In this document: piece by piece, positions 1-64,000 of the stretch | How positions within the stretch are numbered: position 1 is the stretch's first letter | How the letters are laid out: every line of letters begins with the position of its first letter | NCBI GenBank assembly: GCA_977020255.1 | Contig: CDROCS010000121.1 | Location: forward strand, 1-64,000 | Direction: 5' to 3' | Source of the DNA: Obrimoposthia wandeli | Lineage: Eukaryota | DNA length: 64,000 nucleotides | The notes under the pieces: model-generated | Told to the model about the DNA's origin: nothing | What the model saw: the letters and a program-made list of their open reading frames with translations, nothing else | The model's database searches: none | Translations under genes and position numbers: made by a program

Positions 1-837
1 TTGCTACTATTGCAGCTTTTGGGTTTCAACTTTGGCCAGTAGAACTGTGCGATTATGAATCAGTTGCTTTTATTAAGTCTCTTATTGTTTTCCTGGTTTA
101 TTAATTTCAAATTCCATTATTGCAATTACAGAGATTACACAAATATCATTGCAAGAAATCAAAAAAAAAGAAAGGAAGTTATAAGTTAAGAAAAAAGAAT
201 GCCAATTATTGCTTTAATTATTGTATTTTAAATCCATATGCAATATATCTAAATATTTTAGCTTCTAGCAGTACTTTTGATAGTGTGTATTTTATTTTAT
301 TCAAACATTAGAGCAATTAGCAGGTGCTACAAATCTAACTCTTATGTTTTTAAATATTCGTAGAGATAGTAAAAAGAGCATAGTTAAAATATAAACTCTA
401 TATAAGTCTTCTTATATGGGTTTTAATAAATAACTTTCTCATTAGTGGTTTTGTAGAGTGTTAAAACTATTTTACAATCAAACTATCATCTGGCAATAGA
501 AAAAAGGACTTAAAATCTGTATAAATGTTTTCCTCAACCTCTTGAGCAGTTTTACTAATGAAAAGCTTCTTCCAAAAGAGTTAGATTTTGAACATACTCC
601 AAAAGTACAGGTTATTGAACTTTTTACAGCCATATAAATAAATATTCTTTTACTATTAATATGTAAGAAAGTTTTGTATGCCCCAAAGGTCAAAAAATAG
701 CCATTAAATTTGTTAATTCAAAATATTATCATAATGTCTATTCCCATAAATACTCTTATTTTCCTACTATTTCTCAGAAGTAGGAGAGAAATCAAAGAAG
801 GAGATTATTAAGGACCATTTCCTATTTTCATTAACAC

Positions 838-879
838 CACATAAAACACCTACTAAAGTATTATATAAAACTATATAAT
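838..879 (+). promoter_or_regulatory. Shared regulon box plus -10 element upstream of hemH
   Basis: CACA-TAAA-A-CAC-CTAC-TAA at 838-856; TATAAT at 874-879, 20 nt after CTAC, the same geometry as seven other promoters. Confidence 0.65.
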
Positions 880-900
880 AAATTCAAAAGAGTAGAGAAT

Positions 901-1810
901 ATGAAAAAAAACAATTGTGTTGATGAACATGGGTAGTCCTAATAATTTAGGCAGAAGTTGATGTTTTTAAAAAATATGTTTAATGACAAATATATAATTG
1001 GAGCTCACAACCAATAAGAGCAATGATAAATTTGGCTTATCTCCGAAGAGAAGTAGACTCAAAAGCTACACCATTATAATAGTTTTGTTAGGTGGGATTT
1101 CTGTGTGGAGTCATACAAAACAACGATTAATAAGAAAACTAGAAAAAGTAGATGCAGATGTATTTCAGATTGCAGATATACTCACTCCATTTATACAAAT
1201 AAAATAGTCTCAAAATTAAAATATTATGATGAGATATACACTTCCTATGTATCCACATTATTCAAGTACAACAACAAAGTCATCTATTGAAGATTTTATG
1301 GATATGCTAAGATCTTAGCAGGTAGATAAAAGGTAAAAACTATAGATGATTATTATGATGATAAGTTGTATAATAAGTAATGATAGAAGAATAAAGAATC
1401 TTTAAATGGGTAAGATATTAAAAATTTACCTTAATATTTTCTGGACGCTAACACCTCAAAAAGTTGTAGATAAAGGTGATTTATATCAAAAACATATATT
1501 ATCAAATGTAAAAAGTTGCAAAAGAGTTAAAAAGCAGAGTGCATTTAAAAATATTAAATTGCTGCGTATCAGTAAGATTGGGACCATTAGGAGTGGATTA
1601 GACCATGTTAAAGATAAGTTGGCAAGTTGTTAGAGACAATAAAGTTATTATCTATCCAGCTTCATTTACTGTGGATAACTCAGAAACACAAGGTGAATTG
1701 GATATGAGTATAGAAGTGGCAGATGAATTGGTTTGAGAGGATTGAGTCATAAAGCTCAAATAATCATCCTTGTTTTTTAGCGTGTTTAAAAGTTTATATA
1801 AAAAAGATAG
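901..1810 (+). pseudogene. hemH: Ferrochelatase, multiply frameshifted (real decay or sequencing error)
   Basis: Fragments across frames read IVLMNMGSPNN, PMYPHYSSTTTKSSIEDF, PQKVVDKGDLYQKH, AYQSKIGP, FTVDNSET, all ferrochelatase motifs. Confidence 0.8.
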
Positions 1811-1812
1811 AT

Positions 1813-2781
1813 ATGATTATGAAAATCGGTGTATCAACGTGCACATTAGGAAATATGTGTCGTTATGATGGTGGGGGAGCAAAAGATAGATTTGTAGTAG
1901 ATATACTTTCAAATTATTTTTGACTTATTGGTTGCACTGTCCAAGAAGAGCCTGTCTTTGGAACACAAGAGATACTATACGGCAGGTAGAGTTGATGAAA
2001 GATTCGTGTTCATATTGGTAAAGTGGAGAAGATGTAACTGATGCCTTGCAAAACTCTTCAAATTTATTTGCACAAAAAGCAAAAAGTGATGGACTTTGTG
2101 GTTTTTGTCTTAAAATCAAAAATCTCCTACATGTGGAATGGAGAGAGTCAAAAAGTATATCAAGAAAAAAATTCACATGAATGAAAAAAAAAGTATAGGA
2201 CTTTTTGCAAAGACACTACGAGAGAGTTATATCCTTATTTACCTATTGAAGAAGAAGGAAGACTTAATGACCCATGGCTAAAAGAGAATTTTTTTGATGC
2301 AAGTATTTGCATATAAAAACTATTTGATTTTTAGAAACAAAACCATTAGTGAAACATCTTGTAGAGTTTCACACAAACTATAAAGTATCTTATTTATGCG
2401 AAATCACAAACGAGTTATAAAGAGTTGGGAAAAATAGTTGCAAATCAAGATAAAAAAAAAGATTTACAAAGTTATCTTAGATGAATATGCTGCAGGATTT
2501 TAAAAGCTATAACTTTAAAAAGTTCTATAAATAAAACATATAATGTACTTCTTCATATCTTTGGGTATTTTTAAAAGATTTAACTAAAGAGGAAAAAGAG
2601 TTTATTTGCTTAACTGCTATTAATGAATATAAATCTGGTATCATTCCACTTATTGCAGTGACAAAATACTAAATCTTTACGTAATAAGGTTTGATGAACA
2701 ATATCTAAAAACACAGAAGTTCCTCAATCCCTATCTTCAAAAGAATTTGCATTAAGAAGTGATACTAAGGCATATAAATAA
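1813..2781 (+). pseudogene. DUF523 (2-thiouracil desulfurase-like) / DUF1722 YbgA-family protein, frameshifted
   Basis: N-terminus MKIGVSTCTLGNMCRYDGG and C-terminus EFALRSDTKAYK; lies directly upstream of photolyase as in the ybgA-phr arrangement. Confidence 0.75.
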
Positions 2782-4135
2782 TGAAACAAATACTTTGGTT
2801 TAGGAGAGATTTGCGAATAGATGATAATGCTATATTATCAAATGCAAGTAATGAAGTCTTTCCGATATTTATTTTTGATAAAATATACTCAATAATTTAC
2901 CAAAATGATAAACGAGTAACTTTTATATATCAAAATGTTTTAAAGCTGAAAAAAGATCTTAAAAGTATAGGTCTTGATTTGGCTATATTTTTTGATTACC
3001 CTATCAATGTATTTGAAAAAATTACAGGATGATTTTGATGAAGTATTATGCTCTTGTGATTTTGACAATTATGCAATAAAAAGAGATAAAGATGATAGAG
3101 TCTATTTTATCAGTGAAACGATTTTATGATAGTTTTCTTATCCATCTAATGATGGATTAAAAGTTGATGAAACTCCTTATAAAGCTTTTTACCCCTTTTA
3201 TAAAAATCTTAAAGTTTTATAGCAAAGTGATAGTATACAGGAGTATGAAAAGAAATCAAAATCTAAAACTCGCTCGTAATAACTATAATAATACAATTTC
3301 ATTAGATTCTTTAGGATTTGAAAGACAAAAGATAGAATCATTTTAGATAAAAATCCATTTGAACTATTGGCTGAATTTAAAGAAAAGATGAGTAAATATC
3401 AAGAAGATAGAGATTATTTTTATAAAAGATGCTACTTCAAAGTTATCTGATTCCTTTACGATTTGGAATAATATCACCAAAACAAGTTTTTAATATTGTT
3501 AAACAGTATAGTGAGGAGAATTTACATCAGAGAACTTTTTGGAGAGAATTTATAACTATATTTTATACTTTTTCCCTAAAAGTGAATCTATGATAATTTT
3601 AAAGATAAAAGTATTACTTGGAATCAAAATGAAGACTATTTTAAGCATGGTCTACTGGAAATACTGGTGTACCAATTATAGATGCAGCTGAGACATCTCC
3701 CAATAATACAGGACAAATGCACAATCATCTTCGTATGGTTGCTTCTTTTTTTTACAAAAAATGACTATTTTACTACCCTGGCAATGGGGAGAAAAATATT
3801 TTGCTTTAAAACTTCTTGATTATGAAGCATCCTCAAATATTGGTTCATGGCAATGGAGTGCAAGTGACAGGGCAGATAGTGTTCCTTATTTTAGAGTATT
3901 TAATCCATACACACAAAGTGCAAAGTTTGATAAAGAGGGTGTCTTTATCAAATCAATTTTGACAGAATTAAAAGAAATTGAGCCAAAACTGTTCCATAAA
4001 GAAAATGCTGTACAAACAAATTTATTTATAAATTATCCAAAAGCTATAGTTGATATTAAAAAATCAAGAGAAGATGCAATAGATATCTTTAAAGGACAAA
4101 ATAACTATACTAAACTACTATTAAATATTATATAA
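2781..4135 (+). pseudogene. phrB: Deoxyribodipyrimidine photolyase / cryptochrome, frameshifted
   Basis: Starts LWFRRDLRIDDN; later fragments [60 protein letters not shown]. Confidence 0.85.
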
Positions 4136-4156
4136 TTAATAAAAATGAGGATACTT

Positions 4157-5571
4157 ATGCAAACTTTAGATTTAGCTGTAATTGGTAGCGGTATAGGTGG
4201 AAGTTTAATATCTGCTCTGAATATTGATAAAAATATTATTCTTTTTGAAAAAAGACAAAATCTTGGTGGATGTGCGAGCATTTAAAAGATATGGAAATTA
4301 TTATAATACAGGTGCAACTACTCTTGTAGGATATGAAGATAATCATATACTTAAAAAACAGTTTGATGAAATAGGAATAAAGCCAAATATAACAAAATCT
4401 GATATTGCAATTAGAATAATTCAAAATAATAAAACACTTGATAGAGTTAAAAATTTAGAAGAATTTATAAGTATTATTAATAAAATTTATCCAAATAAAA
4501 ACAATGAAATTTTGGAAAAAAATACAACAAATAGATGAAAAATTTGGCAATTAAAAAAATATATTATGCTAAATATTCTTTGCAGAAATATATGAAAACT
4601 CTTTCCTTTTTAAGTGAACTATTTACCACTTTTAAATTTGATATACTCAAAAGTGCAGATGGTTTTATAAAAGAAACTTTAGGAAATATTCCAACAGAAT
4701 ATCAAAACTTCATCGATGCACAACTTCTCATTACTATACAAAGTAAATCAAAAGGTATCTCTCTTTGCTGTCATTAGCATTAGGCCTTTCTTATCCTTTT
4801 CATGATGTTTATGTCAATAATGGAATGGGAAGTTTAATTGAGGAGATAATTAAAGATGTTGAAGTAAAAAGAAATGAGCAAATAAATAAGATAATTAAAG
4901 ATGGTCAAAACTGGATAGTTCGAAGTGATAAGGATGAATATAAAACTAAGAAAATAGTTCTAAATTCTTCTATTTATGAAACAAGTCATCTTTTGATGAT
5001 ATCAATATAAAAAATACTATGATTCTTTTTCTTTTAGTGATCAAAGTGCTTTTGTTGTTTATCTTACTATTGATACTGATATAGATTTTTAGAACATTAT
5101 CAGTTTATATATGATGAACTTTTACCAAACTGTATTTCAAATTCTTTTTTTTTGTTTCATTTAGCAAAAAGGTGATAAGTTACTATCAAGAATAATACTT
5201 TAAGTGTAACTATTTCTACACATAGCAAAGCAACAGTCTGGAAAGACTTAACAAAAGAGGATTATGAATATCAAAAAAATAGTACACAAGATTACATAGT
5301 GGCGAAATTCTTAGAGTATTTTGATACAATCAAAAAAGAAAATATAACAAAATATTTTAGCTCAACATCAAATACATTTAGTAGGTATATCGGAAGATAT
5401 AATTGTGGTGGTAAAGCAATAGGATTTAATAATATTCATCAATTGCCTAGCTGTAACACACCATTTAGTGGATTGTATAATGTTGGTGATACTATATTTG
5501 CAGGTCAAGGCTGGCCTGGTGTTGCTGTAGGAGTTGATGTATTGCAAAAGGAACTAAATGGAATCAGTTGA
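4157..5571 (+). pseudogene. Phytoene-desaturase-like FAD oxidoreductase (CrtD/CrtI superfamily), frameshifted
   Basis: MQTLDLAVIGSGIGG Rossmann motif, LGGCA..FKRYGNYYNTGATTLVG, C-terminal GLYNVGDTIFAGQGWPGVAVG. Confidence 0.7.
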
Positions 5572-6536
5572 GCTGAAAATATCAAATCGTGATTGGTTAT
5601 ATATTTCTATAATAGGTACATTATTTGGGTTTTTTATATCTGTATTTTTTTACTTTTTACATGAAACGTTTCGTGATGTGTCAACTGTATTATTTGGAAC
5701 TTGTAGTGCATTTTTTATCACACTATTTTCTTCAATATTTATATCTGTATCTAATAAATATATTCTGCCCAATCTTAATGAAAAATTTTGGTATATAATA
5801 AGTTTTTTATTTTCCTTTTTAAGTGGATCTCTGGGTTTTTTATTTACTTATTCTTTATTTTATATAATTGAAACTAAGATTACCAATATTATTGAACCAT
5901 ATAGTTTATATCTAACATTAACTATTGGTTCATTAACTTTTCTTATAGGACTGATTCTTCATCAATTCATCTCTATGAAATATAAAAATGAATCTATTAA
6001 AAATGAGATACTCAATAGTAAAATTAAAACTTTAGAAAATGAACTTAATCCTCATTTCTTATTTAATGCATTAAACTCAATGAGTGAATTAGTATATATA
6101 TAGATCCTAAAAAGCTGAAGAGTCTATTTTAAATCTATCAAAATTTCTAAGAAATGCAATCAAAATAGATAGTTTAATAAGTATAAATAATGAGCTGGAA
6201 ATGGTGCAAACATATGTAGATATTGAAAATATACGTTTTGACGATAAAATAAAACTACATATATCAAATGCTCATACTATTTATAGTCAAATACCAAAGT
6301 TCTCTATTCAATTACTTGTTGAAAATGCGATTAAACATGGCTATGAAAATAAAGAATTAAATATATTTATAGAAATAAAGCAAGAAATTACAGTATATAA
6401 TGATGGTAAGATAACAAAAAACTTAAAATTTGGTACAGGATTATCTAATTTAAATAATAGATTAAATCTCCTAAATATAGGGAAATTAAAATTTATTGAT
6501 GATAAAAAAATGAAATTTATAATAGAGGTAAAGTAA
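5558..6536 (+). CDS. LytS/YehU-family membrane sensor histidine kinase; one frameshift near 6100 joins ORFs 5558-6103 and 6201-6536
   Basis: About five TM helices, then ELNPHFLFNALNS (His_kinase), IQLLVENAIKHG and GTGLSNL HATPase motifs; adjacent LytTR regulator. Confidence 0.85.
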
Positions 6537-7250
6537 ATGAAAATATTAGTTGTAGATGATGAAAGACTTGCAAGTTCGAGGATGACACGAATTTTAAATG
6601 AACTGGGTTATGATAATATTACTGTTTTTAATGATAGTACAAAAGCAGTTATCAATATAACTAGAAATAAATATGATTTAGTATTTTTGGATATTCAAAT
6701 GCCTAACATTACAGGACTTGAATTGGCTAATATGATATTAGAAATTGAACCAAAAACATTTATTATATTTCAAACTGCTTATGAGGAGTTTGCTCTTGAT
6801 GCCTTTAAAGTTGGCGGAGTTGATTATATTTTAAAACCAACTTCTAAAGAAAACGTATTACAAAGTATAAACAAAGTAAAAAGATATATGGAAGTAGTAC
6901 CAGAAGTTCAAACAAAAAAGATTATTGGAAAAAGAGGTGATAAAATTTATCTCATTGAACTTGAGGATATATTTTATATTAAAGCAGATTTAGATGAAAT
7001 TATTATTAGAATAAAAGATGCCGATGTATATGTACGAAAAAAAATAGGAAATATGGCAGAGCTTTTAAGTAATCAAAACTTTTTTAGAATTCACCGTTCT
7101 ATTATAATCAATATTGATAAAGTAAAATCGATGCAAAGTGTTGAACAATCAAAATTACAAATATCGTTTACTGATATAGATGATATAGTTACCAGCTCAA
7201 AAGATGGGGCAAAAGATTTTAGAGACTATTTAGAGAGAAGTAGTTTATAA
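6537..7250 (+). CDS. LytTR-family response regulator
   Basis: REC domain (VVDDE, FLDIQMP, TAY, KP) plus LytTR C-terminus FFRIHRSIIIN; intact and abutting the kinase. Confidence 0.92.
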   Translation: MKILVVDDERLASSRMTRILNELGYDNITVFNDSTKAVINITRNKYDLVFLDIQMPNITGLELANMILEIEPKTFIIFQTAYEEFALDAFKVGGVDYILKPTSKENVLQSINKVKRYMEVVPEVQTKKIIGKRGDKIYLIELEDIFYIKADLDEIIIRIKDADVYVRKKIGNMAELLSNQNFFRIHRSIIINIDKVKSMQSVEQSKLQISFTDIDDIVTSSKDGAKDFRDYLERSSL

Positions 7251-7284
7251 AATCTTTAAAGATTAAACTTAAATGGTATTAAGT

Positions 7285-7815
7285 TTAGTCTTTAATTATA
7301 GTAATCACAAGCTCCCCTACAGTAAATCCAAATTTTTTCATTTTTGAATGATTTAAAATCACTCCATCTTCTTGTAAATGAAGCCAATCTTTTACATTTA
7401 TATCTATTGTAGAATCATTGTACGGTACTGTCATTGTATAATCAATCATCACAGTGTTTCCATTAGCAATCATTTGTGCTTCACCTACAATATCACCTGC
7501 TGTTCCTATAAAATTTTTATCACCTGTTGGAGTTAATGTCCAAACTCTAGTTTGTTTTTCACCATTATCATACACAAATTTTTCATCTAATGTTCCAACA
7601 CCATTTTTATCCCAAGAACCTACTAAATGACCTTTGAAAGTTTTGATAATTTTTCCACTTCTATCTTTTACCATTCCATAGGCTGTTAACTTTCCATTAA
7701 AATATTTTTGAGGAATAAATTCTGGTCCTTTATTTGTAAAGTCTTCTATTTGCATTGTTGAACATCCTGTAAAAATTAAAAGTATTGTACTTAGAAATAA
7801 AGTTTGCAGTCTCAT
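7285..7815 (-). CDS. DUF3833-family lipoprotein
   Basis: Lipobox FTGC; YFNGKLTAYGMVKDRSG, DVKDWLHLQ pattern; last gene of the ufa-like operon. Confidence 0.8.
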   Translation of the reverse strand: MRLQTLFLSTILLIFTGCSTMQIEDFTNKGPEFIPQKYFNGKLTAYGMVKDRSGKIIKTFKGHLVGSWDKNGVGTLDEKFVYDNGEKQTRVWTLTPTGDKNFIGTAGDIVGEAQMIANGNTVMIDYTMTVPYNDSTIDINVKDWLHLQEDGVILNHSKMKKFGFTVGELVITIIKD

Positions 7816-9038
7816 GCTACAAGTCCTTCATTTAAATCCATATTTTGATATCTAGTAAATGCAATTTGCACAAGATTTATATTTCTAGTTAAAAAGGCAG
7901 CTTCACAATAACAAAGATACATTTTCCACATTCTGATGAAGTATTCATCAAAGCCTAATTTTTTTACTTCTTCTAATTTTTGATTAAAGTTTTCATGCCA
8001 GATATTGAGTGTTTTTGCATAATGTTCTGTAAATTCTTCCATATGTAAAAGGTTTAGTTTTGTGTTTTTTGTAGTTACATCTAATATTTTCCCAACACTT
8101 GGAAGATGCCCTCCTGGAAAGATATACTTTTGAATAAAATCAGTTCCCTTACAATATGAACTATATCTTTGATCTGGCATTGTAATAACTTGCATTAGGA
8201 GTATACCACTTGGTTTTAACAGTGATTCACATTTTTTAAAGAATACATCAAAATATTCACGACCTACTGCTTCAAACATTTCAACAGCAATAACAGCATC
8301 AAATTCACCTTCCATATCTCTATAATCTTTTAGTATTACATCAACAGATTCTTGAATATTATGCTCTTTAAATCTACCTTCACAAAGCTTTTTTTGCTCT
8401 TTGGATAGTGTTAAAGTTGTAACTTCACAACCATACTCTTTTACTAAATGTATAGCCATGGCTCCCCAACCTGAACCAATTTCTAATACTTTTGAACCTT
8501 TTTTAAGGTTTAGTTTTTTTGCAAGTAAATCTATTTTTCTTTTTTGTGCATCAAATAAAGGTTCATCTGCTGTTTCAAATACTGCTGAAGAATACATCAT
8601 TGTATCATCTAAAAATAGTTCAAAAAAATCATTTGATAAGTCATAGTGTTCTTGAATATTTTTAGCCGAACGTGTTTTTGAGTTTTTTCTCATGATATGT
8701 TTGAGTTTATTGACTATAGGAAATAAGTTATAAAGACTAAACTTTTTTTCATCTTCGCTTTTTGTTTGTAAAGCATCCGAGTTAATAAGTCCTAATGTAA
8801 TCAATGCTGTTAAATCATCACATTCAAAATCTTTATCCATATAACTTTCAGCAAATCCAATATCTCCAAAAAAAGTAAGTCTTCTAAATAAATCTGCATT
8901 ATTTAGAACTATTTTTGCTTTTGGTTCTTGATTATTTCCATATATTTTTACTTTACTATCACAAAATGTAACTTGTAGTGTTCCTTTTGTGATTTTTGAA
9001 AAATACTTATCTCCTAAATTATTCCAAAAAGATTTCAT
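7812..9038 (-). CDS. cfa: Cyclopropane-fatty-acyl-phospholipid synthase family SAM methyltransferase (UfaM-like)
   Basis: HYDLSNDFFELFLDDTMMYSSA, VLEIGSGWG, FIQKYIFPGG, RMWKMYLCYCEAAF. Confidence 0.9.
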   Translation of the reverse strand: MKSFWNNLGDKYFSKITKGTLQVTFCDSKVKIYGNNQEPKAKIVLNNADLFRRLTFFGDIGFAESYMDKDFECDDLTALITLGLINSDALQTKSEDEKKFSLYNLFPIVNKLKHIMRKNSKTRSAKNIQEHYDLSNDFFELFLDDTMMYSSAVFETADEPLFDAQKRKIDLLAKKLNLKKGSKVLEIGSGWGAMAIHLVKEYGCEVTTLTLSKEQKKLCEGRFKEHNIQESVDVILKDYRDMEGEFDAVIAVEMFEAVGREYFDVFFKKCESLLKPSGILLMQVITMPDQRYSSYCKGTDFIQKYIFPGGHLPSVGKILDVTTKNTKLNLLHMEEFTEHYAKTLNIWHENFNQKLEEVKKLGFDEYFIRMWKMYLCYCEAAFLTRNINLVQIAFTRYQNMDLNEGLVA

Positions 9039-9039
9039 T

Positions 9040-9780
9040 TTAAGCCCTCCTAGTTGTATCTATAGCTTCTGGTCCATTAAATTTTAGACCTTTTAATTTA
9101 AGTTTTAAACTCTGCCAGATTGTTCTTGTTACTACCCAAAATGTAAGTAATGTATGTCTTGAAAATAATGAGATAATATTTGATTCATTAAAAATAAGAC
9201 TCTCTCCTATAAAAGTTGAAGTTAATACTTTTTTATTATCTTCAATAAGATTTATTCCAATAGAAAATTTTTCATTTGTGTATATTAAGTCAAATCTATA
9301 TTCCCCATCTCTTTTAAAAAATGGAGAAACATACATATCTTTTTGAGTTTCACCTTTATAGTGTTTATTATCATTTGTTTCTAGTTTTACGTGATAGATT
9401 ATTCTTCCTCCATTATAGTTATGTACTTCCGCTAACATAGTAGATGGTTTGTCGTTTTCAAAAAGGAGTAATACACTAATAGGATTAAATACATAACCTA
9501 CAATTCTGGGTAATGTAATAAATCTCATCTTTTCTGTAGGTTTTAAATCATATTTTTTTAATAGATTTTTTATATTTTCATTAAAATGAATACCTTCACC
9601 AAAATGGTCTTTGGTATTAAATGAAAAAAGATTAAAGCTGTTTAGAGAAAAGTATTTATTATCTAATTTTTCAAGTTTTGATATATCTATATCAATCATA
9701 AAGAATTTGTATTTGAAATTATGTACTTTGGGGCTATATCTTTTATGATAAATATTCCCTTCAAAAAATTTATGACTCAT
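9040..9780 (-). CDS. DUF1365-family protein (UfaO-like)
   Basis: YHKRYSPKVHNFKY, LPRIVGYVFNPIS, AEVHN, KDMYVSPF, IWQSLKLKLKG. Confidence 0.85.
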   Translation of the reverse strand: MSHKFFEGNIYHKRYSPKVHNFKYKFFMIDIDISKLEKLDNKYFSLNSFNLFSFNTKDHFGEGIHFNENIKNLLKKYDLKPTEKMRFITLPRIVGYVFNPISVLLLFENDKPSTMLAEVHNYNGGRIIYHVKLETNDNKHYKGETQKDMYVSPFFKRDGEYRFDLIYTNEKFSIGINLIEDNKKVLTSTFIGESLIFNESNIISLFSRHTLLTFWVVTRTIWQSLKLKLKGLKFNGPEAIDTTRRA

Positions 9781-11030
9781 AACTCACATCCAAATTCTTC
9801 TGCAATTGTATTTGCACTATACAAACCATCTTCATGAAAACCATATCTCCAGTAAGCCCCTGCAAAGTAAGTGTTGTTTTTACCATTGATTAGATCTCGT
9901 TTACTTTGAGCTTCTATAGCTTTTTTATCAAACTGAGGGTGTTCATAGCTTATATTTTCTATTACTTCATCTAATTTTTCTGTTTCATTTAATGAAACAA
10001 AATACTCTTTTTTACTCTTTAAATTTTGTAAACGATTTATCCAATATGACAATGTAACATTTTGGCTTTCTCCATTTGTTTTATAATTCCAAGCAGCGTA
10101 AATTTTTTTATCTGGATATAAAGCTTTTTTATCTGTATGTAAAACTGCTTTATTCTCTTTGTATTCAAAACATGAAAGAATTCGAAGTTCATCTACTGTT
10201 GGTTCATCTATTAAATTAAGTGCATCTGGTGCGTGCATAGCAAAGATAACTTTGTCATAAACTGATTGTGAATTATCTTTATGAACTAAGATTATTTTAT
10301 TCTGTTCTCTTAATACATTTATTACATCAGAATTTTTAAATATTTTTCCAGATATTTCTTTTGATATTTTTTCAACATAGTTGATAGAACCACCACTAAC
10401 TGTAAGCCATTGGTGATGAGTATCAACACCTAATAAGCCATGATTTTTAAAAAAATGTAAAAATGAACGTGCAGGAAAATCACTCATCTTATCACTAGGT
10501 GTTGACCAAATCGATGAACCCATTGGAATAATATATCTATCTTTAAAATATTTTGAATAGTCTTTTAAATACTCACCTAATGATAAATCTAAATCACTAT
10601 GATTGTTTTTTAAATCTTCATTTGCTTTTTTATTAAACTTTAATACATCAAAAATCATTTTATTATGTGAGTAAGAAAAGATATTTTTCTTTTGAAAATA
10701 CATACCTTTTAATGATTCACCATTATAAGCCAGGTTGCTTTTTTGATCCCAAAATGCAAAACTCATATCACTATTTTCAATTTTTACATCTAATTGCTCA
10801 AATAGTTTGGTAAGTAATGGATAAGTAGGGTGGTTAAATACTAAAAACCCTGTATCCACACCAAATTTCTTACCATCTTCTGTTACTTGTGAAGTTCTCG
10901 CATGACCACCTAATCTATTATCTTTTTCATAGAGATCAACATCGTGTTTTTTGCTTAATAAATATGCACTTCCTAGTCCACTTATTCCGGCTCCTAAAAC
11001 TGCTATTTTATATTTTTTTTCTTGATTCAT
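9777..11030 (-). CDS. FAD-dependent oxidoreductase, amine-oxidase family (UfaD-like fatty-acid desaturase)
   Basis: KIAVLGAGISGL, RLGGHA, VDTGFLVFNHPTYP, GAYWRYGFHEDG; directly upstream of DUF1365 and cfa. Confidence 0.85.
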   Translation of the reverse strand: MNQEKKYKIAVLGAGISGLGSAYLLSKKHDVDLYEKDNRLGGHARTSQVTEDGKKFGVDTGFLVFNHPTYPLLTKLFEQLDVKIENSDMSFAFWDQKSNLAYNGESLKGMYFQKKNIFSYSHNKMIFDVLKFNKKANEDLKNNHSDLDLSLGEYLKDYSKYFKDRYIIPMGSSIWSTPSDKMSDFPARSFLHFFKNHGLLGVDTHHQWLTVSGGSINYVEKISKEISGKIFKNSDVINVLREQNKIILVHKDNSQSVYDKVIFAMHAPDALNLIDEPTVDELRILSCFEYKENKAVLHTDKKALYPDKKIYAAWNYKTNGESQNVTLSYWINRLQNLKSKKEYFVSLNETEKLDEVIENISYEHPQFDKKAIEAQSKRDLINGKNNTYFAGAYWRYGFHEDGLYSANTIAEEFGCEL

Positions 11031-11082
11031 TTGTATCGTCCTTGCGAATCTTGTGGCGTGTATATAAATCTTTTGTACTGTT

Positions 11083-11124
11083 ATTTTATGATTATATAAA
11101 GAGTTTTTGTAGGAATAAAATGTT
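11083..11124 (-). promoter_or_regulatory. Shared regulon box plus -10 upstream of the ufa-like operon
   Basis: Minus strand AACA-TTTT-A-TTC-CTAC-AAA (11124-11106); TAAAAT at 11088-11083, 20 nt after CTAC. Confidence 0.7.
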
Positions 11125-11144
11125 GGTTGATAAGATTTTTATAA

Positions 11145-12404
11145 CTAAAATATTAAATCTTTATATTTATTGATAAAAAACAGAGCAATCAACTTCAAAC
11201 ATACAGGAAAGAGCCCATATAAAAGAGATAGTACAAGTAAAGAATCCAAGGTCGGGTTACTTACATCAAAATCAAAAAGTCCAAGTATTACGAAACTAAA
11301 AGCTACAGCAAAAGCTAATGATAATTTTGTAATCATTGTCCATATACCAAATAATAAACCAGAAATATTACTTTTATAATCTTTAGATTTTTGAACTAAA
11401 TCACTTTGTATTGCTGTAGGAAGTGCCATATCAGCTCCTAAAGATAATCCAGAAACTAAACTGATTATTATAAATGCGTTCAAATTTCCCGCTTCTAAAA
11501 AAGGTACAAATGAAAAAGCAAATGAAGCTAAAATTATTGAAGTGATCCAAGTCTTTTTTTTACCAATTTTTCCTGACAAAAAGTCCCAAAATGGAAGAGC
11601 TACAATACCAGAGAAAAAATATAATATTAAAATCATTCCTCCCGAACTCTTTTCTTGTATTACTAATTCGATAAAAAGTAAAAAAAGAGTCGCGGGAAGT
11701 GCATTTGCAAGATTATTAAAAAAGTATCCTATTTGTAAATACTTTAAGTCACTCAAATTTGTATAAATATCTTTTATATCTTTTAGAGTATATTTTTCTA
11801 CTGCTACAATATTTTTGATTTTGATTGTTTTTAAAGTGATAAAAAACAGAGGAATAAATAGAATTAAAAATGTGATGTATAATACTTGTAAAGTTTGTTC
11901 AAAGTTTTCTGAAACTTTATAAATATAAGGGATAATTAAAGCTATTAAAATACCAATAATTGTAAACAGTTCTCTTGAACTATTTAAAAGTGTTTTATCT
12001 TCATATTTTTGACTTATTTCACTACTCCATGTTAAATAAGGAATATTGATCATACTCCATCCAATATAAACTAAAATAGAAAAAGTTAAAAGCCAAAGTT
12101 TTGGAAACTCTAAATTTGGATTTATAAGTGCATAAAAACTGCAAATTAAAATAATAGAACCTAAAATCATAATGGGTTTTCTACTATTGAAATACTCAAT
12201 ACTCTTATCACTTAAATATCCAAAATATGGATCTGTAAAGACATCAGTTAATCTTGCTAAAAAGATGATCAAACCTACCGTAGCTATTTCGACACCTACT
12301 GTTGTTGCATAAAAAGTTGGTAAATATATATAAAGTGGTAAGCCTACAATTGCTAAAGGAATTGCTAGGAGACTGTAGTAAAATACTAATTGTTTTGATA
12401 GCAT
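11145..12404 (-). CDS. MFS/GPH-family transporter
   Basis: About 12 TM helices, ARLTDVFTDPYFGYLSD, SGLLFGIWTMITKLSLA. Confidence 0.85.
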   Translation of the reverse strand: MLSKQLVFYYSLLAIPLAIVGLPLYIYLPTFYATTVGVEIATVGLIIFLARLTDVFTDPYFGYLSDKSIEYFNSRKPIMILGSIILICSFYALINPNLEFPKLWLLTFSILVYIGWSMINIPYLTWSSEISQKYEDKTLLNSSRELFTIIGILIALIIPYIYKVSENFEQTLQVLYITFLILFIPLFFITLKTIKIKNIVAVEKYTLKDIKDIYTNLSDLKYLQIGYFFNNLANALPATLFLLFIELVIQEKSSGGMILILYFFSGIVALPFWDFLSGKIGKKKTWITSIILASFAFSFVPFLEAGNLNAFIIISLVSGLSLGADMALPTAIQSDLVQKSKDYKSNISGLLFGIWTMITKLSLAFAVAFSFVILGLFDFDVSNPTLDSLLVLSLLYGLFPVCLKLIALFFINKYKDLIF

Positions 12405-12406
12405 GA

Positions 12407-12844
12407 TTAAGAGTTTATCTTACTTTTTATAAATTTCATAAAAAAAGAAAGAATAGGAATTTTCTCGTATAAATTACTAGATGAATCCCAATAATCAATA
12501 TGAGATACTACTCTATTTTCTTTATTAAATTCAACTCTACTAACGCCTTCAAAAGATTCATTTTTATTACTACCTTTAAATGAAAAATGAAAATTCCATT
12601 TTAAATAGGCAATATTATGTTGTTCCACTATTTCTGTAACTATAAAACTTGGCTTATCAAGTTTTATATACATATCTTCAAATATTTTATATAACTTATT
12701 AATTCCAATAATATCATGAAAAGGATCTTTAAATCGTACCTCATTATCAAATATTTTTTCATACTCTTTTATGCTCGTGTTTTTATCAATATTTTCAAAA
12801 AATTGTGCATATATCTTTGCATTAGTATTATTTATGGTACTCAT
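12407..12844 (-). CDS. SnoaL/NTF2-like protein
   Basis: VRFKDPFHDIIG, GVSRVEF, SHIDYWD, LYEKIP. Confidence 0.85.
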   Translation of the reverse strand: MSTINNTNAKIYAQFFENIDKNTSIKEYEKIFDNEVRFKDPFHDIIGINKLYKIFEDMYIKLDKPSFIVTEIVEQHNIAYLKWNFHFSFKGSNKNESFEGVSRVEFNKENRVVSHIDYWDSSSNLYEKIPILSFFMKFIKSKINS

Positions 12845-13602
12845 GGTAGCATCTTTTTTGTAAGAGATAAAGAAATTTTATATGGCATCATTTTTAGTAG
12901 ACTTAAAAATATTCGTAATCCAAAAGGAAATCTAATTTCAAAAGCTGATGATTTTTCCATACCTTTAAGTATTTTTTCTGCGGTATATTTAGCTTCCATG
13001 AGTTGAGGCATTTTAAATGTATTTTTTGCTGTTAATTTTGTTTTTACAAATCCATGATTTATGATTTGTAATTTTATATTTGAAACTTCTAATTCCGGAT
13101 GAATAGACTCTGCAAGATTAACAAGTGCAGCTTTAGGAGCAGAGTATCCTCCTCCTTGGGGTAGTCCAAAGTAGGATGAAAGACTAGCGTTCCAAACCCA
13201 ATGCCCTTTTTTTGAATCTTTAAAATAAGGAAAAATTTCAGTCATTAATCGTATTACACCAAGATAATTTACATCATTCATCTGTTCAAATTTCACGCTA
13301 TCCCATGAATTGATACTCATTACTTCATATGCTCCTGCATTATAAAACCAAATATCTAAGCCATTGTATATATTCCATGCAATTTTAACTTTTTTAGCTA
13401 TATCACTTACTAAAGATACATCAAGATCGATTAGGCTTAATTCTTTTGGGTAATGTTCTTTAAGACTTTGTAAGTCTATGCTATTTGATGTATTTCTTGA
13501 GCTTGTGATAACAAGATAATTATTATGTAAACATAATTTTACTAACTCTAATCCAATTCCAGAACTTCCACCAACAATCCAAATTCTTTTTTTAGGTTCC
13601 AT
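12841..13602 (-). CDS. SDR-family oxidoreductase; start reassigned to the ATG at 13602
   Basis: IWIVGGSSGIG, NAG, YSAPKAA; RBS-like AAAGG precedes the MEPKK start. Confidence 0.88.
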   Translation of the reverse strand: MEPKKRIWIVGGSSGIGLELVKLCLHNNYLVITSSRNTSNSIDLQSLKEHYPKELSLIDLDVSLVSDIAKKVKIAWNIYNGLDIWFYNAGAYEVMSINSWDSVKFEQMNDVNYLGVIRLMTEIFPYFKDSKKGHWVWNASLSSYFGLPQGGGYSAPKAALVNLAESIHPELEVSNIKLQIINHGFVKTKLTAKNTFKMPQLMEAKYTAEKILKGMEKSSAFEIRFPFGLRIFLSLLKMMPYKISLSLTKKMLP

Positions 13603-13623
13603 ATTGAAGCCTTTTTTGTTTAT

Positions 13624-13664
13624 ATTATAGAGTTTTTGCATATCTTTCGTAGAGTTAATATGTC
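13624..13664 (-). promoter_or_regulatory. Shared regulon box plus -10 upstream of SDR-SnoaL-MFS
   Basis: Minus strand GACA-TATT-A-ACT-CTAC-GAA (13664-13646); TATAAT at 13629-13624, 19 nt after CTAC. Confidence 0.65.
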
Positions 13665-13698
13665 ACTTGATATATTTATTCTATCTTTATTGCCAACA

Positions 13699-13740
13699 AA
13701 CAAAATACCCCTACAAAATAATTTTAATTAACTATAGAAT
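13699..13740 (+). promoter_or_regulatory. Shared regulon box plus -10 upstream of the renalase-like gene
   Basis: AACA-AAAT-A-CCC-CTAC-AAA (13699-13717); TAGAAT at 13735-13740, 20 nt after CTAC. Confidence 0.65.
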
Positions 13741-13762
13741 AACAAAATAAAAGGATAAATCT

Positions 13763-14677
13763 ATGGAAATAGCAATAATTGGTGCAGGCTTAAGTGGATG
13801 CAATATATATAGCCTCTTAAAAGGCGATGGCCATAATGTTACATTATTTGAAAAGTCTCGAGGTGCAGGTGGAAGATGTAGTACACGATATATAAATGAC
13901 AAACTTATAGATCATGGAACACCATATTTTAATTCTGCAAATGATGAGTTTACAGAGTTTTGTGAATCAAAAATAGAAGAAAATATATTGGTAAAGAAAG
14001 ACAAATATTATTATCCAAAAAATGGAATAAACAAACTTTGCTCATCAATGATTTCTGAAGATGATTTTATTAAAAATACAAAAATCGTATCTTGTGATTT
14101 CTCAAATAAAAAATGGACATTAACAGATGAAAATAATATTAACTATAAAGATTTTGACAAACTTATTTTAACTATTCCAGCACCTCAGATATTACAAATG
14201 GATATAAACTTAAGTGAAAGCATAATAGATAAGTTAGAAAGTGTTAAGTATAACTCTATAGCCACACTATTGATATATTCATACACTTTAGTAAATATTA
14301 TGAACCCAATATTAATAGATAATGACAGTTTTAAAAAGATTGTAGACAACTCATCAAAATATAATTATGATAACTTTAGCAGCTATGTTATTCATCTAAG
14401 TGAAGAGCTCACAAATGAACAAAATTTTATAAACAAAGATGAAGTAATTAAATTTATGAAAGAAAGAATATATAATGTAGCAGGTATTAATTTAGAAGAT
14501 GACTTCCATATACTGCCTCATTTTTGGAAGTATGCTTTTGTTTCAAATAGTATTGATGATGATTTTATATATGATAAAAATAATTGCATTGGAATTTGTG
14601 GAGATTATTTTAATGGTAAAGACCTAGAAGGCAGTTATATTAGTTCAAAGAGATTGTATGAGCATGAGTTTAAATAA
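13763..14677 (+). CDS. Renalase-like NAD(P)/FAD-dependent oxidoreductase
   Basis: IAIIGAGLSG, FEKSRGAGGRCSTR, DHGTPYF, HFWKYA, GICGDYF. Confidence 0.85.
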   Translation: MEIAIIGAGLSGCNIYSLLKGDGHNVTLFEKSRGAGGRCSTRYINDKLIDHGTPYFNSANDEFTEFCESKIEENILVKKDKYYYPKNGINKLCSSMISEDDFIKNTKIVSCDFSNKKWTLTDENNINYKDFDKLILTIPAPQILQMDINLSESIIDKLESVKYNSIATLLIYSYTLVNIMNPILIDNDSFKKIVDNSSKYNYDNFSSYVIHLSEELTNEQNFINKDEVIKFMKERIYNVAGINLEDDFHILPHFWKYAFVSNSIDDDFIYDKNNCIGICGDYFNGKDLEGSYISSKRLYEHEFK

Positions 14678-15560
14678 GCTTGAAAATACTTTTGTAATAG
14701 GAGATGTCCATGGCTGTTACTATACCCTGCTAAAGCTAATAAGACAATTACCAGAAGATGCAGAAATTATCTTTGTTGGGGATCTTTGTGATAAGGGTGA
14801 ATTTTCTAAAGATGTTATAGAATTTGTTATAGAAAATAACTACCTTTGTGTTAAAGGAAATCATGAAAATTTATTTGAAAAACACATAAAAGATGTAATA
14901 GACAATAACAAAGATACACTTTGGAATAGTGATGAAAAATATGGTGGCTTACAATGTATTCGAAGTTATAAAGGAAACTTTTCGCTTATAAATAAACATC
15001 TAGAGTGGATAAAAAAGCTACCGATGTATTTAGAAATAGACAAGTACTTTATAACACATGGATTTGCTCTAGAGTATTATGAATATAGAAATAATAAAGA
15101 TTATTATAATGATATATTACTCTCAAGACTGTATCCAGATACTATAGAGTTAGAATCTAAAGAAAATATTATAAATGTATTTGGACATTGTATATTCCCT
15201 GAAGTCCAAATAGGCAAAAAATATATTTGTCTTGATACAGGCTGTGCATATGGTGGTAAACTCTCTGCATTACAACTTGGAACAAATAAAATATTTGTAG
15301 AACCTATGGATGAAAATGATTCAAATTATCACATTAAAGAATTAAAACTTAAAGACATTAATCTGGATTTAGATGGCTTAGAAGAGATTCGAAATATTAC
15401 ACTAAAAGATGACTGTAAATATTGTGCGTTTGATATTATATCCAATGAAGTACTAGCGTATATTGTTAAAAAATACCCAAATATAGCAAAAACTGAAATG
15501 CAATATATGAAAGAAAAAGCCATTATTTTCCCAAAACAAATAAATAAATTTTTTAACTAA
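14658..15560 (+). CDS. Metallophosphoesterase (ApaH/PrpA-like)
   Basis: GDVHG, VGDLCDKG, KGNHE, THG, GH, LDTGCAYGGKLSA motifs. Confidence 0.88.
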   Translation: MSMSLNKLENTFVIGDVHGCYYTLLKLIRQLPEDAEIIFVGDLCDKGEFSKDVIEFVIENNYLCVKGNHENLFEKHIKDVIDNNKDTLWNSDEKYGGLQCIRSYKGNFSLINKHLEWIKKLPMYLEIDKYFITHGFALEYYEYRNNKDYYNDILLSRLYPDTIELESKENIINVFGHCIFPEVQIGKKYICLDTGCAYGGKLSALQLGTNKIFVEPMDENDSNYHIKELKLKDINLDLDGLEEIRNITLKDDCKYCAFDIISNEVLAYIVKKYPNIAKTEMQYMKEKAIIFPKQINKFFN

Positions 15561-15600
15561 CATTTTATTACTATTAAAAAATATAACACTTTGATAAAAT
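15559..15600 (+). promoter_or_regulatory. Shared regulon box plus extended -10 upstream of the EAL gene
   Basis: AACA-TTTT-A-TTA-CTAT-TAA (15559-15577); TGA-TAAAAT with hexamer at 15595-15600, 20 nt after CTAT. Confidence 0.65.
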
Positions 15601-15622
15601 TTAAAAATAAAAAGGATTCATA

Positions 15623-16681
15623 ATGTCATGTACAAAATGTAGTGAGAAGTTTTACCTAAAAAAACAACCAGGAATAATTTTCTTTATAAGTGAATTTGAA
15701 GAACTAACTAATAAGACGACTCAATTTCTTGAAAAATTATCATTGAAAGTTGAAAACTTAAATGGGCTTTTAAGTATAACTGTAGATAATACAGAAAATT
15801 TCTTTTGTGAAAATTTAGATGCATTTAAATCAACATACAATGAACTAGAATTAAATGATATAAAAGTATTTATAACTGATGAAAAATCAACTTTTACTTT
15901 TAATTCGATACTAAGTGCAAAACCACTTCAAAGATATATAAATCTTTTTGACGATAAAGAATTCTTCGATATAGTGAATAATGAATCACTAACCTCACAT
16001 TTTCAACCAATTATAGATATGAGAGATAATACAATCTATGGTTATGAAACATTAGTTCGTGGTGTTAAAGAGGATGGAAGTTTAATGTATCCAGATGAGC
16101 TTTTTTCTAAGTCAAAGAGAAATGATCTAAACTTCAAACTTGATAGACTATGTCGTGAGAGTTCACTAAAAACAGCAGCTACAAAAAAAGTGCATCAAAA
16201 AGTTTTTATTAACTTTATTCCAACTTCTATTTATGATCCAGAGTTTTGTTTAGCTTCGACTGAAAAATGGGCAAAACAGTTAGAGTTTGACCCATCTCAA
16301 ATAGTATTTGAAGTTGTTGAAACAGAGCTGGTAAAAGATCAAAAACATCTGAAGAATATATTGGAATTTTATAGAAGCAAGGGATATAAAATTGCACTTG
16401 ATGATGTAGGTGAAGGATATTCAAGTCTTAATATGTTAATAGAACTTAAGCCAGATATTATAAAAATTGATAGAAATATTATAGATGGGATAGATAAAAA
16501 TGAGCTAAAACAATCAGTTTATAAAGCATTGTTCAACTTAGCACGAGAGCATGATATAGAGGTTTTAGCTGAAGGAGTTGAAACAGCTTACGAGCTTGAA
16601 ACTATCAAGTCAATAGGGGTTGATTATGTGCAGGGGTATTATTTCGCAAAACCTGCATCTGAACCAATACGAAAGATATAA
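15623..16681 (+). CDS. EAL-domain c-di-GMP phosphodiesterase with an N-terminal CxxC extension
   Basis: FQPI, YETLVRG, FINF, FEVVE, ALDDVGEGYSSL, KID, AEGVE, QGYYF; starts MSCTKC. Confidence 0.9.
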   Translation: MSCTKCSEKFYLKKQPGIIFFISEFEELTNKTTQFLEKLSLKVENLNGLLSITVDNTENFFCENLDAFKSTYNELELNDIKVFITDEKSTFTFNSILSAKPLQRYINLFDDKEFFDIVNNESLTSHFQPIIDMRDNTIYGYETLVRGVKEDGSLMYPDELFSKSKRNDLNFKLDRLCRESSLKTAATKKVHQKVFINFIPTSIYDPEFCLASTEKWAKQLEFDPSQIVFEVVETELVKDQKHLKNILEFYRSKGYKIALDDVGEGYSSLNMLIELKPDIIKIDRNIIDGIDKNELKQSVYKALFNLAREHDIEVLAEGVETAYELETIKSIGVDYVQGYYFAKPASEPIRKI

Positions 16682-16692
16682 AATGTTTAACT

Positions 16693-16734
16693 AACATTTT
16701 AGCACTACAAACAATATAAACTTTGTATTATAAT
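16693..16734 (+). promoter_or_regulatory. Shared regulon box plus -10 upstream of the hypothetical-TIGR03643-pdxH operon
   Basis: AACA-TTTT-A-GCA-CTAC-AAA (16693-16711); TATAAT at 16729-16734, 20 nt after CTAC. Confidence 0.72.
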
Positions 16735-16756
16735 ATAAAGAAAATAAGGAAATAAA

Positions 16757-17113
16757 ATGCCACATATAGTTTTAGAAAAAGCAGAGAGTATAAAAGCGTG
16801 TTCAATTGTTATTGAACCAATGATGCAAAGAGGTGAAAAAGGTATATTAAAGATTACAGATGTTTATATGAATCATAATGAAAATTCAGTACTAATCGAA
16901 AGTATTGCTATAGAAGATGGAAAAAATCAAACTTTTTTTATACAACTTTCTGGTAAAGGTGAATCTGTTACAGTTAGACTTCTTCCTATGACGGATCCTG
17001 AAAAAACAAACGGTGTAAAAAAAATTATGGCACTAGTTGCACATAAGATAAAACAATCAAATCCAAATATAACTTATGGAAAAACAAATTTACAAGATTT
17101 TATCATAGAATAA
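16757..17113 (+). CDS. Hypothetical protein (118 aa)
   Basis: Clean ORF with TAAGGA RBS; no family recognised. Confidence 0.8.
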   Translation: MPHIVLEKAESIKACSIVIEPMMQRGEKGILKITDVYMNHNENSVLIESIAIEDGKNQTFFIQLSGKGESVTVRLLPMTDPEKTNGVKKIMALVAHKIKQSNPNITYGKTNLQDFIIE

Positions 17114-17123
17114 AAAACGATCA

Positions 17124-17408
17124 ATGAACTACATAAGAAAAGAAAAACTAAAACCTATAAAAAAAAGAGATTTATCTTTTGAAGAATTTGATGATAATCG
17201 GCTTATTGAGATGGCTTGGCAAGACAGAATGCCATTTGATATTATATATAAACAATATGGTCTTACTGAAAACCAAGTAAAAAACAAAATGAGAAAACTT
17301 ATAAGCAAAAAAGCTTATAATAGATGGAGAAAAAGGGTTCACGGAAGAGTTACAAAACATATTAAAAAATGTGACCATAAACCAGATAGGTTTCAAGGTC
17401 CTTGGTAA
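17124..17408 (+). CDS. TIGR03643 (DUF2805)-family protein
   Basis: RLIEMAWQDRMPFDII..QYGLTENQV..MR......YNRWRKRV signature. Confidence 0.85.
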   Translation: MNYIRKEKLKPIKKRDLSFEEFDDNRLIEMAWQDRMPFDIIYKQYGLTENQVKNKMRKLISKKAYNRWRKRVHGRVTKHIKKCDHKPDRFQGPW

Positions 17409-17419
17409 AAAGGAAAAAG

Positions 17420-18061
17420 ATGGTAGATTTAGCAAAAATGAGACAAGAATATACAACAAAAGGACTACATCGAGAAGACTTAGATAACAATCCTTTTGGA
17501 CAATTTGAATTGTGGTTCAATCAAGCAGTTGAAGCAAAACTCATTGAACCAAATGCATTTACACTATCTACTGTAGGAACTGATTTAAAACCAAGTCAAA
17601 GAACAGTATTACTGAAAAGATATGATGAAAGTGGTTTTGTATTTTTTTCAAACTATGGCAGTAAAAAATCAAAACAGATAGAACAAAATAAGTTTGTATC
17701 TGCTCATTTTGCCTGGCTTGGACTTGAAAGACAGCTCCGTATTGAGGGTACAATTGAAGAGATAAGTAAAACTGAATCTTTAAAATATTTTTTAAGTCGT
17801 CCAAGAGGAAGTCAAATAGGAGCTTGGGTATCTCACCAAAGTGAAGTTGTAACTTCAAGAAGTATATTGGAACAAAAATTTGATCAAATGAGAATGAAAT
17901 TTGCAAATGGAGAAATACCTTTTCCCGATAAATGGGGTGGATATATTATAAGACCTAGACTTTTTGAGTTTTGGCAAGGTGGTAAAGATAGATTGCATGA
18001 TAGATTTGAGTACATTTTAGAAAATGATAAAACTTGGAATATTCACAGATTAGAACCATAA
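17420..18061 (+). CDS. pdxH: Pyridoxamine 5'-phosphate oxidase
   Basis: MRQEY, EPNAFTLST, RTVLLK, FFSNYGSKKS, SRPRGSQIGAW, EFWQGGKDRLHDR; start set at the ATG after AAAGGA. Confidence 0.93.
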   Translation: MVDLAKMRQEYTTKGLHREDLDNNPFGQFELWFNQAVEAKLIEPNAFTLSTVGTDLKPSQRTVLLKRYDESGFVFFSNYGSKKSKQIEQNKFVSAHFAWLGLERQLRIEGTIEEISKTESLKYFLSRPRGSQIGAWVSHQSEVVTSRSILEQKFDQMRMKFANGEIPFPDKWGGYIIRPRLFEFWQGGKDRLHDRFEYILENDKTWNIHRLEP

Positions 18062-18073
18062 GTACGATTAACC

Positions 18074-18115
18074 GACATTTCACAACTACTAAATAAAATT
18101 CTTATATAGTAAACT
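18074..18115 (+). promoter_or_regulatory. Shared regulon box plus -10 upstream of phasin-ubiB
   Basis: GACA-TTTC-A-CAA-CTAC-TAA (18074-18092); TAAACT at 18110-18115, 20 nt after CTAC. Confidence 0.65.
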
Positions 18116-18147
18116 ACTAGTATTAAGAAAAAAATAAAGGAATAATT

Positions 18148-18414
18148 ATGTTACAAGAATTACTTCACACAGGTATGGGAGCAGGACTTTTGCTAAAAGA
18201 GAAAGTAGAAGATGAGTTGAAAAAGCTTCAAGATGATGGTAAAATAAAAACAGATGATGCAAAGTCATTTTTAGAGTCACTTAAAACAAAAGGTGAACAA
18301 GAAGATGATAAAGTAAAACAAAAATTAAAGTCTACACTCAAAGAGATAATAGATGAACTGGGAATTGCAACAAAAGAGGATTTAGAAAAGTTAAAACAAG
18401 AACTTAAAGGTTAA
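18148..18414 (+). CDS. Phasin-family protein
   Basis: LLHTGMGAGLLLKEKVEDELKKL...GKI, ELGIATKEDL pattern; typical partner upstream of ABC1 kinases. Confidence 0.75.
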   Translation: MLQELLHTGMGAGLLLKEKVEDELKKLQDDGKIKTDDAKSFLESLKTKGEQEDDKVKQKLKSTLKEIIDELGIATKEDLEKLKQELKG

Positions 18415-18498
18415 ATTATAAAAACTTTCTTTAAAAATTTAAAATTTTATAATCCTACTAGAATTTATGGGGTATTTAGTTTTTTACTTACACTTTTT

Positions 18499-19971
18499 AT
18501 GGTTATCAAGAAAAAGGATAAATTTCTTTTTTTTAAACCATTATCTCCTAAAAAACTAAAAAATACCATCACTTCACTTGGAGCTAGTTTTGTTAAATTA
18601 GCTCAGGTATTAGCAACAAGAGCAGATTTTTTTTCTAGTGAATACCTTGAAGAGTTAAAAGAACTACACGATCAACTACCATCTATGAAAAAAGATGATT
18701 TTGATTTGGTATTTAGTGAGTCATTTGAAAATTCACCATTTAAAAGCTTTGATAATACTCCTATAGCTTCAGCTTCGATTGGACAAGTACATGTAGCATA
18801 TTTACATGATGATACAAAAGTTGCAGTGAAACTTAGACGAATGGGAATAAAAGAACAAGTAACAGCAGATATAAAAATCATCTCTTTTTTTAATAAACTT
18901 TTTAAACCACTCTTTTCATTTTATACCAAAAATTCAATTGATGCAGTTATAAGTGAATTTTCTAAAATGATAATGCAAGAAGTAAACTTATCGACAGAAT
19001 TATCAAATTTGGAGAAATTTAGAAATGTATATGAACATAGTGATATAAGGTTTCCTCTTCCATATAAAGAGTATTCAACTCAAAGTGCGTTAGTGATGAG
19101 TTTTGAAGAGGGATTTCGTTTTGATGATAAGGAAAGTATTTTAAAAAATGATATTGACTTTAGGGGAATAATATCCAAGCTTGTAGATTTTTATACAACA
19201 CAAATGCTTATAAATGGGTATTTTCATGCAGACCCACATCCTGGAAATATTTTAGTGACAAAAGAGGGTGAATTGGTTTTTTTAGACTTTGGAATGGTCA
19301 AAACTGTACCAAATGAAACAAGAATTGCGATTATTGAACTCATAAAAGCCGCAAATGAACAAGACTATGAAGCGTACATAAGTGCAAATAAACGATTAGG
19401 AACTATTAGCTATGAAGCTCCAGAAGGTGAACTAGCTGAGTTTACAGCAAAGATGTTCGAGATATTTGGTAATGAAAACTTGGATAGTGAATCTATGCAA
19501 AAATTAGCATTTGAAGTACTTGAAACTACACGTGATTTTCCTTTTAAACTTCCTAGTGATGCTATATATATTTTAAGAGTTAGTGCTATAATTGAGGGAC
19601 TAGGAACGACCTATATAGAAAATTTTAACGGCATAAAAGATATTTTACCAATACTACAAAAAAATATCCCTAAAGCATTAGGTGCAAAAGAGTCCATAAA
19701 AGAAACAATCATAGATGAAATCAAAGATATTCCTTTTATAGTAAGAGATTTTAAAACGATGGTTAAAAAAGCTAGTGAAGGAAGACTTGAAGTTGAGCTA
19801 TCAAGTGGACAACTTGAATACATTTCAAAAGAACTAAAAAGATATATTAAACCTTTTGTAACTGGATTTGCATTTATTTTAGGTTCTTTTTTTATTTTAT
19901 TTTTGAATCGAGATTATGACACCCTAGCAATTATAATCTTTTTAATTGGTTTTATCCAGATTGTATATTAA
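18499..19971 (+). CDS. ABC1/AarF/UbiB-family atypical kinase; the frame is open back to 18415, so the true start may be further upstream
   Basis: LGASFVKLAQVLATR, PIASASIGQVH, VAVK, FHADPHPGN, LDFGM. Confidence 0.9.
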   Translation: MVIKKKDKFLFFKPLSPKKLKNTITSLGASFVKLAQVLATRADFFSSEYLEELKELHDQLPSMKKDDFDLVFSESFENSPFKSFDNTPIASASIGQVHVAYLHDDTKVAVKLRRMGIKEQVTADIKIISFFNKLFKPLFSFYTKNSIDAVISEFSKMIMQEVNLSTELSNLEKFRNVYEHSDIRFPLPYKEYSTQSALVMSFEEGFRFDDKESILKNDIDFRGIISKLVDFYTTQMLINGYFHADPHPGNILVTKEGELVFLDFGMVKTVPNETRIAIIELIKAANEQDYEAYISANKRLGTISYEAPEGELAEFTAKMFEIFGNENLDSESMQKLAFEVLETTRDFPFKLPSDAIYILRVSAIIEGLGTTYIENFNGIKDILPILQKNIPKALGAKESIKETIIDEIKDIPFIVRDFKTMVKKASEGRLEVELSSGQLEYISKELKRYIKPFVTGFAFILGSFFILFLNRDYDTLAIIIFLIGFIQIVY

Positions 19972-19991
19972 AATTACAAATCTTATGAAAT

Positions 19992-20033
19992 GTCATAAAA
20001 CAACTATGAATTAATACTTTCTTTATATATAAT
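19992..20033 (+). promoter_or_regulatory. Shared regulon box (weaker match) plus -10 upstream of the lipocalin operon
   Basis: GTCA-TAAA-A-CAA-CTAT-GAA (19992-20010); TATAAT at 20028-20033, 20 nt after CTAT. Confidence 0.55.
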
Positions 20034-20056
20034 ACAAATACTATAAAGGAGTAAAT

Positions 20057-20569
20057 ATGTCTAAGTTTCTATTACTAATTATGATTTCAATATTCTTCAT
20101 TGGATGTGGAGCTAAATATCCACATCTACCTACGGTTAACAATGTTGATATTCAAAAATATAAAGGTACATGGTATGAAGTAGCAAGATTTGAGCATTTT
20201 TTTGAAAAAGGATGTAAAAATGTTACTGCAACATATAAATTAAAAGAAGATGGTGATATCAAAGTTATCAACAAATGTACAAATATAGATGATAATGAAT
20301 CAAAAGAGGCTTTTGGTATAGCTTATCCTACTGATAAAACCAACTCAAAACTAAAAGTGAGTTTTTTTAGACCATTCTATGGTGATTATTATATAATAGA
20401 TTTAGCAGATGATTACAGTTATGCACTTGTGGGAAGTCCAAGTAGAGAACTACTATGGATTCTTTCACGTACAAAAACTATTACTGATGAAACAAAAAAT
20501 AAGATTTTAAAAAAAGCAACGTTATCAGGATTTGATGTAAATAAATTCATCTGGACAATACAGGAATAA
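20057..20569 (+). CDS. blc: Bacterial lipocalin lipoprotein (Blc)
   Basis: Lipobox FIGC, KYKGTWYEVAR, KLKVSFFRPFYGDY, LWILSR. Confidence 0.9.
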   Translation: MSKFLLLIMISIFFIGCGAKYPHLPTVNNVDIQKYKGTWYEVARFEHFFEKGCKNVTATYKLKEDGDIKVINKCTNIDDNESKEAFGIAYPTDKTNSKLKVSFFRPFYGDYYIIDLADDYSYALVGSPSRELLWILSRTKTITDETKNKILKKATLSGFDVNKFIWTIQE

Positions 20570-20570
20570 T

Positions 20571-21029
20571 ATGAAAAAAATTATACAAACATCACAGATA
20601 AATTGTACTTTAGAAGAATTATTTGAGTTTCATTTAGATTCTCAAAATATAACTAAAATCACACCATCAAACACTAAAGTAGAATTACTAAGTGAAGATA
20701 CTCCTGCTTTTGAGGGAAAAATCGTAAAATTAAAAACTACAAGGATGTTTATACCAATTATTTGGGAAGTAAGAATAGAAAAGCTTGAGAAACCAAATAT
20801 TTTAATAGACTTAGCAATAAAATCACCATTTAAGTATTGGAAACATCAACATGTTTTTACACAAAAAGGGAATCATTGTGAACTTCAAGATATTATTGAA
20901 TTTGAATTACCTTTTGGCGTATTTGGAAAAATAATAGAACCATTTCTTACATTTGATATTAAAAAGATGTTTGAGTACAGACATAAAAAGACTAAAGAAG
21001 TTTTAGAAAATAAAAAGATCAAAATATGA
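20571..21029 (+). CDS. SRPBCC-family protein
   Basis: LFEFHLDSQNITKITP, KSPFKYWKHQHVF, MFEYRH. Confidence 0.85.
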   Translation: MKKIIQTSQINCTLEELFEFHLDSQNITKITPSNTKVELLSEDTPAFEGKIVKLKTTRMFIPIIWEVRIEKLEKPNILIDLAIKSPFKYWKHQHVFTQKGNHCELQDIIEFELPFGVFGKIIEPFLTFDIKKMFEYRHKKTKEVLENKKIKI

Positions 21030-21391
21030 AAAGTTTAATAATAATTGCACATGGAAGTAAAAAAGAATCTTCTAATGATGAAGTAAAAGAGATTGTAGAG
21101 AATATTAAAAAATATAACACTGCATATTCAAATATAGAGGTGTCATTTTTAGAGTTTGAATCTCCTAGTTTAGAAGATAGTGTTAAAAAATGCGTTGAAC
21201 TAAAATCTCAACAAATATCTATTTATCCGTATTTTTTAAACTCCGGAAAACATGTTACATTTGATATCCCAGATATTGTTGAAGAATTAAAAACTAAATA
21301 TCTAAAGACAAGTTTTGTGATACTACCACACTTTGGAAAATCTGAAAGTGTAACTAATATAATATTATCAGATATAAATAAAAATCAATAA
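21026..21391 (+). CDS. CbiX/SirB-family small chelatase
   Basis: IIAHGSK, SFLEFESPSL, PYFLNSGKHVTFDIP, PHFG. Confidence 0.88.
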   Translation: MKSLIIIAHGSKKESSNDEVKEIVENIKKYNTAYSNIEVSFLEFESPSLEDSVKKCVELKSQQISIYPYFLNSGKHVTFDIPDIVEELKTKYLKTSFVILPHFGKSESVTNIILSDINKNQ

Positions 21392-21409
21392 TAGTAGGGG
21401 AAACATAAT

Positions 21410-22622
21410 ATGAATAACTACATCCCACACCTGAGTAAATTTGATCCAGATTCAAATGGACATTTCGGAATATTCGGAGGACGTTATGTTCCTGAAACAC
21501 TTATGCCTATATTGTTAGAACTTGAAGAAAGTTATAATAAATATAGATTTGATGAACAGTTTTGGGAAGAGAGTGAAATCTATCTTTAAAAAGAGGAGTA
21601 TGGCAAGAGTAGACCCAATCCTCTTTGTTTCGCTCCAAATATTAGTAAAGAAATAGGGCTAAGGTATATTTAAAAAGAGAAAGATTTAAGGAAAAAATCA
21701 CATACTGGTGCTCATAAAATAAACAATGTTATAGCACAAGGTGTAACCAAAAAAGACTTGGTAAAACAAAAGTTATTTAGAAACAGGGTGCAGGACAACA
21801 TGGTGTTGCAACAGCTACTGTTTGTGCTCTTATGCGGTTTTAGAGTGTACTATTTTTATGGGTGCAAAAGGCAACGTCAAGAACTTAATGTTTTTAGAAT
21901 GAAACTACTAGGTGCAAAGGTTGTATCAGTTGAATCAGGAAGTAGATCTTTAAAAGATGCAATGAATGATGCAGAATTCAGTTTTTGGGTTACAAATGCT
22001 AGAGATACTTTTTATATCATTGGGACGTTGCTAGGTCTCATCGCAGCTCTATGATGTTAAAGAGATTTTCAAGCTATCATTGGTTGGGAAACAAGACAAC
22101 AAATTCTTGAAAAGAAAATGAGCTTCCTGATAAAGTTATCGCTTGGTGGTGAATTGAGATCTATGCTATTGGTATGTTTTCACATTTTTTAGAGGATGTT
22201 GATGTAGAGTGTATTGGAATAGAAGCTGGTGGTCATGGAATCGAAACTGATATGCATGGTTGTAGTTTGAAAAAAGGAAGTCCGGGAGTATTACATGGAC
22301 AATGTTCTTATTTATTGCAAGATGAAGATGGACAAGTACAAGAAGCACATTCTATATCTGCTGGATTAGATTATCCAGGAATTGGACCTGAACATAGTTT
22401 CCATAATGATTTAGGTAGGAAATGATAATCACTGATGATGAAGATGGATGCATTTGTATGGTTAAGCCAAAAAGAGGGTATCATACCAGCTTTGATCAGA
22501 ATCATGCCATAGCATATTTGAAAAAAGCTAAAGAAACATTACAAGGTAAAATAGTAGTTATCAATCTATCTGGTCGTGGTGATAAAGATATACAACAAGC
22601 AAATGAGATTTTTAAATTTTAG
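21410..22622 (+). pseudogene. trpB: Tryptophan synthase beta chain, heavily frameshifted
   Basis: [74 protein letters not shown]. Confidence 0.9.
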
Positions 22623-22689
22623 TTTCATTAATTATTTGACGAAGAACATTGGTAAATAGACATCTTCTAAATTTTCAAAAAGTTAGATA

Positions 22690-22872
22690 CGTAAGAGTAT
22701 AACACCTCAAAAAAAGCAGACAATAATTTCTAAATTTCAATTAACAATAAAATTTAAAGGGTAGAAAATGAGTCGAAAAAGAACTACATATAGTACAGAA
22801 TTTAAAACAAAAATAGTATTGGAAGTTTATATTACACCTAAAAACCAAGACAATTTTTTACTTGCTAAGTAG
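22690..22872 (+). mobile_element. IS3-family remnant (left end plus the first ~20 codons of OrfA)
   Basis: ORF 22768-22872 begins MSRKRTTYSTEFKTKIVLEV, typical of IS3 OrfA HTH starts, then breaks off; no OrfB follows. Confidence 0.6.
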
Positions 22873-23179
22873 TTTTTGTATATTTTGTATCTTGTCTTGC
22901 AAATTCTTTTACAAATTGATCTCTCAATGCCACAGGTCCATTTATAATTTCTATAAAGAATTTTGAATCTTCTTTGAATCTAAGTTCTTTCATTATGTCA
23001 TCTATATCTTTTTCTCTAAAAGAACTGGTCATGACAAAATCTAAATCAAATGAGGAATAAAATTGTTTGGTGTATATCTCCATACACCATCCACCGGATA
23101 ATACAGCTATATAATTCTTGTCATCTAATTTTTGACATACATAAGCCGCCAACTCTTGTATATTAAAATTACTTAGCAT
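22865..23179 (-). pseudogene. Truncated nucleotidyltransferase-fold protein
   Basis: ELAAYVCQKL..AVLSGGWCMEIYT..YSSFDLDFV carries a GG/DxD NTase motif; the C-terminus is cut where the IS remnant ends. Confidence 0.6.
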
Positions 23180-23530
23180 GTGTAATAGCAGGACTATAAT
23201 TTGTATTGTGTGAGGATTGATATTCTAGAGGTTTATCTTTTTTCGTGAAGCTTCCTCTTTTATTGTAATCATCGAGTTCTTCTATTAAGTCTTCTTCATA
23301 TGCAGATTTGGCTCTTTTTAGTAATTGTAACAATTCTTTGTAGAAAGGGTATCTTTTGTTTAATTCGTAGAATCTTGTGTTTCCTATCGTTTTACCGATA
23401 AGGATATTACCATCTTCATATTTAACAATTTGTTTTTTACACCTGATGTGGATATCTTATAAAATCTTGAAATCTCTCTTATATAACAGTTATATTTAAA
23501 TGTCAAGATAGTGATATATTATGTACCTTT
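23169..23530 (-). pseudogene. Frameshifted winged-HTH regulator overlapping the NTase start (absent from the ORF track)
   Basis: Manual translation gives CYIREISRFYKISTSGV / KQIVKYEDGNILIGKTIGNTRFYELNKRYPFYKELLQLLKRA...KDKPL; stop at 23169-23171. Confidence 0.55.
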
Positions 23531-23740
23531 GCTTTTTATCTATTGGTGTACAGCAGAATCAACTGTGGACATTATATTTCATATGAATTAAAAAATGGAG
23601 TATATTGTATAAACACATTGTCACTGCAATTGTCAAAAAAGAAATTTTGTTATCAACAAATCAAATAATCTCTAATACTTTAGTAAAGTGTGACTATTTA
23701 TGTGACATTCTTTTTGTATAATAGCAAAAAAAGGGCATAA

Positions 23741-23854
23741 ATGAATGAAATAAAACTAGTATCAAGATGTGTTAATTCTTGGTTGGATAATTATATGAAG
23801 GCTAAGAGTTATAGTGATGTTAGAGATACTGTTTTGAAGATTAAGGGGGTTTAG
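23741..23854 (+). CDS. Small ORF (37 aa, MNEIKLVSRCVNSWLDNY...)
   Basis: AAGGG RBS, TATAAT at 23717-23722, stop 3 nt before the next gene; function unknown. Confidence 0.35.
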   Translation: MNEIKLVSRCVNSWLDNYMKAKSYSDVRDTVLKIKGV

Positions 23855-23857
23855 GGG

Positions 23858-24907
23858 ATGAGTTTTTTGAATCAATTTGTATCCAAAGTAACTCCTACAA
23901 TGGCAGTTTCTGTAGGAATTATACTCCTTATATCTAATGAATCAAAATTTGCACTTCGAGAGATTGGTTTAGATGCCACAGGGATTGCCGTTTTACTCTT
24001 AATTACAGGGGGTGTTGTGCTTATATTATCTTATTTACAATCTGCTAAAAAGGATAATGTATCAAATGACAAGACAAGTTGGGAAAATATACAATATTAT
24101 AGTTTTAATGAAAATAAAAATGATAAAAGTAGTGATTTTTCATTTGAAGCAGAGAAACGTAAAATCATTAAAGAATCACAATATTTAAACGAATTAAGAA
24201 AGAAATCATTAAGCTCAGAATTAGAAGAGTCTGATAAAGAAAAAATCATACAAGATACTATTAAAGAAAATAGTGCAGAATCCATTAAAACAATTTTTTC
24301 ACAACAGGTTTCTGCTTTTACTAAGCAAATAACTGAATTTATTGGTTTAGAATCAATTAGAAATTCTTTTAATACTATTATTGGTCGCTTGCAAAAAGAA
24401 ATTAATGATTTAGGACGGAGAGCCAATGTTAATTTAATATTAGGTATAGCAATTAGTGCTTTTGGAATTTATGTATTAGGTGATGGTATTGATATATTTA
24501 AAGCAAATACTATCTTACCCATTGATACAGAAGTACAACCTCTCATTCAAAAAAATATAACAAGTACATTGATAGAATTATTACCTAGGTTTTCTTTTGT
24601 GTTTGTTATTGAATTATTTGCCTATTTCTTTTTAAAGTTATATAAAAATGGACTAGATGAAATTAAATATTTTCAAAATGAACTTACAAATGTAGAATCA
24701 AAACTTATCTCTATAGAAGTGGCATATATCACAAAAAATGATGCTTCTATGAAAGAAGCACTTGATGTACTAGTAAAAACAGAAAGAAACTTTGTTCTTA
24801 AAAAAGGTGAAACAACAGTTGAGCTGGAGAAGGCTAAGTCTGAATCTGAGAGTATGAAAGCTATTATTAATGCTGTTCCTAGTTTGTTTAAGCAGAAGGG
24901 GAGATAG
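23858..24907 (+). CDS. Hypothetical membrane protein (about 4 TM, coiled-coil middle)
   Basis: 349-aa clean ORF with two hydrophobic pairs; C-terminal YFQNELTN and ERNFVLKKGETT segments. Confidence 0.8.
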   Translation: MSFLNQFVSKVTPTMAVSVGIILLISNESKFALREIGLDATGIAVLLLITGGVVLILSYLQSAKKDNVSNDKTSWENIQYYSFNENKNDKSSDFSFEAEKRKIIKESQYLNELRKKSLSSELEESDKEKIIQDTIKENSAESIKTIFSQQVSAFTKQITEFIGLESIRNSFNTIIGRLQKEINDLGRRANVNLILGIAISAFGIYVLGDGIDIFKANTILPIDTEVQPLIQKNITSTLIELLPRFSFVFVIELFAYFFLKLYKNGLDEIKYFQNELTNVESKLISIEVAYITKNDASMKEALDVLVKTERNFVLKKGETTVELEKAKSESESMKAIINAVPSLFKQKGR

Positions 24908-24910
24908 GGG

Positions 24911-25686
24911 ATGAGCGATATAAAAGGTTTTGGAAATTCTGCAAAAGATTTAGCAAAAAATCCTTTAGGTATTATTGCATTGTTTATATTATTAGTATAT
25001 GGTTTTGCTTGTCTGTTATTTGGATTTTCAGCTGAAAAACTAACGTCTGAAGAAAGAACACCTATTATTTGGTTTGTAGTAATATTTCCAGTAATTGTTT
25101 TAGGTATATTTGGATGGTTAGTGTCACGACATCATACTAAGTTATATGCTCCTAAAGATTTTCAGAATGAGGATAATTTTGTTAATTCATTACATCCCAA
25201 AATTACTCAACCGACAACACAACTAAAAATGAATGAAGAAGTTGAATCACTTCTAAAACAAGGTGAAAATTCTGTATTATTAAATACACAAATTGATGTG
25301 ATTAATGTTGATATAAAAAAGAAAAAAATAGAACCAATTGGAACGCTTAATGAAATACTTATAAAACAATTAGCTATTGCTCAGATAACAACATCATTTC
25401 ATGATATTTTTCATTTTATTTTTATGTCTCAAATTGAACTGCTAAAAGATATTAACTCATCTAATAAAGGTTTAAATGAAGAAAAAATAAATATGTTTTT
25501 TGAAAATAAAAAGAAAGATACTGTCCTTAAAAAAACAGAATTAAAAGATTATATTGGCTTTTTAACTGCATTTGATTTAATTAAGAAAGATGGGTCAGAA
25601 TATTATAAATTACAGACAGAGGCAGTGAGTTTTTAAGTTGGCTAATACTAACTAAATATGATGAAATGATTTCAAAACCACTTTAA
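24911..25686 (+). CDS. Hypothetical 2-TM protein; probable frameshift near 25608, true stop likely at 25686
   Basis: N-terminal NPLGIIALFILLVY / LYAPKDF TM hairpin; a shifted frame after the A-run continues TDRGSEFLSWLILTKYDEMISKPL*. Confidence 0.75.
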
Positions 25687-26063
25687 TAGATAAGTATAGT
25701 CGATACATTGAGTTTGAAGACATTTTTTTGACTAAGTTATCTCCAAATCTATAAGATGTACATACATCACCTGATTTAGTTTCTGTTGTAGTGAAATATA
25801 GCTAAAGTATAAAGAAATAGAGTTGATTATGTACTAAAAGTGATTAAATATTATATGGAACAACTCACTTTTAATTTAAAGTAGAAAGTTTTAATAAATT
25901 ACAAATCACTAACTGTATATAATGCCTTTAGAATAAAATTACTTTTTAGTAAAACTTATTTGGAGTAGCATCATGGATAGAAAAATGATTTAAAACCCAA
26001 GTTAAGTAGAATATTATGTATTTAAATTCTAGAAAATTAAATAAAAGGGAATTTGTAATTTAG

Positions 26064-26645
26064 ATGGCAGAATATAAAATCAAAACAGAACAATCCCATT
26101 ATGCAAATTTAAAAAGACAATTACAACAAGACTTTTCTGAATTAAAAAAAGTTTTTGAGAAGAACTCTAAAAAAAGTAAAGTTAGTAAACCTATTTTTAA
26201 TTCATTTCAACAAGAAATATATGAATACATAACGACGGCAAAAATATCTGCAGTATTAAAAATAACAAGAGAAGATAAATCTATCATTAATGTGCATATA
26301 GAAGATGGAGATGATAAAAAAGGTTTAAAACATATTTTACTTAGACATTATGGTAAAAATGAAGATGGTACAGATAAAGAAGGTGAAATATTTGCTAGAG
26401 ATATTATAAACTTTGCAAATGTTATAAAATTTGGTAGAGAATTAACTGATGCTGAGATAAATAAAGATAGTAAAGATTTAATAGGTTTTGCTTTTGAAAA
26501 GAATAAACATCTGAATAAACCAGACGATAAAAAAGAATTTTTCAAAGTTTTCTTACTTCCACAAGATAATGGTAGTCACACTGTAACTTTTTTCTGTGCT
26601 GATAATAAGGGGAATAAAACTAAAGAAAATGGAACTTCTCCTTAA
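26064..26645 (+). CDS. Hypothetical protein, candidate BECR/PBECR-like ribonuclease
   Basis: Clean 193-aa ORF; GDDKKGLKHILLRHY resembles the G-L-x-H-I-x-x-x-H motif of PBECR/DUF3519-type domains (recognition, not a search). Confidence 0.55.
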   Translation: MAEYKIKTEQSHYANLKRQLQQDFSELKKVFEKNSKKSKVSKPIFNSFQQEIYEYITTAKISAVLKITREDKSIINVHIEDGDDKKGLKHILLRHYGKNEDGTDKEGEIFARDIINFANVIKFGRELTDAEINKDSKDLIGFAFEKNKHLNKPDDKKEFFKVFLLPQDNGSHTVTFFCADNKGNKTKENGTSP

Positions 26646-26752
26646 TAGCTCTTGACCAATTGTAGGTCTTCTCTTATAAAAGAGTAGCATTTGCTAAGGG
26701 TCGAAGTTCACGCTATTTGATAGTCCGGTAACAGTAAGTGGGCATATCATTG
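26631..26752 (-). ncRNA. Candidate structured antisense RNA overlapping the 3' end of 26064-26645
   Basis: Nested pairings: GAACTTC 26632-38 / GAAGTTC 26703-09; CCTTA 26640-44 / TAAGG 26695-99; GACC 26654-57 / GGTC 26665-68; CTCTT 26671-75 / AAGAG 26680-84; minus-strand TATAAT at 26763-26758. Confidence 0.4.
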
Positions 26753-26757
26753 AATCT

Positions 26758-26790
26758 ATTATACATAAAGTAATTTAAAAGTAATTTAAA
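26758..26790 (-). promoter_or_regulatory. Sigma70-type promoter firing toward the candidate RNA
   Basis: TATAAT preceded by a tandem TAAATTACTTT repeat (plus-strand AAAGTAATTTA x2). Confidence 0.45.
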
Positions 26791-26836
26791 TTATATTATA
26801 TAATATAAAATGATTTAATATTATATTTTTTAAAAA

Positions 26837-27019
26837 TTACTTAAGTATTACCAATTCATCTAAATAACCACTCCACCAGTTAACAATAACACTCATATCT
26901 TCTATATTATTGGCTCTGTTATATGCACCTTCAACATCTCAATCTACTTTATGAGCTAATATTCTTTCTACAAATTCATTTTTGAGATTGAACTCTTCTT
27001 GGTGTGAATTTATATTGTG
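26837..27019 (-). mobile_element. Tyrosine integrase C-terminal remnant with an in-frame stop
   Basis: Manual translation EFVERILAHKVD*DVEGAYNRANNIEDMSVIVNWWSGYLDEL matches the LAH...AYNR...WW..YLD tail of P4-type integrases. Confidence 0.75.
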
Positions 27020-27048
27020 ATGATAAAGGTGGTGATTATTAGGATAAA

Positions 27049-27067
27049 GGTGTACTTTTTGGTGTAC
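27049..27067. repeat. GGTGTAC direct repeat (12-bp period), arm-type integrase-site-like
   Basis: GGTGTAC at 27049-55 and 27061-67, between the rnpB 3' end and the integrase remnant. Confidence 0.45.
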
Positions 27068-27122
27068 CTTAGATATTTAAATTGATTATATTTACTTTAG
27101 ATAAATGATTTGTTGTCAGTAA

Positions 27123-27460
27123 AAGGTACAACGATAAGCTGAGTTTTGTAGTTAGCAATAATTTATCTACTTGATTTGTTACCAAATCAATCTAGCGAAG
27201 AGCCATCATCGTGAAGCTTATACCATCTCTTCTTGCTGCCTGGTTGGGTTTACATAACTGTAATGATTACTCAAAACATTGGTAGGCTCTTACCCCACCG
27301 TTTCACCTTTGCCTCATATCTATCCAAGATTGAGGTAGTTTACTTTCTGTTGCACTGTCCCTTAGGTTACCCTAGCCATCAGTTAGATGGAACCATGCTT
27401 CACAGCAGCCCAGACTTTCCTCTTGAACTTTGCAGTTCAAGCTATTGCTTGTCGTACCTT
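27123..27460 (-). ncRNA. rnpB: RNase P RNA
   Basis: GAGGAAAGTCTGGGC, AGTGCAACAGAAAGTAAACTACC, GGTGAAACGGTGGGGTAAGAGCC, ACAAAACTCAGCTTAT conserved regions; P1 pairs AAGGTACGAC with GTTGTACCTT; TATAAT at 27472-27467. Confidence 0.95.
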
Positions 27461-27491
27461 TGTGGAATTATAGCTAATAATTATTAAATAT

Positions 27492-28022
27492 TTATTTTTT
27501 TATGATATCAAACTCGAAAGGGATAGTAAACTTGAAAATTTTACCATTAATTTGATGATTTTGCTTTACATTTTTAAACGAAATCACTACATTATTTTCA
27601 ATTTCATCTTTATATGCAATTTGTTGTAATATTTTATTTTTTAGCATTAATGAATACTGAACATTATTAAAATCAGAAGTGTATATATTGTCTGAAACTT
27701 TTGTTGCATTTTTAAGTAAGTTTAGTATGTTTATTTCATTATCAAGTTTTGTGATAATTGCTTGTTCTAATTCTGGTTCAATTATTGTTACTGTATATTT
27801 TTTAATATATACAAACTTTTCAATAGGGTCTAGGTATTGCCATTTGATTTTATTTGGTTCTTGAATATGTAATAAACCATTGTATATTACTTTATTTCCA
27901 GATGGATTTGTTATTGTTTGCATAAATGATGCTTCAAAAGTTTTTAAGTTTTTAAAATCATTTGCATTTAAAATGGAAGTTGTTATAAATAAAAAAATAA
28001 TTATTTTTTTAAAGTGAATCAT
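27492..28022 (-). CDS. lolA: Outer-membrane lipoprotein chaperone LolA
   Basis: Signal peptide, FEASFMQTITNPSG, IKWQYLDP, IIEPELEQAII, FKFTIP. Confidence 0.88.
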   Translation of the reverse strand: MIHFKKIIIFLFITTSILNANDFKNLKTFEASFMQTITNPSGNKVIYNGLLHIQEPNKIKWQYLDPIEKFVYIKKYTVTIIEPELEQAIITKLDNEINILNLLKNATKVSDNIYTSDFNNVQYSLMLKNKILQQIAYKDEIENNVVISFKNVKQNHQINGKIFKFTIPFEFDIIKK

Positions 28023-28136
28023 AGTTTGCCTTTGAGCTTATAGAATATCTAATAATATCATATTCTTATTTAATCCAATTTAATGACTTTATAATAATTT
28101 TTTAAATAAAATAAAATAATTAATATTAGGATATGT

Positions 28137-28448
28137 ATGAATACAGTTGAGTTACAAAACATTGCAGATGAATTAGATTTTGATTTAGAAGATGTTGAAA
28201 TGTTAATTGCAGTTTTTATAGAAAGTGTTACCGAGTCACTTGTATTATTAAAAGACGCAATTAAAGACAATAATTACGATGATATCTTTAAATCTGCTCA
28301 TGCTATAAAAGGTAGCTCTGCCAATTTAACATTAATGGAAATTTCAGACTTATCAAAAATAATAGAATCAGAGTCAAGAGAATCTAATGAAATAGATTAT
28401 CTAAGTTTATACAATAAACTTGATTTATTAATACAAAAAATAAAATAA
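28137..28448 (+). CDS. Stand-alone Hpt phosphotransfer protein
   Basis: SAHAIKGSSANL Hpt motif. Confidence 0.9.
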   Translation: MNTVELQNIADELDFDLEDVEMLIAVFIESVTESLVLLKDAIKDNNYDDIFKSAHAIKGSSANLTLMEISDLSKIIESESRESNEIDYLSLYNKLDLLIQKIK

Positions 28449-28452
28449 ATAT

Positions 28453-30729
28453 ATGACTACAAATATAATGGATAGTTTTTATCATAACACTGGTTGTGAG
28501 CAAATTAATTACAAGATATTATTGGTTGATGATAGTAAAACTTTTAATCAAAAGATTTCTGATGGCCTCACAATTTTAGGACATAAAGTTACACAATCTT
28601 ATACTTTAACTGAAGCAGAAAATTGTTTGAAAAATGATAGTTTTGATTTTATATTACTTGATCTGATACTTCCTGATGGAGAAGGTAATGAATTAATTGA
28701 CCTTATGGATAAAGAAACAAGAGCTAAAGTTATTGTTTTAAGTGGGGACAATGATCATCAAAGAAGAAGTCATATCTTTGAATCTGGAATTTTAGACTAT
28801 TTTTCAAAATCAAATCCTACTCATAAAATTATAAATGACGTAAAAAAACTATTGTGTACTGTTCAAATAAACTCTAAAATAAATGTTTTACTTGTTGATG
28901 ATTCTTCTTTTATGAGAAAAATGCTTACAAATATTCTTAGTCCTAAGAAGTTTAATATAATTGAAGCTATTGATGGAGAAAAAGGATTGGATGTATTATC
29001 TAAGACTGAAGTGCATTTGGTTATTTTAGATTATGAAATGCCTATAATGGACGGAATTCAGTTCATAGAAAAAGTAAAACAAAATATTGATTATTTGGAT
29101 TTGCCAATTATTATGTTATCTGGAAATGATGATAAAAATATTATAGCACGTGCTTTAAAAAATGGTGCAAGTGATTTTTTAAAAAAACCGTTTGCAACAG
29201 AAGAATTATTGTTAAAATGTGATTTACATGTTAAAAACTATTTAAATATAAAAATAATAAAACAACAAGATAAAGAGCTCATAAGTTCATTGGAAAAAAC
29301 CAAAGAAGCTGAACAACATAAGTCAATATTTTTGGCAAATATGTCTCATGAAATAAGAACACCATTAAATGCAATTATGGGTTTTGTTGATTTACTCGCT
29401 GAAGATGAAATTGACAAAGTTAAGAAAAACTATTTATCAACAATTCAAAAATCTGGTAGTATGTTATTAAATCTAATTAATGATGTACTTGATTTTTCCA
29501 AAATAGATAATGGGAAACTTGATATAAACAAAGAAATATTTGTTATCGATGAATTAATTGATCTTCTTGTTAGTTTATATTCTCCTATGATTGAAAAAAA
29601 AGGTTTAACACTTATTCGTAATATAGATCAAAATATTACAAAATATCTAAATTCAGATTTTTTAAGAATCAAACAAGTTTTGACTAATTTAATTGGTAAT
29701 GCGATTAAATTTACACCAAAAGGTGGTTCAATTACTATCGACGTATTATTAAGTGATGATAAAGACTCTGTTGTATTTAATGTGATAGATACAGGTATTG
29801 GAATTGATAAGTCAAATCATAAAAAGATTTTTGAATTATTTAGACAAGCAGAAAAAACAACAACAGAACACTTTGGTGGTACTGGTTTAGGACTGAGTAT
29901 TAGTGCCGAGTTAGTTAATTTATTAGGCGGTACTTTAGGAATTAAAAGTGAATTAACTAAAGGGAGTTGTTTTTATTTTGGTGTACCTATTGGTGATATA
30001 ACACATGATACTATTACTCATCATGAGGTTATCCAAAAAGAAAAAATCAAAAGAATCACTACTACCTATACTCAGCATGTACTACTAGTCGAAGATAACT
30101 TGACAAATCAAAAGTTCATGGAAATTATACTTTCAAAGCATAAATTAACTTTTGATATTGCATCCGATGGTCAAGAAGCGTTAAATTTATTTAGAAACAA
30201 TGATTATGATATGGTTTTTATGGATGAAAATATGCCCAATATGAATGGTATAGAAGCAACAAAAAAAATCAGGTTATTTGAAAAAGAAACAAAATCAAAA
30301 TATACTCCCATTATCGCATTAACTGCAAACGCCCTTATCGGGGATGAAGAACGATTCAAGCTTGCAGGGATGGATGAATATCTTAGTAAGCCTTTAAATA
30401 GAGAAAAACTAGCCGAGGTATTAGTAAAGTATCTTGATAGAAAAAGTGTATTTGATATGGTTGTTGAGACAAATGATAAACATACATTTGAAAAAGAATT
30501 TCTTTTAAAGGTTGCTTATCCAATTGAACTTATCGAAGATGCTATCAAAAATGAAAATTTTAATAGTATAGTGAAATATATTAATATTGTAAAAATTATC
30601 AGTATGAAATATAGTTATCAAGATATCTTTACTTTATGTTTAAATATAGAATCGAGTGCAAAAGACTCTGATATACAAAGTTGTAGAAATTTTTTATTAG
30701 TACTAAAGGGACAGTTCAATGGTATTTAA
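28453..30729 (+). CDS. Cytoplasmic hybrid histidine kinase (REC-REC-HisKA-HATPase-REC)
   Basis: LLDLILP, ILDYEMP, SHEIRTPLNAI, NLIGNAIKFT, GGTGLGL, FMDENMP; no TM segment. Confidence 0.92.
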   Translation: MTTNIMDSFYHNTGCEQINYKILLVDDSKTFNQKISDGLTILGHKVTQSYTLTEAENCLKNDSFDFILLDLILPDGEGNELIDLMDKETRAKVIVLSGDNDHQRRSHIFESGILDYFSKSNPTHKIINDVKKLLCTVQINSKINVLLVDDSSFMRKMLTNILSPKKFNIIEAIDGEKGLDVLSKTEVHLVILDYEMPIMDGIQFIEKVKQNIDYLDLPIIMLSGNDDKNIIARALKNGASDFLKKPFATEELLLKCDLHVKNYLNIKIIKQQDKELISSLEKTKEAEQHKSIFLANMSHEIRTPLNAIMGFVDLLAEDEIDKVKKNYLSTIQKSGSMLLNLINDVLDFSKIDNGKLDINKEIFVIDELIDLLVSLYSPMIEKKGLTLIRNIDQNITKYLNSDFLRIKQVLTNLIGNAIKFTPKGGSITIDVLLSDDKDSVVFNVIDTGIGIDKSNHKKIFELFRQAEKTTTEHFGGTGLGLSISAELVNLLGGTLGIKSELTKGSCFYFGVPIGDITHDTITHHEVIQKEKIKRITTTYTQHVLLVEDNLTNQKFMEIILSKHKLTFDIASDGQEALNLFRNNDYDMVFMDENMPNMNGIEATKKIRLFEKETKSKYTPIIALTANALIGDEERFKLAGMDEYLSKPLNREKLAEVLVKYLDRKSVFDMVVETNDKHTFEKEFLLKVAYPIELIEDAIKNENFNSIVKYINIVKIISMKYSYQDIFTLCLNIESSAKDSDIQSCRNFLLVLKGQFNGI

Positions 30730-32506
30730 TACTATAAAAATTTTATATGTAGAAGATGATAAGTCTATTATTGAATTCGTAAAAATTATATTTAAAAAAA
30801 TGGATATTTTAAATGTAACCTATGCTTCAAATGGGGAAGAGGGATTTGAATTTTATAAAAATAATCAGTTTGACTTAGTCATTACGGATATGCATATGCC
30901 AATAATGGATGGTTTTAGTCTTATTGAAAGTATACGAGAACTAAATCCTAAACAAATTTTCATGATGATTACTGCTACAGAAAATAAAGATGACTTAATC
31001 CGTGCAATTGAATTAAGAATCAATTATTTTATTGAAAAACCAATTAATCCTAAAAAATTTAAATCTATTTTATCTGAATGCATTGAATTTATTAACGAGA
31101 AAAAAGAATTAAGCTTAACAAATAGTTTATTATCTCAATATAAAGAAGTAATAGATGCTAGTACAATTCTTTCTAAAGCCGATATAAAGGGACGTATTAC
31201 TTATGTAAATGATCAGTTTTGTAAACTTTCTCAGTATAGTGAAGATGAACTTATCGGTAAACAGCATAATATTTTAAGAGATCCTAATATGCCATCATCT
31301 ATCTTCAAAGATTTATGGTCTACTATAAAGTCTAAGAAACAGTGGAAAGGTACAATTAGCAATAGAGCTAAGGATGGTTCTATTTATATCGTTGATGCTT
31401 TAATTATACCTATCTTTGATGAACAAAATAATATTATTGAATATATCGGTATTAGACATGATATAACAGAAATCGAACAATATAAAAACTTATTAAAAAA
31501 TGAATTAGATATTACAACAAAAGGTCTTGATGAAAAGATCCATTTACTTGCAGAATATGAAAAAGTGATTAATGAAAGTTCGACTGTATCTAGAACTGAT
31601 ACACAAGGAAATATAACATATATAAATGACAAATTTTGTAAGTTGAATGGATATGAACAACATGAAATATTAGGAAAAGCTCACAATATTTTGCGTAGTC
31701 CAGATACTCCAAAAGAGTTCTTTAAAGTTTTATGGGACACTATACAGTCAAAACAAATTTGGCAAGGAATTTTTAAAAATATTACTAAAGATGGTGATAT
31801 AACATATATGGATACAACTATTGTACCTATTTTAGATATGAATGATAAAATTATTGAGTACATGAGTATTCGACATAATGTAACGCAGTTAGTTAATTTA
31901 CGTCAAGAGATAGAAGATACACAAAAAGAAGTTGTTTTTACTATGGGTGCTATTGGTGAAAGTAGAAGTAAAGAAACTGGTAATCATGTAAAACGAGTTG
32001 CTGAATACTCATATTTACTTGCTATTTTAGCTGGCATAAATGAAAAAGAAGCAGGTCTTCTTAAATTAGCTAGTCCTATGCATGATATAGGTAAAGTTGG
32101 TATTCCTGATGCTATTTTAAATAAACCAGGAAAATTAACATTCGAAGAATTTAAAATCATGAAAACACATGCCTTAAAAGGTTATGAAATGCTCCAAGGT
32201 TCAAATAGAGATATTCTTAAAATTTCAGCTATTGTTGCATATGAGCATCATGAAAAATGGGACGGAACAGGTTATCCAAATAGTTTAGTGGGTGAAGATA
32301 TTCATATTTTTGGGCGTATTACTGCAATATGTGATGTTTTTGATGCTTTAGGTAGTAACAGAGCTTACAAAAGAGCATGGAACTTAGATCAAATATTAGA
32401 ATTATTTAGAGATCAAAGAGAAAAACACTTTGATCCTGTATTGATAGATTTGTTTTTTGATAACTTAAATGAGTTTTTATCAATTAGAGATAGATATATA
32501 GATTAA
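30719..32506 (+). CDS. REC-PAS-PAS-HD-GYP c-di-GMP phosphodiesterase
   Basis: ITDMHMP, two PAS/PAC repeats, MHDIGK, HHEKWDGTGYP. Confidence 0.92.
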   Translation: MVFNTIKILYVEDDKSIIEFVKIIFKKMDILNVTYASNGEEGFEFYKNNQFDLVITDMHMPIMDGFSLIESIRELNPKQIFMMITATENKDDLIRAIELRINYFIEKPINPKKFKSILSECIEFINEKKELSLTNSLLSQYKEVIDASTILSKADIKGRITYVNDQFCKLSQYSEDELIGKQHNILRDPNMPSSIFKDLWSTIKSKKQWKGTISNRAKDGSIYIVDALIIPIFDEQNNIIEYIGIRHDITEIEQYKNLLKNELDITTKGLDEKIHLLAEYEKVINESSTVSRTDTQGNITYINDKFCKLNGYEQHEILGKAHNILRSPDTPKEFFKVLWDTIQSKQIWQGIFKNITKDGDITYMDTTIVPILDMNDKIIEYMSIRHNVTQLVNLRQEIEDTQKEVVFTMGAIGESRSKETGNHVKRVAEYSYLLAILAGINEKEAGLLKLASPMHDIGKVGIPDAILNKPGKLTFEEFKIMKTHALKGYEMLQGSNRDILKISAIVAYEHHEKWDGTGYPNSLVGEDIHIFGRITAICDVFDALGSNRAYKRAWNLDQILELFRDQREKHFDPVLIDLFFDNLNEFLSIRDRYID

Positions 32507-32541
32507 TATTAAATGAATAAATAAGATAGAGGAACATAATA

Positions 32542-33810
32542 ATGAATAGTATAAAAACAGTTTTAATAGTAGATGATGATCCCCTAATAATTAGTATTTT
32601 AAAAAGTAAACTTACATTAAAAATGAATAATATAAATATATTATCAGCGGTATCATATAAAGAAGCAGTTAAACATATCTTAGATAAAGACGAAGTTATT
32701 GATGTTGCTATACTAGATTTAAATTTACCGGATGTTGATAGTGGAGCGATAGTTGATTATGCAATGAAAAAAGATATTCCGACTATTGTCTTAACTGGAA
32801 CAGCTAATAATAATTTAAAAAATATACTTATTGATAACAATATTCTTGATTATATTATAAAAGGCGGCAAGCGTGGTATTGATCATGCTGTTGAGAGTGC
32901 AGTTAGATTATTAAAAAATCAAGGTAAATATATTTTAGTAGTTGATGATTCACCTGTTCAGCTTGCTAGAACAGTTGAAGTATTGGAAAAAATGAAGTTT
33001 AAAGTTGTTACAGCTACAAATGGGCTTGAAGCATATGGCATACTTTACAATAGTAATTTAAAATTTTCTGTTGTATTGACAGATTTTAATATGCCTAAAA
33101 TGGATGGAATGGATTTGACTCTAAAGATAAGAGAAGAATTTGATAAGGATGAATTAGGAGTAATTGTATTAAGTGCAAATGATACTCCTGATTTATCTTC
33201 TCAATTTATTAGTGTAGGTGCAAATGACTTTCTAAATAAACCATACTCTGAAATTGAACTTATTACTAGAATCAATTCTAATTTGGAGTTATTAGATTTA
33301 TTTGAAAAAACACGAGATATGGCAAATAAAGATTTCATGACGGGTGCTTATAATAGAAGGTATTTTTTTGAAGCAGGTCAATCTATTTTTGGAAAATCAA
33401 AAAGAAGTCAAAAAAATATTGCTGTAGCTATGTTTGATATAGATAAATTTAAAAATATCAATGATACTTATGGTCATGATGTAGGTGATGTAGCAATTAT
33501 TGAAGTTGCGAATATTCTAAATACACATTTAAGAGCAAGTGACCTAATGGCAAGATTTGGTGGTGAAGAATTTTGTGTTTTATTAGAAAATATTACTTTA
33601 GAAGAAGTGGAAGCTTTATTTGAAAAGATTAGAATTATATTTGAAGAGAATACCATTAAAGTAGGAGAATTAGAAATAAAATTTACTACTTCAATAGGTA
33701 TTTGTTATGGAATAGAAGAAGACTTGGAGATGATGATTAAAAAATCTGATGATGGTCTTTATTTTTGTAAAAATAATGGTAGAAATCAAATAGCAATAAA
33801 TAAGGGTTAA
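32542..33810 (+). CDS. REC-REC-GGDEF diguanylate cyclase (PleD-like)
   Basis: ILDLNLP, LTDFNMP, DIDKFK, RASD I-site, RFGGEEF active site. Confidence 0.92.
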   Translation: MNSIKTVLIVDDDPLIISILKSKLTLKMNNINILSAVSYKEAVKHILDKDEVIDVAILDLNLPDVDSGAIVDYAMKKDIPTIVLTGTANNNLKNILIDNNILDYIIKGGKRGIDHAVESAVRLLKNQGKYILVVDDSPVQLARTVEVLEKMKFKVVTATNGLEAYGILYNSNLKFSVVLTDFNMPKMDGMDLTLKIREEFDKDELGVIVLSANDTPDLSSQFISVGANDFLNKPYSEIELITRINSNLELLDLFEKTRDMANKDFMTGAYNRRYFFEAGQSIFGKSKRSQKNIAVAMFDIDKFKNINDTYGHDVGDVAIIEVANILNTHLRASDLMARFGGEEFCVLLENITLEEVEALFEKIRIIFEENTIKVGELEIKFTTSIGICYGIEEDLEMMIKKSDDGLYFCKNNGRNQIAINKG

Positions 33811-33812
33811 AA

Positions 33813-35210
33813 GTGAATAACATAAATATATTGTATGCTGAAGACGATAAGTCTGTTGTAGAATTTGTCAAAATATTATTTAAAAAAAATAATATAGAAA
33901 ATGTTACATTTGCATGTAATGGAATTGAAGCATTAAAATTATATAGAAATAATAAATTTGATCTAGTTATTACTGACATGATTATGCCAGAAATGGATGG
34001 CTTTGAACTCATTGAAAATATTAAAAAAATAAATCCAGAGCAAGTTTTTATGATGGTTACTGGTTTAGATAATAGAGAAGACCTAATTAAAGCAATAGAG
34101 TTGCGTGTTCATTTTTTTGTAGAAAAACCAATACGAACACCTCGTTTTAATAAAATTCTTAAAGAGTGTTTGAAATATATTAATGATAAAAAAGAATCAG
34201 AACTTTCGACTCTGTTATTAACTCAATACAAACATGCTATTGACTCAAGTACTATTTTATCAAAAGCAGATATAAATGGAAAAATAACATATGTAAACGA
34301 TGCCTTTTGTAAAATTTCACAATATAGCGAATCTGAATGCATTGGAAAAAGTCATAATTTAGTACGACATCCAGATATGGAAGCAAGTTTTTTTAAAGAT
34401 ATGTGGAAAACAATTAGTTCTAAAAAAGAATGGCAAGGAATTATTAAAAATAAAGCAAAAGATGGTTCTGAGTATATAGTTGATTCATTGCTTATCCCTT
34501 TATTAGATGCAAATAATGAGATAATTGAATATTTGGGAATTAGACACGATATTACAAAACTTGAGCATTATAAAATTGATTTACAAGATCAATTAGAAAT
34601 CGCTGTTAAAGATATTGTAGATACTCAAAAAGAAGTTGTATTTACAATGGGTGCAATAGGTGAAACAAGAAGTAAAGAAACTGGATTTCATGTAAAAAGA
34701 GTTGCTGAGTATTCTTACATATTGGCAGTTTTAGCTGGTCTTGATGAAGAAAGCGCCGAACTGCTAAAACTCGCATCCCCAATGCATGATATAGGTAAAG
34801 TAGGGATTCCTGATGCTATTTTAAATAAACCTGGTAAGCTTGATTTCAAAGAATTTGAAATAATGAAAACTCATGCGACGCTTGGGTATGATATGTTAAA
34901 AGGTTCTACTAGAGACATTCTTCAAACTTCTTCTATTGTTGCCTATGAACATCATGAAAAATGGGATGGTTCAGGGTACCCTCGTGGTCTAAAAAAAGGT
35001 AATATTCATATCTACGGTAGGATAACTGCAATTTGTGATGTTTTTGATGCCTTAGGTAGTGATAGATGCTATAAAAGAGCATGGGAACTTGACAAAATAC
35101 TTGAACTTTTTAAAGATCAATCGGGAAAACAATTTGACCCTAACCTAGTAGAACTATTCTTTGAAAATTTAGATAAATTTTTAGAAATTAGAGATAGGTA
35201 TGTTGATTAG
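33813..35210 (+). CDS. REC-PAS-HD-GYP phosphodiesterase, paralogue of 30719-32506
   Basis: ITDMIMP, one PAS, MHDIGK, HHEKWDGSGYP. Confidence 0.92.
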   Translation: MNNINILYAEDDKSVVEFVKILFKKNNIENVTFACNGIEALKLYRNNKFDLVITDMIMPEMDGFELIENIKKINPEQVFMMVTGLDNREDLIKAIELRVHFFVEKPIRTPRFNKILKECLKYINDKKESELSTLLLTQYKHAIDSSTILSKADINGKITYVNDAFCKISQYSESECIGKSHNLVRHPDMEASFFKDMWKTISSKKEWQGIIKNKAKDGSEYIVDSLLIPLLDANNEIIEYLGIRHDITKLEHYKIDLQDQLEIAVKDIVDTQKEVVFTMGAIGETRSKETGFHVKRVAEYSYILAVLAGLDEESAELLKLASPMHDIGKVGIPDAILNKPGKLDFKEFEIMKTHATLGYDMLKGSTRDILQTSSIVAYEHHEKWDGSGYPRGLKKGNIHIYGRITAICDVFDALGSDRCYKRAWELDKILELFKDQSGKQFDPNLVELFFENLDKFLEIRDRYVD

Positions 35211-35327
35211 TGAAAACAGATAATTTAGAATGTTCTACTATAGCGATCAGAAAAATAAATAAAATTGCAAAAGTAAATTATACACCAATAATTAGATTAA
35301 CTGCAAATTCAATAACTTTGGGTACAA

Positions 35328-36407
35328 ATGAATAATATAATCGATATAAAATACACTAATCCAAAAGACGAAGAACTTGTAAATAGATTTGTAAATGATA
35401 AGAATATAAAAAAATACATATTAGGTATTAATAAATTAACTAAAAGTGTAAAAAAACATATACAAATTGATGGAATTATTGATGATTTTACACGAGTTCA
35501 GTCATCTAGAAAAAAAGAGATTCTTAAAATTGAAGAGATACCTAAAGGTTCTATTATATTATGGGTTGCTACGGGAAGTCCACTTGAAGTGAAAAAAAGA
35601 CTAGATGAGATGGGATATACTCATATTAGTTATCTTTCATTATGCAAATACTCATCGTTAGATTTAGTGCATCCCCCTTTTATAATGGATTTTGAAGATG
35701 ACTTTTTATCAAATAAATCTAAATATCAAGAGATATATAACTTGCTATCTGATGAGAAATCTAAAAAAATATTTGAAAAAGTGATAAATTTTAAAATCTC
35801 ATTTGATTATAATTTTATGGATGGATTCACAAACAATCATGAAGAGCAGTATTTTGACAATGATTTAATTCCTGACATAAAAGATATTAATTTTGTGGAT
35901 GCAGGCGGATATGTTGGGGATACATTACCAACAATTATCAAAAAATTCCCAGATTTTAAAAAAATATATTGTATCGAACCAAATGAATTGCATATTAATA
36001 TCGCCAAACGTAATTTTGATTCTTATGAGAATATAGAGTTTATTAATTGTGGGCTTGGAAATAAAAGAATAGTAGATAACGAAGAGGTTACAATTACAAA
36101 TAATTGTGCACATGATTATCAAGCTGTAAAAATAGATACGATTGATAATCTTATAAAAGAGAAAATTGACTTTTTAAAAATGGATATTGAAGGTGCAGAA
36201 CAAGATGCAATTGAAGGTGCCAAAGAATCTATAAAAAAATATAATCCAATATTAGCAATTTGTATTTATCATAAAGCGGAAGATTGGTATAAAATACCAC
36301 AAAAGGTACTCGAAATAAATTCAAATTACAAAATATATATTAGACACTATATGGAAGGTATTTTTGAGACTGTAATGTACTTTATCCCTCTATCTAAGGC
36401 AGTATAA
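35328..36407 (+). CDS. FkbM-family methyltransferase
   Basis: FVDAGGYVGD, IEPN, FLKMDIEGAE, LAICIYH. Confidence 0.88.
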   Translation: MNNIIDIKYTNPKDEELVNRFVNDKNIKKYILGINKLTKSVKKHIQIDGIIDDFTRVQSSRKKEILKIEEIPKGSIILWVATGSPLEVKKRLDEMGYTHISYLSLCKYSSLDLVHPPFIMDFEDDFLSNKSKYQEIYNLLSDEKSKKIFEKVINFKISFDYNFMDGFTNNHEEQYFDNDLIPDIKDINFVDAGGYVGDTLPTIIKKFPDFKKIYCIEPNELHINIAKRNFDSYENIEFINCGLGNKRIVDNEEVTITNNCAHDYQAVKIDTIDNLIKEKIDFLKMDIEGAEQDAIEGAKESIKKYNPILAICIYHKAEDWYKIPQKVLEINSNYKIYIRHYMEGIFETVMYFIPLSKAV

Positions 36408-36486
36408 AAACGCTTTCAGCTAGTTTTAGATAAAATTAATAATAAAAACTAATTATGATCAATAATTCACTAAGGAATAATCAAAA

Positions 36487-39108
36487 ATGATAAATATTTT
36501 TTCAAAAATTTTTGGAACTAGAAACGATAAAGAAGTAAAAAAATATAACAAGCGAGCACTTATTATTACAGCACTTGAAGATACATTTAGTAACTTAAGT
36601 GATGAAGAATTACAGGATAATTTTAATAAATTAAAGATTGAAGTACAGAATAAAACTAAAACATTAGACGAAGTTCTAAATGAAAGTTTTGCAATTACTA
36701 GAGAAGCTAGTAAAAGAGTTTTAGGTATGCAACATTATGCAGTTCAACTTGTAGGTGGAATGGTTCTTCACGAAGGAAGAATTGCAGAAATGAAAACAGG
36801 TGAAGGAAAAACACTTGTTGGAAGTTTAGCTGTTTCATTAAACGCGATGACAGGAGATGGTGTTCATGTTGTTACCGTAAATGATTATTTAGCTAGCAGA
36901 GATGCGAAAGAATTAGAACCTCTATATAACTTTCTTGGGTACAGTGTTGGTATATTAACTGGCGATGTGCATGAAGATGGTTTTAGAAAAGAACAATATG
37001 CTGCTGATATTACATACGGTACAAACAATGAATTTGGTTTTGACTTCCTGAGAGATAATATGCATTATTCTTTAGATGAAAAAGTACAAAAAAAGTATAA
37101 TTTTGTTATCGTAGATGAAGTTGATTCTATTTTAATTGATGAATCAAGAACACCACTTATTATTTCTGGTCCAACTAATCATAAAAGTACTGATTACTTT
37201 AAAGCACAAGAAGTTGCTCTATCACTAATTAAGGGTGAAAAAGTAGAAGCTACTAAAGCTGATGAGACAGATATGGTAAGTGGTGATTATACTGTTGATG
37301 AAAAAAATAAAGTTGTGCTTTTAACTGAAGAGGGTATTTTAAGTGCTCAAAAATTATTTGACGTTGATAATATGTACTCACTTGAGAATGCTTCTTTATC
37401 ACATCACCTTGATCAAGCTTTAAAAGCAAATAATATTTTTGAAATTGATGTTGATTATGTAGTTCAAGATAATGAAATTATTATTGTTGATGAGTTTACT
37501 GGGCGATTAAGTGAAGGTAGACGATTTTCTGATGGTTTACACCAGGCTTTAGAAGCTAAAGAGGGTGTAACTATTCAAGATGAATCTCAAACACTTGCTG
37601 ATATTACATTCCAAAACTACTTTAGAATGTACTCAAAATTAGCTGGTATGACTGGTACTGCACAAACTGAAGCTACAGAGTTTGGAGAAATCTATAATCT
37701 TGATGTTGTAAGTATTCCTACTAATGTACCAATTCAACGAGATGATAAAAATGATCTTATTTACAAAACTGAAAGAGAAAAATTTATAGCTGTTTGTAAT
37801 AAAATTAAAGAGGTTTCAAAAACAGGTCAACCTATTTTAGTTGGTACTGCATCTATTGAAAAATCAGAACATTTACATGCTCTTTTAAAAGCAGAAAAAA
37901 TTCCTCACACAGTTTTAAATGCTAAACAGCATGAACAAGAGGGTAAAATAATTGAAGATGCAGGACAAAAAGGTGCTGTAACTATTGCTACAAACATGGC
38001 TGGTCGTGGTGTGGATATTAAATTACCAAAAGAGTGTTTAGAGCTCGGTGGATTGATGATTTTAGGTACTGAAAGACACGAGTCAAGAAGAATTGATAAT
38101 CAGCTTAGAGGTCGTGCTGGACGTCAAGGAGATCACGGTGTTTCTCAATTCTATCTATCATTAGAAGATAATTTATTAAGAATTTTTGGTAGTGATAAAA
38201 TTGCTGGCGTTATGAGTAGACTTGGACTTGAAGAGGGTGAACATATCGAATCTGGTATGGTAACACGTGCAGTTGAAAATGCACAGAAAAAAGTTGAAAA
38301 TATGCATTTTGAAAGTAGAAAACATCTTTTAGAATATGATGATGTTGCAAATGAACAAAGAAAAGTAATCTATAGATTTAGAAATGACTTATTAAATGAA
38401 GATTATAAGATAGATTCTAAAATAGCTGAAAATATACAAGAATTTGCAGCTGTTTTAATTGAAAATGCAAAAGAAATTAGTGGTAGCGTCGTAGCTGAAG
38501 ATTTCTCTTACGAAAATGTTATTGCAAAATTAAAAGAAGAATTAAATATTGATGTTAATAAAGAAGAATTTGAAGCAAATGAATTTGATTTAATTGAAGA
38601 AAACTTAATCAAATGTTTAAAAGAAAAATATGAAGAAAAAATGTCTATGCCTGCGCCTGAACAAAGAAGTGAAATAGAAAGAATTTTATATTTACAAGTT
38701 CTTGATAAAGCATACAGAGAACATTTATACTCTATGGATACATTAAAAACAGGTATTGGGTTACGAGGTTATAATCAAAAAGATCCATTAGTTGAGTATA
38801 AAAAAGAAAGCTACAATATGTTTATTGAGTTAATTGCTTCTATTAAATATGAAATAATTAGAATTTTATTTTCAGTTCAATTAAGAGATGAAGATGAAGC
38901 AAAAAGAGAACAAGAAGCATTGGAAAGACTTAAACAAGAAATGGCAGCTTCAGTAGAAGAGATATCTTTAAATAATTCAAATGAAACTGAAAAACCTTCT
39001 GTTGAAAAAAAGATTGCTCGTAATTCTGCTTGTCCTTGTGGAAGTGGAAAAAAATATAAACAATGTTGTGGTCAAAGTGGTCCAAAAAAAGGTATCTTGG
39101 CTCAATAA
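36487..39108 (+). CDS. secA: Preprotein translocase ATPase SecA
   Basis: [49 protein letters not shown] motif [14 protein letters not shown]. Confidence 0.99.
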
Positions 39109-39109
39109 T

Positions 39110-40318
39110 TTGAATACAAAATTAATAAACTTTATAATTAAGAAATATCTTACGTTTGATAAAAAAAATCCTTTCATTTCTATAAGTGCAATTTTGGCAT
39201 TTTTGGGTGTTGGGATTGGTGTGATGGTTCTTATTGTTGCTATGGCGATTATGAATGGAACAGCAAAAGAATTTGAAAAAAAACTTTTTACTATGAATTA
39301 CCCTTTGAGTATTTATCCTAAAATTACTGGGATGGTAGATGAAGAGTTACTACAAGACTTAGAAAAAAAATTCCCTAAAATGAAGTTCTCACCATATTTA
39401 ACATCACAAGTTATGATTCAAAGTGATGACTCTATGAGTGGTGGTGTTATATTTGGAGTAAATAAAGAGAAAGAATCGGCTATAAATAGTATTTATGCGA
39501 AAGCAGTTAAAAATATAGACCAATTTGGAAAATATGATTTAATTGTTGGTCAAGGAATCAAAGACGAGTTATATCTTTATGATAGCCAAAAAGTGACTTT
39601 ATATTTTACTACAATAAATCCTAGTGGATTTTCATTAATGCCAAAAATGAAAAGATTTGTATTTAGTGGAGATTTTAAATCAGGTTTAACAGCATATGAT
39701 AAATCTTATATGTATACTTCTCTTGAATCATTACGAACAATCTTAAAGAAAAAGAAAACATATTATGATGGTATTCATGTATATAGTGATGATCCATTTA
39801 AAGATAAAGAACTTATTTTAAATGCTTTACCTTCTTTTGGAGTAGGAGTAGTGGGTTGGTGGCAACAAAATGGGAATTTTTTTGCAGCTATGGAGATGGA
39901 AAAGAAAGCACTTTTTATTGTATTGATGCTTATTATTTTAATTGCATCTTTAAATATAATTAGTTCACTTCTTATGACAGTAATGAGTAGACGAAAAGAG
40001 ATTGCTTTATTATTATCTTTAGGTGCAAGTACACAAGAAGTTAAACATATTTTTTTGAGACTAGGATTAATTATTGGTTATATGGGAATTATCTGTGGAG
40101 TACTTTTAGGATTTTTTGGTATGTATTTATTAGAAAATTTTGATATTATTTCTCTACCTGCTGATGTATATGGTACAACAAAATTACCTTTATTACTGGA
40201 TACTATAGATTTAGTATCTATAATTATAGGTTCAATGATTATAGTCTTTTTATCTTCTTATTATCCCGCTAAAAAAGCTACACAAATTGATGTATTGGAT
40301 GTTTTACGTAACGAGTAA
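39110..40318 (+). CDS. LolC/E-family (LolF-type) lipoprotein-releasing ABC permease; TTG start at 39110
   Basis: FISISAILAFLGVGIGVMVLIVAMAIMNG, EKKALFIVLMLIILIASLNII, YYPAKKA; follows secA. Confidence 0.9.
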   Translation: MNTKLINFIIKKYLTFDKKNPFISISAILAFLGVGIGVMVLIVAMAIMNGTAKEFEKKLFTMNYPLSIYPKITGMVDEELLQDLEKKFPKMKFSPYLTSQVMIQSDDSMSGGVIFGVNKEKESAINSIYAKAVKNIDQFGKYDLIVGQGIKDELYLYDSQKVTLYFTTINPSGFSLMPKMKRFVFSGDFKSGLTAYDKSYMYTSLESLRTILKKKKTYYDGIHVYSDDPFKDKELILNALPSFGVGVVGWWQQNGNFFAAMEMEKKALFIVLMLIILIASLNIISSLLMTVMSRRKEIALLLSLGASTQEVKHIFLRLGLIIGYMGIICGVLLGFFGMYLLENFDIISLPADVYGTTKLPLLLDTIDLVSIIIGSMIIVFLSSYYPAKKATQIDVLDVLRNE

Positions 40319-40341
40319 TGCTTAGTTACTCGTTGTGTCTA

Positions 40342-41013
40342 TTACTTGAATAATGCACTACCTACACGAACCATACTTGAACCCTCTATAATTGCCATGT
40401 CAAAATCATTACTCATTCCCATAGAACATATTGTTGCATCTTTACAATTATCAAAGATCTTTTTTGTTGTTTGAAAACTTTTTGTAACAGTTGCTCTATC
40501 TTCTGAATGTGCACCAATACTCATAATACCTTTTAGGTTAATATTTGAATATTTCTCTTTAATTTCATTAAATATTTCTATTGCATTTTCTGGAGTTACA
40601 CCTGATTTTGAATCTTCATAAGCACTATTTATTTGTAATAAACAATTCATTTTTCTATTTTTAGCTTTCAATTTTCTATCTAAATCTTCTGCTAAATCTA
40701 AACTATCTAATGAATGCATTAATACTGGCTTTAAATCAATCAGATTGTTTATTTTATTTTTTTGTAATGAACCTACAAAATGCCATGCAATTGGCAAATC
40801 TTCAAGTGCTTCTTGTTTTGTTTTTAAATCTTGTACTTTATTTTCACCAAATGCTCTTTGCCCTGATTCGTATAATTTTTGAATATCTTCAGGTGTTGAA
40901 TATTTACTAATTGCAACAAGTTGTACTATTTTATGGTTGTTTACTTGTAATCTTGAAAACTCTATTTTTGTGATTACTTTATCAAGGTTTTCGGTTGCTT
41001 TTTCTTTTGTCAT
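40342..41013 (-). CDS. yggS: PLP homeostasis protein YggS
   Basis: LVAISKY, FGENKVQD, WHFVGSLQKNK, SMGMSNDF, VRVGSALF. Confidence 0.95.
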   Translation of the reverse strand: MTKEKATENLDKVITKIEFSRLQVNNHKIVQLVAISKYSTPEDIQKLYESGQRAFGENKVQDLKTKQEALEDLPIAWHFVGSLQKNKINNLIDLKPVLMHSLDSLDLAEDLDRKLKAKNRKMNCLLQINSAYEDSKSGVTPENAIEIFNEIKEKYSNINLKGIMSIGAHSEDRATVTKSFQTTKKIFDNCKDATICSMGMSNDFDMAIIEGSSMVRVGSALFK

Positions 41014-41106
41014 TTGAAACTATCCTAAAATTTTTTATTATTATACATAATTTGTTGTAAAAAGAAACAATTAGATCTATTGTATAAAAATTATACAATT
41101 TTTTAC

Positions 41107-41134
41107 TTGACATTCTATTTCAATAAGTTAAAAT
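41107..41134 (+). promoter_or_regulatory. Sigma70 promoter of glnA
   Basis: TTGACA-N16-TAAAAT. Confidence 0.55.
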
Positions 41135-41165
41135 AAAGCAGTTTAAAAATAAAAGGATTTAATAA

Positions 41166-42593
41166 ATGGGAAAATTCGTTAATAGCACAGAAGAATTTTT
41201 TTCTTATTGTAAAGAAAATGAAGTTGAGTTTGTAGATTTTAGATTTACTGATATTAAAGGTGCATGGCATCATATTAGTTATAGAATGAGTGCTGTTACT
41301 CAAGGTCAACTTGATAACGGTATGCCTTTTGATGGTTCAAGTATCGACGCTTGGCAACCAATTGATAAATCAGATATGATTTTAAAGCCATGTGTTGAAA
41401 CTGCATTCTTAGATCCATTTACAGCTGATAGTACTATAATCGTTATTTGTGATGTTTATGATATTTATAAAAATGAAGCTTATGCAAAATGTCCAAGAAG
41501 TATCGCTAAAAAATCTTTAGAATATTTAGCAACAGCTAATGTTGGAGATGTTGCATACTTTGGTCCTGAAAATGAATATTTCATTTTTGAAGACGTACAA
41601 GTAAAAGATAGACCAAATGAATCTCATTATTTTGTTAATACTGAAGATGGTGAATGGAATAGAGATAAAGCCTTAGAAGGTGGAAACATGGGTCACATCG
41701 CTGGTAACAAAGGTGGATATTTCCCAGTTGCACCAACAGATAAAGGTGTAGACTTAAGAGCTGAAACAATGTTAATCTTAGAGCAAGTTGGTCTTACTGT
41801 TATGCTTGGACATCATGAAGTTGCACAAGGTCAACATGAAATTGGTATTGTTTATGATACTTTAGTTGAAGCTGCTGATAATGTTCAAAAACTTAAATAT
41901 GTAGTTAAAATGGTTGCTCATTTAAATGGTAAAACTGCAACATTTATGCCTAAACCAATTCATGGTGATAATGGTAACGGTATGCATGTACACCAATCAA
42001 TCTGGAAAGATGGTGAAAATACATTTTATACAGAAGGTAACTACGGTAATCTTTCTGATGCTGCTAGACATTATGCTGGTGGTGTATTTAAACATGCTGC
42101 TGCAGTTGCTGCATTTACAAATGCTTCAACAAATTCATACAAAAGACTAGTTCCTGGTTATGAGGCACCAAGTATTTTAACTTATTCTGCTCAAAATAGA
42201 TCAGCTGCTTGTAGAGTTCCTTATGGAGCTGGAGCACCTGCTACTAGACTTGAAATGAGATTTCCAGATTCTACAGCTAACCCATATTTAGCATTTGCTG
42301 CACTTATGATGGCTGGTATTGATGGTATCAAAAATAAAACTGAGCCTGTTGGTCCAATGGATGAAGATTTATTTGAACTATCTCTTGATGAAATCAGAGA
42401 GAAAAAAATTCCTCAAATGCCTGCAAATTTAAGAGAAGCATTAGAAGGTTTAATTGCTGATAATACTTTCTTAAAACCAGTATTTACTGCAGATATGATT
42501 GATACATATCAACATTATCAATTTGAAAGACAAGTTTGGCCAGATGAAGCTAGACCAACTGCTTTTGAGTTCAAATCAACATATTCTTGTTAA
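41166..42593 (+). CDS. glnA: Glutamine synthetase type I
   Basis: [50 protein letters not shown]. Confidence 0.99.
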
Positions 42594-42612
42594 TAAGAAT
42601 TTAATCTATACT

Positions 42613-42642
42613 AAAAAGGTAGGGTATTAACCTACCTTTTTT
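42613..42642 (+). terminator. Rho-independent terminator after glnA
   Basis: AAAAAGGTAGG-gtattaa-CCTACCTTTTTT hairpin with T-tract. Confidence 0.85.
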
Positions 42643-42759
42643 TATGCCTATTATCAAATCAACTTTCCTTTAACTACCTTTTAAACTTTCTTTGGATATA
42701 ATAAAGGTAATAACACTAATCTATAATACTTATAATTATAGAAAAAATAAAGGGATATA

Positions 42760-45700
42760 ATGGGTTGTAACTTAGATAAATTAACTTCTTTTAAAGACAA
42801 CTGTGGGTTTGGTTTAGTCGCTCACTTGAAAAATAAACAAACACACCAAAACTTAGAAGATGCGATAACATCACTCGAAAGAATGATGCATAGAGGTGCT
42901 GTTGCAGCAGATGGTAAAAGTGGTGATGGAAGTGGATTATTATTTTCTATTCCTGATCAATTTATGAGAAAAGTTGCAAAAGAACAAAATATTGATCTTC
43001 CACAACAGTACGCTGTTGCTATGCTATTCTCTACTACTGATGAACAGTTAGATACGTTTAGAACATTCTGTGAGAAGAATGATTTAAAAGTTATTTTAAA
43101 TAGAACAGTACCTGTAAATACAGATGCGTTAGGAAAACAAGCGTTAAGCATTTTACCTACAATTACACAAATTTTTGTTGTTCCAAACACACCTGTTTCT
43201 GCAAAAAGATTTGATGCTATGATTTATCTTGCACGAAAAGAAGCTGAACATGCTCTTCTTTCTGAGGAAGATTTTTATATTCCTACATTTTCATCGAAAG
43301 TAATCGCTTATAAAGGGCTTGTAATGCCTACAACTATTAAGCAATTCTATGTTGATTTACAAGATGAAGATTTTAAAATCTCTTTCGCATTATTTCATCA
43401 AAGATTTTCTACAAATACATTACCTAAATGGAAACTAGCTCAACCATTCAGAGGGGTTGCTCATAATGGAGAGATTAATTCAATTGAAGCAAATAGATTT
43501 AATGTTGAAATTAAAACAGAAGCTATTGAATCTGAAGTATTTACTGATGAAGAGTTATCAAGAATTTTTCCTATATTACAAACAGGTAGTAGTGATAGTG
43601 CTTCTTTAGATAATATGTTTGAATTTTTAATTGTTAATGGATTAGATTTTTTCAAAGCAGCTCGCTGTTTAGTGCCAGCTCCTTGGCAAAATGCTCCACA
43701 TATGGATAGTGAGCTAAGAGCTTTCTATGAGTATTGTGCTATTCGATTTGAAGCATGGGATGGTCCTGCGGCTGTTAGTTTAACAGATGGTAGACATATT
43801 GGTTGTTTAATTGACCGAAATGGATTAAGACCTTCTAAATATTTCCAAACTAAAGATAAACTATACATCACAAGTGAATATGGTACTGTATTAGTTCCTG
43901 AAGAAGAAATTATCGATAGAGGTAGACTTCAAAGTGGTCAAATGATTGGAGTAGATATTAAAACTGGTACAGTTTTAAAAAATGATGACATTAATGATTA
44001 TTTAAAATCTTCGCAAAATTATGAAGCTTGGTTAACTACAAATATTAAATATCTTCAAGAGTACATAGAAGATTCATTTTTAGATTTAAGCGAATATATT
44101 TTTAAAGATTTAGAAAAAAGACAAAAATATGCAAATATTACATATGAAGTATTAGATCAAATGATTATTCCTATGGCAGAAGAAGCTAAAGAACCAACAG
44201 GTTCTATGGGTGATGATACGCCGTTAGCCTGTTTCTCGACAAAACAAAGAAACTTCGCTGATTTCTTTAGACAAAAATTTGCACAAGTTACAAATCCACC
44301 TATTGATCCATACAGAGAAAAAGTAGTAATGAGTTTAAATACTGGTGTAGGTAGAACATATAATATTTTAGAAGAAAATGAACATAATTCTAAAAAATTG
44401 AAAGCTGCTACTCCTATTTTAATGAAAGAGAAATTTGATGTACTTGTAAGTTTTGGTGATACAAAAAATAAAAGATATGACGAAGATTATAAAAATAAAA
44501 CTTTTAGTACAACTTTTGAAACAAATTTACAAGAATCTTTAAAAAAATTATATGCAGAAATTAAATACTCAGTTGAGAATGAAAATGTAAGTGTTGTAAT
44601 TTTAGATGATAGAAATGTATCAGAAACTTGTAAAATTATCCCAATGACTTTTGTTGTTGGTTATGTGAATCACCAATTAGCCAAAGATAAAAAAGCAAGT
44701 GCCGTTTCTATTGTAGTTGTTACAAGTGAAGTTTACGATCCTCATAGTGCAGCTGTATTATTTGCTTTTGGTGCAACTATGTTGTATCCATATATGATGT
44801 ATGCATCAATTGTTTCTTTTTATGAAAGAAAAAATTTATCTACAATGGCATTACAAACTAAGCTAAAAAATAGTGCAAAAGCATTAGGTGCTGGTTTATT
44901 AAAAATTATGTCAAAAATGGGTATTGCTACTATGTCATCATATAGAAACTCATCATTATTTGATATCATCGGTCTAAGTGATGAAATATGTGATGAGTGT
45001 TTTACTCATGCAAGTACAGATTTATGTGGTTTAGGTTACGAAGATATTGAAAAAAGAATTGAAACAGTTCACTTTAGTGCATTCTTTGATGATAAATCAA
45101 TGTTTCCACTTGCAATGGGTGGATTCTATAAATATCTTGATGGTGCAGAGTACCATGATTATGGTCCTGCAATTACTAAAGCTATGCATAATAAAAATCC
45201 ATCTGATGAAGAAAGTATTAATGACTTTAAAGGTCTTAAAACACTTATTGAAGGTAGAGATAAAAAATTTATTAGAGATTTCTTTGAATTTAACAGTGAT
45301 AAAAATGAGATTGAAATTTCTGCAGTTGAACCTAAAGAAGAGATATTTAAAAGATTTGCATCTGCAGCTATGAGTTGTGGTTCTATTTCAGTTGAAGCAC
45401 ATGAAGCTGTTGCAATGGCAATGAATACAATCGGAGCAAAATCAAACTCAGGTGAAGGTGGAGAAGATCCTAAAAGATTTGGGACACTTAAAAACTCTAA
45501 AATCAAACAAGTTGCTTCAGGTAGATTTGGTGTAACTCCAGGATATTTAGTAAACTGTGAAGAGTTACAAATTAAATTAGCTCAAGGTGCAAAACCAGGA
45601 GAGGGTGGTCAGTTACCAGGTGCAAAAGTTACACCTATGATTGCAACATTAAGACACACAACTCCGGGTGTTACATTAATTTCACCTCCTCCTCATCATG

Positions 45701-47193
45701 ATATTTATTCTATTGAGGATTTAGCGCAATTAATTTTTGATTTAAAACAAATTAATCCTAAAGCTACAATCGCAGTTAAACTTGTATCTTCTATTGGTGT
45801 TGGTACAATTGCTTCTGGTGTTGCTAAAGCATATGCAGATAAAATTATTATTTCTGGTGCTGATGGTGGTACAGGTGCTGCTCCTCTTACATCAATTAAA
45901 CATACAGGAAATGCATGGGAAATGGGTCTAAGTGAAGCTCATAACTCGTTAAAAGCAAATCATTTAAGAGGTATGGTACATTTACAAACTGATGGTGGTT
46001 TAAAAACTGGTATGGATGTTGTAAAAGCTGCTATGCTTGGTGCTGAATCATATGCATTTGGTACATCAGTGTTAACATTATTAGGATGTAAAATCTTAAG
46101 AATTTGTCACACAAATAAATGTAGTGTTGGTGTAGCAACTCAAGATGAAGAATTAAGAGAAAAATTTACAGGTACTGTTGAAAGATTGATTTCTTATTTT
46201 GAATTCTTAGCTGAAGACGTTAGAGAAATTCTTGCAAAACTTGGGTATTCAAGTGTTGAAGAGATTGTTGGTAGAAGTGATTTATTAAAAGTTCTAGATG
46301 ATGAATTAGCACAAAAATTTGATTTTCAAAATATTTTAAGAAGAATTGATGGTATTGATACATGTCAAGTTGCATCAAATGATCCATACGATAAAAATGA
46401 AGAATCAAAGCTTATTATTAAAAAAGTTCTTTCTTCTATTAAAAACCCTAAGAATCCAATAACAATAGATACTGAGATTTCAAACTTAAACAGAAGTTTC
46501 GGAGCATTAACATCTGGTGAAATTGCAAAAAGATATGGTGATGCAGGTTTACCAGATGGAACGATTACATATAATCTTACAGGTGTTGCTGGTCAATCAT
46601 TTGGTGCTTTTTTAAGTAAAGGTGTTAATATGAATCTTGATGGTGTAGCGAATGATTATGTTGGTAAAGGTATGAATGGTGGTAAAATCGTTATTAAACC
46701 ACAATTACAAGGTAGCCAATATGCAGGTGCTGGTAATACCTGTTTATATGGTGCTACTGGTGGTAAACTTTATATTAGAGCAAATGTTGGTGAGAGATTT
46801 GCTGTAAGAAACTCTGGTACTATTGCCGTTGTTGAAGGTACGGGTGATAATCCTTGTGAATATATGACAGGTGGTATTGTTGTTGTATTAGGATCAACTG
46901 GTATTAACTTTGGTGCTGGTATGACAGGTGGATTAGCATTTATATATGATCCTCAAAGAGATTTTATTGATAATATGAATCAAGAATTAATTGAGGCGTT
47001 AAGAATAGATACAGATGATACAGAATCAGAAAGAATTTATTTAAAGAATTTATTAAGAGATTATGTAGAACATACAGAATCAGATAAAGCAAAAGATATT
47101 TTAGAACACTTTAGATCAGAAATCAGAAACTTCTGGATGGTGAAACCTAAAAATATGACTGTTTTACCTTTAAACCCAGATGACGGAGACTAA
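42760..47193 (+). CDS. gltB: Glutamate synthase large subunit
   Basis: CGFG N-terminal Cys, HQRFSTNT, WDGPA, IKLAQGAKPGEGGQLPG, CxxxxxCxxxxC cluster, GXGXG C-terminus. Confidence 0.99.
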   Translation: MGCNLDKLTSFKDNCGFGLVAHLKNKQTHQNLEDAITSLERMMHRGAVAADGKSGDGSGLLFSIPDQFMRKVAKEQNIDLPQQYAVAMLFSTTDEQLDTFRTFCEKNDLKVILNRTVPVNTDALGKQALSILPTITQIFVVPNTPVSAKRFDAMIYLARKEAEHALLSEEDFYIPTFSSKVIAYKGLVMPTTIKQFYVDLQDEDFKISFALFHQRFSTNTLPKWKLAQPFRGVAHNGEINSIEANRFNVEIKTEAIESEVFTDEELSRIFPILQTGSSDSASLDNMFEFLIVNGLDFFKAARCLVPAPWQNAPHMDSELRAFYEYCAIRFEAWDGPAAVSLTDGRHIGCLIDRNGLRPSKYFQTKDKLYITSEYGTVLVPEEEIIDRGRLQSGQMIGVDIKTGTVLKNDDINDYLKSSQNYEAWLTTNIKYLQEYIEDSFLDLSEYIFKDLEKRQKYANITYEVLDQMIIPMAEEAKEPTGSMGDDTPLACFSTKQRNFADFFRQKFAQVTNPPIDPYREKVVMSLNTGVGRTYNILEENEHNSKKLKAATPILMKEKFDVLVSFGDTKNKRYDEDYKNKTFSTTFETNLQESLKKLYAEIKYSVENENVSVVILDDRNVSETCKIIPMTFVVGYVNHQLAKDKKASAVSIVVVTSEVYDPHSAAVLFAFGATMLYPYMMYASIVSFYERKNLSTMALQTKLKNSAKALGAGLLKIMSKMGIATMSSYRNSSLFDIIGLSDEICDECFTHASTDLCGLGYEDIEKRIETVHFSAFFDDKSMFPLAMGGFYKYLDGAEYHDYGPAITKAMHNKNPSDEESINDFKGLKTLIEGRDKKFIRDFFEFNSDKNEIEISAVEPKEEIFKRFASAAMSCGSISVEAHEAVAMAMNTIGAKSNSGEGGEDPKRFGTLKNSKIKQVASGRFGVTPGYLVNCEELQIKLAQGAKPGEGGQLPGAKVTPMIATLRHTTPGVTLISPPPHHDIYSIEDLAQLIFDLKQINPKATIAVKLVSSIGVGTIASGVAKAYADKIIISGADGGTGAAPLTSIKHTGNAWEMGLSEAHNSLKANHLRGMVHLQTDGGLKTGMDVVKAAMLGAESYAFGTSVLTLLGCKILRICHTNKCSVGVATQDEELREKFTGTVERLISYFEFLAEDVREILAKLGYSSVEEIVGRSDLLKVLDDELAQKFDFQNILRRIDGIDTCQVASNDPYDKNEESKLIIKKVLSSIKNPKNPITIDTEISNLNRSFGALTSGEIAKRYGDAGLPDGTITYNLTGVAGQSFGAFLSKGVNMNLDGVANDYVGKGMNGGKIVIKPQLQGSQYAGAGNTCLYGATGGKLYIRANVGERFAVRNSGTIAVVEGTGDNPCEYMTGGIVVVLGSTGINFGAGMTGGLAFIYDPQRDFIDNMNQELIEALRIDTDDTESERIYLKNLLRDYVEHTESDKAKDILEHFRSEIRNFWMVKPKNMTVLPLNPDDGD

Positions 47194-47197
47194 GAAT

Positions 47198-48562
47198 ATG
47201 TTAAATTTTACAAAAGTTGATAGAATAAACCCTCTTAAAAGAGGTGTTATGGAAAGAATTAAAGATTTTAAAGAAGTGTATACTGTTTTTGATAAACATA
47301 AAGCTCAAGAACAATCAGAGAGATGTATAGGTTGTGGTGATCCATATTGCCACAATAAATGTCCTTTACATAATATCATTCCTGCATGGCTAAAAGAAAC
47401 AGCTAATAATGATTTAGAGTTAGCATTTAATATTTCTAATGAAACATCTCCTTTTCCTGAAATTTTAGGAAAAATTTGTCCTGTTGATGTATTATGTGAA
47501 GGTGACTGTACTTTAAATGACACTCATGGCGCTATTACAATTGGTTCTATTGAAACTCACATTAGTGAAAAAGGTTTTAAAAACGGTCTAAAACCAAAAT
47601 TTACAAAAAATAAAATTGGTAAAAAAGTAGCTGTTATTGGAAGTGGTCCTGCTGGTATTAGTGCTGCAACATTTTTATTACGAGAAGGTGTTGATGTTGT
47701 AATGTTTGAAAGAGCTAATAAAGCTGGTGGTCTTTTAACATATGGTATCCCTGGATTTAAACTTGAAAAAGAAAAAGTACAAAGAAGAATTGATTGGTTA
47801 ATTGATGCTGGAATGACATTACATACTAATTGTGAAATTGGAAAAGATAAATCTTTTGAAGATTTAGAAAAAAATTATGATTCTTTATTTGTTGGTATTG
47901 GGGCTACTAAAGGTAGATTTCCTGGTATTGAAGGTGAAAAGAATTCTAATGTACATTTAGCGATGGACTTTTTAACAAAAGTACAAAAAAGAAATTTTTC
48001 AGAAGAAGTAGAAAATTTTATTGATGTAAAAGAAAAGAATGTATTAGTTGTTGGTGGTGGAGATACTGCTATGGATTGTCTTAGAACTTCAGTAAGAGAG
48101 GGTGCTAAATCTGTTAAATGTCTTTATAGAAGAGATGAAGCAAATATGCCTGGATCTAAAAAAGAGTTTGTTAATTCAAAAGAAGAGGGTGTAGAGTTTA
48201 TTTTCAATGTATCACCTGTGTCTATTGATAATGAGGGTATAAATCTTCTTAAAACTCGAATGAGTGTTGCTGATAGTTCAGGAAGACAAAGTGTACAAAT
48301 AATTGATGGTAGTGACTATAAAGAAACTGCTGATGTAATAATTTTCGCATTAGGGTTTGAGCAAGAATTACCAAAGTTTTTACAAGATTCTGGTATTGAA
48401 TTAGATAAATGGAATGGAATTGCTACAAATGAGCAATTTCAAACATCTAAGACTAACGTATACTCAGGTGGAGATAGCGTTAGAGGTGCTAACTTGGCTG
48501 TTAGAGCTGCTGCAGATGGAAAAAATGCAGCACAAAAAATTGTAGAAAGTTTTAATTTATAA
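47198..48562 (+). CDS. gltD: Glutamate synthase small subunit; start at ATG 47198
   Basis: RCIGCGDPYCHNKCP, GKICP..VLCEGDC, VIGSGPAG, GGGDTAMDC, YRRD. Confidence 0.97.
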   Translation: MLNFTKVDRINPLKRGVMERIKDFKEVYTVFDKHKAQEQSERCIGCGDPYCHNKCPLHNIIPAWLKETANNDLELAFNISNETSPFPEILGKICPVDVLCEGDCTLNDTHGAITIGSIETHISEKGFKNGLKPKFTKNKIGKKVAVIGSGPAGISAATFLLREGVDVVMFERANKAGGLLTYGIPGFKLEKEKVQRRIDWLIDAGMTLHTNCEIGKDKSFEDLEKNYDSLFVGIGATKGRFPGIEGEKNSNVHLAMDFLTKVQKRNFSEEVENFIDVKEKNVLVVGGGDTAMDCLRTSVREGAKSVKCLYRRDEANMPGSKKEFVNSKEEGVEFIFNVSPVSIDNEGINLLKTRMSVADSSGRQSVQIIDGSDYKETADVIIFALGFEQELPKFLQDSGIELDKWNGIATNEQFQTSKTNVYSGGDSVRGANLAVRAAADGKNAAQKIVESFNL

Positions 48563-48570
48563 GCTAAATT

Positions 48571-48933
48571 ATGGGTGCAGTAAAATTTTTACTTGAAAAT
48601 GGGGCGGATGTAAATACCAAAGACAAGAAAAATTTTACGCTGCTTATGTACTGTGTTCAATTTAATGATTTATCTTTAATTAAACTAGCCTTATCTTATG
48701 GGGCAAGAGTTAATGATAGAGACATCTCTGGTTTTACAGCTTTAGATTATGCTATTCAAAATAATAATCTAGATGCCGTAAAACTACTTTTTGATTGTGG
48801 TTCTACTATTTCAGATGAAAGCTACATGTTAGCGTTAGAGTTTAAATACAAAAGTATTGTCAAATTCTTTGATTGTTTAGATCCTAATAAACAAATTTTT
48901 CAAAAAAAAGGTTATTGTAAATGTCCGATGTAG
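48571..48933 (+). CDS. Ankyrin-repeat protein
   Basis: LLENGADVN, TLLM, GARVN, TALDYA. Confidence 0.9.
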   Translation: MGAVKFLLENGADVNTKDKKNFTLLMYCVQFNDLSLIKLALSYGARVNDRDISGFTALDYAIQNNNLDAVKLLFDCGSTISDESYMLALEFKYKSIVKFFDCLDPNKQIFQKKGYCKCPM

Positions 48934-49271
48934 AAAACTTATTAAAATCAGGGGCAGATGTAAATACTTCTGATAAAAATAATTTTACTTTATTAATGAA
49001 TTTTGTTGATCAAGGTGATGAAGAAACTGTTAAATTATTACTAGACTATGGTGCAAATGCTAATTCTAAAGATTTTTTTAATTTAACTGCACTAGATTAT
49101 GCCATTCGAAAAAAATATCTTAAAATTGCAAAGCTTTTAGTAAAAAGTGGTGCAATAATTAGTAATGATAATTATATGCTTGCAGTTCAAGGAAATCATA
49201 AAGAATTAGTAGATTTTTTCGATACATTAGATCCTAATAAACACATATTTTTAAAAAATAAAATGAAATAA
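48921..49271 (+). CDS. Ankyrin-repeat protein, tandem paralogue
   Basis: LLKSGADVN, TLLM, GANAN, TALDYA; same FFDxLDPNKxIF tail as the previous gene. Confidence 0.9.
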   Translation: MSDVENLLKSGADVNTSDKNNFTLLMNFVDQGDEETVKLLLDYGANANSKDFFNLTALDYAIRKKYLKIAKLLVKSGAIISNDNYMLAVQGNHKELVDFFDTLDPNKHIFLKNKMK

Positions 49272-50498
49272 CCAAATATTATAAATAATTATTAAAATAT
49301 TTAATAGTATAAAGGCTTTCTTTTTCATAGTAGATATGAAGCTAACAAAAATGTAAAGTAATAAAAACCAAAACTCAGTGAAAATTTCTAAACTATCAAT
49401 ATCTATATTTAATACGTTTTCTAATAACCCATCTAAAGTACTGCCAATATCAAAAACATGTAAAATAATTGTTAATGGATAAAAAATACTAAACAATATA
49501 CTTAAAACAGGTGAATAGAGCTGTTCTAAAGATGTTGTAGCAAAGAAGTAATGTGTAATAGGGTTAATTGCTAGATATATCCAAATATTGAAGAAAATGA
49601 ACTGTATGAATTTATTGAGATTATTAAAGTACTTTATAAATAAAAATATATAAAATACTCCTGCTATACTAAACCATAATGATAATGACAATAGTAATTT
49701 AGGAAATAGGGTTATTATAAAAATTGATATAATAAATAAAGTTTCAAAAGAGATTATTTTTATATTATTTCTTAATAAAAATAAAGCAAAAATAAACATT
49801 ATAAATGCTCGAAGTAATGATGCTGGTATATCTAAGAAAATCACATAACAAAATAAAATGATACTGACTATAATCATAATATCAAATCTCTTATTTCTAT
49901 ATGGCAGATATTTTTTATGTAATTTATTATACAAAAAATGAATTATAAAATATAAAACAAGAGAGATAATACCTAAATGAAATCCAGAAATTGCAATTAA
50001 ATGCGAAATTCCTAATTTACTAGCTAGTTCTCGTACATTAGTAGTTAGAGGAGAAGCTAAAAATAGGGCTGAATACAATGATGTAATGTCATTATTAATA
50101 TGTTGCGATTTAATATTATTATATATGTTTTCTTTCATAGAAAGTTTTGATGGGTATATATTAACATTAAAACTATTTGTGTAAAAGCCTTTTAAATAAG
50201 AGTAAAAACTTATATTTTTACTTATTATAAATAAGTCTACATTTTGAAATAATAATGGATTAGTATTACTGTGATATTTTGTGAAGAATGTAAAGTTTGT
50301 AGTTTTAATTTTTAATGTACTAGTATCGCTTTTTTTATAAATATTTACTATTGTACCATTTGCATGAAAAACTTCATTTTCTGTAAGCTTTTTGTATTGA
50401 TTAAATTCTAAATATAGATTAAATAGGAAAAGGAAAAATATAATGATGAAGAATAACTGTCTCTCTTTAAAGTTTTTAAAAAGAGATAGTGATTCCAA
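49251..50498 (-). CDS. comEC: ComEC/Rec2-family competence membrane protein
   Basis: GISHLIAISGFHLG, PASLLRA, multiple TM helices. Confidence 0.9.
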   Translation of the reverse strand: MESLSLFKNFKERQLFFIIIFFLFLFNLYLEFNQYKKLTENEVFHANGTIVNIYKKSDTSTLKIKTTNFTFFTKYHSNTNPLLFQNVDLFIISKNISFYSYLKGFYTNSFNVNIYPSKLSMKENIYNNIKSQHINNDITSLYSALFLASPLTTNVRELASKLGISHLIAISGFHLGIISLVLYFIIHFLYNKLHKKYLPYRNKRFDIMIIVSIILFCYVIFLDIPASLLRAFIMFIFALFLLRNNIKIISFETLFIISIFIITLFPKLLLSLSLWFSIAGVFYIFLFIKYFNNLNKFIQFIFFNIWIYLAINPITHYFFATTSLEQLYSPVLSILFSIFYPLTIILHVFDIGSTLDGLLENVLNIDIDSLEIFTEFWFLLLYIFVSFISTMKKKAFILLNILIIIYNIWLFHFIF

Positions 50499-50501
50499 GT
50501 T

Positions 50502-51686
50502 TTATGTCAGAGACGATGTGTGGTATAAGTTCATCAGACCATCATAGAAGTCTTCACTTTTAAATACATCTATCACACCAGATGATGTTGATATATTTTG
50601 ATGAATTCTTTCTAGTTTTTCTTTTCTCTCTGGAAATAAATCCGCTAAAACCATAGCAGATATTTCCTTTCTAACCAGTATTGAAGGTGGAATAATACCA
50701 AGCCTAAATAATTCCATTATCGTATCTTTGTCATATTTAACATGATGATGATTTCCATGTGGACATGTATCAGTACTTACTAATGTTGTACATTTTTCAC
50801 AATAAACAAACTCATTAAATAATTCAATACCTATATTTATTTTTTCTAATGTATCTACTCTTGAAATTAATTGTTTATGATCCCAATATGCACCAAGTCC
50901 GGTATGGTTCTGTCCTAAAAGAAGTGTATCCGCACCATAGTTTTTTGATACAATTGCATTTAATGTAAGCTCATTTACTCCACCAAAAATATAAGTATTT
51001 TCTAAAGGTAGCAACAATACACGATCTTTAGCAACAAAATGATCTAAAAAGAATTTTATTGTTTTAAATCGTACATCATAACTTAGTTCATCATCTTTAT
51101 ACGGTTTTCTTAATAAAATGATAAGCATATCACATTTTTCTAAGGCGCTTCTGATAATTCTTTCATGGACTCTATGAAATGGTTTACCCGATAATATAAT
51201 AGATGAAATACTTTTCGCTTCGATATTAGTAACCATCTCATCTATTTGTTTCATATGATCTTTTATATCTTCAAATTCTAGTTGATAATCACCACAAATA
51301 GCTAAACTACCAAGTCTGCTAGCTGTATCATTAGCACCTTCATGAAGTTCACTATTTGTACCGTAAATTTGTTTAACTCTATCCTCTTTATTTATTGGAA
51401 ATATCTCTTCTACAGTAATGATTCCAACTTCTACATTATTGCATATAAGTTTTAATACATCACCTTTTTTTGAATTTTCTAATACATTCTTATTTCTTTT
51501 ACCTGATGGAGCAAGAATAAAAGGGAAAGGAAAAATTTCATTTTTATATAAACCAGTTTTATTTACATCTTCTGCTTCTTGTTTCGTCATTAATGAAGTT
51601 ACAGGTTTTAATAAACCATCTCTTGCCATTGCAAGAGTTGCAACAGCTTCCTTATCAATATAGAGGAGATTCGTTTGAGTTTTCAT
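50502..51686 (-). CDS. sat: Sulfate adenylyltransferase-like protein with altered active-site motif
   Basis: DGLLKPVTSLM, PFHRVHE, KNYGA...GQNHTG, Zn motif CEKC...CPH; QxRN replaced by LSGK. Confidence 0.7.
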   Translation of the reverse strand: MKTQTNLLYIDKEAVATLAMARDGLLKPVTSLMTKQEAEDVNKTGLYKNEIFPFPFILAPSGKRNKNVLENSKKGDVLKLICNNVEVGIITVEEIFPINKEDRVKQIYGTNSELHEGANDTASRLGSLAICGDYQLEFEDIKDHMKQIDEMVTNIEAKSISSIILSGKPFHRVHERIIRSALEKCDMLIILLRKPYKDDELSYDVRFKTIKFFLDHFVAKDRVLLLPLENTYIFGGVNELTLNAIVSKNYGADTLLLGQNHTGLGAYWDHKQLISRVDTLEKINIGIELFNEFVYCEKCTTLVSTDTCPHGNHHHVKYDKDTIMELFRLGIIPPSILVRKEISAMVLADLFPERKEKLERIHQNISTSSGVIDVFKSEDFYDGLMNLYHTSSLT

Positions 51687-52603
51687 TACGAGTAAGCAGG
51701 CTCTAAAAATGGAATTACTTGTTTTTTACGACTAAGACATCCTTTTAACCAAAATTGGTCATCTTCAACTTGTATATCCCATGCTTTTTCAACTACATCC
51801 ACAGATGAACTAGCAACAAGTATTTGTGATCCCATTGCCATAATATCAGTTAAAATTAAAAGTACAGTTTCATAACCATCTTCTTCTTTTAGTTTTTTTA
51901 TATCTGCAATTAAATCATCTTTCATAGTGTCAAATATAGATAAATCAACAACTTCTAATTGACCAATACCTACTTTTTTACCATGCATTTCAAAATTTTT
52001 AAAGTCTCTTTTTACAAGTTCTCTAAAAGGAATCCCTTCTACTTGTGATTTAACTTTAAACATCTCTAATCCAATAGCTTTAAAATCTTCTATTTGAGCT
52101 ATTTTAGCTAACTCTTTTGTGATTCTTGTATCTATTTTTGTACATGTAGGAGATTTAAATATTACAGTATCACTTAATATTGCACACATCATAGCACCTG
52201 CTATATCTTTAGGAATTTCTATTTCATAGTAATCAAACATCTCTTTCACGATTGTATTTGTACAGCCTACAGCTCTAATCCAACAATCCAATGGTGCAGA
52301 TGTCATTAGTCCACCTAATTTATGATGGTCAACAATACCAACAATATTTGCTTCTTTTAAATCATCAGGCGCTTCTGTATAATTATTATAATCTGTCATA
52401 AATAAATCACAGCCTGCAAATGATATTTTTAATTCAGGAGATTCAAGATTGAATTTTTCTAAGATAAATTGAGTCTCAGGATTTATATCACCCTGTCTAA
52501 CAGCCTTTGCTTCATTTCCAAGAGCATTTTGTAGATAAGCCATTGCTATAGCTGAGATGATACTATCACTGTCAGGTATTTTATGTCCACATGTATATAA
52601 CAT
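51686..52603 (-). CDS. ppaC: Mn-dependent family II inorganic pyrophosphatase
   Basis: GHKIPDSD, DHH, ILSDTVIFKSPT, SRKKQVIP. Confidence 0.95.
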   Translation of the reverse strand: MLYTCGHKIPDSDSIISAIAMAYLQNALGNEAKAVRQGDINPETQFILEKFNLESPELKISFAGCDLFMTDYNNYTEAPDDLKEANIVGIVDHHKLGGLMTSAPLDCWIRAVGCTNTIVKEMFDYYEIEIPKDIAGAMMCAILSDTVIFKSPTCTKIDTRITKELAKIAQIEDFKAIGLEMFKVKSQVEGIPFRELVKRDFKNFEMHGKKVGIGQLEVVDLSIFDTMKDDLIADIKKLKEEDGYETVLLILTDIMAMGSQILVASSSVDVVEKAWDIQVEDDQFWLKGCLSRKKQVIPFLEPAYS

Positions 52604-52738
52604 TCTTTAATTCCTATATATAATTTTTCATATTTTATAGTAGAAAAATTAAATATATGATTAAGTTAACTTATAATAATTATATTTGTCTTGAGAGTAT
52701 ACATTTGTACTCACTTTTTATTGAAATATAATTAATTA

Positions 52739-55700
52739 TTATTTTATATATTGTGTAAATATATTTTCTAATTCTTTTTTCTCTAATGGTTTCGATAAAT
52801 AATCATCCATACCTGTAGCTAAAAATCTTTCCTTATCACCAACAAGTGCATTTGCAGTTAATGCAATTATCGGAGTGTGTGTGCCAATTTTTTCTTCAAT
52901 TTCTCTGATTTGAAGTGTTGCTTCACTTCCACTCATAATTGGCATATTTTCATCCATTAAAATAAGATCAAATTTTTCTTTTTCATACAATTCTACTGCT
53001 TCTAAACCATTATTAGCAATTTTGTAACTTATCGACATCGAATCCATTAATGCTTCCATAAAAATTTGGTTAGTTGGATTATCTTCGACAATCATAATAT
53101 ATATGGCTTTTTCATCTGTATCATCAAAAATTTTGACTTCTTTTTTTTCTTGAATTATATTGGCAACATCATTTTTAATATTTATAGAGGAATCTTCTTT
53201 TACAGTAATATAAAAATAAAATCTTGCTCCATCTTTTTTATTTTTATCAATTTTTAACTTACCATCCATTAATTCGATTAGTTTTTTTGATATTGTAAGT
53301 CCTAACCCAGTTCCTCCGTATTCTCTAGTTGTTGTATTATCTTCTTGTGTAAATGGTTCAAAAATTAATTCTTGTTTATCTTGTGCAATTTCTACTCCAT
53401 CATTCTCTACAGATACAAATATTTTTTCTTCTGTTTTTTTATACTGAACATCTAGCTTTACTGTTCCCCCTTGACATGAGAACTTAAGTGCATTTGAAAG
53501 AATATTATTTAAAACTTGCGTAACTTTAACTAAATCCATATTCATAGGTTGTGATAATTTTTTTGTAATATTAATGTCAAATACCAAATTCTTCTTATTA
53601 TCATTTTCACTAAATTGTTTTGTAATATTTAAAAATTCTTCATATGGATTAACATTTATATAATCAAGTTCTATTTTATCCGATTCAATTTTACTAAAAT
53701 CTAAAATGTCATTAATAATTATTAATAAATTATCTCCTGATGTTTGTACTATATCAAGATATTTTAGTTTTTTAGGCTCTTTCTCTTCTTCTTTTAATAT
53801 TCCAATAAAACCAAGTATTGCATTCATAGGTGTTCTTATTTCATGACTCATTGAGGCTAAAAAATTACTTTTTGCTTGTGATGCAGAATTTGCTTCTTTT
53901 ACTTTTATATCTAATAATGTATTAGTTTCTCCCTGTCTTTCAATGAGATCTTTTATTTCACTTGCCATATCATTGAATGAATTTTCAAGTTCACCAATTT
54001 CATCTTTTGATGTTACTTTTATTTTATAGTTAAAATTATGTTTTAAATATTCTTTAGTTCCATCTAAAAGGTTTGAAATTTTACTTGTTACTAGATTTGA
54101 CATCCAAATTGCAATTGCAATGACAACGATAATCATAAGGAAAGTAACTGTCATTAGTTCATTTGTCAAATCATTAATATACTGCATAATACTAAACTTA
54201 TTGTCATCTAGTTCTTGTTTCATATTTTCAACTTGTGTATTGAGAATATCATTTACATTTTTCTTTGTTTTATTTGCAGCCAAATGAAATTCTTCAACAT
54301 TTGCTCCAATAGTAACAAATCCAAATCCTCTTTTACTATTTGCATATTGTCCTGAATAATAAGGAATAGAAGCTGCTGTAGTTAGTTTCCATACTCCACT
54401 CCAGAATATTACAAAAGAACCATATCCTCCATCTTCTGTAAGTTGCATCCATCCTTCACATTGAGGAGCAAAATTTAAATATCTACAATCAAGACCGATT
54501 TCACCTTGTTTTTTTAATTGAGTTATGTTCGGCTTTTTCTTTAGCGATTGATTTTCAAATGTAGGATAAGTATCTAAAAATTTATTCATGTTAGTTTGTT
54601 TACTTTGTTCGAATTTTTGAGCAATATCAGAACTTAACCATCCTGGAACTTGTTTCCCTGTATTTTTATCATATCCTACGATAAAATAATCTCTAGCATG
54701 TGATATATTTCGGCCTGCATAATCCCACATAAATGCATAATTACCAGAACTAGCATCTGCTATATCTTGCTTTGTATTTTGTGGTATTGGATCAAAGCTA
54801 TCAGTAAATTCCATTATGTGTCTGTGGTCGAGAGCAAATGAAACATAACCTACTTTTTTATTATTTTTATACATTGGTGTTGCAAATCTAACAATTCCTT
54901 CAAATCGTTTTCCTAAAGGATTCTCTTTTCCTGCATAAGCATTCTTTTCTGGAGCAAAATCAATGTTCATTTTTTTTGCTTTTTCTTTAGTAAATGTTCC
55001 TATTAGACCACTCTTTACATATTCTCCAATTACGTTAGAAACATAAATATCACCTTTTTTTAGTTTCTTTAATTCAGAAAAATAATTTTCTGCTTTACAA
55101 TATGTATCATTTTGATTTTTGATATTTATTTTCTTATTTGAAAGAGTAGATGTTTTATATATTTCATTTCCATCTAAATCAATATATTGAATCTCTTTAT
55201 ACAAAGGAATTTTTTTATATTTAATAGTTGGTGCTGTATTTATGTTAAATTCTTTTTCATTGTCTTTTAGGTTTGCTTGAATATTAGAAACTTTTTTTTC
55301 ATTAGAATAAAGTAGTTTCCATTTTTTACTTGTTTCATCATATATATATTGGTCATGTTCAGTAACAGATGCTGTTTTTATTTGTTGAAATTTTTTAAGT
55401 ATTTTGTCATTTAATGTTAATGTAGATAATACAAGTAAATCATTGTCTCTTTCATATAAAAATGATGCTACATCATTTGCTATTTCATAACTTAGTCTTT
55501 CCAATGTTCTTTGTGACTTTTTATCTAAAGCTTTTATACTATCTGATATTGCAGTTGTTGCTGTTTCTGAAATGATATTTTTACTTTTTTCAAAAGTGGT
55601 TTTTGTTGTTTCTTCAAAGTAGTTATTTAAATTTTTTGCACCTTCAATAGCTATGTATGATAGTAATATTAGTGGAATAACTTTGATGAGGATAAAGAGT

Positions 55701-55744
55701 AAAATTAGTTTATATTTGATTTTTAGATTTTTCATGAACAGCAT
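52739..55744 (-). CDS. Membrane hybrid histidine kinase (large periplasmic sensor-HAMP-HisKA-HATPase-REC)
   Basis: Two TM helices, DEIGELENSFN, SHEIRTPMNAI, GGTGLGL, LMDENMP. Confidence 0.92.
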   Translation of the reverse strand: MLFMKNLKIKYKLILLFILIKVIPLILLSYIAIEGAKNLNNYFEETTKTTFEKSKNIISETATTAISDSIKALDKKSQRTLERLSYEIANDVASFLYERDNDLLVLSTLTLNDKILKKFQQIKTASVTEHDQYIYDETSKKWKLLYSNEKKVSNIQANLKDNEKEFNINTAPTIKYKKIPLYKEIQYIDLDGNEIYKTSTLSNKKINIKNQNDTYCKAENYFSELKKLKKGDIYVSNVIGEYVKSGLIGTFTKEKAKKMNIDFAPEKNAYAGKENPLGKRFEGIVRFATPMYKNNKKVGYVSFALDHRHIMEFTDSFDPIPQNTKQDIADASSGNYAFMWDYAGRNISHARDYFIVGYDKNTGKQVPGWLSSDIAQKFEQSKQTNMNKFLDTYPTFENQSLKKKPNITQLKKQGEIGLDCRYLNFAPQCEGWMQLTEDGGYGSFVIFWSGVWKLTTAASIPYYSGQYANSKRGFGFVTIGANVEEFHLAANKTKKNVNDILNTQVENMKQELDDNKFSIMQYINDLTNELMTVTFLMIIVVIAIAIWMSNLVTSKISNLLDGTKEYLKHNFNYKIKVTSKDEIGELENSFNDMASEIKDLIERQGETNTLLDIKVKEANSASQAKSNFLASMSHEIRTPMNAILGFIGILKEEEKEPKKLKYLDIVQTSGDNLLIIINDILDFSKIESDKIELDYINVNPYEEFLNITKQFSENDNKKNLVFDINITKKLSQPMNMDLVKVTQVLNNILSNALKFSCQGGTVKLDVQYKKTEEKIFVSVENDGVEIAQDKQELIFEPFTQEDNTTTREYGGTGLGLTISKKLIELMDGKLKIDKNKKDGARFYFYITVKEDSSINIKNDVANIIQEKKEVKIFDDTDEKAIYIMIVEDNPTNQIFMEALMDSMSISYKIANNGLEAVELYEKEKFDLILMDENMPIMSGSEATLQIREIEEKIGTHTPIIALTANALVGDKERFLATGMDDYLSKPLEKKELENIFTQYIK

Positions 55745-55804
55745 AACCTTTGTAGTATAATTAATTAAATTATATCAAAACAAAGGTTATGTATGGTTTT
55801 TGGT

Positions 55805-57559
55805 TTAGCTTGAAAAGCCACTTTTACTACGAATCTCTTTTTTTACTACAATCTCTTTTTGTTTTTCTTTTCTTTTGATGTCTTTTTCAACAAATATCTT
55901 TTTTCTTGTAACTGGATCCATTTCGGTATAATACATAACTGCAGAATAAGTTCCAGGCGTTGGGATGAATACTTGAGCTTGTTCTGGATTCATTTTTAAC
56001 TCTTCTGTAGTGAAACGTTTCAGTTCATGCATATCTTTTTCTTCACAACCTGGATGTGCTGCAATTAAATAATATGTTAAAAACTGTTTTTTCCCCATAT
56101 CTTTATTGAGTTTGTCATACAGTTTTTTGAAATCAATAAGTGTTTGTTTCCCTGGTTTTCCCATTAGGTCAAGAATATGTTGTTCTGTATGCTCAGGAGC
56201 CACTTTCATTTGCCCAGAAATATGGTCTTTTACCATTGATTTAAGATAGTTATAGCCATGCTTTTTATCTTCTGTTATGAGGTCATATCGTACACCAGAA
56301 GCTACAAAAGCTTTTCTAATACCTGGTATTTCACGAACCCTTTTATTCATTTCAATAATTCTTCCATGATCTACTTTCATAGATTTACAAAGGTGTCTTG
56401 AATCGACACATCTTTGATGATCACAAGTTCCTAGTTTTAATTTTTTATTACATTCATAACCATACATATTTGCAGTAGGCCCACCTAAATCTGAAATGAT
56501 TCCTTTAAAGTCTTTATATTCTTTAAAATCTTTTGCTTCTTTTACAATTGAGTTTTCACTTCTTGTTCGTATCGTTCTTCCTTGATGTACTCCAATAGCA
56601 CAAAAGTTACACTCGCCCCAACAACCTTGATGTGTCATAATAGAAAATTTAATAGTCTCCAGACATTTTACTTTTCCATCTGGTCTATGGTATGGGTGTA
56701 ACTCTCTTGTAAATGGTAAAGAAGAAATTTCATCCATTTCTGGTTCATTAAGATAATCACATGGTGGATTTTGTATATTATATCTAGTATCTACTTTTTG
56801 TGATAATCCACGTGCAGCTATTGGGTCATTGTTATCATAAAAGAAGTCAAAAAGATCGATATATTTTTCTTTATCTTTTATACATTCATCAAATGTAGGA
56901 AGTTGATGATACTCTTCTTTTGTTTCTTTCGCAATATAACAAATACCTCGAATATCACGATAATCTTCACCTTTATCTATAGCTTCTGTTAGTTCACGTA
57001 AAGCAATTTCTCCCATTCCATATACAAGGACATCTGCTTTACTATCAAATAAAATTGGTTTTTTTAATTTATTTTGCCAATAATCATAGTGAGTAACTCT
57101 TCTTAAACTAGCTTCAATTCCACCTAAAACAATAGGTACAGTATCTTTAAAAAATCTTCTAATAAGATTTGTATACACTAAAACAGCACGATCTGGACGT
57201 TTATTATTTACTCCACCTGGAGTATAATCATCAGAGTTTCTGAATTTCCTAGTCGCTGTATAGTTTGAAACCATACTATCAATACTTCCACCACTTACTC
57301 CCCAGTATAGTCGTGGTTCACCTAGTCTTTTTATATCAACATCACCATTAATATCAGGTTGTCCAATCATTCCAACTTTGTACCCAAGTTTTTCTAAGAT
57401 TCTACCCACAACTGCAACACCAATAAAAGGACTATCAATGTATGCATCGCCACTTACTAAAATAATATCACATTGTTTCCATCCCAGATTATCCATCTCT
57501 TCTTTTGTAGTGGGTAAAAAGGCATCGCTTTCGAATTGGTGTAGGTCATTTTTTTTCAT
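55805..57559 (-). CDS. ygiQ: YgiQ (UPF0313) radical SAM protein
   Basis: FLPTTKEEM, SGDAYIDSP, CWGECNFC, GGPTANMYG, PEQAQVFIP. Confidence 0.92.
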   Translation of the reverse strand: MKKNDLHQFESDAFLPTTKEEMDNLGWKQCDIILVSGDAYIDSPFIGVAVVGRILEKLGYKVGMIGQPDINGDVDIKRLGEPRLYWGVSGGSIDSMVSNYTATRKFRNSDDYTPGGVNNKRPDRAVLVYTNLIRRFFKDTVPIVLGGIEASLRRVTHYDYWQNKLKKPILFDSKADVLVYGMGEIALRELTEAIDKGEDYRDIRGICYIAKETKEEYHQLPTFDECIKDKEKYIDLFDFFYDNNDPIAARGLSQKVDTRYNIQNPPCDYLNEPEMDEISSLPFTRELHPYHRPDGKVKCLETIKFSIMTHQGCWGECNFCAIGVHQGRTIRTRSENSIVKEAKDFKEYKDFKGIISDLGGPTANMYGYECNKKLKLGTCDHQRCVDSRHLCKSMKVDHGRIIEMNKRVREIPGIRKAFVASGVRYDLITEDKKHGYNYLKSMVKDHISGQMKVAPEHTEQHILDLMGKPGKQTLIDFKKLYDKLNKDMGKKQFLTYYLIAAHPGCEEKDMHELKRFTTEELKMNPEQAQVFIPTPGTYSAVMYYTEMDPVTRKKIFVEKDIKRKEKQKEIVVKKEIRSKSGFSS

Positions 57560-57653
57560 TAGGTGTCTTTATATACTTATTTTATCCGCATTATAACTAA
57601 ATTGTAAGTGTAATAAACTTAATATTAAACGTATATTTAAATGAATAATTATA

Positions 57654-60563
57654 TTAATTTAATGGTTCTATACTAGAAGGTTCTCCTGTAAAATATCCTT
57701 GTGAATAATCGATTTTCATCTCTTTTACTTTTTTTAACACAGCCTCACTATGTACATATTCTGCAATAGTTTTACGGTTCAGTTTTTTTGCGAAGTCAAC
57801 AATAAGACCAACAACTAATTGTGCGCTTTTGTCATGATCAATATGTTTTATTAATGATCCGTCAATTTTAATGTATTCAGCATCAAGTTTCATAAGGTAC
57901 TCAAAGTTTGAATATCCTGTACCAAAATCATCAATAGAGATACTACATCCATAAAGTTTCATCTCTTCTATAAAGTTTGTTACATCTGTAAAGTTTTCAA
58001 TACCTTCTGATTCAACAATTTCTATAACTAATTTATGTGCAATATTGTATCTTTTCATTTCTTCTCTTAAATAAGATAATAAATCTTTATTCATAATATC
58101 ATCAATAGTAAGATTTATCGAAAATGAAGCATTTTTATCAGAAAAATATTTAAATGATTTTTCAATCATAATTTTTGTTAATGCAGTATAAAGTCTTGCA
58201 CTTTTTGCAATTTCTAAAAAATAAAATGGAGATATGATACTTCCATCATCGTCAACCATTCTCATTAGACATTCATATTTCTCTTCTTTTGATCCATTTA
58301 ATGAGATAATTGGTTGTGTAAATACAACAATTTTATTATTGTGAATTGCATTTTTAATTTTTGTTACCCATTTTCTGTTTTGTTCAAAGTTATTTTGTAT
58401 GTCAGAACTTACATCATAGCAAATGATATCTTGGTTTGTTTCGCAGGCATTATGTAACGCACGTTCAGCATTAGTATAAATATTTGTTTTATTTTTAGCA
58501 ATTCCCATTGTTATATTTACATCAAAATTATCATTATCTAGTTGACAACTATATTGAATGAAATATTTATTCACTTTGTGACAAATATTTAAAAAGTCAT
58601 TAAATGGTATTTCTTTAATATGTAAAAGAGCAAATTTATTTGTTGCAATTCTGTATAAAACAGAATCAGTTTTTTCAATGATATTTTGAATAGACTTTGA
58701 CACTTCTATTATAAGGTGTTCACCATATTTGATTCCATAAAAATCATTTATAGAATGTATCCCTTCTATTTGTATGATTGCAAGTTTTAAATTTTCGTTG
58801 TTATCTTCTATTACTTCCATAAGTTTGATTCTATTTGGTAGCCCCGTTGGGATATCCGTAGTTTGTTTGAGTAATAGTTTTTCTTTGTTAATTAGTTCTG
58901 TAACATCAGATCGAATTGACATAAATTCCGTAATATTATCATCTTTATCGAGCATTGGAACAATTGTACTATTTACATAATATACTGATCCATCTTTCTT
59001 TTGATTTTTGATTATACCTTTCCATATTTTTTTACTCTTAATTGTTTTCCATAAATCTTTAAATAAAGAGGAGGGTGTATCGGCATGTCTAATAATATTA
59101 TGAGAATGTCCAATTAATTCATTTCCTTCATAGCCTGATATATGGCAAAATTCATCATTTACATAAGTGATTTTTCCTTGAATATTTGTTTTTGAAACAA
59201 TACTGCTTGCATCTACTGCTTTTTTGTATTCATTTAATAATAATTGGCTTACCAAGACTTTTTGATCAAGTTGTAAAATATCATCACCGAGTATTATATT
59301 ATTCAATTGGAGTGGTTTTATAATATAGGTATAGATAATAAATATAAATCCAAAAATAAGAAACCCTATAACCCCTATTGTAAGAATAAATAACATAATT
59401 GTATTAGTCTTTTGTAAATTAATGATTTCCTCTTTATCTATCTCTGCTAAGATAACCCATTTATGTTCAAAAATATTAATAGGTAAGTATGCACTTAATA
59501 CATCGATTCCTCGATAATCTTTAATTGTTTTTATTCCACTATTTCCTTTTAATGCATCCTTGATAGATTCAGTATCTACTTTTACAATACCTATCGTAGT
59601 TTGTGATTTTTGGACTTCTGGTATAGTTGATGTTGAAATAAATCTACTATCACTTCTCATAAGTTTATTTTCACCGACTAAATAAACCTCTCCAGATTCT
59701 CCCAATCCAAATTCAATTCTTTTATTATTGAAATTCATTATTTCATTGATTTTTGATACAGGAACTTGTATGATAAAAGCACCAATAATTAATTTATTTT
59801 TATAAATCGGATATGATAAAAATGCTGCTGCTTTATTATTACTTGGCATATAAGAATCAAAATCTTGAAAAACAACTTGAGGTTTTGCTAAATTCATGAC
59901 CTTATGATAGGATTTTGCAAGATTACTTGATGCATACACTCCATTGTTGAGATTTGTACCAAAATCAAATTCTTTATCAACACTGTATACAACAGTACCT
60001 TTTTGATCTATGATAAATATATCATAAAATCCATAACCTTTTTGTTCTCTTAAAAATAGTGGGTGATATTTTTTGTGTACTTTATTATATGAAATTGGAT
60101 GGTCCATAGAAAATAACAATTTTTCTTTGTGTCCTATATCAAACGGATTTTCAGATATATATGCGTATTGTGCGATGACTCCCGATGATGTTTTTGGAAG
60201 ATAGTATTCAGAATTCTTTTGTTGTTTTTCTTCCCGTTGATTCATGAATTTTTTCTCATAATAATTTTCGAGTGATTTTTTTTCTTTATTGCTTAGTTTT
60301 ATTTCAGTTTCTATTTTATAAAAAACATCTTCAAATTCTTCTAATGCTTTAAGTACAGTATTGCTACTACCTATTGTAATAACTGCATTTTCCAAAGTTT
60401 TGAAATAGCTCAATAGATGAGAGGAAGAACTGTGTACTGTAGCTAAAAGTTTTCTTTGTTCGGATTCCATCAGTGATTGTTTAAAAATAGTATTTATGTA
60501 GTAACTTGTAAATAAACTTATTGCTAATCCCATAAATGATACAAGAATGATTTTATTTTTCAT
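57654..60563 (-). CDS. Cache-PAS-degenerate GGDEF-EAL phosphodiesterase
   Basis: TM-flanked sensor, PAS, GGDEF position reads IATNKF, EAL domain with ECLMRM and IDDFGTGYSNF. Confidence 0.9.
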   Translation of the reverse strand: MKNKIILVSFMGLAISLFTSYYINTIFKQSLMESEQRKLLATVHSSSSHLLSYFKTLENAVITIGSSNTVLKALEEFEDVFYKIETEIKLSNKEKKSLENYYEKKFMNQREEKQQKNSEYYLPKTSSGVIAQYAYISENPFDIGHKEKLLFSMDHPISYNKVHKKYHPLFLREQKGYGFYDIFIIDQKGTVVYSVDKEFDFGTNLNNGVYASSNLAKSYHKVMNLAKPQVVFQDFDSYMPSNNKAAAFLSYPIYKNKLIIGAFIIQVPVSKINEIMNFNNKRIEFGLGESGEVYLVGENKLMRSDSRFISTSTIPEVQKSQTTIGIVKVDTESIKDALKGNSGIKTIKDYRGIDVLSAYLPINIFEHKWVILAEIDKEEIINLQKTNTIMLFILTIGVIGFLIFGFIFIIYTYIIKPLQLNNIILGDDILQLDQKVLVSQLLLNEYKKAVDASSIVSKTNIQGKITYVNDEFCHISGYEGNELIGHSHNIIRHADTPSSLFKDLWKTIKSKKIWKGIIKNQKKDGSVYYVNSTIVPMLDKDDNITEFMSIRSDVTELINKEKLLLKQTTDIPTGLPNRIKLMEVIEDNNENLKLAIIQIEGIHSINDFYGIKYGEHLIIEVSKSIQNIIEKTDSVLYRIATNKFALLHIKEIPFNDFLNICHKVNKYFIQYSCQLDNDNFDVNITMGIAKNKTNIYTNAERALHNACETNQDIICYDVSSDIQNNFEQNRKWVTKIKNAIHNNKIVVFTQPIISLNGSKEEKYECLMRMVDDDGSIISPFYFLEIAKSARLYTALTKIMIEKSFKYFSDKNASFSINLTIDDIMNKDLLSYLREEMKRYNIAHKLVIEIVESEGIENFTDVTNFIEEMKLYGCSISIDDFGTGYSNFEYLMKLDAEYIKIDGSLIKHIDHDKSAQLVVGLIVDFAKKLNRKTIAEYVHSEAVLKKVKEMKIDYSQGYFTGEPSSIEPLN

Positions 60564-60889
60564 GTATTGATCCTTTAAATAATATATTTAAGTATACCAA
60601 AATATTATCACATTAATTGTCACAAAATTCGGTATATAAATAATATTATTTCTATTAGATTACAAAGTGAAGTTATCCTATTTTTTGAGTTAAATTGTCA
60701 TCAATTTTTTTTATATCCAATATCATTGCTACTTTTGTATATGTTGGATAGAACTCTTTTTTACACTGATACCTTTGTAGTTTACTAATTTATTTCCCAT
60801 TCTATTCTCCCTAATACTTGAAGAATATATTAAATATATAGTTTAGTGATTATAAAGTAATTGTAATTTTAAGAAAATCAAATATGTTT

Positions 60890-61183
60890 TTATTTTCGAC
60901 TTGAAATACTTAAAGAATCTTTTGTAAAAGGAACAGAAAAAGGATGTTGGTCTCCAAATTCTTCTAGTGTACATCTGAATTTAAAATTATCAACATATGC
61001 TTGGATAAGTTTATATGCTTTTGTTATCTCTTGAAATTTTTCTGTATCACCATCTTCCATATCAGGGTGGAACTTTTTGGATAAATATAAATAACGTTCT
61101 TTGATTTCACTACGATTTTCAAGTCCTATTAAACCTAAAGTATTAACAGCATTTTCAAAGTCAACATATTTTATTTTTAACAT
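60890..61183 (-). CDS. Small J-domain protein
   Basis: LSKKFHPD motif, FQEITKAY. Confidence 0.85.
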   Translation of the reverse strand: MLKIKYVDFENAVNTLGLIGLENRSEIKERYLYLSKKFHPDMEDGDTEKFQEITKAYKLIQAYVDNFKFRCTLEEFGDQHPFSVPFTKDSLSISSRK

Positions 61184-61882
61184 TTACGATTGCATCCACG
61201 ATTTAATCTCTTCACTTAAAAGTTTTGGCATCTCTAAAGGTATCATATGACTTGTACCAACTCTAGAAACTTTAGTAATATGTTTATGTTCTTTTGTAAA
61301 GTTGTCTAAAGATTTATAATTTAATAATCTATCATTTGTACTATAAAAAAGTTTTATTGGTAAATCTAGTTTTATTAAATCTTGCTCTAATGGAATTCTA
61401 TTATTTATAGTTTTTATTTGAGATATATAAACTTCTTCCCCTAAATCAACATACATGTTTTTGATAAGATTAATCAGATTTGCATCATTATGATTTGGAT
61501 CTTCTAAAAGTGATGCAACTTTTTTAGAGCTAATACCTTTAAATCCAAAACTCTTCATAAGTTCCAGCATAGTATTTCTTTTTTCTATCTCTTCTTTTGT
61601 CATAACACTAGGTGTTCCTGCATTTAAAAAAAGTCTTTTTACTCGATGCGGATTTTTCACTGCATAGTATGAGGAAATATAGGCACCAAATGAAAAACCA
61701 AAAAGATTAACTTTTTCTTCTTTAAACTCTTTGTCTAAAATTTCAATGATCTCATCGAAGTTACTGGTAAGTGGAATAGAAAGAGGCACTAATATATAGT
61801 TTTCCTCTAAATATGGTGTTAATCTTTCCCATAATCTATCATCACACATTAAACCTGGAATTAGGTATATTTTTTCTTTCAT
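61184..61882 (-). CDS. Alpha/beta hydrolase
   Basis: LIPGLMCD, GFSFG nucleophile elbow, C-terminal HMIPLE. Confidence 0.85.
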   Translation of the reverse strand: MKEKIYLIPGLMCDDRLWERLTPYLEENYILVPLSIPLTSNFDEIIEILDKEFKEEKVNLFGFSFGAYISSYYAVKNPHRVKRLFLNAGTPSVMTKEEIEKRNTMLELMKSFGFKGISSKKVASLLEDPNHNDANLINLIKNMYVDLGEEVYISQIKTINNRIPLEQDLIKLDLPIKLFYSTNDRLLNYKSLDNFTKEHKHITKVSRVGTSHMIPLEMPKLLSEEIKSWMQS

Positions 61883-61897
61883 TTTAGTCCTAGTGTC

Positions 61898-62638
61898 TTA
61901 CTTGATATCTATTTTGTATTTATTGGTCAAATTACTTAATGTGGAAGCTATATCTTGAAGTTTTTCACTATCTAGTCTAGCTCCAAGTCCAGATACTCCA
62001 ATAGCACCTATAAATTTGCCTTGTTTTGAAAAGTATGGAACAGCAACTGCTCTTAAACCGTATTCAAATTCTTCATCATCTATTGCATATCCTAGTTCTT
62101 TAATCGTATGCATATTCAGTTGTAATCTTTTTGGATTTGTAATTGTCGCGTGAGTAAATTCAGATAGTTCTAATTTCGTCGTATCTATATCTTTTGTAAA
62201 AGCTAAAATAACTTTTCCCATAGCTGTTGCATGTAGTGGAGAATGTAATCCAATACTATCTCTATTTTTTAATATTCGTTCTGAATTATCTATTTGATTT
62301 AGATTTAAAAGCATATTATCATCGTAGATTCCAATATAACTACACTCATCTGTTTGAGTAAAAACCTCATTTAACAAGGAGGCTGTTTGTTTAACAATCA
62401 TATCTTCTCTTCGTTTTTTTGATAGTGTTCCCATTACATCAGAATATATTATCTCTTTGGTATTCTCAACATATTTTACAAAACCTTCGTTCAATAATGT
62501 AGTGATTAAACGAGACATAGTACTTTTATCAATATCAAATTTTAGACATAACTCATTTGCACTCATCGATCTTTCGTTATTCATGATTTCTTTTAATACT
62601 TGAAGACCTCTTGTTAAAGATTTGTTCTGACTTACCAC
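61898..62638 (-). CDS. IclR-family transcriptional regulator
   Basis: SLTRGLQVL HTH, PLHATAMGKVILA, GYAIDDEEFEYGLRAVAVP. Confidence 0.93.
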   Translation of the reverse strand: MVSQNKSLTRGLQVLKEIMNNERSMSANELCLKFDIDKSTMSRLITTLLNEGFVKYVENTKEIIYSDVMGTLSKKRREDMIVKQTASLLNEVFTQTDECSYIGIYDDNMLLNLNQIDNSERILKNRDSIGLHSPLHATAMGKVILAFTKDIDTTKLELSEFTHATITNPKRLQLNMHTIKELGYAIDDEEFEYGLRAVAVPYFSKQGKFIGAIGVSGLGARLDSEKLQDIASTLSNLTNKYKIDIK

Positions 62639-62696
62639 ACATTCCTCCCAAAAAATAAAATTCTTTTTTCACTATCTGCAACTTTTATCTCAAAAC

Positions 62697-62715
62697 TGTT
62701 TCACATTATGAAACA
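62697..62715. promoter_or_regulatory. Perfect palindrome, probable IclR operator
   Basis: TGTTTCA-CATTA-TGAAACA in the divergent intergenic region. Confidence 0.6.
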
Positions 62716-62969
62716 CAAAATAAACAAGTCTCTCTAAAGCCTTATTTAAAGGTGTCCATGGACTTATTTAATAAAAACTTAAAAAAATACACTAATATTA
62801 TTTTATTTGATATAGTTAAAATTACTTGTGTTTTAATACCATATCTGATTTGAAGATACACTTTAAATTATGTGAAATAATATCATCATTATATAAAATA
62901 ATAGATAAATATTTTATAGAAAAGTTGTTCATATTTCAAAAAATTATAAAAGACACAAAAGGACACAAT

Positions 62970-64000
62970 ATGCCTACATCAATAGTTGATTTAACAAAAT
63001 TAACATCGAAAGATGATTTATCACCAGTTTTAGGTGGATACTGGCCTGGAATTCAAATTTATTATCCACCAATTAAATTTAATCCATTAGACGGTACTTA
63101 TGAGACGATGGAGCAAGCAAAGTTTAGATTACAAAAACATGCTTATAAAACAAAAGCTCATACATTATTATTCGATTTAGAGGATGGATGTAGAATGAAA
63201 GAGATGTCAAGAAAGCTTCTATTAGAAGAGCTTCCTAAGTTTCCTCAAAGAGATTTTCAAATTGCATTAAGAGTTAATCCATTTAGAACAAAAGAATATG
63301 AAGAAGATTTAGTTTTAATTAAACAAATTCATAAACATATTGATGTAATTGTTTTAGCAAAAGCTGGTGAAGTATATGGTGATGCCGAAATAAGAGATTT
63401 ATCTTCTTGGTTAGTTTCTATTGGTAGTAAAGTAACAATTCAACCAATTATTGAACATCCAAAGTCTTTAAAAATTGCTGATCAATTAATGAGTCACTCA
63501 ACTGTTAAACATGTTGTATTTGGTATTCATGATTTCTCTAAAGCAATGGCTTATAAAATTACTCCACAAGGTTGGATTGATGAGTTAGAAACATTCTTTA
63601 ATATGCTTACAATGGAAGCTAGAGTTAAAGGTTGTGGTGTTATTGGTGGTGTTGAAGTTTTACTTACTCCAAACTCTTTACCAGATTCTTGTGTTGAGAA
63701 AAAAGATATTAGAAGATGGTTAGATTTACATGGTGATGATGCTTCTAGACATGTTTATGCTCATGCTAACAGAGAAACAGCAATGGGTCTTACAGGTAAA
63801 CAAGTTATTACTCCAAATCATATTAATGTTTGTAAAGTTGCATTTACACCATCTCCTGATGAAATTGCACAAGATGTAATGATTTTAAAAGAAGCTATCA
63901 AATCTGATGCTTTATTAAGTGGTGCTATTAGATATAAAGGTGAGATGTTAGATCCACCTATGTTTGGAAAGTCTTTACAAAATATTTTAAGAGCGTATGC
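62970..64000 (+). CDS. CitE/HpcH-family CoA-ester lyase, truncated by the window edge (absent from the ORF track)
   Basis: Open frame from the ATG after AAAGGA: FDLEDGC, RVNPF, PIIEHP, FGIHDFS, TGKQVITPNHI, EMLDPPM. Confidence 0.85.
   Translation, partial: MPTSIVDLTKLTSKDDLSPVLGGYWPGIQIYYPPIKFNPLDGTYETMEQAKFRLQKHAYKTKAHTLLFDLEDGCRMKEMSRKLLLEELPKFPQRDFQIALRVNPFRTKEYEEDLVLIKQIHKHIDVIVLAKAGEVYGDAEIRDLSSWLVSIGSKVTIQPIIEHPKSLKIADQLMSHSTVKHVVFGIHDFSKAMAYKITPQGWIDELETFFNMLTMEARVKGCGVIGGVEVLLTPNSLPDSCVEKKDIRRWLDLHGDDASRHVYAHANRETAMGLTGKQVITPNHINVCKVAFTPSPDEIAQDVMILKEAIKSDALLSGAIRYKGEMLDPPMFGKSLQNILRAY

What the first reader, a model, noticed from the sequence alone, without database searches (positions are those of the whole stretch)
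838..20033. Shared promoter box in eight promoters: an apparent photo-oxidative stress regulon
Seen: a 19-bp motif (A/G)ACAT-N3-A-N3-CTA(C/T)NAA at 838-856(+), 11106-11124(-), 13646-13664(-), 13699-13717(+), 15559-15577(+), 16693-16711(+), 18074-18092(+) and 19992-20010(+). In seven of eight the CTAY is followed exactly 20 nt later by a -10 hexamer (TATAAT, TAAAAT, TAGAAT or TAAACT); in one it is 19 nt. Seven of eight also have A three bases upstream. It precedes the apparent first gene of almost every transcription unit from hemH to blc, and I did not see it at the glnA promoter. Established: these gene families (photolyase, YbgA, cfa, DUF1365, DUF3833, lipocalin, SRPBCC) form the singlet-oxygen/light regulon that RpoE-ChrR controls in Rhodobacter and other proteobacteria. 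Inference: one regulator binds around -35 to -50 and controls about 20 genes; I do not recognise the motif as a described Campylobacterota site. Whether it activates or represses cannot be told from sequence.
Basis: partly seen in the sequence, partly recalled or inferred. Interest (0 to 1): 0.9.

Follow-up and report, generated by a model that had tools for sequence, protein, structure and literature searches.

The report
Shared operator of a light-stress regulon
A conserved 31-bp DNA box lies at the same distance upstream of all eight promoters of a 20-kb cluster of light and singlet-oxygen damage genes in an Arcobacter-family bacterium, and it is most likely the binding site of a two-component regulator (LytTR type) encoded in the same cluster, a control system not described for this stress response.

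Summary
All eight sites exist: five match exactly (0.13 expected) and three have one mismatch. The motif is really a 31-bp box, tTATnAACtRACAt-N7-CTACnAAAa. It is followed 14-15 nt later by a TAnAAT -10 hexamer, so it spans about -57 to -29. Every one of the eight transcription units (about 24 genes) between 838 and 21391 has one box, and no other sequence in the 64 kb is a convincing site.

The box is conserved at orthologous promoters in all 19 related loci fetched (Poseidonibacter, Halarcobacter, Malaciobacter, Arcobacter, Sulfurimonas, Sulfurospirillum). Across 68 sites, 62 of the 66 with a TAnnnT hexamer have it at offset 14-15.

The regulator is most likely the LytTR response regulator at 6537-7250, with its 4-TM LytS-type kinase.
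- A conserved gene triad (FAD-oxidoreductase, kinase, regulator) carries the box in front of its own operon wherever the upstream DNA was readable. This holds even at 37-45% kinase identity and away from the stress cluster.
- The box contains two units 21 bp apart, the LytTR hallmark.
- A 36%-identical system has a perfect 12-nt repeat at the same spacing and geometry.

Binding, activation and the signal are inferred. The frameshifts at about 900-6100 are assembly errors. Other notes of this scan concern unrelated LytTR operators on other DNA.

The parts
828..858 (+). Box 1 (weakest upstream half). Its -10 TATAAT is at 874-879. It drives hemH-ybgA-phr-FAD oxidoreductase-kinase-regulator.
   Evidence: (score 13.9). 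Orthologous promoters in L001-L005, L020-L022 and L024 carry the box.
901..5571 (+). hemH, ybgA (DUF523/DUF1722), photolyase and a 474-aa FAD/amine-oxidase-like oxidoreductase. The reading frames are broken here by assembly errors.
   Evidence: tblastn of intact orthologues from L023/L024 shows many frame changes. Short-read contigs of the same sample differ by about 96 indels over 1679-5664.
5558..6536 (+). LytS-family histidine kinase (PF06580), about 325 aa, with four predicted transmembrane helices and no other sensor domain. An apparent frameshift near 6100 lies inside a stretch (6010-6095) that the short-read contig replaces.
6537..7250 (+). Response regulator with a receiver domain plus a LytTR DNA-binding domain. 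It is the proposed binder of the box.
   Evidence: REC 7e-25, LytTR 6e-19.
11104..11134 (-). Box 2 (best score, 36.2). Its -10 TAAAAT is at 11088-11083. It drives the amine oxidase-DUF1365-cfa-DUF3833 operon (11030 down to 7285).
13644..13674 (-). Box 3. Its -10 TATAAT is at 13629-13624 (the 19-nt spacing variant). It drives SDR-SnoaL-MFS (ATG 13602 down to 11145).
13689..13719 (+). Box 4, back to back with box 3. Its -10 TAGAAT is at 13735-13740. It drives an FAD oxidoreductase and a metallophosphoesterase (13763-15560).
15549..15579 (+). Box 5. Its -10 TAAAAT is at 15595-15600. It drives an EAL-domain protein (15623-16681).
16683..16713 (+). Box 6. Its -10 TATAAT is at 16729-16734. It drives a 118-aa protein, DUF2805 and pyridoxamine-phosphate oxidase (16757-18061).
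18064..18094 (+). Box 7. Its -10 TAAACT is at 18110-18115. It drives a phasin-like 88-aa protein and an ABC1/UbiB-type kinase (18148-19971).
19982..20012 (+). Box 8. Its -10 TATAAT is at 20028-20033. It drives lipocalin (blc)-SRPBCC-CbiX (20057-21391).
   Evidence: (score 15.4).

Best explanation
The box is the operator of a dedicated regulon. Each of the eight promoters has a sigma-70-type -10 hexamer (TAnAAT) but no canonical -35. In place of the -35 it has a 31-bp box spanning about -57 to -29. The box holds two imperfect 9-bp units (YTAYnAAMw) 21 bp apart, plus an invariant ACA next to the distal unit.

The most likely binder is the LytTR-type response regulator at 6537-7250, acting as a dimer. 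It would be phosphorylated by the adjacent small four-helix membrane kinase of the LytS family. That kinase is always preceded, usually with overlapping reading frames, by a 470-aa FAD-dependent amine-oxidase-like protein that may act as co-sensor.

On stress the phosphorylated regulator would occupy the strong distal unit, then the weak proximal unit that overlaps the -35 position, and recruit RNA polymerase. This would switch on about 24 genes (photolyase, ferrochelatase, cfa, DUF1365, DUF3833 and amine-oxidase lipid-modification genes, lipocalin, SRPBCC, PNP oxidase, an EAL protein) and its own operon, giving positive feedback.

Shown here: the box, its geometry, its conservation, its restriction to this regulon, and its constant association with the three-gene module. 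Inferred: that the regulator binds it, that it activates rather than represses, and that the signal is light, singlet oxygen or membrane photo-damage.
For: 1. Statistics and geometry. There are five exact matches against 0.13 expected. Seven of eight sites score above 15 with a cross-genome matrix against 0.13 expected. Across the window plus 25 loci, 62 of the 66 sites with a TAnnnT hexamer have it 14-15 nt after the box end, and all but one of the 68 sites point at a nearby start codon.
2. Conservation. The box is at the orthologous SDR, amine-oxidase and ybgA/hemH promoters in all 19 genome loci across six named genera.
3. Link to the two-component system.
- Orthologues of the regulator always sit in [hemH/ybgA]-phr-FAD oxidoreductase-kinase-regulator operons.
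- The box precedes that operon in every locus where the upstream DNA was available: the window, L001-L005, L016, L020, L022, L024, and L029-L031. L021 (12.1) and L025 (13.1) have weaker matches that fall below the 14 cut-off used for the site set.
- In L029-L031 the kinase is only 37-45% identical, the large stress cluster is not adjacent, and the one box within +/-8 kb is the one in front of the FAD oxidoreductase-kinase-regulator operon.
4. LytTR-like architecture.
- Offset 21 gives the best self-similarity of the motif among offsets 6-39.
- The bottom strand of the distal unit (TYAGTTnAT) matches the AgrA-type consensus [TA][AC][CA]GTTN[AG][TG] at 8 or more of 9 positions in 26 of 44 unique sites, against 0.9% of window 9-mers (consensus from PMC5600425).
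- LytTR sites are two 9-11-nt repeats with 11-13-nt spacers (PMC4847170; 9-12-9 tables in PMC6193735). A weaker promoter-proximal repeat is known for AgrA and YpdB (PMC5600425, PMC4847170).
5. A distant homologous system supports the same geometry. In L027 (kinase 36% identical, 48% GC) the only short-range repeat in 12.9 kb is a perfect 12-nt direct repeat with 21-bp spacing. It ends 14 nt before a TACAAT, in front of the operon that encodes the triad.
6. No sigma/anti-sigma or MerR-type regulator was found in the window or as a conserved gene of the related clusters. There are no RpoE-type promoters in the window.
Against: - There is no binding or expression data. No usable RNA run was found.
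- The two units share only four or five positions (TA..AA) in AT-rich DNA. Offset 21 is the best of 34 offsets, but by about 2 standard deviations only.
- The strongest conserved bases (ACA, and the C's of CTAC) have no counterpart in the other unit, so the site is not a clean direct repeat.
- The LytTR-like reading is on the strand pointing away from the promoter. The proximal unit overlaps the -35 position instead of lying 4-11 bp upstream of it as in characterised Firmicute LytTR promoters.
- Ten of the 19 genome loci show the box without the regulator within 10 kb. I could not check whether those genomes encode it elsewhere.
- A regulon member that is itself a regulator would carry the box even if another protein bound it.
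Confidence: 0.68

Rival explanations
1. The box is bound by an unlinked transcription factor of another family, encoded elsewhere in the genome. The LytS/LytTR operon is just one more target, for example a second tier of the response.
For: Ten of 19 loci have boxes but no regulator within 10 kb. The box is not a clean direct repeat, and its position overlapping -35 is atypical for LytTR promoters (PMC6193735).
Against: The box follows the FAD oxidoreductase-kinase-regulator operon even where the stress cluster is not adjacent and the kinase identity is 37-45%. No other DNA-binding protein is conserved in any of the clusters. A distant homologous system has a textbook 21-bp-phased repeat at the same distance from its -10.
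Confidence: 0.15
2. The same protein-DNA pair works as a repressor-operator. The regulator (or another protein) occupies -57 to -29 without stress and blocks RNA polymerase, and stress releases it.
For: The box covers the -35 position, as operators of light-released repressors do. Promoters of this phylum work without a -35 element (general knowledge), so the -10 hexamers, mostly TATAAT or TAAAAT, might suffice on their own.
Against: Characterised LytTR response regulators with phased direct repeats are activators with positive autoregulation (PMC6193735, PMC5600425). No TG extended -10 is conserved. The box keeps a rigid 14-15-nt distance to the -10, which fits a contact with polymerase better than simple occlusion.
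Confidence: 0.12
3. The box is the -35-side recognition element of an alternative sigma factor (ECF-like, as with RpoE-ChrR) rather than a transcription-factor site.
For: It contains AAC, the hallmark of ECF -35 elements. Arcobacter-family genomes encode ECF sigma factors, and one lies at the edge of L025. The same gene families are sigma-E targets in Rhodobacter and Vibrio (PMC3546557, PMC5241685).
Against: AAC and CTAC are only 13 nt apart, too close for a -35/-10 pair, and AAC is 37 nt from the conserved TAnAAT. A housekeeping-type -10 sits at a fixed offset in 62 of the 66 sites that have a hexamer. There is no TGATC(C)-N15-19-CGTA/TAAGA promoter in the window, and no sigma or anti-sigma gene in the window or conserved in the clusters.
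Confidence: 0.04
4. The similarity is a chance product of AT-rich promoter DNA or a generic promoter feature of this family.
Against: Exact matches are about 40 times the expectation. No convincing site lies outside the cluster in 64 kb. The box is conserved across genera at orthologous promoters in fixed register. The generic sigma-70 scan shows no enrichment.
Confidence: 0.01

Closest known systems
LytTR-family response regulators with phased direct-repeat operators (AgrA of Staphylococcus aureus; YpdB and BtsR of E. coli with LytS-type kinases; ComE, PlnC, HdrR and BrsR of lactic acid bacteria)
   Same: The regulator has a receiver plus a LytTR domain and a LytS-family (PF06580) kinase partner. 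The operator has two units 21 bp apart. The distal unit resembles [TA][AC][CA]GTTN[AG][TG]. The proximal unit is weaker. The operon autoregulates itself.
   Different: - The proximal unit overlaps the -35 position, ending 15 nt from the -10, instead of lying 4-11 bp upstream of a -35.
- The consensus-like reading is on the strand that points away from the promoter.
- An extra invariant ACA is present in the distal half only.
- The regulon is a photo-oxidative repair and lipid-modification set, not quorum sensing, bacteriocins, murein hydrolases or pyruvate uptake.
- The kinase has only four helices and no 5TM-Lyt or GAF domain, and it is coupled to an FAD oxidoreductase.
RpoE-ChrR (ECF sigma/anti-sigma) singlet-oxygen regulon of Rhodobacter sphaeroides, Caulobacter and Vibrio cholerae
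   Same: The target gene families are the same: photolyase, a cfa homologue, the operon type with amine oxidase, DUF1365 and SDR, and others. The regulatory genes are part of their own regulon.
   Different: There is no sigma or anti-sigma pair and no TGATC(C)-N16-18-TAAGA/CGTAT promoter. Control is through a box next to a housekeeping-type -10, apparently by a two-component system.
LitR/CarH (MerR-family, B12-dependent) light-released repressors, and the MerR-like regulator next to phr in Vibrio cholerae
   Same: The regulator is encoded in the same operon as photolyase. The operator covers the -35 region of light-protective genes.
   Different: No MerR or B12-binding protein is encoded in the window or the related clusters.

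Membership tests
LytTR-regulator operator / LytS-LytTR two-component regulon | The regulator carries receiver and LytTR domains, and the partner kinase is of the LytS/His_kinase PF06580 type. | tested here: met
   (REC 7e-25, LytTR 6e-19; His_kinase). (intact orthologue, 2e-21).
LytTR-regulator operator / LytS-LytTR two-component regulon | The site has two repeats of 9-11 nt separated by 11-13 nt, giving a period of about 21 bp (PMC4847170, PMC6193735). | tested here: inconclusive
   Offset 21 is the best of offsets 6-39, but only TA..AA is shared. A perfect 12-nt repeat at period 21 occurs in the distant homologous system L027.
LytTR-regulator operator / LytS-LytTR two-component regulon | The site resembles the AgrA-type consensus [TA][AC][CA]GTTN[AG][TG] (PMC5600425). 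| tested here: met
   The bottom strand of the distal unit matches at 8 or more of 9 positions in 26 of 44 sites, against 0.9% of background 9-mers. The proximal unit matches at only 6-7 of 9. PMC4847170 notes that the family has no common consensus, so this criterion is weak.
LytTR-regulator operator / LytS-LytTR two-component regulon | The repeats lie a few bp upstream of a -35 hexamer (4-11 bp in PMC6193735 Tables 2 and 3). | tested here: not met
   The proximal unit ends 14-15 nt before the -10 hexamer, so it occupies the -35 position.
LytTR-regulator operator / LytS-LytTR two-component regulon | The site sits in front of the regulator's own operon (positive autoregulation). | tested here: met
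   The window, L001-L005, L016, L020, L022, L024 and L029-L031 all have it, with weaker matches in L021 and L025.
LytTR-regulator operator / LytS-LytTR two-component regulon | The regulator physically binds the box. | not testable with these tools
   This needs EMSA, footprinting or ChIP.
RpoE-ChrR singlet-oxygen regulon | An ECF sigma gene and a ChrR anti-sigma gene are encoded with the regulon. | tested here: not met
   Pfam scans of the window's ORFs and of the conserved ORFs of the loci found none. The rest of the genome could not be searched.
RpoE-ChrR singlet-oxygen regulon | Promoters follow the consensus TGATCC-N16-18-TAAGA, or TGATC-N18-CGTAT in Vibrio (PMC5241685). | tested here: not met
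   There are 0 matches in 64 kb with spacers of 15-19.
RpoE-ChrR singlet-oxygen regulon | Target gene families include photolyase, a cfa homologue and the amine oxidase/DUF1365/SDR operon. | tested here: met
   The regulon content comes from PMC3546557 and from general knowledge.
LitR/CarH light-regulated MerR repressors | A MerR-type HTH regulator with a B12-binding domain is encoded next to the light-induced genes. | tested here: not met
   None was found in the window or in the 31 loci whose gene tables or ORFs were examined.

The most novel reading that the evidence does not exclude
The conserved three-gene module (a 470-aa FAD-dependent amine-oxidase-like protein, a four-helix LytS-type kinase without any other sensor domain, and a LytTR regulator) is a new kind of sensor of light, singlet oxygen or photo-oxidised membrane lipid. 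The flavoprotein or the membrane helices would detect the damage. It would be a third, independent regulatory solution, besides ECF sigma-E/ChrR and B12-dependent LitR/CarH, for the same ancient photo-oxidative stress regulon. It is spread through Arcobacteraceae and Sulfurimonas, and more distant homologues exist in other, unidentified lineages.
Probability: 0.4. Interest if true: 0.8.

Novelty: new variant of a known kind. Interest (0 to 1): 0.66.

Why it matters
The photo-oxidative stress gene set (photolyase, cfa-type lipid modification, DUF1365, DUF3833, lipocalin, SRPBCC) is one of the most widely conserved stress regulons. Its control is understood only through sigma-E/ChrR and LitR-type repressors.

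Here the same genes are wired to a two-component system through a well-defined operator. That gives three things:
- a regulon definition for marine Arcobacteraceae and Sulfurimonas that can be transferred by a matrix scan;
- a precise set of sites and point mutations to test;
- a tractable candidate for how non-phototrophic bacteria sense light damage in the membrane, namely a kinase with no sensor domain other than four helices, welded to a flavoprotein.

It would also extend LytTR regulators, known mostly from Gram-positive quorum sensing and from pyruvate sensing, to a class-II-like promoter geometry.

Tried and rejected
- Pseudogenes. The many frameshifts in hemH, ybgA, phr, the FAD oxidoreductase and the kinase (window about 900-6100) first looked like decay of the regulatory operon. 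Short-read contigs of the same sample at about 35x differ there by about 96 indels, and they replace 6010-6095, while agreeing exactly from 6095 on. These are therefore errors of this assembly.
- ECF promoter reading. I tried AAC as -35 and CTAC as -10. It is rejected on spacing (13 nt) and on the fixed TAnAAT further downstream.
- Ninth site. The hit at 4085-4115 (score 10-12.5) lies inside the photolyase coding region, where orthologues have overlapping genes and no promoter. I treat it as chance.
- Generic scan. The generic sigma-70 promoter and terminator scan has no power in this DNA (67 hits against 71 expected).
- RNA evidence. Only two runs hold the sequence. They are kept as contigs of unknown kind, so no transcription starts could be read.
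- Solved structures. The PDB sequence search matched only the receiver domain.
- Regulator in box-bearing complete genomes. I tried to see whether box-bearing genomes without a linked regulator (for example Arcobacter iocasae, L019) encode it elsewhere. Two protein searches list only the best 120 hits and did not resolve this.
- Earlier notes. Notes of this scan on ECF sigma factors and LytTR operators concern other pieces of a mixed assembly and were not usable.


Full report
**1. The observation**

Dinucleotide shuffles give 0.13 expected, and none of 100 shuffles reaches five. The three remaining sites (838, 13699, 19992) each carry one mismatch. One-mismatch matching alone is not significant (11 found, 4.55 expected), so these three rest on context.

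A TAnAAT hexamer starts 20 nt after CTAY in seven sites and 19 nt after it in one. The start codon follows the hexamer by 21-23 nt in six of the eight units.

**2. Gene content**

Pfam assigns the following units:
- Unit 1: ferrochelatase, YbgA (DUF523/DUF1722), photolyase, a 474-aa FAD/amine-oxidase-like protein, a LytS-family histidine kinase and a REC+LytTR response regulator.
- Unit 2: amine oxidase, DUF1365, cyclopropane-fatty-acid-synthase family, DUF3833.
- Unit 3: SDR, SnoaL, MFS.
- Unit 4: a second FAD oxidoreductase and a metallophosphoesterase.
- Unit 5: an EAL protein.
- Unit 6: a 118-aa protein, DUF2805, PNP oxidase.
- Unit 7: a phasin-like protein and an ABC1 kinase.
- Unit 8: lipocalin, SRPBCC, CbiX.

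That makes about 24 genes in eight units, and each unit has exactly one box. This is the gene set known as a sigma-E/ChrR target in Rhodobacter and Vibrio (PMC3546557, PMC5241685). The window holds no sigma, anti-sigma or MerR gene and no sigma-E-type promoter.

**3. Conservation**

A scan of one genome per species with the amine oxidase gave 19 loci. They come from Poseidonibacter (92% identity, so the window is a Poseidonibacter-like Arcobacteraceae), Halarcobacter, Malaciobacter, Arcobacter, Sulfurimonas and Sulfurospirillum. A matrix made from the window's eight sites finds the box at the orthologous promoters of these loci, always pointing at the gene.

The three loci that scored low at first (L007, L017, L018) have recognisable variants at the expected places. 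From 44 unique sites the consensus is tTAT.AAct.ACAt.tta...CTAC.AAAa, followed by aTAaAaT.

With this 31-column matrix the window has seven sites above 15, against 0.13 expected. The 838 site scores 13.9. Only one other hit above 12 exists (12.6 at 61270), in line with the 0.6 expected by chance.

Across the window and 25 loci there are 68 sites scoring at least 14. Of the 66 with a TAnnnT hexamer, 62 have it 14 or 15 nt after the box end. Only one of the 68 looks spurious. If the hexamer is -12 to -7, the box spans about -57 to -29. No canonical -35 is present, and a generic sigma-70 scan shows nothing special.

**4. Who binds it**

The only regulatory genes conserved with the cluster are the kinase and the LytTR regulator. 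Orthologues of the regulator are common in Arcobacteraceae: Poseidonibacter lekithochrous, Malaciobacter pacificus, Arcobacter roscoffensis, A. cloacae, A. suis and A. caeni.

In every context read, the arrangement is [hemH and/or ybgA]-phr-FAD oxidoreductase-kinase-regulator. Sulfurimonas has hemH-FAD oxidoreductase-kinase-regulator. The box precedes that operon wherever its upstream DNA is available, though the matches in L021 (12.1) and L025 (13.1) are weak. In several loci a second box follows directly after the regulator gene.

A search of 1.8 billion cluster representatives with the kinase found about 40 full-length families at 32-60% identity. Six of these were looked up, and all six are preceded by the same FAD oxidoreductase. 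Five are followed by a LytTR regulator.

In L029, L030 and L031 the kinase is 45, 40 and 37% identical and the big stress cluster is not adjacent. The single box within +/-8 kb sits in front of the triad, with a hexamer 15 nt after the box end (a weaker CATAAT in L030). The box therefore tracks the two-component module, not merely the stress genes.

**5. Architecture**

LytTR regulators bind two 9-11-nt repeats separated by 11-13 nt (PMC4847170). The S. mutans-type systems show a strict 9-12-9 pattern (PMC6193735). AgrA sites follow [TA][AC][CA]GTTN[AG][TG], with fewer contacts at the promoter-proximal repeat (PMC5600425).

In the box, tTATnAAc and CTACnAAA lie exactly 21 bp apart. Offset 21 gives the best self-similarity among offsets 6-39, although only by about two standard deviations and through four shared positions. 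The bottom strand of the distal unit (commonly TCAGTTTAT or TTAGTTTAT) matches the AgrA-type consensus at 8 or more of 9 positions in 26 of 44 sites, against 0.9% of background 9-mers. The proximal unit matches at 6-7 of 9.

The best outside support comes from L027, a 48%-GC organism whose kinase is 36% identical. The PWM finds no box there. Instead, the only short-range direct repeat in 12.9 kb is a perfect 12-mer (AGGGATGAATGG) repeated at a 21-bp period. It ends 14 nt before a TACAAT hexamer, in front of the operon thiD-thiE-NMT1-FAD oxidoreductase-kinase-regulator. The sequence has changed with the regulator, but the period and the distance to the -10 have not.

**6. Differences from textbook LytTR promoters**

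- The proximal unit overlaps the -35 position instead of lying 4-11 bp upstream of it.
- The consensus-like reading points away from the promoter.
- The invariant ACA of the distal half has no partner in the proximal half.

I therefore file it as working like a LytTR operator with a class-II-like geometry. It is not a proven member.

**7. The sensor**

The kinase (325-333 aa) consists of four conserved, aromatic-rich transmembrane helices followed directly by the His_kinase and ATPase parts. It has no periplasmic or cytoplasmic sensor domain.

Its gene usually overlaps the end of the FAD oxidoreductase gene. This pairing holds down to 32% kinase identity. That suggests intramembrane sensing, possibly with the flavoprotein as partner. 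This step is inference only.

**8. Quality of the window**

The apparent frameshifts in hemH, ybgA, phr, the FAD oxidoreductase and the kinase are not decay. Short-read contigs of the same sample differ from the window at 1679-5664 by about 96 indels and 57 substitutions. They replace 6010-6095 and agree perfectly from 6095 on. The weak score of the 838 box may partly reflect the same problem.

**9. Literature and earlier notes**

No paper in the library links LytTR regulators with photolyase, DUF1365 or light responses, and none describes light regulation in Arcobacter.

The scan's own notes already flag the LytS/LytTR pair (s1-250264) and the lipid-modification genes (s1-250294) on this window. 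Notes on LytTR operators elsewhere in this mixed assembly concern other loci.

**10. Verdict**

The box is real, conserved and regulon-specific (confidence above 0.95). That the in-cluster LytTR regulator is its binder has a confidence of about 0.7-0.75. Activation in response to photo-oxidative damage is plausible but untested.

Noticed in passing
window 800-6100: This stretch of the assembly is error-ridden. Short-read contigs of the same sample (about 35x) differ by about 96 indels and 57 substitutions over 1679-5664 and replace 6010-6095, then agree exactly from 6095 on. The frameshifts in hemH, ybgA, phr, the FAD oxidoreductase and the kinase are therefore artefacts.
   Followed up: yes
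window 4145-7250; L023, L026-L031: The FAD/amine-oxidase-like gene (466-485 aa) directly precedes the small LytS-type kinase in every context read, usually with overlapping frames, down to 32% kinase identity. A LytTR regulator follows in all but one (L028). This conserved triad suggests the flavoprotein is part of the sensor.
   Followed up: partly
L027:167-199: A perfect 12-nt direct repeat (AGGGATGAATGG) with 21-bp spacing ends 14 nt before a TACAAT. It lies in front of a thiD-thiE-NMT1-FAD oxidoreductase-kinase-LytTR operon of a 48%-GC organism, and is likely the operator of a diverged version of the system.
   Followed up: partly
window 6537-7250 versus 7812-9038: The regulator is only about 61% identical to that of the Poseidonibacter genomes, whose cfa and DUF3833 are 94-96% identical to the window's. 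The hemH-to-regulator block is instead 87-90% identical in DNA to a metagenome contig (L023). The regulatory operon seems to have a different history from the neighbouring target genes, through allele replacement or transfer.
   Followed up: partly
window 11030-11104 versus L001:9423-10001: Relatives have a small lipocalin-like gene between the box and the amine-oxidase gene. The window lacks it and has a 52-nt stretch from the -10 hexamer to the start codon instead.
   Followed up: no
L022:10708, L012:2230, L008/L009/L010 (thiD), window 17402-18061: In several relatives the box also drives thiamine-precursor genes (thiD-thiE-NMT1) and a PLP-dependent enzyme. In the window it drives PNP oxidase. 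Replacing light-sensitive cofactors may be part of the regulon.
   Followed up: no
window 15623-16681: The EAL-domain protein under box control has a 117-aa N-terminal region with no Pfam match. The gene is conserved next to PNP oxidase in Arcobacter and Halarcobacter loci. It may link the regulon to c-di-GMP signalling.
   Followed up: no
window 48571-49271: Two adjacent small ankyrin-repeat proteins (120 and 116 aa) are encoded here, which is unusual in free-living bacteria.
   Followed up: no
window 13644-13719: Boxes 3 and 4 lie back to back, 14 bp apart, and serve divergent promoters. Poseidonibacter loci have the same arrangement with a different right-hand gene (an epimerase/DUF1731).
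   Followed up: partly

Follow-up and report, generated by a model that had tools for sequence, protein, structure and literature searches.

A membrane histidine kinase and a LytTR response regulator encoded side by side in a marine Arcobacter-like bacterium are probably an undescribed switch for the response to light damage. The pair was found in the 64,000-nucleotide stretch analysed here (hereafter the window), which comprises positions 1 to 64,000 of contig CDROCS010000121.1, filed under Obrimoposthia wandeli. This function is proposed because the pair closes a photolyase operon and shares its genomes with a 28-bp box that stands before genes for protection against light damage. We give a probability of roughly 55% to the whole reading, in which kinase and regulator form a working two-component system rather than a pseudogene remnant, belong to a photoprotection operon, and control the box-preceded operons through predicted binding to the box. 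The features are listed in Table 1.

Table 1. Genes of the kinase-regulator operon and box sites in the window
Feature	Position	Strand	Evidence or remarks
Box before hemH, head of the kinase-regulator operon	829..859	+	Window copy indel-damaged; 22.5 bits with the first matrix, <12 with the refined one
hemH (ferrochelatase), shattered by assembly noise	902..1814	+	tblastn with ortholog across two frames; Pfam Ferrochelatase on ortholog
ybgA = rudS (TudS desulfidase + DUF1722), shattered in window	1819..2781	+	15 substitutions, 24 indels relative to C4416
phr (class I photolyase), shattered in window	2781..4135	+	21 substitutions, 26 indels relative to C4416
CrtD/carotenoid-isomerase-like FAD oxidoreductase ("desaturase"), shattered in window	4157..5571	+	NAD_binding_8, Amino_oxidase
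Four-helix membrane histidine kinase, PF06580 (LytS/YehU-type)	5558..6536	+	Broken at 6095-6113 by +TA and -A
Response regulator, receiver + LytTR domains, intact	6537..7250	+	237 aa; Pfam matches
Box before amine-oxidase (UfaD-like)-DUF1365-CFA-DUF3833 operon	11103..11133	-	33.6 bits; conserved in L033-L037
Box before SDR-SnoaL-MFS operon	13643..13673	-	26.3 bits; TATAAT 19 nt downstream
Box before operon of 304-aa FAD protein and metallophosphoesterase	13690..13720	+	25.7 bits
Box before EAL phosphodiesterase gene (352 aa)	15550..15580	+	24.9 bits; conserved for orthologs in L011, L012
Box before operon of 118-aa protein, DUF2805 and PNP oxidase	16684..16714	+	24.9 bits; conserved in L013, L015
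Box before operon of phasin-like gene and ABC1/UbiB kinase	18065..18095	+	28.1 bits; conserved in L015, L022
Box before Blc lipocalin, SRPBCC, CbiX operon	19983..20013	+	15.1 bits

The regulator gene is intact, as a sequence-only reading of the same DNA had claimed. Its product matches Response_reg (PF00072) at residues 3-111 (E 7e-25) and LytTR (PF04397) at residues 135-232 (E 6e-19, profile positions 1-97 of 98), and the receiver signature can be read by eye in full from the translation, with DD at residues 7-8, the acceptor Asp in FLDIQMP, Thr in QTAY and Lys in ILKP. Pfam recognised no second DNA-binding domain between 0.8 and 22.6 kb, in agreement with the claim that this is the only transcription factor there. 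No exact copy of the protein is on record in public assemblies.

The two open reading frames upstream (5558-6103 and 6201-6536) are the halves of a single PF06580 His_kinase protein, as seen with Pfam and with tblastn using an ortholog; an intact copy (L090:2292-3269, minus strand) encodes 325 aa and matches His_kinase with an E of 5e-22. Pfam reported no HATPase_c in the kinase, although the N box (ENAIKHG), G1 (YNDG) and G2 (GTGLSN) motifs are legible by eye in 6201-6536. Hydropathy gives four transmembrane helices (residues 12-37, 43-65, 77-99 and 115-140), not the approximately five proposed earlier, and these lead straight into the H box. The loops between them are short, which agrees with the earlier statement that a periplasmic ligand domain is lacking, and no 5TM-5TMR_LYT or GAF match was obtained at E values up to 0.1. 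That such a kinase senses lipid peroxidation or excited porphyrin, as had been suggested, is speculation. The proposed translational linkage of the regulator to the genes upstream was borne out: the kinase stop codon (6534-6536) abuts the regulator ATG (6537), and the start of the kinase gene (5558) is overlapped by the stop of the flavoprotein gene (5571).

The gene order hemH-ybgA-phr-desaturase given by the sequence-only reading is correct. The genes are not intact in the window, where each carries 14 to 57 indel events relative to a sibling contig of the same assembly, C4416, in which hemH, rudS, phr, the crtD-like gene and the kinase gene are all undamaged. The highest number was found in hemH (57 against the 312-aa copy in C4416) and the lowest in the crtD-like gene, with 14 indels and 2 substitutions; the latter scores 128 bits with the NCBIfam CrtD model, well below its cut-off of 550. 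The kinase gene is indeed disrupted near 6100, not by a single frameshift but by two lesions: compared with the sibling copy, a TA run is longer by one TA and an A run is shorter by one A. The first frame ends at a TAG at 6101 and the second at a TAA at 6108.

Taken at face value, the window, which has more than 120 indel events across the four genes from hemH to the flavoprotein gene and two lesions in the kinase gene, could suggest that the operon is a decaying pseudogene array in this strain, of which the regulator alone survives. We consider this very unlikely. An indel-to-substitution ratio of up to 7:1, as in the flavoprotein gene (14 versus 2), is what long-read error typically gives and lies well outside natural decay. 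Three redundant contigs of the one assembly are broken in different genes (C4416 in the regulator only, C2785 in everything), and trpB, at 21.4-22.6 kb, is shattered in like manner. Furthermore, high-depth read contigs from runs X1 and X2, which belong to two studies, match the window near-perfectly over 6095-7290 (the X1 match, over this flanking 1.2 kb, is given as identical) and show the C4416 indel states at phr positions 3424, 3450, 3587 and 3772. The lesions near 6100 are themselves absent from these read contigs: the segment 6011-6094 becomes 82 letters and one letter is added after 6095, so that the sequence is shorter by one letter overall and the kinase frame is restored. A low-depth X1 contig (record 7, depth 3.4) has the window-type allele over 5960-6097, but it departs from the window sequence at 6097 and thus does not support the junction. 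On these grounds natural decay was rejected. Given the intact C4416 copy, the read contigs of two studies and the 2 substitutions against 14 indels, the kinase break and the shattering upstream are assembly noise. In practice, dense frameshift patches in the CDROCS assembly should be read as consensus errors and not as evidence of gene decay.

The box was found by reading the intergenic regions and then by a weight-matrix scan; a generic search for repeats over 1-24 kb missed it. Its 28-bp consensus is TTATaAACTrACAt-N8-CTACwAAAA. Seven sites of at least 12 bits lie in the 64 kb, all between 11 and 20 kb, whereas 0.45 would be expected from shuffled sequences. With the damaged site at 829, of which C4416 holds an intact sibling (22.4 bits, 47 nt from the hemH ATG), the box precedes eight operons in the window. 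The SDR gene of one of them has its true start at an ATG at 13602. The only Rfam family seen in the window is RNase P RNA.

Among 83 distinct sites collected, a TATAAT match (at least 5/6) lies 19-20 nt past the end of CTAC in 59 of 72, and the distance from the CTAC end to the ATG is 43-57 nt. With the TATAAT placed at -12 to -7, the box extends from about -57 to -29 of sigma-70-type promoters. In the profile of the 83 sites self-similarity peaks at a shift of 13 bp and a weaker 21-bp signal leans partly on A runs; the earlier caveat, which set an internal repeat of 13-14 bp against the 21-bp period of LytTR sites, stands. No second, 21-bp-phased repeat is conserved upstream of the box. Two other readings of the box, an ECF-sigma promoter and a pair of -35 hexamers, were ruled out by the TATAAT fixed at 19-20 nt and by the 13 nt from AAC to CTAC; ECF promoters have a spacing of 16-17 nt.

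The association of the pair with photoprotection genes extends beyond this window. In about 40 loci, which come from at least four families of Campylobacterota (a group that includes marine Arcobacteraceae and the food-borne Aliarcobacter), the pair is syntenic with the box and with photoprotection genes, and the trio of crtD-like flavoprotein, kinase and regulator lies beside a phr, rudS, hemH or SRPBCC gene. Of 39 loci, 38 contain the kinase and regulator, 33 the flavoprotein, 26 phr, 26 rudS, 25 SRPBCC and 16 hemH, and no transcription factor of another family is conserved in the vicinity. The tight packing recurs as well, with the flavoprotein stop overlapping the kinase start in 25/33 loci and the kinase stop overlapping the regulator start in 26/35. 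In 21 of the 26 loci that could be assessed, a box stands ahead of the operon that encodes the pair; together with the site at 829, this agrees with the earlier proposal that the unit could autoregulate. At least 26 genomes also have a strict box within 40 nt of the regulator stop codon.

This linkage bears on whether the pair might be an ordinary nutrient- or envelope-sensing system of the LytS/BtsS type, concerned with pyruvate or peptide uptake or with murein hydrolases and placed beside a photolyase by chance. The best NCBIfam matches of the regulator are indeed BtsR and LytR, and the automatic atlas name of the kinase is "putative sensor histidine kinase YehU". These matches are nevertheless far from equivalog status (117 bits against a cut-off of 246 for NF008677, 109 against 375 for NF010684), the kinase is devoid of 5TMR_LYT and GAF domains, and no transporter or cidAB/lrgAB-type gene is conserved next to the pair. 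With phr, rudS and the flavoprotein gene linked to it in about 40 loci, and phr present in 117 of 123 regulator-bearing genomes, chance placement appears highly improbable.

The regulator is a single-copy ortholog in 123 of 184 Arcobacteraceae genomes, which divide into 117 with regulator and phr, 6 with the regulator only, 16 with phr only and 45 with neither (odds ratio 55, kinship between genomes being ignored). Per genome, the strict box pattern was counted 1.35 times and its control 0.42 times in the presence of the regulator; without the regulator the figures are 0.62 and 0.46. Genome-wide enrichment is thus limited to regulator-bearing genomes, and the co-occurrence of pair and box expected by the sequence-only reading was found. 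The strict pattern yields only about one excess site per genome, and a looser one is too noisy on single genomes for a count of regulon size. Among informative phr loci that lack the regulator, 10 of 11 have no box, their best upstream scores being -16 to +9 bits. The exception, the complete genome G137, retains one box at rudS-phr with neither kinase nor regulator. The sequence-only reading had named retention of the box without the pair as a refutation, and this one genome shows it; the phr locus of its sister G002, which does have the pair, carries a near-identical box, so that G037-type absence is not needed to explain it and it looks like a recent loss and not a pattern. The box is also retained with regulators of as little as 46% identity (L044-L047) and at a methyltransferase-flavoprotein-kinase-regulator operon of a metagenome-assembled genome labelled Thermodesulfovibrio. 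Because enrichment is confined to genomes with the regulator and nearly all informative regulator-less phr loci are boxless, the regulator is the best candidate for binding the box.

The same co-occurrence would also arise if the pair were a mere member of the regulon of an unseen regulator with the same distribution. The box might then be read by some other protein whose gene lies elsewhere, for example an alternative sigma factor or a regulator not recognised as such, and the pair would control something else. We regard this as doubtful, although the box geometry appears non-canonical for LytTR proteins, G137 has a box without the pair, and the regulon contains a small basic DUF2805/TIGR03643 protein, for which the literature gives no function. 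The neighbourhoods of the loci share no further regulator family, five relatives have no consistent ChrR-like or B12-type regulator, the promoter spacing given above is at odds with an ECF sigma factor, and the box travels with the pair between families. As to DUF2805, it is missing from about 48 of the 123 regulator-bearing genomes, several of which still have boxes, and in G052, G053 and G056, which lack it, the box abuts the regulator; it was thus ruled out as a hidden box-binder.

In the reading we prefer, the four-helix kinase, with its PF06580 core and no extracytoplasmic domain, would phosphorylate the receiver-LytTR regulator. Their two genes close a photoprotection operon that runs from hemH through rudS, phr and the crtD-like flavoprotein gene to the kinase and the regulator, and the kinase gene, which the flavoprotein gene overlaps, is translationally coupled to the latter. 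The phosphorylated regulator would most likely bind the 28-bp box and, from about -57 to -29, switch on the eight operons of the window; in relatives it may also switch on its own operon, giving positive autoregulation. Activation seems somewhat likelier than repression. Against the model, the box shows no clear canonical LytTR operator geometry, and its promoter-proximal half lies on the -35 position, which for CoxC means repression. The putative regulon comprises photolyase, ferrochelatase, the tRNA s4U desulfidase, a furan/cyclopropane fatty-acid cluster, Blc lipocalin, SRPBCC, UbiB, PNP oxidase and the EAL phosphodiesterase. RudS is a tRNA 4-thiouridine de-modifying enzyme (PMC11417400), and the light-related character of the gene set is documented (PMC11417400, PMC5241685, PMC7380195). 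As these genes are those under RpoE-ChrR or LitR control in proteobacteria, the stimulus is probably light or photo-oxidative membrane stress.

A bolder version, which we advance as a tentative and rather unlikely possibility, makes the trio a three-component photo-oxidative sensor. The flavoprotein would detect light, the flavin/quinone redox state or oxidised membrane lipid and signal to a kinase without a sensor of its own, which in turn would act on the LytTR regulator; the system would replace RpoE-ChrR/LitR as the master switch of photoprotection across Campylobacterota and would have carried its own operator box along into other phyla.

In bacteria, the control of this gene set is known to lie with an ECF sigma/anti-sigma pair or with MerR regulators linked to B12 or LOV. 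If the proposal is right, a phospho-relay to a LytTR regulator would add a third way of controlling the regulon, independent of those two, and the box would be a LytTR operator of unusual geometry. The same locus and box occur in cultivable relatives such as Poseidonibacter lekithochrous and Halarcobacter, so that the prediction is directly testable. Our literature searches found no published account of a link between pair and box, nothing on the response of Campylobacterota to light or photo-oxidative stress, and nothing relevant tying LytTR, Arcobacter or butzleri to photolyase.

Among known systems, the closest in architecture are BtsS/BtsR (YehU/YehT) and YpdA/YpdB of Escherichia coli and LytS/LytR of Staphylococcus, which likewise combine a PF06580 kinase and a receiver-LytTR regulator encoded by adjacent, overlapping genes. 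The present kinase differs in having four helices and neither 5TMR_LYT nor GAF, and the regulator in scores well short of the equivalog cut-offs for BtsR and LytR. It is photoprotection genes, instead of transporters or holin-like genes, that surround the pair and make up its putative targets, and the candidate operator shows no clear repeat period of roughly 20-21 bp. Quorum-sensing LytTR regulators such as AgrA and ComE act from sites immediately upstream to activate promoters whose -35 element is poor, and they autoregulate their own operons (PMC4227749). A canonical LytTR operator lies upstream of -35 and is built from a pair of 9-bp direct repeats with 10-13 bp between them (PMC11347149). 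AgrA and ComE sites have these two repeats centred near -60, whereas here a single bipartite box of 28 bp reaches -35, and the kinase is not of their peptide-sensing type. CoxC resembles the present case in an operator that lies over the -35 box, and the repeat numbers of CoxC and RcoM are also non-canonical; these are, however, one-component proteins with MHYT or haem-PAS sensors that act on cox genes through three 8-bp repeats at 12-13 bp spacing.

In their targets, by contrast, the closest systems are of other regulator types. RpoE-ChrR mediates the response to singlet oxygen and blue light in Rhodobacter sphaeroides and Vibrio cholerae (PMC7380195, PMC5241685), and its targets are similar (photolyase, CFA-synthase-like and the furan fatty-acid genes UfaD and UfaO/DUF1365). 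It is an ECF sigma/anti-sigma pair, an entirely different type of regulator, and the spacing of the box does not fit its promoters. Pfam found no sigma or anti-sigma domain in the open reading frames between 0.8 and 28 kb, and Cupin_7 matches that might indicate ChrR were inconsistent in five relatives. No CarH/LitR protein (MerR plus B12-binding domain) was seen in the window by Pfam, and four of the five relatives have no B12-binding_2 protein of CarH/LitR size; all five have MetH-sized open reading frames (1146-1170 aa), and G006 has one additional B12-binding_2 frame of 365 aa. The core of the sequence-only reading, which assigns local control of the box regulon to the LytTR pair and not to RpoE-ChrR or CarH/LitR, gains comparative support from synteny, autoregulatory position and box enrichment. 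Class II LitR/CarH of Pseudomonas controls operons with phrB and rudS (PMC11417400), the same kind of genes that precede the pair here; LitR is a one-component, adenosyl-B12-dependent repressor of the MerR family, whereas the putative switch described here is a two-component pair.

The assembly filed as Obrimoposthia wandeli (1.35 Gb, 6912 contigs) contains many bacterial contigs. The one bearing the window has a G+C content of ~27%, and its nearest relatives are Arcobacteraceae. The LytTR regulator is intact, with a full set of conserved receiver residues, and no other DNA-binding domain was recognisable in the ORFs between 0.8 and 22.6 kb, in agreement with the sequence-only reading that it is the sole transcription factor there. 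The histidine kinase is written in two halves, and upstream of it lie, in order, the ferrochelatase gene hemH, ybgA, the photolyase gene phr and a gene for a CrtD-like FAD oxidoreductase (hereafter flavoprotein), all four split into short ORFs (see the table).

Coordinates of the features discussed (window positions unless a contig or locus is named)
Feature	Position	Strand	Description
PF06580 histidine kinase, two halves	5558-6103 + 6201-6536		directly upstream of regulator
LytTR regulator	6537-7250		237 aa; receiver domain E 7e-25, LytTR domain E 6e-19
CFA/DUF1365/amine-oxidase cluster	7285-13602		proteins 83-95% identical to Poseidonibacter
Region ahead of amine-oxidase gene	11030-11133	-	only a 79-nt leader between box and gene
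SDR ORF	12841-13641	-	first ATG at 13641
N-terminal domain of EAL phosphodiesterase	15623-15985		117 aa
DUF2805/TIGR03643 protein	17124-17408		94 aa, very basic
trpB	21410-22620		many pieces, all three frames
IS3-like transposase	start at ~22768		after trpB
Locus, window copy	C121:900-7250
Locus, sibling contig C4416	C4416:6975-13426 (L090)		92-93% identity
Locus, sibling contig C2785	C2785:56040-62383 (L091)		92-93% identity
Box at rudS-phr, genome G137	C1:2697821-2697846 (L100:6819)
Operon in MAG labelled Thermodesulfovibrio	L050:543-4944		box, methyltransferase, FAD oxidoreductase, kinase, regulator

A TAG at 6101 ends the first frame and a TAA at 6108 the second, so more than one frameshift must underlie the kinase break, against the single one near 6100 that had been proposed. 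Compared with sibling contig C4416 there are two lesions, a TA gained in a TA run and an A lost from an A run. The same assembly holds two further copies of the locus. On C4416 the four genes shattered in the window (hemH, ybgA, phr and that of the flavoprotein) are whole, as is the kinase at 325 aa, and the regulator is broken; on C2785 every gene is broken. Indels are the main difference between the window and C4416 across the genes upstream of the kinase (14 indels and 2 substitutions in the flavoprotein gene, 26 and 21 in phr, 24 and 15 in ybgA), and the kinase also shows substitutions, mostly silent, over a patch of 84 nt. Contigs assembled from public reads of two independent studies match positions 6095-7290 with 0-5 mismatches. 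Over 1679-5664 each contig piece departs from the window by 19-37 substitutions plus 22-51 gap letters, with the C4416 states at the positions compared. They have 82 letters in place of 6011-6094 and gain one letter further on, lengths that would correspond exactly to the C4416 pattern and restore the kinase frame. The trpB gene is broken up in the same way, probably by the same assembly noise; its motifs HTGAHKINN, GAGQHGVATA and VINLSGRGDKD are still discernible. The frameshifts in the window are very probably assembly artefacts, and we conclude that the organism's operon hemH, rudS, phr, flavoprotein, kinase, regulator is intact. They hit different genes in each of the three copies; 'pseudogene' readings in the bacterial contigs of this assembly need a check against sibling contigs or reads. 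All later analyses were based on the C4416 kinase and the window regulator.

Hydropathy gives the kinase four helices (residues 12-140) with short loops, rather than the five or so first counted; the H box and the ATPase motifs come straight after them. A Pfam search found neither 5TMR_LYT nor GAF domains in it, so only the catalytic core places it in the LytS/YehU family. For the regulator, scores are far under both the BtsR and LytR equivalog cut-offs. The 'desaturase' is a distant CrtD/carotenoid-isomerase-like flavoprotein. YbgA is a TudS-DUF1722 fusion, i.e. RudS, a tRNA 4-thiouridine desulfidase typical of light-responsive operons (PMC11417400).

Regulator orthologs (46-76% identity) were compared at 39 Campylobacterota loci from Arcobacteraceae, Sulfurovaceae, Sulfurospirillaceae and Sulfurimonadaceae. 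The kinase accompanies them at 38 loci, the flavoprotein gene at 33, phr and rudS at 26 each, an SRPBCC gene at 25 and hemH at 16; no second regulator family recurs across the 39. The stop of one gene overlaps the start of the next at 25/33 loci for flavoprotein and kinase, and at 26/35 for kinase and regulator. In five Aliarcobacter loci (L026, L029, L030, L032, L038) an insertion of ~1.3 kb between flavoprotein and kinase genes abolishes the first overlap. The regulator is 61% identical to that of Poseidonibacter and 70-76% to those of another MAG clade, and it may have a history separate from that of the adjoining CFA cluster.

The box, a promoter element found by reading intergenic regions, was made into a weight matrix that was then refined on relatives (consensus TTATaAACTrACAt-N8-CTACwAAAA). 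In the window, seven sites reach 12 bits or more (shuffles would give 0.45), all within 11-20 kb and each facing an operon's first gene; an eighth, ahead of hemH, is indel-damaged. The 83 distinct sites have their CTAC end 43-57 nt from the start codon. In 72 of them a TATAAT-like hexamer matches at 5/6 or better, and for 59 of these the hexamer is 19-20 nt from the CTAC end. If TATAAT is placed at -12 to -7, the box runs from about -57 to -29 in a sigma-70-type promoter, over the -35 position. An ECF-sigma promoter was considered and rejected, as its spacing does not fit. By this geometry the first ATG of the SDR ORF falls within box and promoter, and the true start is likely ATG 13602 (MEPKKRIWIV...), in line with orthologs. 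Poseidonibacter and related loci have a 179-aa lipocalin-like gene between box and amine-oxidase gene, which the window lacks.

The pair itself lies in a box-preceded unit, as first read: the box heads its operon at 21 of 26 loci with a visible operon head, the other five having weaker look-alikes in the same position. At least 26 genomes have a strict-pattern box that starts no more than 40 nt from the regulator's stop codon, ahead of the next operon. Of 184 Arcobacteraceae species genomes, 123 have the regulator as a single copy and 133 have phr; both occur in 117, the regulator only in 6, phr only in 16 and neither in 45 (odds ratio 55, uncorrected for ancestry). The strict 23-nt pattern (54% sensitivity, ~0.5 chance matches per genome) occurs 1.35 times per genome with the regulator versus 0.42 for the reversed control (again ancestry-uncorrected), and at background without it (0.62 versus 0.46). 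The box is retained alongside regulators as low as 46% identity. The Thermodesulfovibrio-labelled operon may reflect cross-phylum spread, as may an Aquificales-labelled MAG (L049) in which a photolyase gene is divergent from regulator-ybgA and no full kinase is seen, taxonomy being by MAG label.

These patterns favour the LytTR pair as regulator of the box regulon through predicted binding, a full model to which we assign a probability of roughly 55%. A less likely alternative is that a regulator encoded elsewhere recognises the box. Genomes keeping the box without the pair would point to it, and one complete Arcobacteraceae genome, G137, does so: orthologs of both kinase and regulator are missing, yet a single good box is kept. 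G002, a sister genome that has the pair, carries an almost identical box at its phr locus, and G137 seems to have lost the pair recently. Of 13 phr loci fetched from genomes in which the regulator had no match, 10 show no upstream box (best scores between -16 and +7 bits), two are contig fragments that do not allow a judgement, and the last is that of G137. No candidate for such a regulator was found: ChrR-like and B12-MerR proteins were not consistently present in five relatives, in keeping with the earlier preference for the pair over RpoE-ChrR or CarH/LitR. The DUF2805 protein is missing from ~48 regulator-bearing genomes that keep boxes; 75 of the 77 genomes encoding it have the regulator, and it behaves as a putative regulon member.

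The chief weakness of the LytTR reading is the geometry of the box. Its internal similarity is greatest at 13 bp, in line with the early caveat of a roughly 13-14 bp repeat rather than the 21-bp period usual for LytTR sites. The reverse complement of the left half (TCAGTTTAT) is similar to the 9-mer consensus reported for such sites, a lead only. A canonical LytTR operator consists of a pair of 9-bp direct repeats that are separated by 10-13 bp and lie upstream of -35 (PMC11347149; PMC4227749), whereas the box overlaps the -35 position, an arrangement that goes with repression in CoxC (PMC11347149).

The regulon comprises photolyase, RudS, ferrochelatase, UfaD/UfaO-type furan fatty-acid genes, a CFA-synthase-like gene, Blc and UbiB, with glutathione peroxidase added at locus L009. 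The N-terminal domain of a box-controlled EAL phosphodiesterase opens with CxxC (MSCTKCSEK...) and matches nothing in Pfam; it may be sensory and tie the regulon to c-di-GMP. The kinase lacks a sensory domain of its own, and its translation is coupled to that of the flavoprotein, which makes the latter, speculatively, a candidate co-sensor. Full-text searches returned no paper linking LytTR regulators to photolyase, or on light responses in Arcobacter. RpoE-ChrR and LitR control similar gene sets elsewhere (PMC5241685, PMC7380195, PMC11417400), and because of this match the stimulus of the pair would be light or photo-oxidative membrane stress. The pair belongs to an ordinary two-component class; its regulon is undescribed and its operator unusual.

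What the first reader, a model, noticed from the sequence alone, without database searches (positions are those of the whole stretch)
7285..13602. Complete furan-fatty-acid-type gene set in a Campylobacterota-like genome
Seen: SDR-SnoaL-MFS followed by FAD oxidoreductase-DUF1365-cfa methylase-DUF3833, all intact on the minus strand, with two copies of the box. Established: in Rhodobacter sphaeroides a Cfa-family methylase (UfaM), an FAD desaturase (UfaD) and a DUF1365 protein (UfaO) make methylated furan fatty acids that scavenge reactive oxygen, and SDR, GPH transporter and DUF3833 genes lie beside them. Inference: this organism may make furan or methyl-branched fatty acids instead of cyclopropane ones; I know of no demonstration in this phylum.
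Basis: partly seen in the sequence, partly recalled or inferred. Interest (0 to 1): 0.7.

Follow-up and report, generated by a model that had tools for sequence, protein, structure and literature searches.

The report
Furan fatty acid genes in Arcobacteraceae
A marine Arcobacter-like bacterium carries an intact copy of the three-enzyme pathway that makes antioxidant furan fatty acids in two alphaproteobacteria; this is an ordinary member of a widespread gene cluster, but its product has never been shown in this phylum.

Summary
Seven intact, tightly packed minus-strand genes lie at 7285-13602: SDR, SnoaL-like, GPH-type MFS, FAD oxidoreductase, DUF1365, CMAS-family methylase and DUF3833. Both copies of the promoter box are present.

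The contig is from an Arcobacteraceae bacterium. Its methylase is 88% identical to that of Arcobacter sp. LA11.

I fetched the Rhodopseudomonas palustris ufaD-ufaO-ufaM locus using a published primer. The window's genes have the same order and are 35%, 25% and 37% identical to it.

- **Methylase placement:** it falls in a supported clade (96/91) with R. palustris UfaM and every DUF1365-adjacent methylase sampled. That clade is separate from canonical Cfa enzymes. An AU test rejects grouping it with canonical Cfa (p = 0.0145).
- **Active-site signature:** it carries the UfaM type (EMFEAVG and Q-x-I) in place of the canonical type (GMFEHVG and H-x-I).
- **Conservation:** every residue invariant in nine other UfaD and UfaO homologues is kept. 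dN/dS is 0.05-0.22.

The product itself remains untested.

The same cluster is common in public Arcobacteraceae, Sulfurovum and Sulfurimonadaceae genomes and across Proteobacteria, so this is a new member of a known kind. The scan noted this same stretch once more, in another window, under the promoter box. It has not noted it on other DNA.

The parts
12841..13602 (-). SDR oxidoreductase (253 aa from ATG 13602), first gene of the upstream unit; counterpart of RSP1087-type SDR
   Evidence: Pfam adh_short E 5.5e-30. Aligns 1-253 with the LA11 SDR at 77%. 31% identical, E 1e-40, to the SDR of the Azospirillum ufa cluster.
12407..12844 (-). SnoaL-like / NTF2-fold protein; its start overlaps the SDR stop by 4 bases
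   Evidence: Pfam SnoaL_2 and DUF2358. Homologous to the NTF2-family genes next to the SDR in the Azospirillum and Pseudoalteromonas clusters (annotations).
11145..12404 (-). GPH-family MFS transporter (419 aa); counterpart of the RSP1089-type symporter
   Evidence: Pfam MFS_2 E 5e-55; NCBIfam gph subfamily E 1e-30, below its cut-off. Conserved at this position in LA11, Sulfurovum and two metagenome relatives.
9777..11030 (-). UfaD-like FAD-dependent fatty-acyl desaturase (417 aa)
   Evidence: Pfam Amino_oxidase and NAD_binding_8. 35% identical, E 2e-92, over the full length to R. palustris UfaD. Keeps 59 of 59 columns invariant in nine homologues.
9040..9780 (-). UfaO-like DUF1365 protein (246 aa), the candidate furan-forming oxygenase
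   Evidence: Pfam DUF1365 E 5e-56. 25% identical, E 5e-27, to R. palustris UfaO. Keeps 16 of 16 columns invariant in nine homologues.
7812..9038 (-). UfaM-type SAM-dependent fatty-acyl methylase (408 aa, CMAS family with N-terminal DUF7884)
   Evidence: Pfam CMAS E 4e-93. 283 bits against R. palustris UfaM, compared with 189-212 bits against solved Cfa structures. UfaM-type signature. Clade support 96/91. AU test p = 0.0145. dN/dS 0.046.
7285..7815 (-). DUF3833 protein (176 aa), last gene of the unit; counterpart of RSP1088-type gene
   Evidence: Pfam DUF3833 E 1e-60. 36-39% identical to the DUF3833 genes of the Pseudoalteromonas and Klebsiella clusters.
11091..11129 (-). Promoter region of the ufaD-ufaO-ufaM-DUF3833 unit: box core 11110-11124, then 12 nt after CTAC, then TATAAT at 11091-11096
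   Evidence: Box and 12-nt spacing are conserved upstream of the matching LA11 unit.
13624..13670 (-). Promoter region of the SDR-SnoaL-MFS unit: box core 13650-13664, then 19 nt after CTAC, then TATAAT at 13624-13629
   Evidence: Box and 19-nt spacing are conserved upstream of the LA11 SDR gene.

Best explanation
This is the Arcobacteraceae version of the bacterial methylated furan fatty acid (FuFA) pathway. It is organised as two transcription units, each behind a lineage-specific promoter box.

Inferred mechanism, by homology to R. sphaeroides and R. palustris:
1. The UfaM-type methylase (7812-9038) transfers a methyl group from SAM to cis-vaccenoyl chains already in membrane phospholipids. 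It resolves the carbocation to a trans olefin (11-methyl-12-trans-18:1) rather than closing a cyclopropane ring.
2. The FAD enzyme UfaD (9777-11030) desaturates this to the 10t,12t diene. This step needs O2.
3. The DUF1365 protein UfaO (9040-9780) inserts one oxygen atom from O2 to close the furan ring, giving a 9M5-type FuFA that scavenges singlet oxygen and radicals in the membrane.

The SDR, SnoaL-like, GPH-type MFS and DUF3833 genes are conserved companions. Their counterparts are dispensable for synthesis in R. sphaeroides. I infer that they handle oxidised or turned-over products.

Shown here: gene content, orthology, signature residues, synteny, purifying selection and promoter boxes. 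Inferred: the chemistry and the product.
For: - **Domains:** Pfam assignments for all seven genes.
- **Reference locus:** the R. palustris ufaD-ufaO-ufaM locus was retrieved with a primer from PMC7380195. The window proteins match over their full length at 35%, 25% and 37% identity, with E 2e-92, 5e-27 and 1e-96.
- **Signature:** at E. coli Cfa positions G236, H240 and H266, the window protein, R. palustris UfaM and all nine other DUF1365-adjacent methylases have E, A and Q. All six canonical Cfa have G, H and H.
- **Tree:** the ML tree gives a UfaM-type clade at 96/91. The AU test rejects the canonical-Cfa placement, p = 0.0145.
- **Invariant residues:** 59/59 for UfaD and 16/16 for UfaO are retained.
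- **Selection:** dN/dS is 0.05-0.22 for all seven genes against a 95%-identical relative.
- **Synteny:** the same cluster occurs in Arcobacter sp. LA11, a Sulfurovum MAG and two metagenome contigs. In alpha- and gammaproteobacteria it sits next to sigmaE-ChrR or MerR regulators, photolyase, NTF2, SDR, DUF3833 and lipocalin genes.
- **Published function:** ufaM, ufaD and ufaO are sufficient for 9M5-FuFA, and RPA2569-2571 complement an R. sphaeroides triple mutant (PMC7380195). A clustered Halomonas ufaM gives 11-methyloctadec-12-enoate in E. coli (PMC12089945).
Against: - There are no lipid data for any Campylobacterota. The paper searches found none.
- The Campylobacterota methylases sit on a long stem (1.04 substitutions per site). 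UfaO is only about 25% identical to the validated enzyme, so substrate chain length or product could differ.
- Steps 2 and 3 need O2, and many relatives are microaerophiles.
- I could not retrieve R. sphaeroides UfaM (RSP2144) itself. The reference is strain XCP of R. palustris, an orthologue of the tested CGA009 genes: one primer matches exactly, one has two mismatches, and one does not match within two mismatches.
- The neighbouring sensor kinase is frameshifted in this assembly, so regulation here may be impaired.
Confidence: 0.65

Rival explanations
1. The pathway is truncated or altered in practice. The methylase makes methyl-branched monoenes (and perhaps the diene), but the divergent DUF1365 protein does not close a furan ring, or does so only at oxygen levels these bacteria rarely meet. 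The physiological products would then be methyl-branched unsaturated acyl chains.
For: UfaO is only 25% identical to R. palustris UfaO. Both later steps need O2 (PMC7380195).
Against: All 16 columns invariant in nine other UfaO homologues are kept. UfaO dN/dS is 0.136. The gene is retained in every Campylobacterota copy examined.
Confidence: 0.15
2. The three enzymes act on a different acyl substrate or give a different oxygenated lipid than 9M5-FuFA. An example would be a product based on 16:1 rather than 18:1. The four companion genes would process it further into something not yet described.
For: The Campylobacterota clade has a long stem branch. The SDR, SnoaL-like, MFS and DUF3833 companions are conserved and under purifying selection, yet their counterparts are dispensable for FuFA synthesis in R. 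sphaeroides. Lipocalin genes are embedded in the relatives' clusters.
Against: No positive evidence for another product. The companions are equally present in proteobacterial clusters.
Confidence: 0.12
3. The methylase is an ordinary cyclopropane fatty acid synthase, as public annotation says, and its neighbours are unrelated stress genes.
For: NCBIfam and public names say 'cyclopropane-fatty-acyl-phospholipid synthase'. The best solved structures by sequence are Cfa enzymes.
Against: All NCBIfam Cfa equivalog scores are far below their cut-offs: 312 against 600, and 286 against 400. The signature is the UfaM type. The tree and AU test place it away from canonical Cfa. Start and stop codons overlap between ufaD-ufaO and ufaM-DUF3833, which indicates one operon.
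Confidence: 0.04
4. The cluster is a decaying relic, like the broken photolyase operon beside it, and no longer functions in this organism.
For: The adjacent DUF1722, photolyase, amine-oxidase and histidine-kinase genes are split across reading frames here but intact in relatives.
Against: All seven genes are uninterrupted. dN/dS is 0.05-0.22. All family-invariant residues are kept. Both promoters are conserved.
Confidence: 0.04

Closest known systems
Rhodopseudomonas palustris RPA2571-RPA2570-RPA2569(-RPA2568) = ufaD-ufaO-ufaM (Lemke et al. 2020, PMC7380195)
   Same: Same three enzymes in the same order and on one strand. Full-length homology of 35%, 25% and 37%. Same methylase signature and clade.
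   Different: In R. palustris strain XCP the gene after ufaM is a PLP-dependent enzyme, not DUF3833, and no SDR, SnoaL or MFS gene lies in the 8-kb locus. R. palustris also has FufM for dimethyl-FuFA, and no such second methylase is in this window. It belongs to a different phylum.
Rhodobacter (Cereibacter) sphaeroides RSP1091-1087 operon plus RSP2144 (ufaM), sigmaE-ChrR regulon
   Same: Same companion set: FAD oxidoreductase, DUF1365, 402-aa RSP1089, 186-aa RSP1088 and 245-aa RSP1087 (sizes from PMC7380195). These match the window's MFS (419 aa), DUF3833 (176 aa) and SDR (253 aa).
   Different: ufaM is unlinked in R. sphaeroides and clustered here. Control there is by sigmaE-ChrR. Here no sigma or anti-sigma gene is nearby, and a LytTR response regulator, a histidine kinase and a lineage-specific box are found instead.
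Gamma- and alphaproteobacterial 'photo-oxidative stress' clusters (Pseudoalteromonas sp. THAF3, Klebsiella pneumoniae, Acinetobacter schindleri, Azospirillum sp. B510, Rhizobium tropici, Legionella lytica)
   Same: NTF2/SnoaL, SDR, FAD oxidoreductase, DUF1365, Cfa-family methylase and DUF3833, with photolyase and lipocalin nearby. The companions are homologous.
   Different: Those clusters carry sigmaE-ChrR or MerR regulators and often DUF2878, chalcone-isomerase-like or DUF1295 genes. None of those is here. The MFS gene is absent from the six loci sampled.
Halomonas sp. YLGW01 ufaM (PMC12089945)
   Same: Clustered ufaM-ufaD-ufaO. Expression of ufaM in E. coli gave 11-methyloctadec-12-enoate.
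Escherichia coli Cfa and other canonical cyclopropane fatty acid synthases (PDB 6bqc, 5z9o, 7qos)
   Same: Same CMAS fold family and SAM-binding core. The E239 and Y317 equivalents are kept.
   Different: The H266, H240, G236 and C139 equivalents are Q, A, E and S. It falls in a separate clade and is genetically linked to ufaD and ufaO.

Membership tests
UfaM-type fatty-acyl methylase (cis-vaccenate 11-methyltransferase) | CMAS-family SAM-dependent methyltransferase domain with the lipid-binding N-terminal domain | tested here: met
   PF02353 E 4e-93 and PF25371 (DUF7884) E 3e-8.
UfaM-type fatty-acyl methylase (cis-vaccenate 11-methyltransferase) | Groups with an experimentally supported UfaM rather than with canonical Cfa | tested here: met
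   The clade with R. palustris UfaM has 96/91 support. The AU test rejects grouping with canonical Cfa, p = 0.0145. The reference is the strain XCP orthologue of RPA2569. R. sphaeroides RSP2144 was not obtainable.
UfaM-type fatty-acyl methylase (cis-vaccenate 11-methyltransferase) | Sequence signature separating the clade from Cfa. I derived this signature here; it is not a published definition. | tested here: met
   EM[FI]EAVG and Q-x-I occur in all 14 UfaM-type rows, including the window. GM[FLV]EHVG and H-x-I occur in all 6 canonical rows.
UfaM-type fatty-acyl methylase (cis-vaccenate 11-methyltransferase) | Product is 11-methyl-12-trans-18:1 from phospholipid-bound cis-vaccenate | not testable with these tools
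   Needs an enzyme assay or FAME GC-MS.
UfaD fatty-acyl desaturase | FAD/NAD(P)-binding amine-oxidase-fold protein encoded directly upstream of ufaO, homologous over its full length to a validated UfaD | tested here: met
   (35% identity, E 2e-92, residues 8-417). 59/59 invariant columns retained.
UfaO (DUF1365) furan-forming oxygenase | DUF1365 domain protein encoded between ufaD and ufaM, homologous to a validated UfaO | tested here: met
   PF07103 E 5e-56. 25% identity, E 5e-27. 16/16 invariant columns retained.
UfaO (DUF1365) furan-forming oxygenase | Incorporates an O2-derived oxygen into the 10t,12t diene to give 9M5-FuFA | not testable with these tools
   Needs 18O2 labelling or an in vitro assay, as in PMC7380195.
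SigmaE-ChrR singlet-oxygen regulon | Control by an ECF sigma factor and a ChrR anti-sigma factor encoded nearby | tested here: not met
   No sigma or ChrR domain in any ORF scanned between 5.5 and 21.4 kb. A LytTR response regulator (6537-7250) and a split His_kinase gene sit there instead, as in LA11 and two metagenome relatives. The rest of the genome was not available.
Canonical cyclopropane fatty acid synthase (Cfa) | Reaches the curated equivalog score and keeps the bicarbonate-site residues (E. coli C139, E239, H266, I268, Y317; these positions come from my knowledge of the E. coli enzyme literature) | tested here: not met
   NCBIfam scores are 312 against a cut-off of 600 and 286 against 400. 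C139 is S and H266 is Q, while E239, I268 and Y317 are kept.

The most novel reading that the evidence does not exclude
In marine Campylobacterota the furan fatty acid pathway has been rewired. It would be driven from lineage-specific box promoters, probably through the adjacent LytTR response regulator and its kinase (with a BLUF protein next door in Sulfurovum), rather than through sigmaE-ChrR or MerR.

In this particular lineage the pathway is kept under strong purifying selection while the neighbouring photolyase operon has decayed. That would point to a role independent of light, such as protecting membranes from radicals at oxic-sulfidic interfaces, and to Campylobacterota as an unrecognised source of furan fatty acids in marine food webs and sediments.
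Probability: 0.2. Interest if true: 0.55.

Novelty: new member of a known kind. Interest (0 to 1): 0.35.

Why it matters
Furan fatty acids are potent membrane antioxidants. Their bacterial synthesis has been worked out only in two alphaproteobacteria, with one further methylase tested from Halomonas.

Showing that Arcobacteraceae, Sulfurovum and Sulfurimonas relatives make them would do three things:
- extend the pathway to a new phylum that dominates oxic-sulfidic interfaces;
- add a possible bacterial source for the furan fatty acids found in marine animals;
- provide a simple sequence rule (Q for H266, A for H240, E for G236 in E. coli Cfa numbering) to separate UfaM-type methylases from the many genes now annotated as cyclopropane synthases.

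As it stands, this is a sound annotation improvement and not a discovery.

Tried and rejected
- **R. sphaeroides reference:** PMC4143029 and PMC2579311 are not held.
- **R. palustris primers:** the RPA2570 forward primer does not match L002 within 2 mismatches, and the RPA2571 primer matches with 2. L002 is therefore an orthologous strain, not CGA009.
- **Generic promoter and terminator scan:** uninformative in this AT-rich DNA, with 43 sites found against 46.6 expected.
- **Exact box pattern in relatives:** it finds only one site each in LA11 and Sulfurovum, at chance level, and the LA11 site lies inside a gene. The orthologous promoters carry looser variants that I found by eye and by fuzzy matching.
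- **Box as a fixed -35 element:** rejected as the simple reading, because the distance from the box to the -10 element is 12 nt at one promoter and 19 nt at the other.
- **Pfam on fragments:** the 21.4-23.8 kb fragments and the N-terminal 119 residues of the EAL protein gave nothing.
- **Plasmid search:** it yielded no Campylobacterota record, so a canonical Cfa from this phylum is missing from the tree.


Full report
**Observation.** Between 7285 and 13641 the mechanical ORF list shows seven uninterrupted minus-strand ORFs and nothing comparable on the other strand. Pfam assigns them as follows:

| Coordinates | Family | E-value |
|---|---|---|
| 7285-7815 | DUF3833 | 1e-60 |
| 7812-9038 | CMAS methyltransferase with N-terminal DUF7884 | 4e-93 |
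| 9040-9780 | DUF1365 | 5e-56 |
| 9777-11030 | Amino_oxidase / NAD_binding_8 | - |
| 11145-12404 | MFS_2 (GPH-type) | 5e-55 |
| 12407-12844 | SnoaL_2 | - |
| 12841 onward | adh_short (SDR) | - |

The 253-aa SDR of Arcobacter sp. LA11 aligns from residue 1 to that ATG, and 13603-13641 holds the promoter. Inside each half the genes abut or overlap by 4 bases, as expected of operons. The only gaps are 114 nt in front of the FAD-oxidoreductase gene and the region in front of the SDR gene.

**The box.** Both gaps hold the same motif. Its core, RACATNTNANNNCTA, lies at 11110-11124 and 13650-13664 on the minus strand.
- The window has five exact matches, all intergenic, all between 11 and 18 kb and all pointing at the downstream gene. 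Shuffles give 0.91 on average, and none of 100 reaches five.
- I derived the pattern from these sites, so the statistic is only indicative.
- The two promoters also share CAAAAACTCT(T)TATA(T)AAT.
- In Arcobacter sp. LA11, box-like sequences lie upstream of the matching genes with the same box-to-TATAAT spacing, 12 nt and 19 nt. This is better evidence than the count.
- The spacing differs between the two promoters, so I read the box as a regulator site rather than a fixed -35 element. This is an inference.

**Organism and distribution.** The methylase is 88% identical to that of Arcobacter sp. LA11 and Poseidonibacter MAGs. It is about 79% identical to Halarcobacter and 69-73% identical to Sulfurovum, Sulfurimonadaceae and 'Campylobacterales' proteins. 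The same row of genes is present in several places:
- LA11;
- a Sulfurovum MAG, where a BLUF protein is encoded next to it;
- two metagenome contigs whose methylase is 94-95% identical.

Those relatives have a lipocalin gene directly upstream of the FAD-oxidoreductase gene. This window lacks it at that place.

**Comparison with the validated pathway.** Lemke et al. 2020 (PMC7380195) showed that UfaM, UfaD and UfaO are sufficient for 9M5-FuFA synthesis from phospholipid-bound cis-vaccenate. In R. palustris the three genes are adjacent (RPA2571, RPA2570, RPA2569). In R. sphaeroides, RSP1087, RSP1088 and RSP1089 are dispensable for synthesis.

I used the published RPA2569 forward primer to scan the genome collection and obtained the R. 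palustris strain XCP locus, L002. Its ORFs are an Amino_oxidase protein, a DUF1365 protein and a CMAS protein, in that order. The window proteins align over their full length with them:

| Enzyme | Identity | E-value |
|---|---|---|
| UfaD | 35% | 2e-92 |
| UfaO | 25% | 5e-27 |
| UfaM | 37% | 1e-96, 283 bits |

The best solved Cfa structures score lower against the methylase, at 189-212 bits. All NCBIfam Cfa equivalogs fall far below their cut-offs.

**Is the methylase UfaM-like or Cfa-like?** I collected 23 CMAS-family proteins whose neighbours I could read.
- Ten lie beside a DUF1365 gene: the window, LA11, Sulfurovum, R. palustris, Pseudoalteromonas, Klebsiella, Acinetobacter, Azospirillum, Rhizobium tropici and Legionella.
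- Six are canonical Cfa: E. coli, Ralstonia, Vibrio, Leptolyngbya, Enterococcus and Clostridium butyricum.
- The remainder are three further Campylobacterota proteins and four others.

Two motifs separate the groups without exception:

| E. coli Cfa position | Canonical Cfa | UfaM type (incl. R. palustris UfaM and the window) |
|---|---|---|
| 236-242 | GM[FLV]EHVG | EM[FI]EAVG |
| 266-268 | H-x-I | Q-x-I |

Cys139 is usually Ser in the UfaM type. From my knowledge of the E. coli enzyme literature, C139, E239, H266, I268 and Y317 are the bicarbonate-site residues. A changed site fits an enzyme that ends the reaction by olefin formation instead of ring closure, but that link is my inference.

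The maximum-likelihood tree puts all fourteen UfaM-type rows on one side of a branch with 96/91 support. An AU test rejects the alternative in which the Campylobacterota proteins go with canonical Cfa: the log-likelihood difference is 13.5 and p = 0.0145. The Campylobacterota clade has a long stem of 1.04 substitutions per site.

**Integrity.**
- All 59 alignment columns invariant in nine other UfaD homologues are kept in the window, and so are all 16 invariant in nine other UfaO homologues.
- Against the closest relative with DNA (L020), dN/dS ranges from 0.046 for UfaM to 0.216 for the SDR.
- The SDR, SnoaL-like, DUF3833 and lipocalin genes are homologous to the cluster partners in Azospirillum, Pseudoalteromonas and Klebsiella.

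**Context.** In the proteobacterial loci the cluster sits with sigmaE-ChrR or MerR regulators and photolyase. Here and in the Arcobacteraceae relatives there is no sigma/ChrR pair near it. Instead, a LytTR response regulator, a His_kinase protein, a second amine-oxidase-fold protein, a photolyase and a DUF1722 protein lie convergent to the DUF3833 gene.

In this window four of those genes are split across reading frames; only the LytTR gene is intact. Identity to L020 also falls sharply across the DUF3833 | LytTR boundary, from 92-95% to about 60% or less. Long ORFs elsewhere in the window are intact, so this is localised.

**Literature.** No paper in the searchable library combines furan fatty acids with Arcobacter. 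The two papers that combine them with Campylobacter or Epsilonproteobacteria terms are unrelated gut studies. The eight papers that mention DUF1365 do not treat this phylum. A Halomonas ufaM from a ufaM-ufaD-ufaO cluster gave 11-methyloctadec-12-enoate in E. coli (PMC12089945).

**Verdict.** The product is still an inference, which I put at about 0.65 for a methylated furan fatty acid. The cluster is widespread and already present, though generically annotated, in many public Campylobacterota genomes. I therefore rate it as a new member of a known kind with moderate-to-low interest.

The scan has one other note on this same stretch, concerning the promoter box. 

Noticed in passing
window 1819-6533: The DUF1722-type, photolyase, 471-aa amine-oxidase-fold and His_kinase genes are each split over two to four reading frames here. 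They are intact in Arcobacter sp. LA11 and in two metagenome relatives. The kinase break lies at a TATATATATAG run near 6095-6103. Reads could not be consulted, so this may be real decay or local assembly error.
   Followed up: partly
window 6537-7815 (boundary at about 7250-7285): Protein identity to the closest relative (L020) drops abruptly from 92-95% (DUF3833, UfaM) to about 60% (LytTR regulator, kinase) across the convergent gene boundary. LA11 is equally distant there. This suggests a recombination breakpoint or a divergent allele of the regulator-photolyase segment.
   Followed up: partly
window 11031-11144: The relatives (LA11, Sulfurovum MAG, L020, L021) all have a Lipocalin_2 gene between the MFS and ufaD genes. 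This window has only 114 nt with the promoter box there. A different lipocalin gene lies at 20057-20569.
   Followed up: partly
window 15559-15573, 16693-16707, 18074-18088 (and a weaker site near 19990): Further copies of the same box lie upstream of an EAL-domain gene, an unknown 118-aa gene followed by DUF2805 and pyridoxamine-phosphate oxidase genes, and a phasin-like gene followed by an ABC1 kinase gene. Together with the two copies in the finding, this looks like one regulon.
   Followed up: partly
window 21410-23850: This is another stretch without long ORFs. Its start reads like the N-terminus of tryptophan synthase beta (…[15 protein letters not shown]…), and a later part contains HTGAHKINN. 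It looks like a broken trpB, but Pfam found nothing in the pieces.
   Followed up: partly
L011 663-1691 and L008 8963-10012: Rhizobium tropici and Acinetobacter schindleri carry a second, shorter CMAS-like methylase next to a DUF1295 gene beside their ufa clusters. The two form a very distant clade of their own in the tree. They may be candidates for a second methylation step of the FufM kind. This was not tested.
   Followed up: no
L014 1384-1815: In the Sulfurovum MAG a stand-alone BLUF (blue-light sensor) gene lies immediately upstream of the SDR gene of the same cluster. This hints at light control in that lineage.
   Followed up: no

Follow-up and report, generated by a model that had tools for sequence, protein, structure and literature searches.

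RNA antitoxins are found in type I and type III systems. Type III toxins have MazF-like or HEPN folds, and in the type I systems txpA/RatA and bsrG/SR4 of Bacillus subtilis an opposite-strand RNA has a 3' overlap with the toxin gene, as in the module described here. Another RNase fold, BECR, is that of colicin D, RelE and the CDI toxins in general (PMC5512222; 10.64898/2026.08.28.747851). PBECR domains, which according to the accessible text of PMC5512222 occur in about a quarter of polyvalent proteins, have an active site made up of a helix His and a C-terminal Thr or Ser. The window, by which we mean the whole 64,000-nucleotide stretch of DNA that was analysed, is the first 64 kb of its contig and consists of bacterial DNA of ~27% GC. 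Its rnpB word matches Arcobacteraceae, Arcobacter and Sulfurospirillum sequences. The contig itself sits inside a 1.35-Gb, eukaryote-sized assembly and stems from a symbiont or a contaminant. A ~4-kb island, running from a broken trpB to rnpB, holds a nuclease gene and a structured RNA (Table 1), which the first-pass annotation had read as a possible protein-toxin/RNA-antitoxin module. The comparative predictions of that reading were borne out: a BECR fold, PBECR kinship, a covarying antisense RNA, convergent promoters and no protein antitoxin. Because a structured RNA gene invariably faces the predicted RNase, which has no protein antitoxin, and because the RNase gene is sometimes broken where the RNA persists, the module is probably an RNase toxin with an RNA antitoxin, its mechanism left aside, as judged from comparative sequence analysis.

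Table 1. Features of the nuclease-RNA module and its surroundings in the window.
Feature	Position	Strand	Basis or remark
Solo PBECR-like (BECR-fold) predicted endoribonuclease, 193 aa	26064..26645	+	long N-terminal helix, then core
Predicted active-site codons of the nuclease ORF	His90 26331-26333; His95 26346-26348; Thr175 26586-26588	+	
Structured RNA core	26629..26713	-	read 26713 to 26629
Core stem P1	26709-26703/26638-26632	-	pair probability 0.83 (fold of 26751-26622)
Core stem P2	26699-26694/26645-26640	-	pair probability 0.52 (fold of 26751-26622)
Core stem P3	26688-26686/26650-26648	-	in minimum-energy fold
Three-way-junction hairpins P4 and P5	P4 26684-26671; P5 26668-26654	-	pair probabilities 0.94 and 0.99
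Predicted 5' leader hairpin of the RNA	26718..26749	-	UGAUA/UAUCA stem; fold
Predicted 3' end: U-rich tail UUUUCUUU following P1	26622..26629	-	inferred from sequence and fold
Candidate convergent promoter	26758..26789	-	TATAAT 26763-26758, preceded upstream by an AT-rich 11-nt repeat in two copies; -35 consensus lacking
RNase P RNA gene rnpB, island border, outside the module	27119..27460	-	RF00010, 253 bits; sole Rfam match nearby
phrog_5157 and phrog_26238, two uncharacterised upstream island genes	23858..25636	+	428 nt before the nuclease gene

The GLKHILLRHY motif that the first-pass annotation had singled out in the ORF occupies residues 87-96. The ORF is intact in the contigs of run X1, which may be the source sample and whose long pieces carry no listed differences over either ORF or RNA element. 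A word-based search with the ORF found one homologue (85%, with identical last residues). The full protein scan gave 19 matches, 17 of which form one family of mostly 140-190-aa solo proteins; P0015 and P0016, spurious or chimeric, were removed from the homologue set. G82, G87, H90 and H95 are invariant across the family from the full scan, and the conserved site recurs in 36 nuclease proteins as His95 (35/36), His90 (34/36) and Thr/Ser175 (36/36). At the level of sequence, this His plus Thr/Ser signature fits the PBECR active-site pattern. Many solo genes (L009, L010, L014, L016, L021, L023-L031) have a TTG or GTG start, which would keep translation low. Single-sequence searches with the window ORF returned no homologue among longer proteins, none among plasmids and one weak match among phages. 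A search for related loci from the window sequence found none in genomes, metagenomes or viruses, and PADLOC, NCBIfam and PHROGs gave no family for the nuclease module.

An AF2 model of the nuclease from 23 sequences reached pLDDT 84 (a model from only two sequences, at pLDDT 40, was useless), with helices at 87-95 and 111-123 and strands at 140-145, 159-166 and 172-179 plus 62-80. This arrangement corresponds to the N-terminal helix followed by a 4-5-stranded meander that defines BECR/PBECR proteins, with modest scores. Among the best rows of the VIA comparison, the CdiA-CT 7m5f_C scored Z 6.4 (rmsd 3.3, 98 aligned), in the range that the tool calls common, and BrnT scored Z 5.0; we take both to be BECR proteins. 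Further rows held other CdiA-CTs, colicin D (4.2) and many RelE/ParE, with Z down to 3.5. Foldseek found nothing at E<=0.001 and likewise ranked 7m5f_C first (E 0.029), and the family profile matches that chain at E 0.009. Structure comparison agrees with the BECR fold suggested earlier, in that the best matches of the model are BECR RNases at modest scores. The proposed kinship to PBECR/DUF3519 also found support, in below-cut-off matches to PBECR1 and PBECR3 and in a family profile that matches Helicobacter-type DUF3519/ddrB-ParB domains. PBECR1 is matched by 5/18 relatives (E 7e-5 to 0.06, all below the Pfam cut-off of 27.6 bits) and PBECR3 by the L007 nuclease (19 bits, also under cut-off). 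The window ORF itself matches no PBECR Pfam model; it does match one domain of a prophage protein from Helicobacter cetorum in which PBECR3 is present as well. The N-terminal helix is basic in 26/28 homologues (charge +4 to +12), and the window nuclease is only mildly basic (+4 overall). We regard the ORF as a predicted solo PBECR-like RNase, as the model and the family signature suggest.

The first-pass annotation had described a GC-balanced, multi-stem element that starts inside the last codons of the ORF. The stretch 26632-26750 has 39.5% GC, whereas the ORF has 25.4% and the sequence right after the stretch 10.8%; this places it in the top 1.9% of 119-nt windows. The arms lie where they had been drawn: GAACTTC 26632/GAAGTTC 26703, CCTTA 26640/TAAGG 26695, GACC 26654/GGTC 26665 and CTCTT 26671/AAGAG 26680. 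TAGC 26685/GCTA 26693 is in place as well, as a plus-strand alternative that is absent from the minus-strand fold. On the minus strand the 83-nt core (26630-26712) reaches -22.7 kcal/mol (z -3.3, 2/300 shuffles as good), and on the plus strand -22.1 kcal/mol (z -2.3, 7/300). Because folding of the wider stretch 26620-26770 is not significant (z -0.8 and -1.4), the window sequence taken alone makes the fold no more than suggestive. The 3' arms of the core overlap, in antisense, the final 4-5 codons and the stop of the nuclease ORF. With the start set 7 nt past TATAAT, the predicted transcript would run from ~26751 to 26622 (~130 nt) through a 5' hairpin, the long P1-P3 stem and the junction with P4 and P5 to the tail UUUUCUUU. 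A sequence resembling the leader hairpin also occurs in a loose end of run X5. The minus-strand TATAAT and its upstream tandem repeat, also claimed earlier, are both there, the repeat being AAGTAATTTAA at 26768 and 26779. As a promoter the site is weak on its own, with no -35 consensus (best 9/12), no entry in the promoter scan and 163 occurrences of TATAAT in the 64-kb window; the promoters of homologues lend it support. No match over the element came from a tRNA and tmRNA search, nor from a Rfam 15 covariance search at E<=5 and 10 (window 22000-30000 and 19 homologous loci), which rules out these identities. Pseudoknot, ribozyme and tRNA-mimic readings were dropped after inspection of the alignments by eye, in which there was no consistent pairing and no anticodon-like loop.

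To follow the element beyond the window, a nuclease profile was run over four overlapping Campylobacterales samples, of which 21/184, 31/401, 16/353 and 14/250 genomes matched. In the first sample a GC-richer element lies directly 3' of 20/20 solo genes (one cut by a contig end); read on the gene's strand, it begins TGGAAG-like and finishes CTTCAC-like. The RNA behind Campylobacterota homologues is ~75-85 nt long and covaries. Over 19 loci, 84% of the antisense-strand cells are paired, against 74% after shuffling and 40-53% after sliding, and 13/21 pairs changed on both sides (0/500 shuffles); these shuffle controls ignore relatedness, and the consensus structure was drawn from members of the tested set. 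RNAalifold recovers P1 unaided, with 5/9 compensatory pairs, and a branched subtype has an extra covarying P4 (4/4 pairs). The P1 cells contain 29 G-U against 5 A-C and therefore identify the antisense strand as the RNA strand. A covariance model trained on these 19 loci (R1) matched 19/20 held-out solo loci, 16 of them at E<=2e-5, and 0/9 long genes. Paired cells and covariation score in the fitted held-out alignment exceeded shuffles; pairs changed on both sides did not (65/500). Thus the structural conservation behind homologues that had been called for is present as a covarying antisense RNA, whose models do not recognise the window RNA in searches of the whole window.

Association with the nuclease gene is equally visible from the RNA side. 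An RNA-first search of 151 genomes found the gene directly upstream of the RNA in 16/17 matches, as did 4/4 viral contigs found by RNA words. In a set of 35 loci (omitting two near-duplicates, one cut locus, four broken genes and an orphan RNA), 31/35 RNAs fold better antisense, and the RNA 3' end lies -2 to +10 nt from the nuclease stop in 32/35, with the core outside the coding sequence in most. The convergent promoters recur too: a facing sigma-70 site scoring at least 11/12 is present antisense in 19/32 loci and sense in 0/32, and with near-duplicates dropped in 8/17 against 0.18 expected. Several of these promoters stand just 8-12 nt from the RNA core, which marks the core as the minimal unit. 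The orphan RNA (L070 1501-1577, G080:C8:3784-3860) directly follows a P22-like portal gene, is accompanied by no nuclease gene and may represent a relic or a phage-borne mimic of the antitoxin. In L009, L010, L024, L025, L030, L075-L081, L084, L093 and others, another long hairpin is conserved between promoter and core; short forms lack it. Judged from sequence, the RNA family is uncatalogued, with some 45 loci at hand.

Whether the window RNA belongs to this family is a separate matter. R1 and a second model, R2, both built without it, gave no match to it at E<=10 over 64 kb; R2 restricted to 241 nt placed its best match exactly at 26713-26629 (7 bits, E 0.06). The window RNA shares the family's position, antisense strand, GUGAA...UUCCA ends, long stem to the junction and CC-loop-GG hairpin. 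Its identity to family RNAs has a median of 36% and a best of 47%. Family pairs whose proteins are as far apart (30-36% identity) have their 5th percentile at 44%, and most values for the window RNA fall under it. By end motifs alone, the element falls outside the top 15 window-wide and ranks 6th of 46 genes. The solo locus L083 is alike, with an 11/12 facing promoter, a multi-branch antisense fold and no model match. Since family layout and topology are shared but both models miss it, the window RNA is, on sequence comparison, a diverged subtype of the family or an independent analogue. For the analogue we draw a parallel with DUF3800 proteins, which several unlike RNA folds serve, as far as the accessible text of PMC5737381 goes. 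In low-depth contigs from three other studies, the listed changes lie in two hairpin loops (P4 and P5) and within or beside P2. Among the listed variants of the window RNA, one adds a C-G pair and one turns A-U into G-U (minus strand), and those of run X2 break two inner P2 pairs.

It is improbable that the element is no more than a terminator or a structure at the 3' end of the mRNA, or that the window copy is an unrelated chance fold beside incidental promoter-like words in AT-rich DNA. Such a reading would account for a window gene convergent with rnpB and a broken ORF, for P1 followed by a U-run, for a window promoter without a -35 and for family models that miss the window RNA. It sits poorly with a covarying fold of four to five helices that stays with the gene across unrelated contexts, and with a G-U bias and promoters confined to the antisense strand. 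In the window, moreover, the nuclease ORF is the only one of 46 genes with the CC-N6-9-GG inner hairpin in place and the best-folding of the 46, and no change among the variants listed in relatives from the three other studies falls in the P1, P3, P4 or P5 stems.

If the RNA does control the toxin, it may do so through the protein or through the message. Our preferred mechanism, which we hold tentatively and at close to an even call, is a BECR-fold RNase toxin held by a protein-binding structured RNA in a type III-like manner. The RNA would be made from the facing strong sigma-70 promoter, terminate through its own stem and U-tail close to the toxin stop codon, and dock on the nuclease at its active site or its basic N-terminal helix. 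Once the element is lost, or a phage shuts off transcription, the RNA would decay faster than the protein and free the RNase. Prophages, integrative elements and plasmids would in this way gain addiction or an abortive defence. Binding is favoured over pure antisense action because the multi-helix fold covaries, lies mostly outside the coding sequence, shows no start-region pairing and recurs per domain; the basic N-terminal helix of most homologues counts on the same side. Counted against binding are the convergent layout, which makes the RNA fully complementary to toxin-mRNA read-through, as type I needs, and the lack of repeats or toxin-processed units as in ToxIN.

A type I-like action is unlikely, although it has points in its favour. 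The convergent RNA would pair with the 3' end of the toxin mRNA and cause its destruction (e.g. by RNase III) or block transcription, and the fold of the RNA would make for stability and for recognition by kissing loops. In 35/35 loci the RNA is antisense and abuts the nuclease stop codon; it overlaps the last nuclease codons in the window, L016, L017 and L078, and the elements within long ORFs are wholly antisense to coding sequence. Bacillus txpA/RatA-type systems, with their 3' overlaps, also count for this reading. Known type I toxins, on the other side, are mostly small membrane peptides. Pairing with the toxin translation start was rejected for lack of a cognate advantage on either strand: cognate RNA/toxin start-region duplexes were no better than non-cognate ones, with ranks spread evenly over 29 loci, whose start codons were chosen by length and in at least one case wrongly. 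One antisense RNA per mRNA would also do, yet promoters recur per domain, and the junction, bulge and loop residues of the RNA are conserved. Helicobacter pylori does use an antisense RNA/RNase III antitoxin, IsoA1, according to the accessible part of PMC8322730.

We consider it quite unlikely that the RNA serves something other than toxin control, as a partner, substrate, decoy or guide of the nuclease, the last in an RNP aimed at phage or host RNA. RNA and protein do diverge together (Mantel rho 0.70, 0/2000), a correlation expected from linkage alone. PBECR domains have been proposed to target mRNA or crRNA rather than kill (accessible text of PMC5512222), and DUF3800, drum and skipping-rope are protein-linked orphan RNAs found on either strand (accessible text of PMC5737381). 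The RNA alignments, however, contain no variable guide segment or array, and the four loci with a broken nuclease gene and an intact RNA, together with the absent protein antitoxin, suit toxin control.

Returning to a toxin restrained by RNA, we considered PBECR domains that are extended or embedded in long genes. In the non-redundant set, an antisense promoter of at least 10/12 lies within 150 nt of the domain end in 9/20, against 1/20 for sense, 1/20 inside the domain and 0/13 further on, and GC behind the domains climbs from 36% to 46%. A 1051-aa ORF (L113) has four antisense sites of at least 10/12, three of which follow its three PBECR-type domains. The G400 genes with DUF3519, ddrB-ParB and PBECR2 have an antisense site after each of two nuclease domains (8/12 and 10/12). 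R1 and R2 had no match in the linkers of embedded domains, and linker folds behind 12 of these domains were mixed, with antisense z from -0.7 to -4.5 and sense equally strong in several. By eye, the H. cetorum prophage locus L002 shows GC-richer hairpins and minus-strand -10-like words behind its PBECR domains (~6265-6330, 7005-7080, 7240-7320); the third copy of the hairpin stretch is degenerate. In H. pylori, Table 1 of PMC8322730, as accessible, lists two Northern-validated antisense RNAs each for HP1116 (HPnc5970/HPnc6000) and HP0488 (HPnc2240/HPnc2250). HP1116 is jhp1044 (tables of PMC549213), the PBECR polyvalent protein in the accessible text of PMC5512222. The G400 genes are similar to HP1116, and in them an antisense promoter-like site follows each PBECR-type domain; R1 has no match in these linkers. 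The HP1116 and HP0488 RNAs are the sole experimental hint of transcription, and an indirect one. It is possible, and we offer this as a speculative generalisation rather than an expectation, that PBECR domains as a class carry their own opposite-strand RNA inhibitor right behind the domain, one per domain, even in polyvalent-gene linkers. To the idea that the RNA additionally steers the nuclease we give very little credence.

Viral copies of the module lie between terminase and head genes, and one copy is on the Aliarcobacter cibarius plasmid pACIB; the RNA match at the plasmid gene WP_151029499.1 scores 71 bits. Consistent with the first-pass annotation, no small antitoxin ORF stands beside the window nuclease and none is conserved beside homologues. 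Among the neighbours of 24 loci only integrases and near-duplicate contexts are common, with no conserved protein antitoxin of the type II kind, and the phrog_5157/phrog_26238 pair is not a conserved partner. Integrase-like genes adjoin rnpB in L003 and L004, and rnpB may therefore be an integration site in the group. In the window, trpB (21410-22622) is broken by several frameshifts and stops, which could reflect a pseudogene or an assembly error; the label "decayed island" thus needs care. Fragments of a nucleotidyltransferase-like gene (22865-23333, minus strand; weak Pfam Aminoglyc_resit, E 0.037) are possibly, with an upstream ORF, another decayed toxin-antitoxin pair. Another broken ORF (26850-27100, minus strand) lies between the RNA promoter and rnpB and shows many changes in runs X2 and X4.

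If the module works as proposed, a BECR-fold RNase with a facing structured RNA would be a third architecture of RNA-controlled nucleases, and would answer what protects PBECR producers that lack an immunity gene. Should there be one RNA per PBECR domain, a new class of protein-binding RNA antitoxin would be hidden in coding sequence. It would explain how phages safely make multi-RNase virion proteins and the H. pylori orphan RNAs opposite HP1116 and HP0488 would gain a function. An uncatalogued RNA family of some 45 loci is defined, and the proposal can be tested on the H. pylori antisense RNAs and on WP_151029499.1.

Compared with described systems, the nuclease is closest to the phage polyvalent PBECR domains of Iyer et al. 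2017 (PMC5512222; Pfam PBECR1-3, DUF3519), with which it shares the His helix, the C-terminal Thr/Ser and the occurrence of solo and fused forms; the accessible text of that paper describes no RNA partner or antitoxin. The present family differs from Pfam PBECR in scoring below cut-offs and in its long N-terminal helix. Type III systems (ToxIN, TenpIN and CptIN, and AbiF-RCd22 in the accessible text of PMC12373285) likewise have an RNase-type toxin, a structured RNA and no protein antitoxin, and sit in prophages and mobile elements. In contrast to these, the module has a predicted BECR fold, a single downstream opposite-strand RNA with its own promoter and no tandem repeats, and a binding that is predicted. 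AvcID is reportedly another type III-like comparator. The upstream co-transcribed tandem repeats of ToxIN, TenpIN and CptIN are absent, and Pfam, PADLOC and NCBIfam scans returned no such family. Type I aapA/IsoA of H. pylori (accessible part of PMC8322730) has an opposite-strand small RNA with a strong promoter, as here, whereas the toxin in our module is a 140-190-aa predicted enzyme, start-region pairing is lacking and the RNA is multi-helix and covarying.

The DUF3800, drum and skipping-rope RNAs (Weinberg et al. 2017, PMC5737381, as accessible) are also structured RNAs tied to one protein family, with a 3' terminator and on either strand; our RNA goes with a different protein in a fixed orientation and has no Rfam match to them. 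HRC-4 of Arcobacter sp. L (Stav et al. 2019, PMC6429828, 14 examples) shares the three-stem junction and the Arcobacter host, and may be the same RNA. Compared by description only, it is reported in the accessible text of PMC6429828 without particular gene context, whereas the context of our RNA is fixed. A search of the openly accessible literature retrieved no paper that links an RNA to PBECR genes, and the accessible parts of 10.64898/2026.09.22.753630 and 10.64898/2026.08.28.747851 do not describe an RNA-PBECR module. Because the defining tests of the named RNA-antitoxin families fail here, the module is set apart from them and files as an RNA-antitoxin variant that would work like type III or type I.
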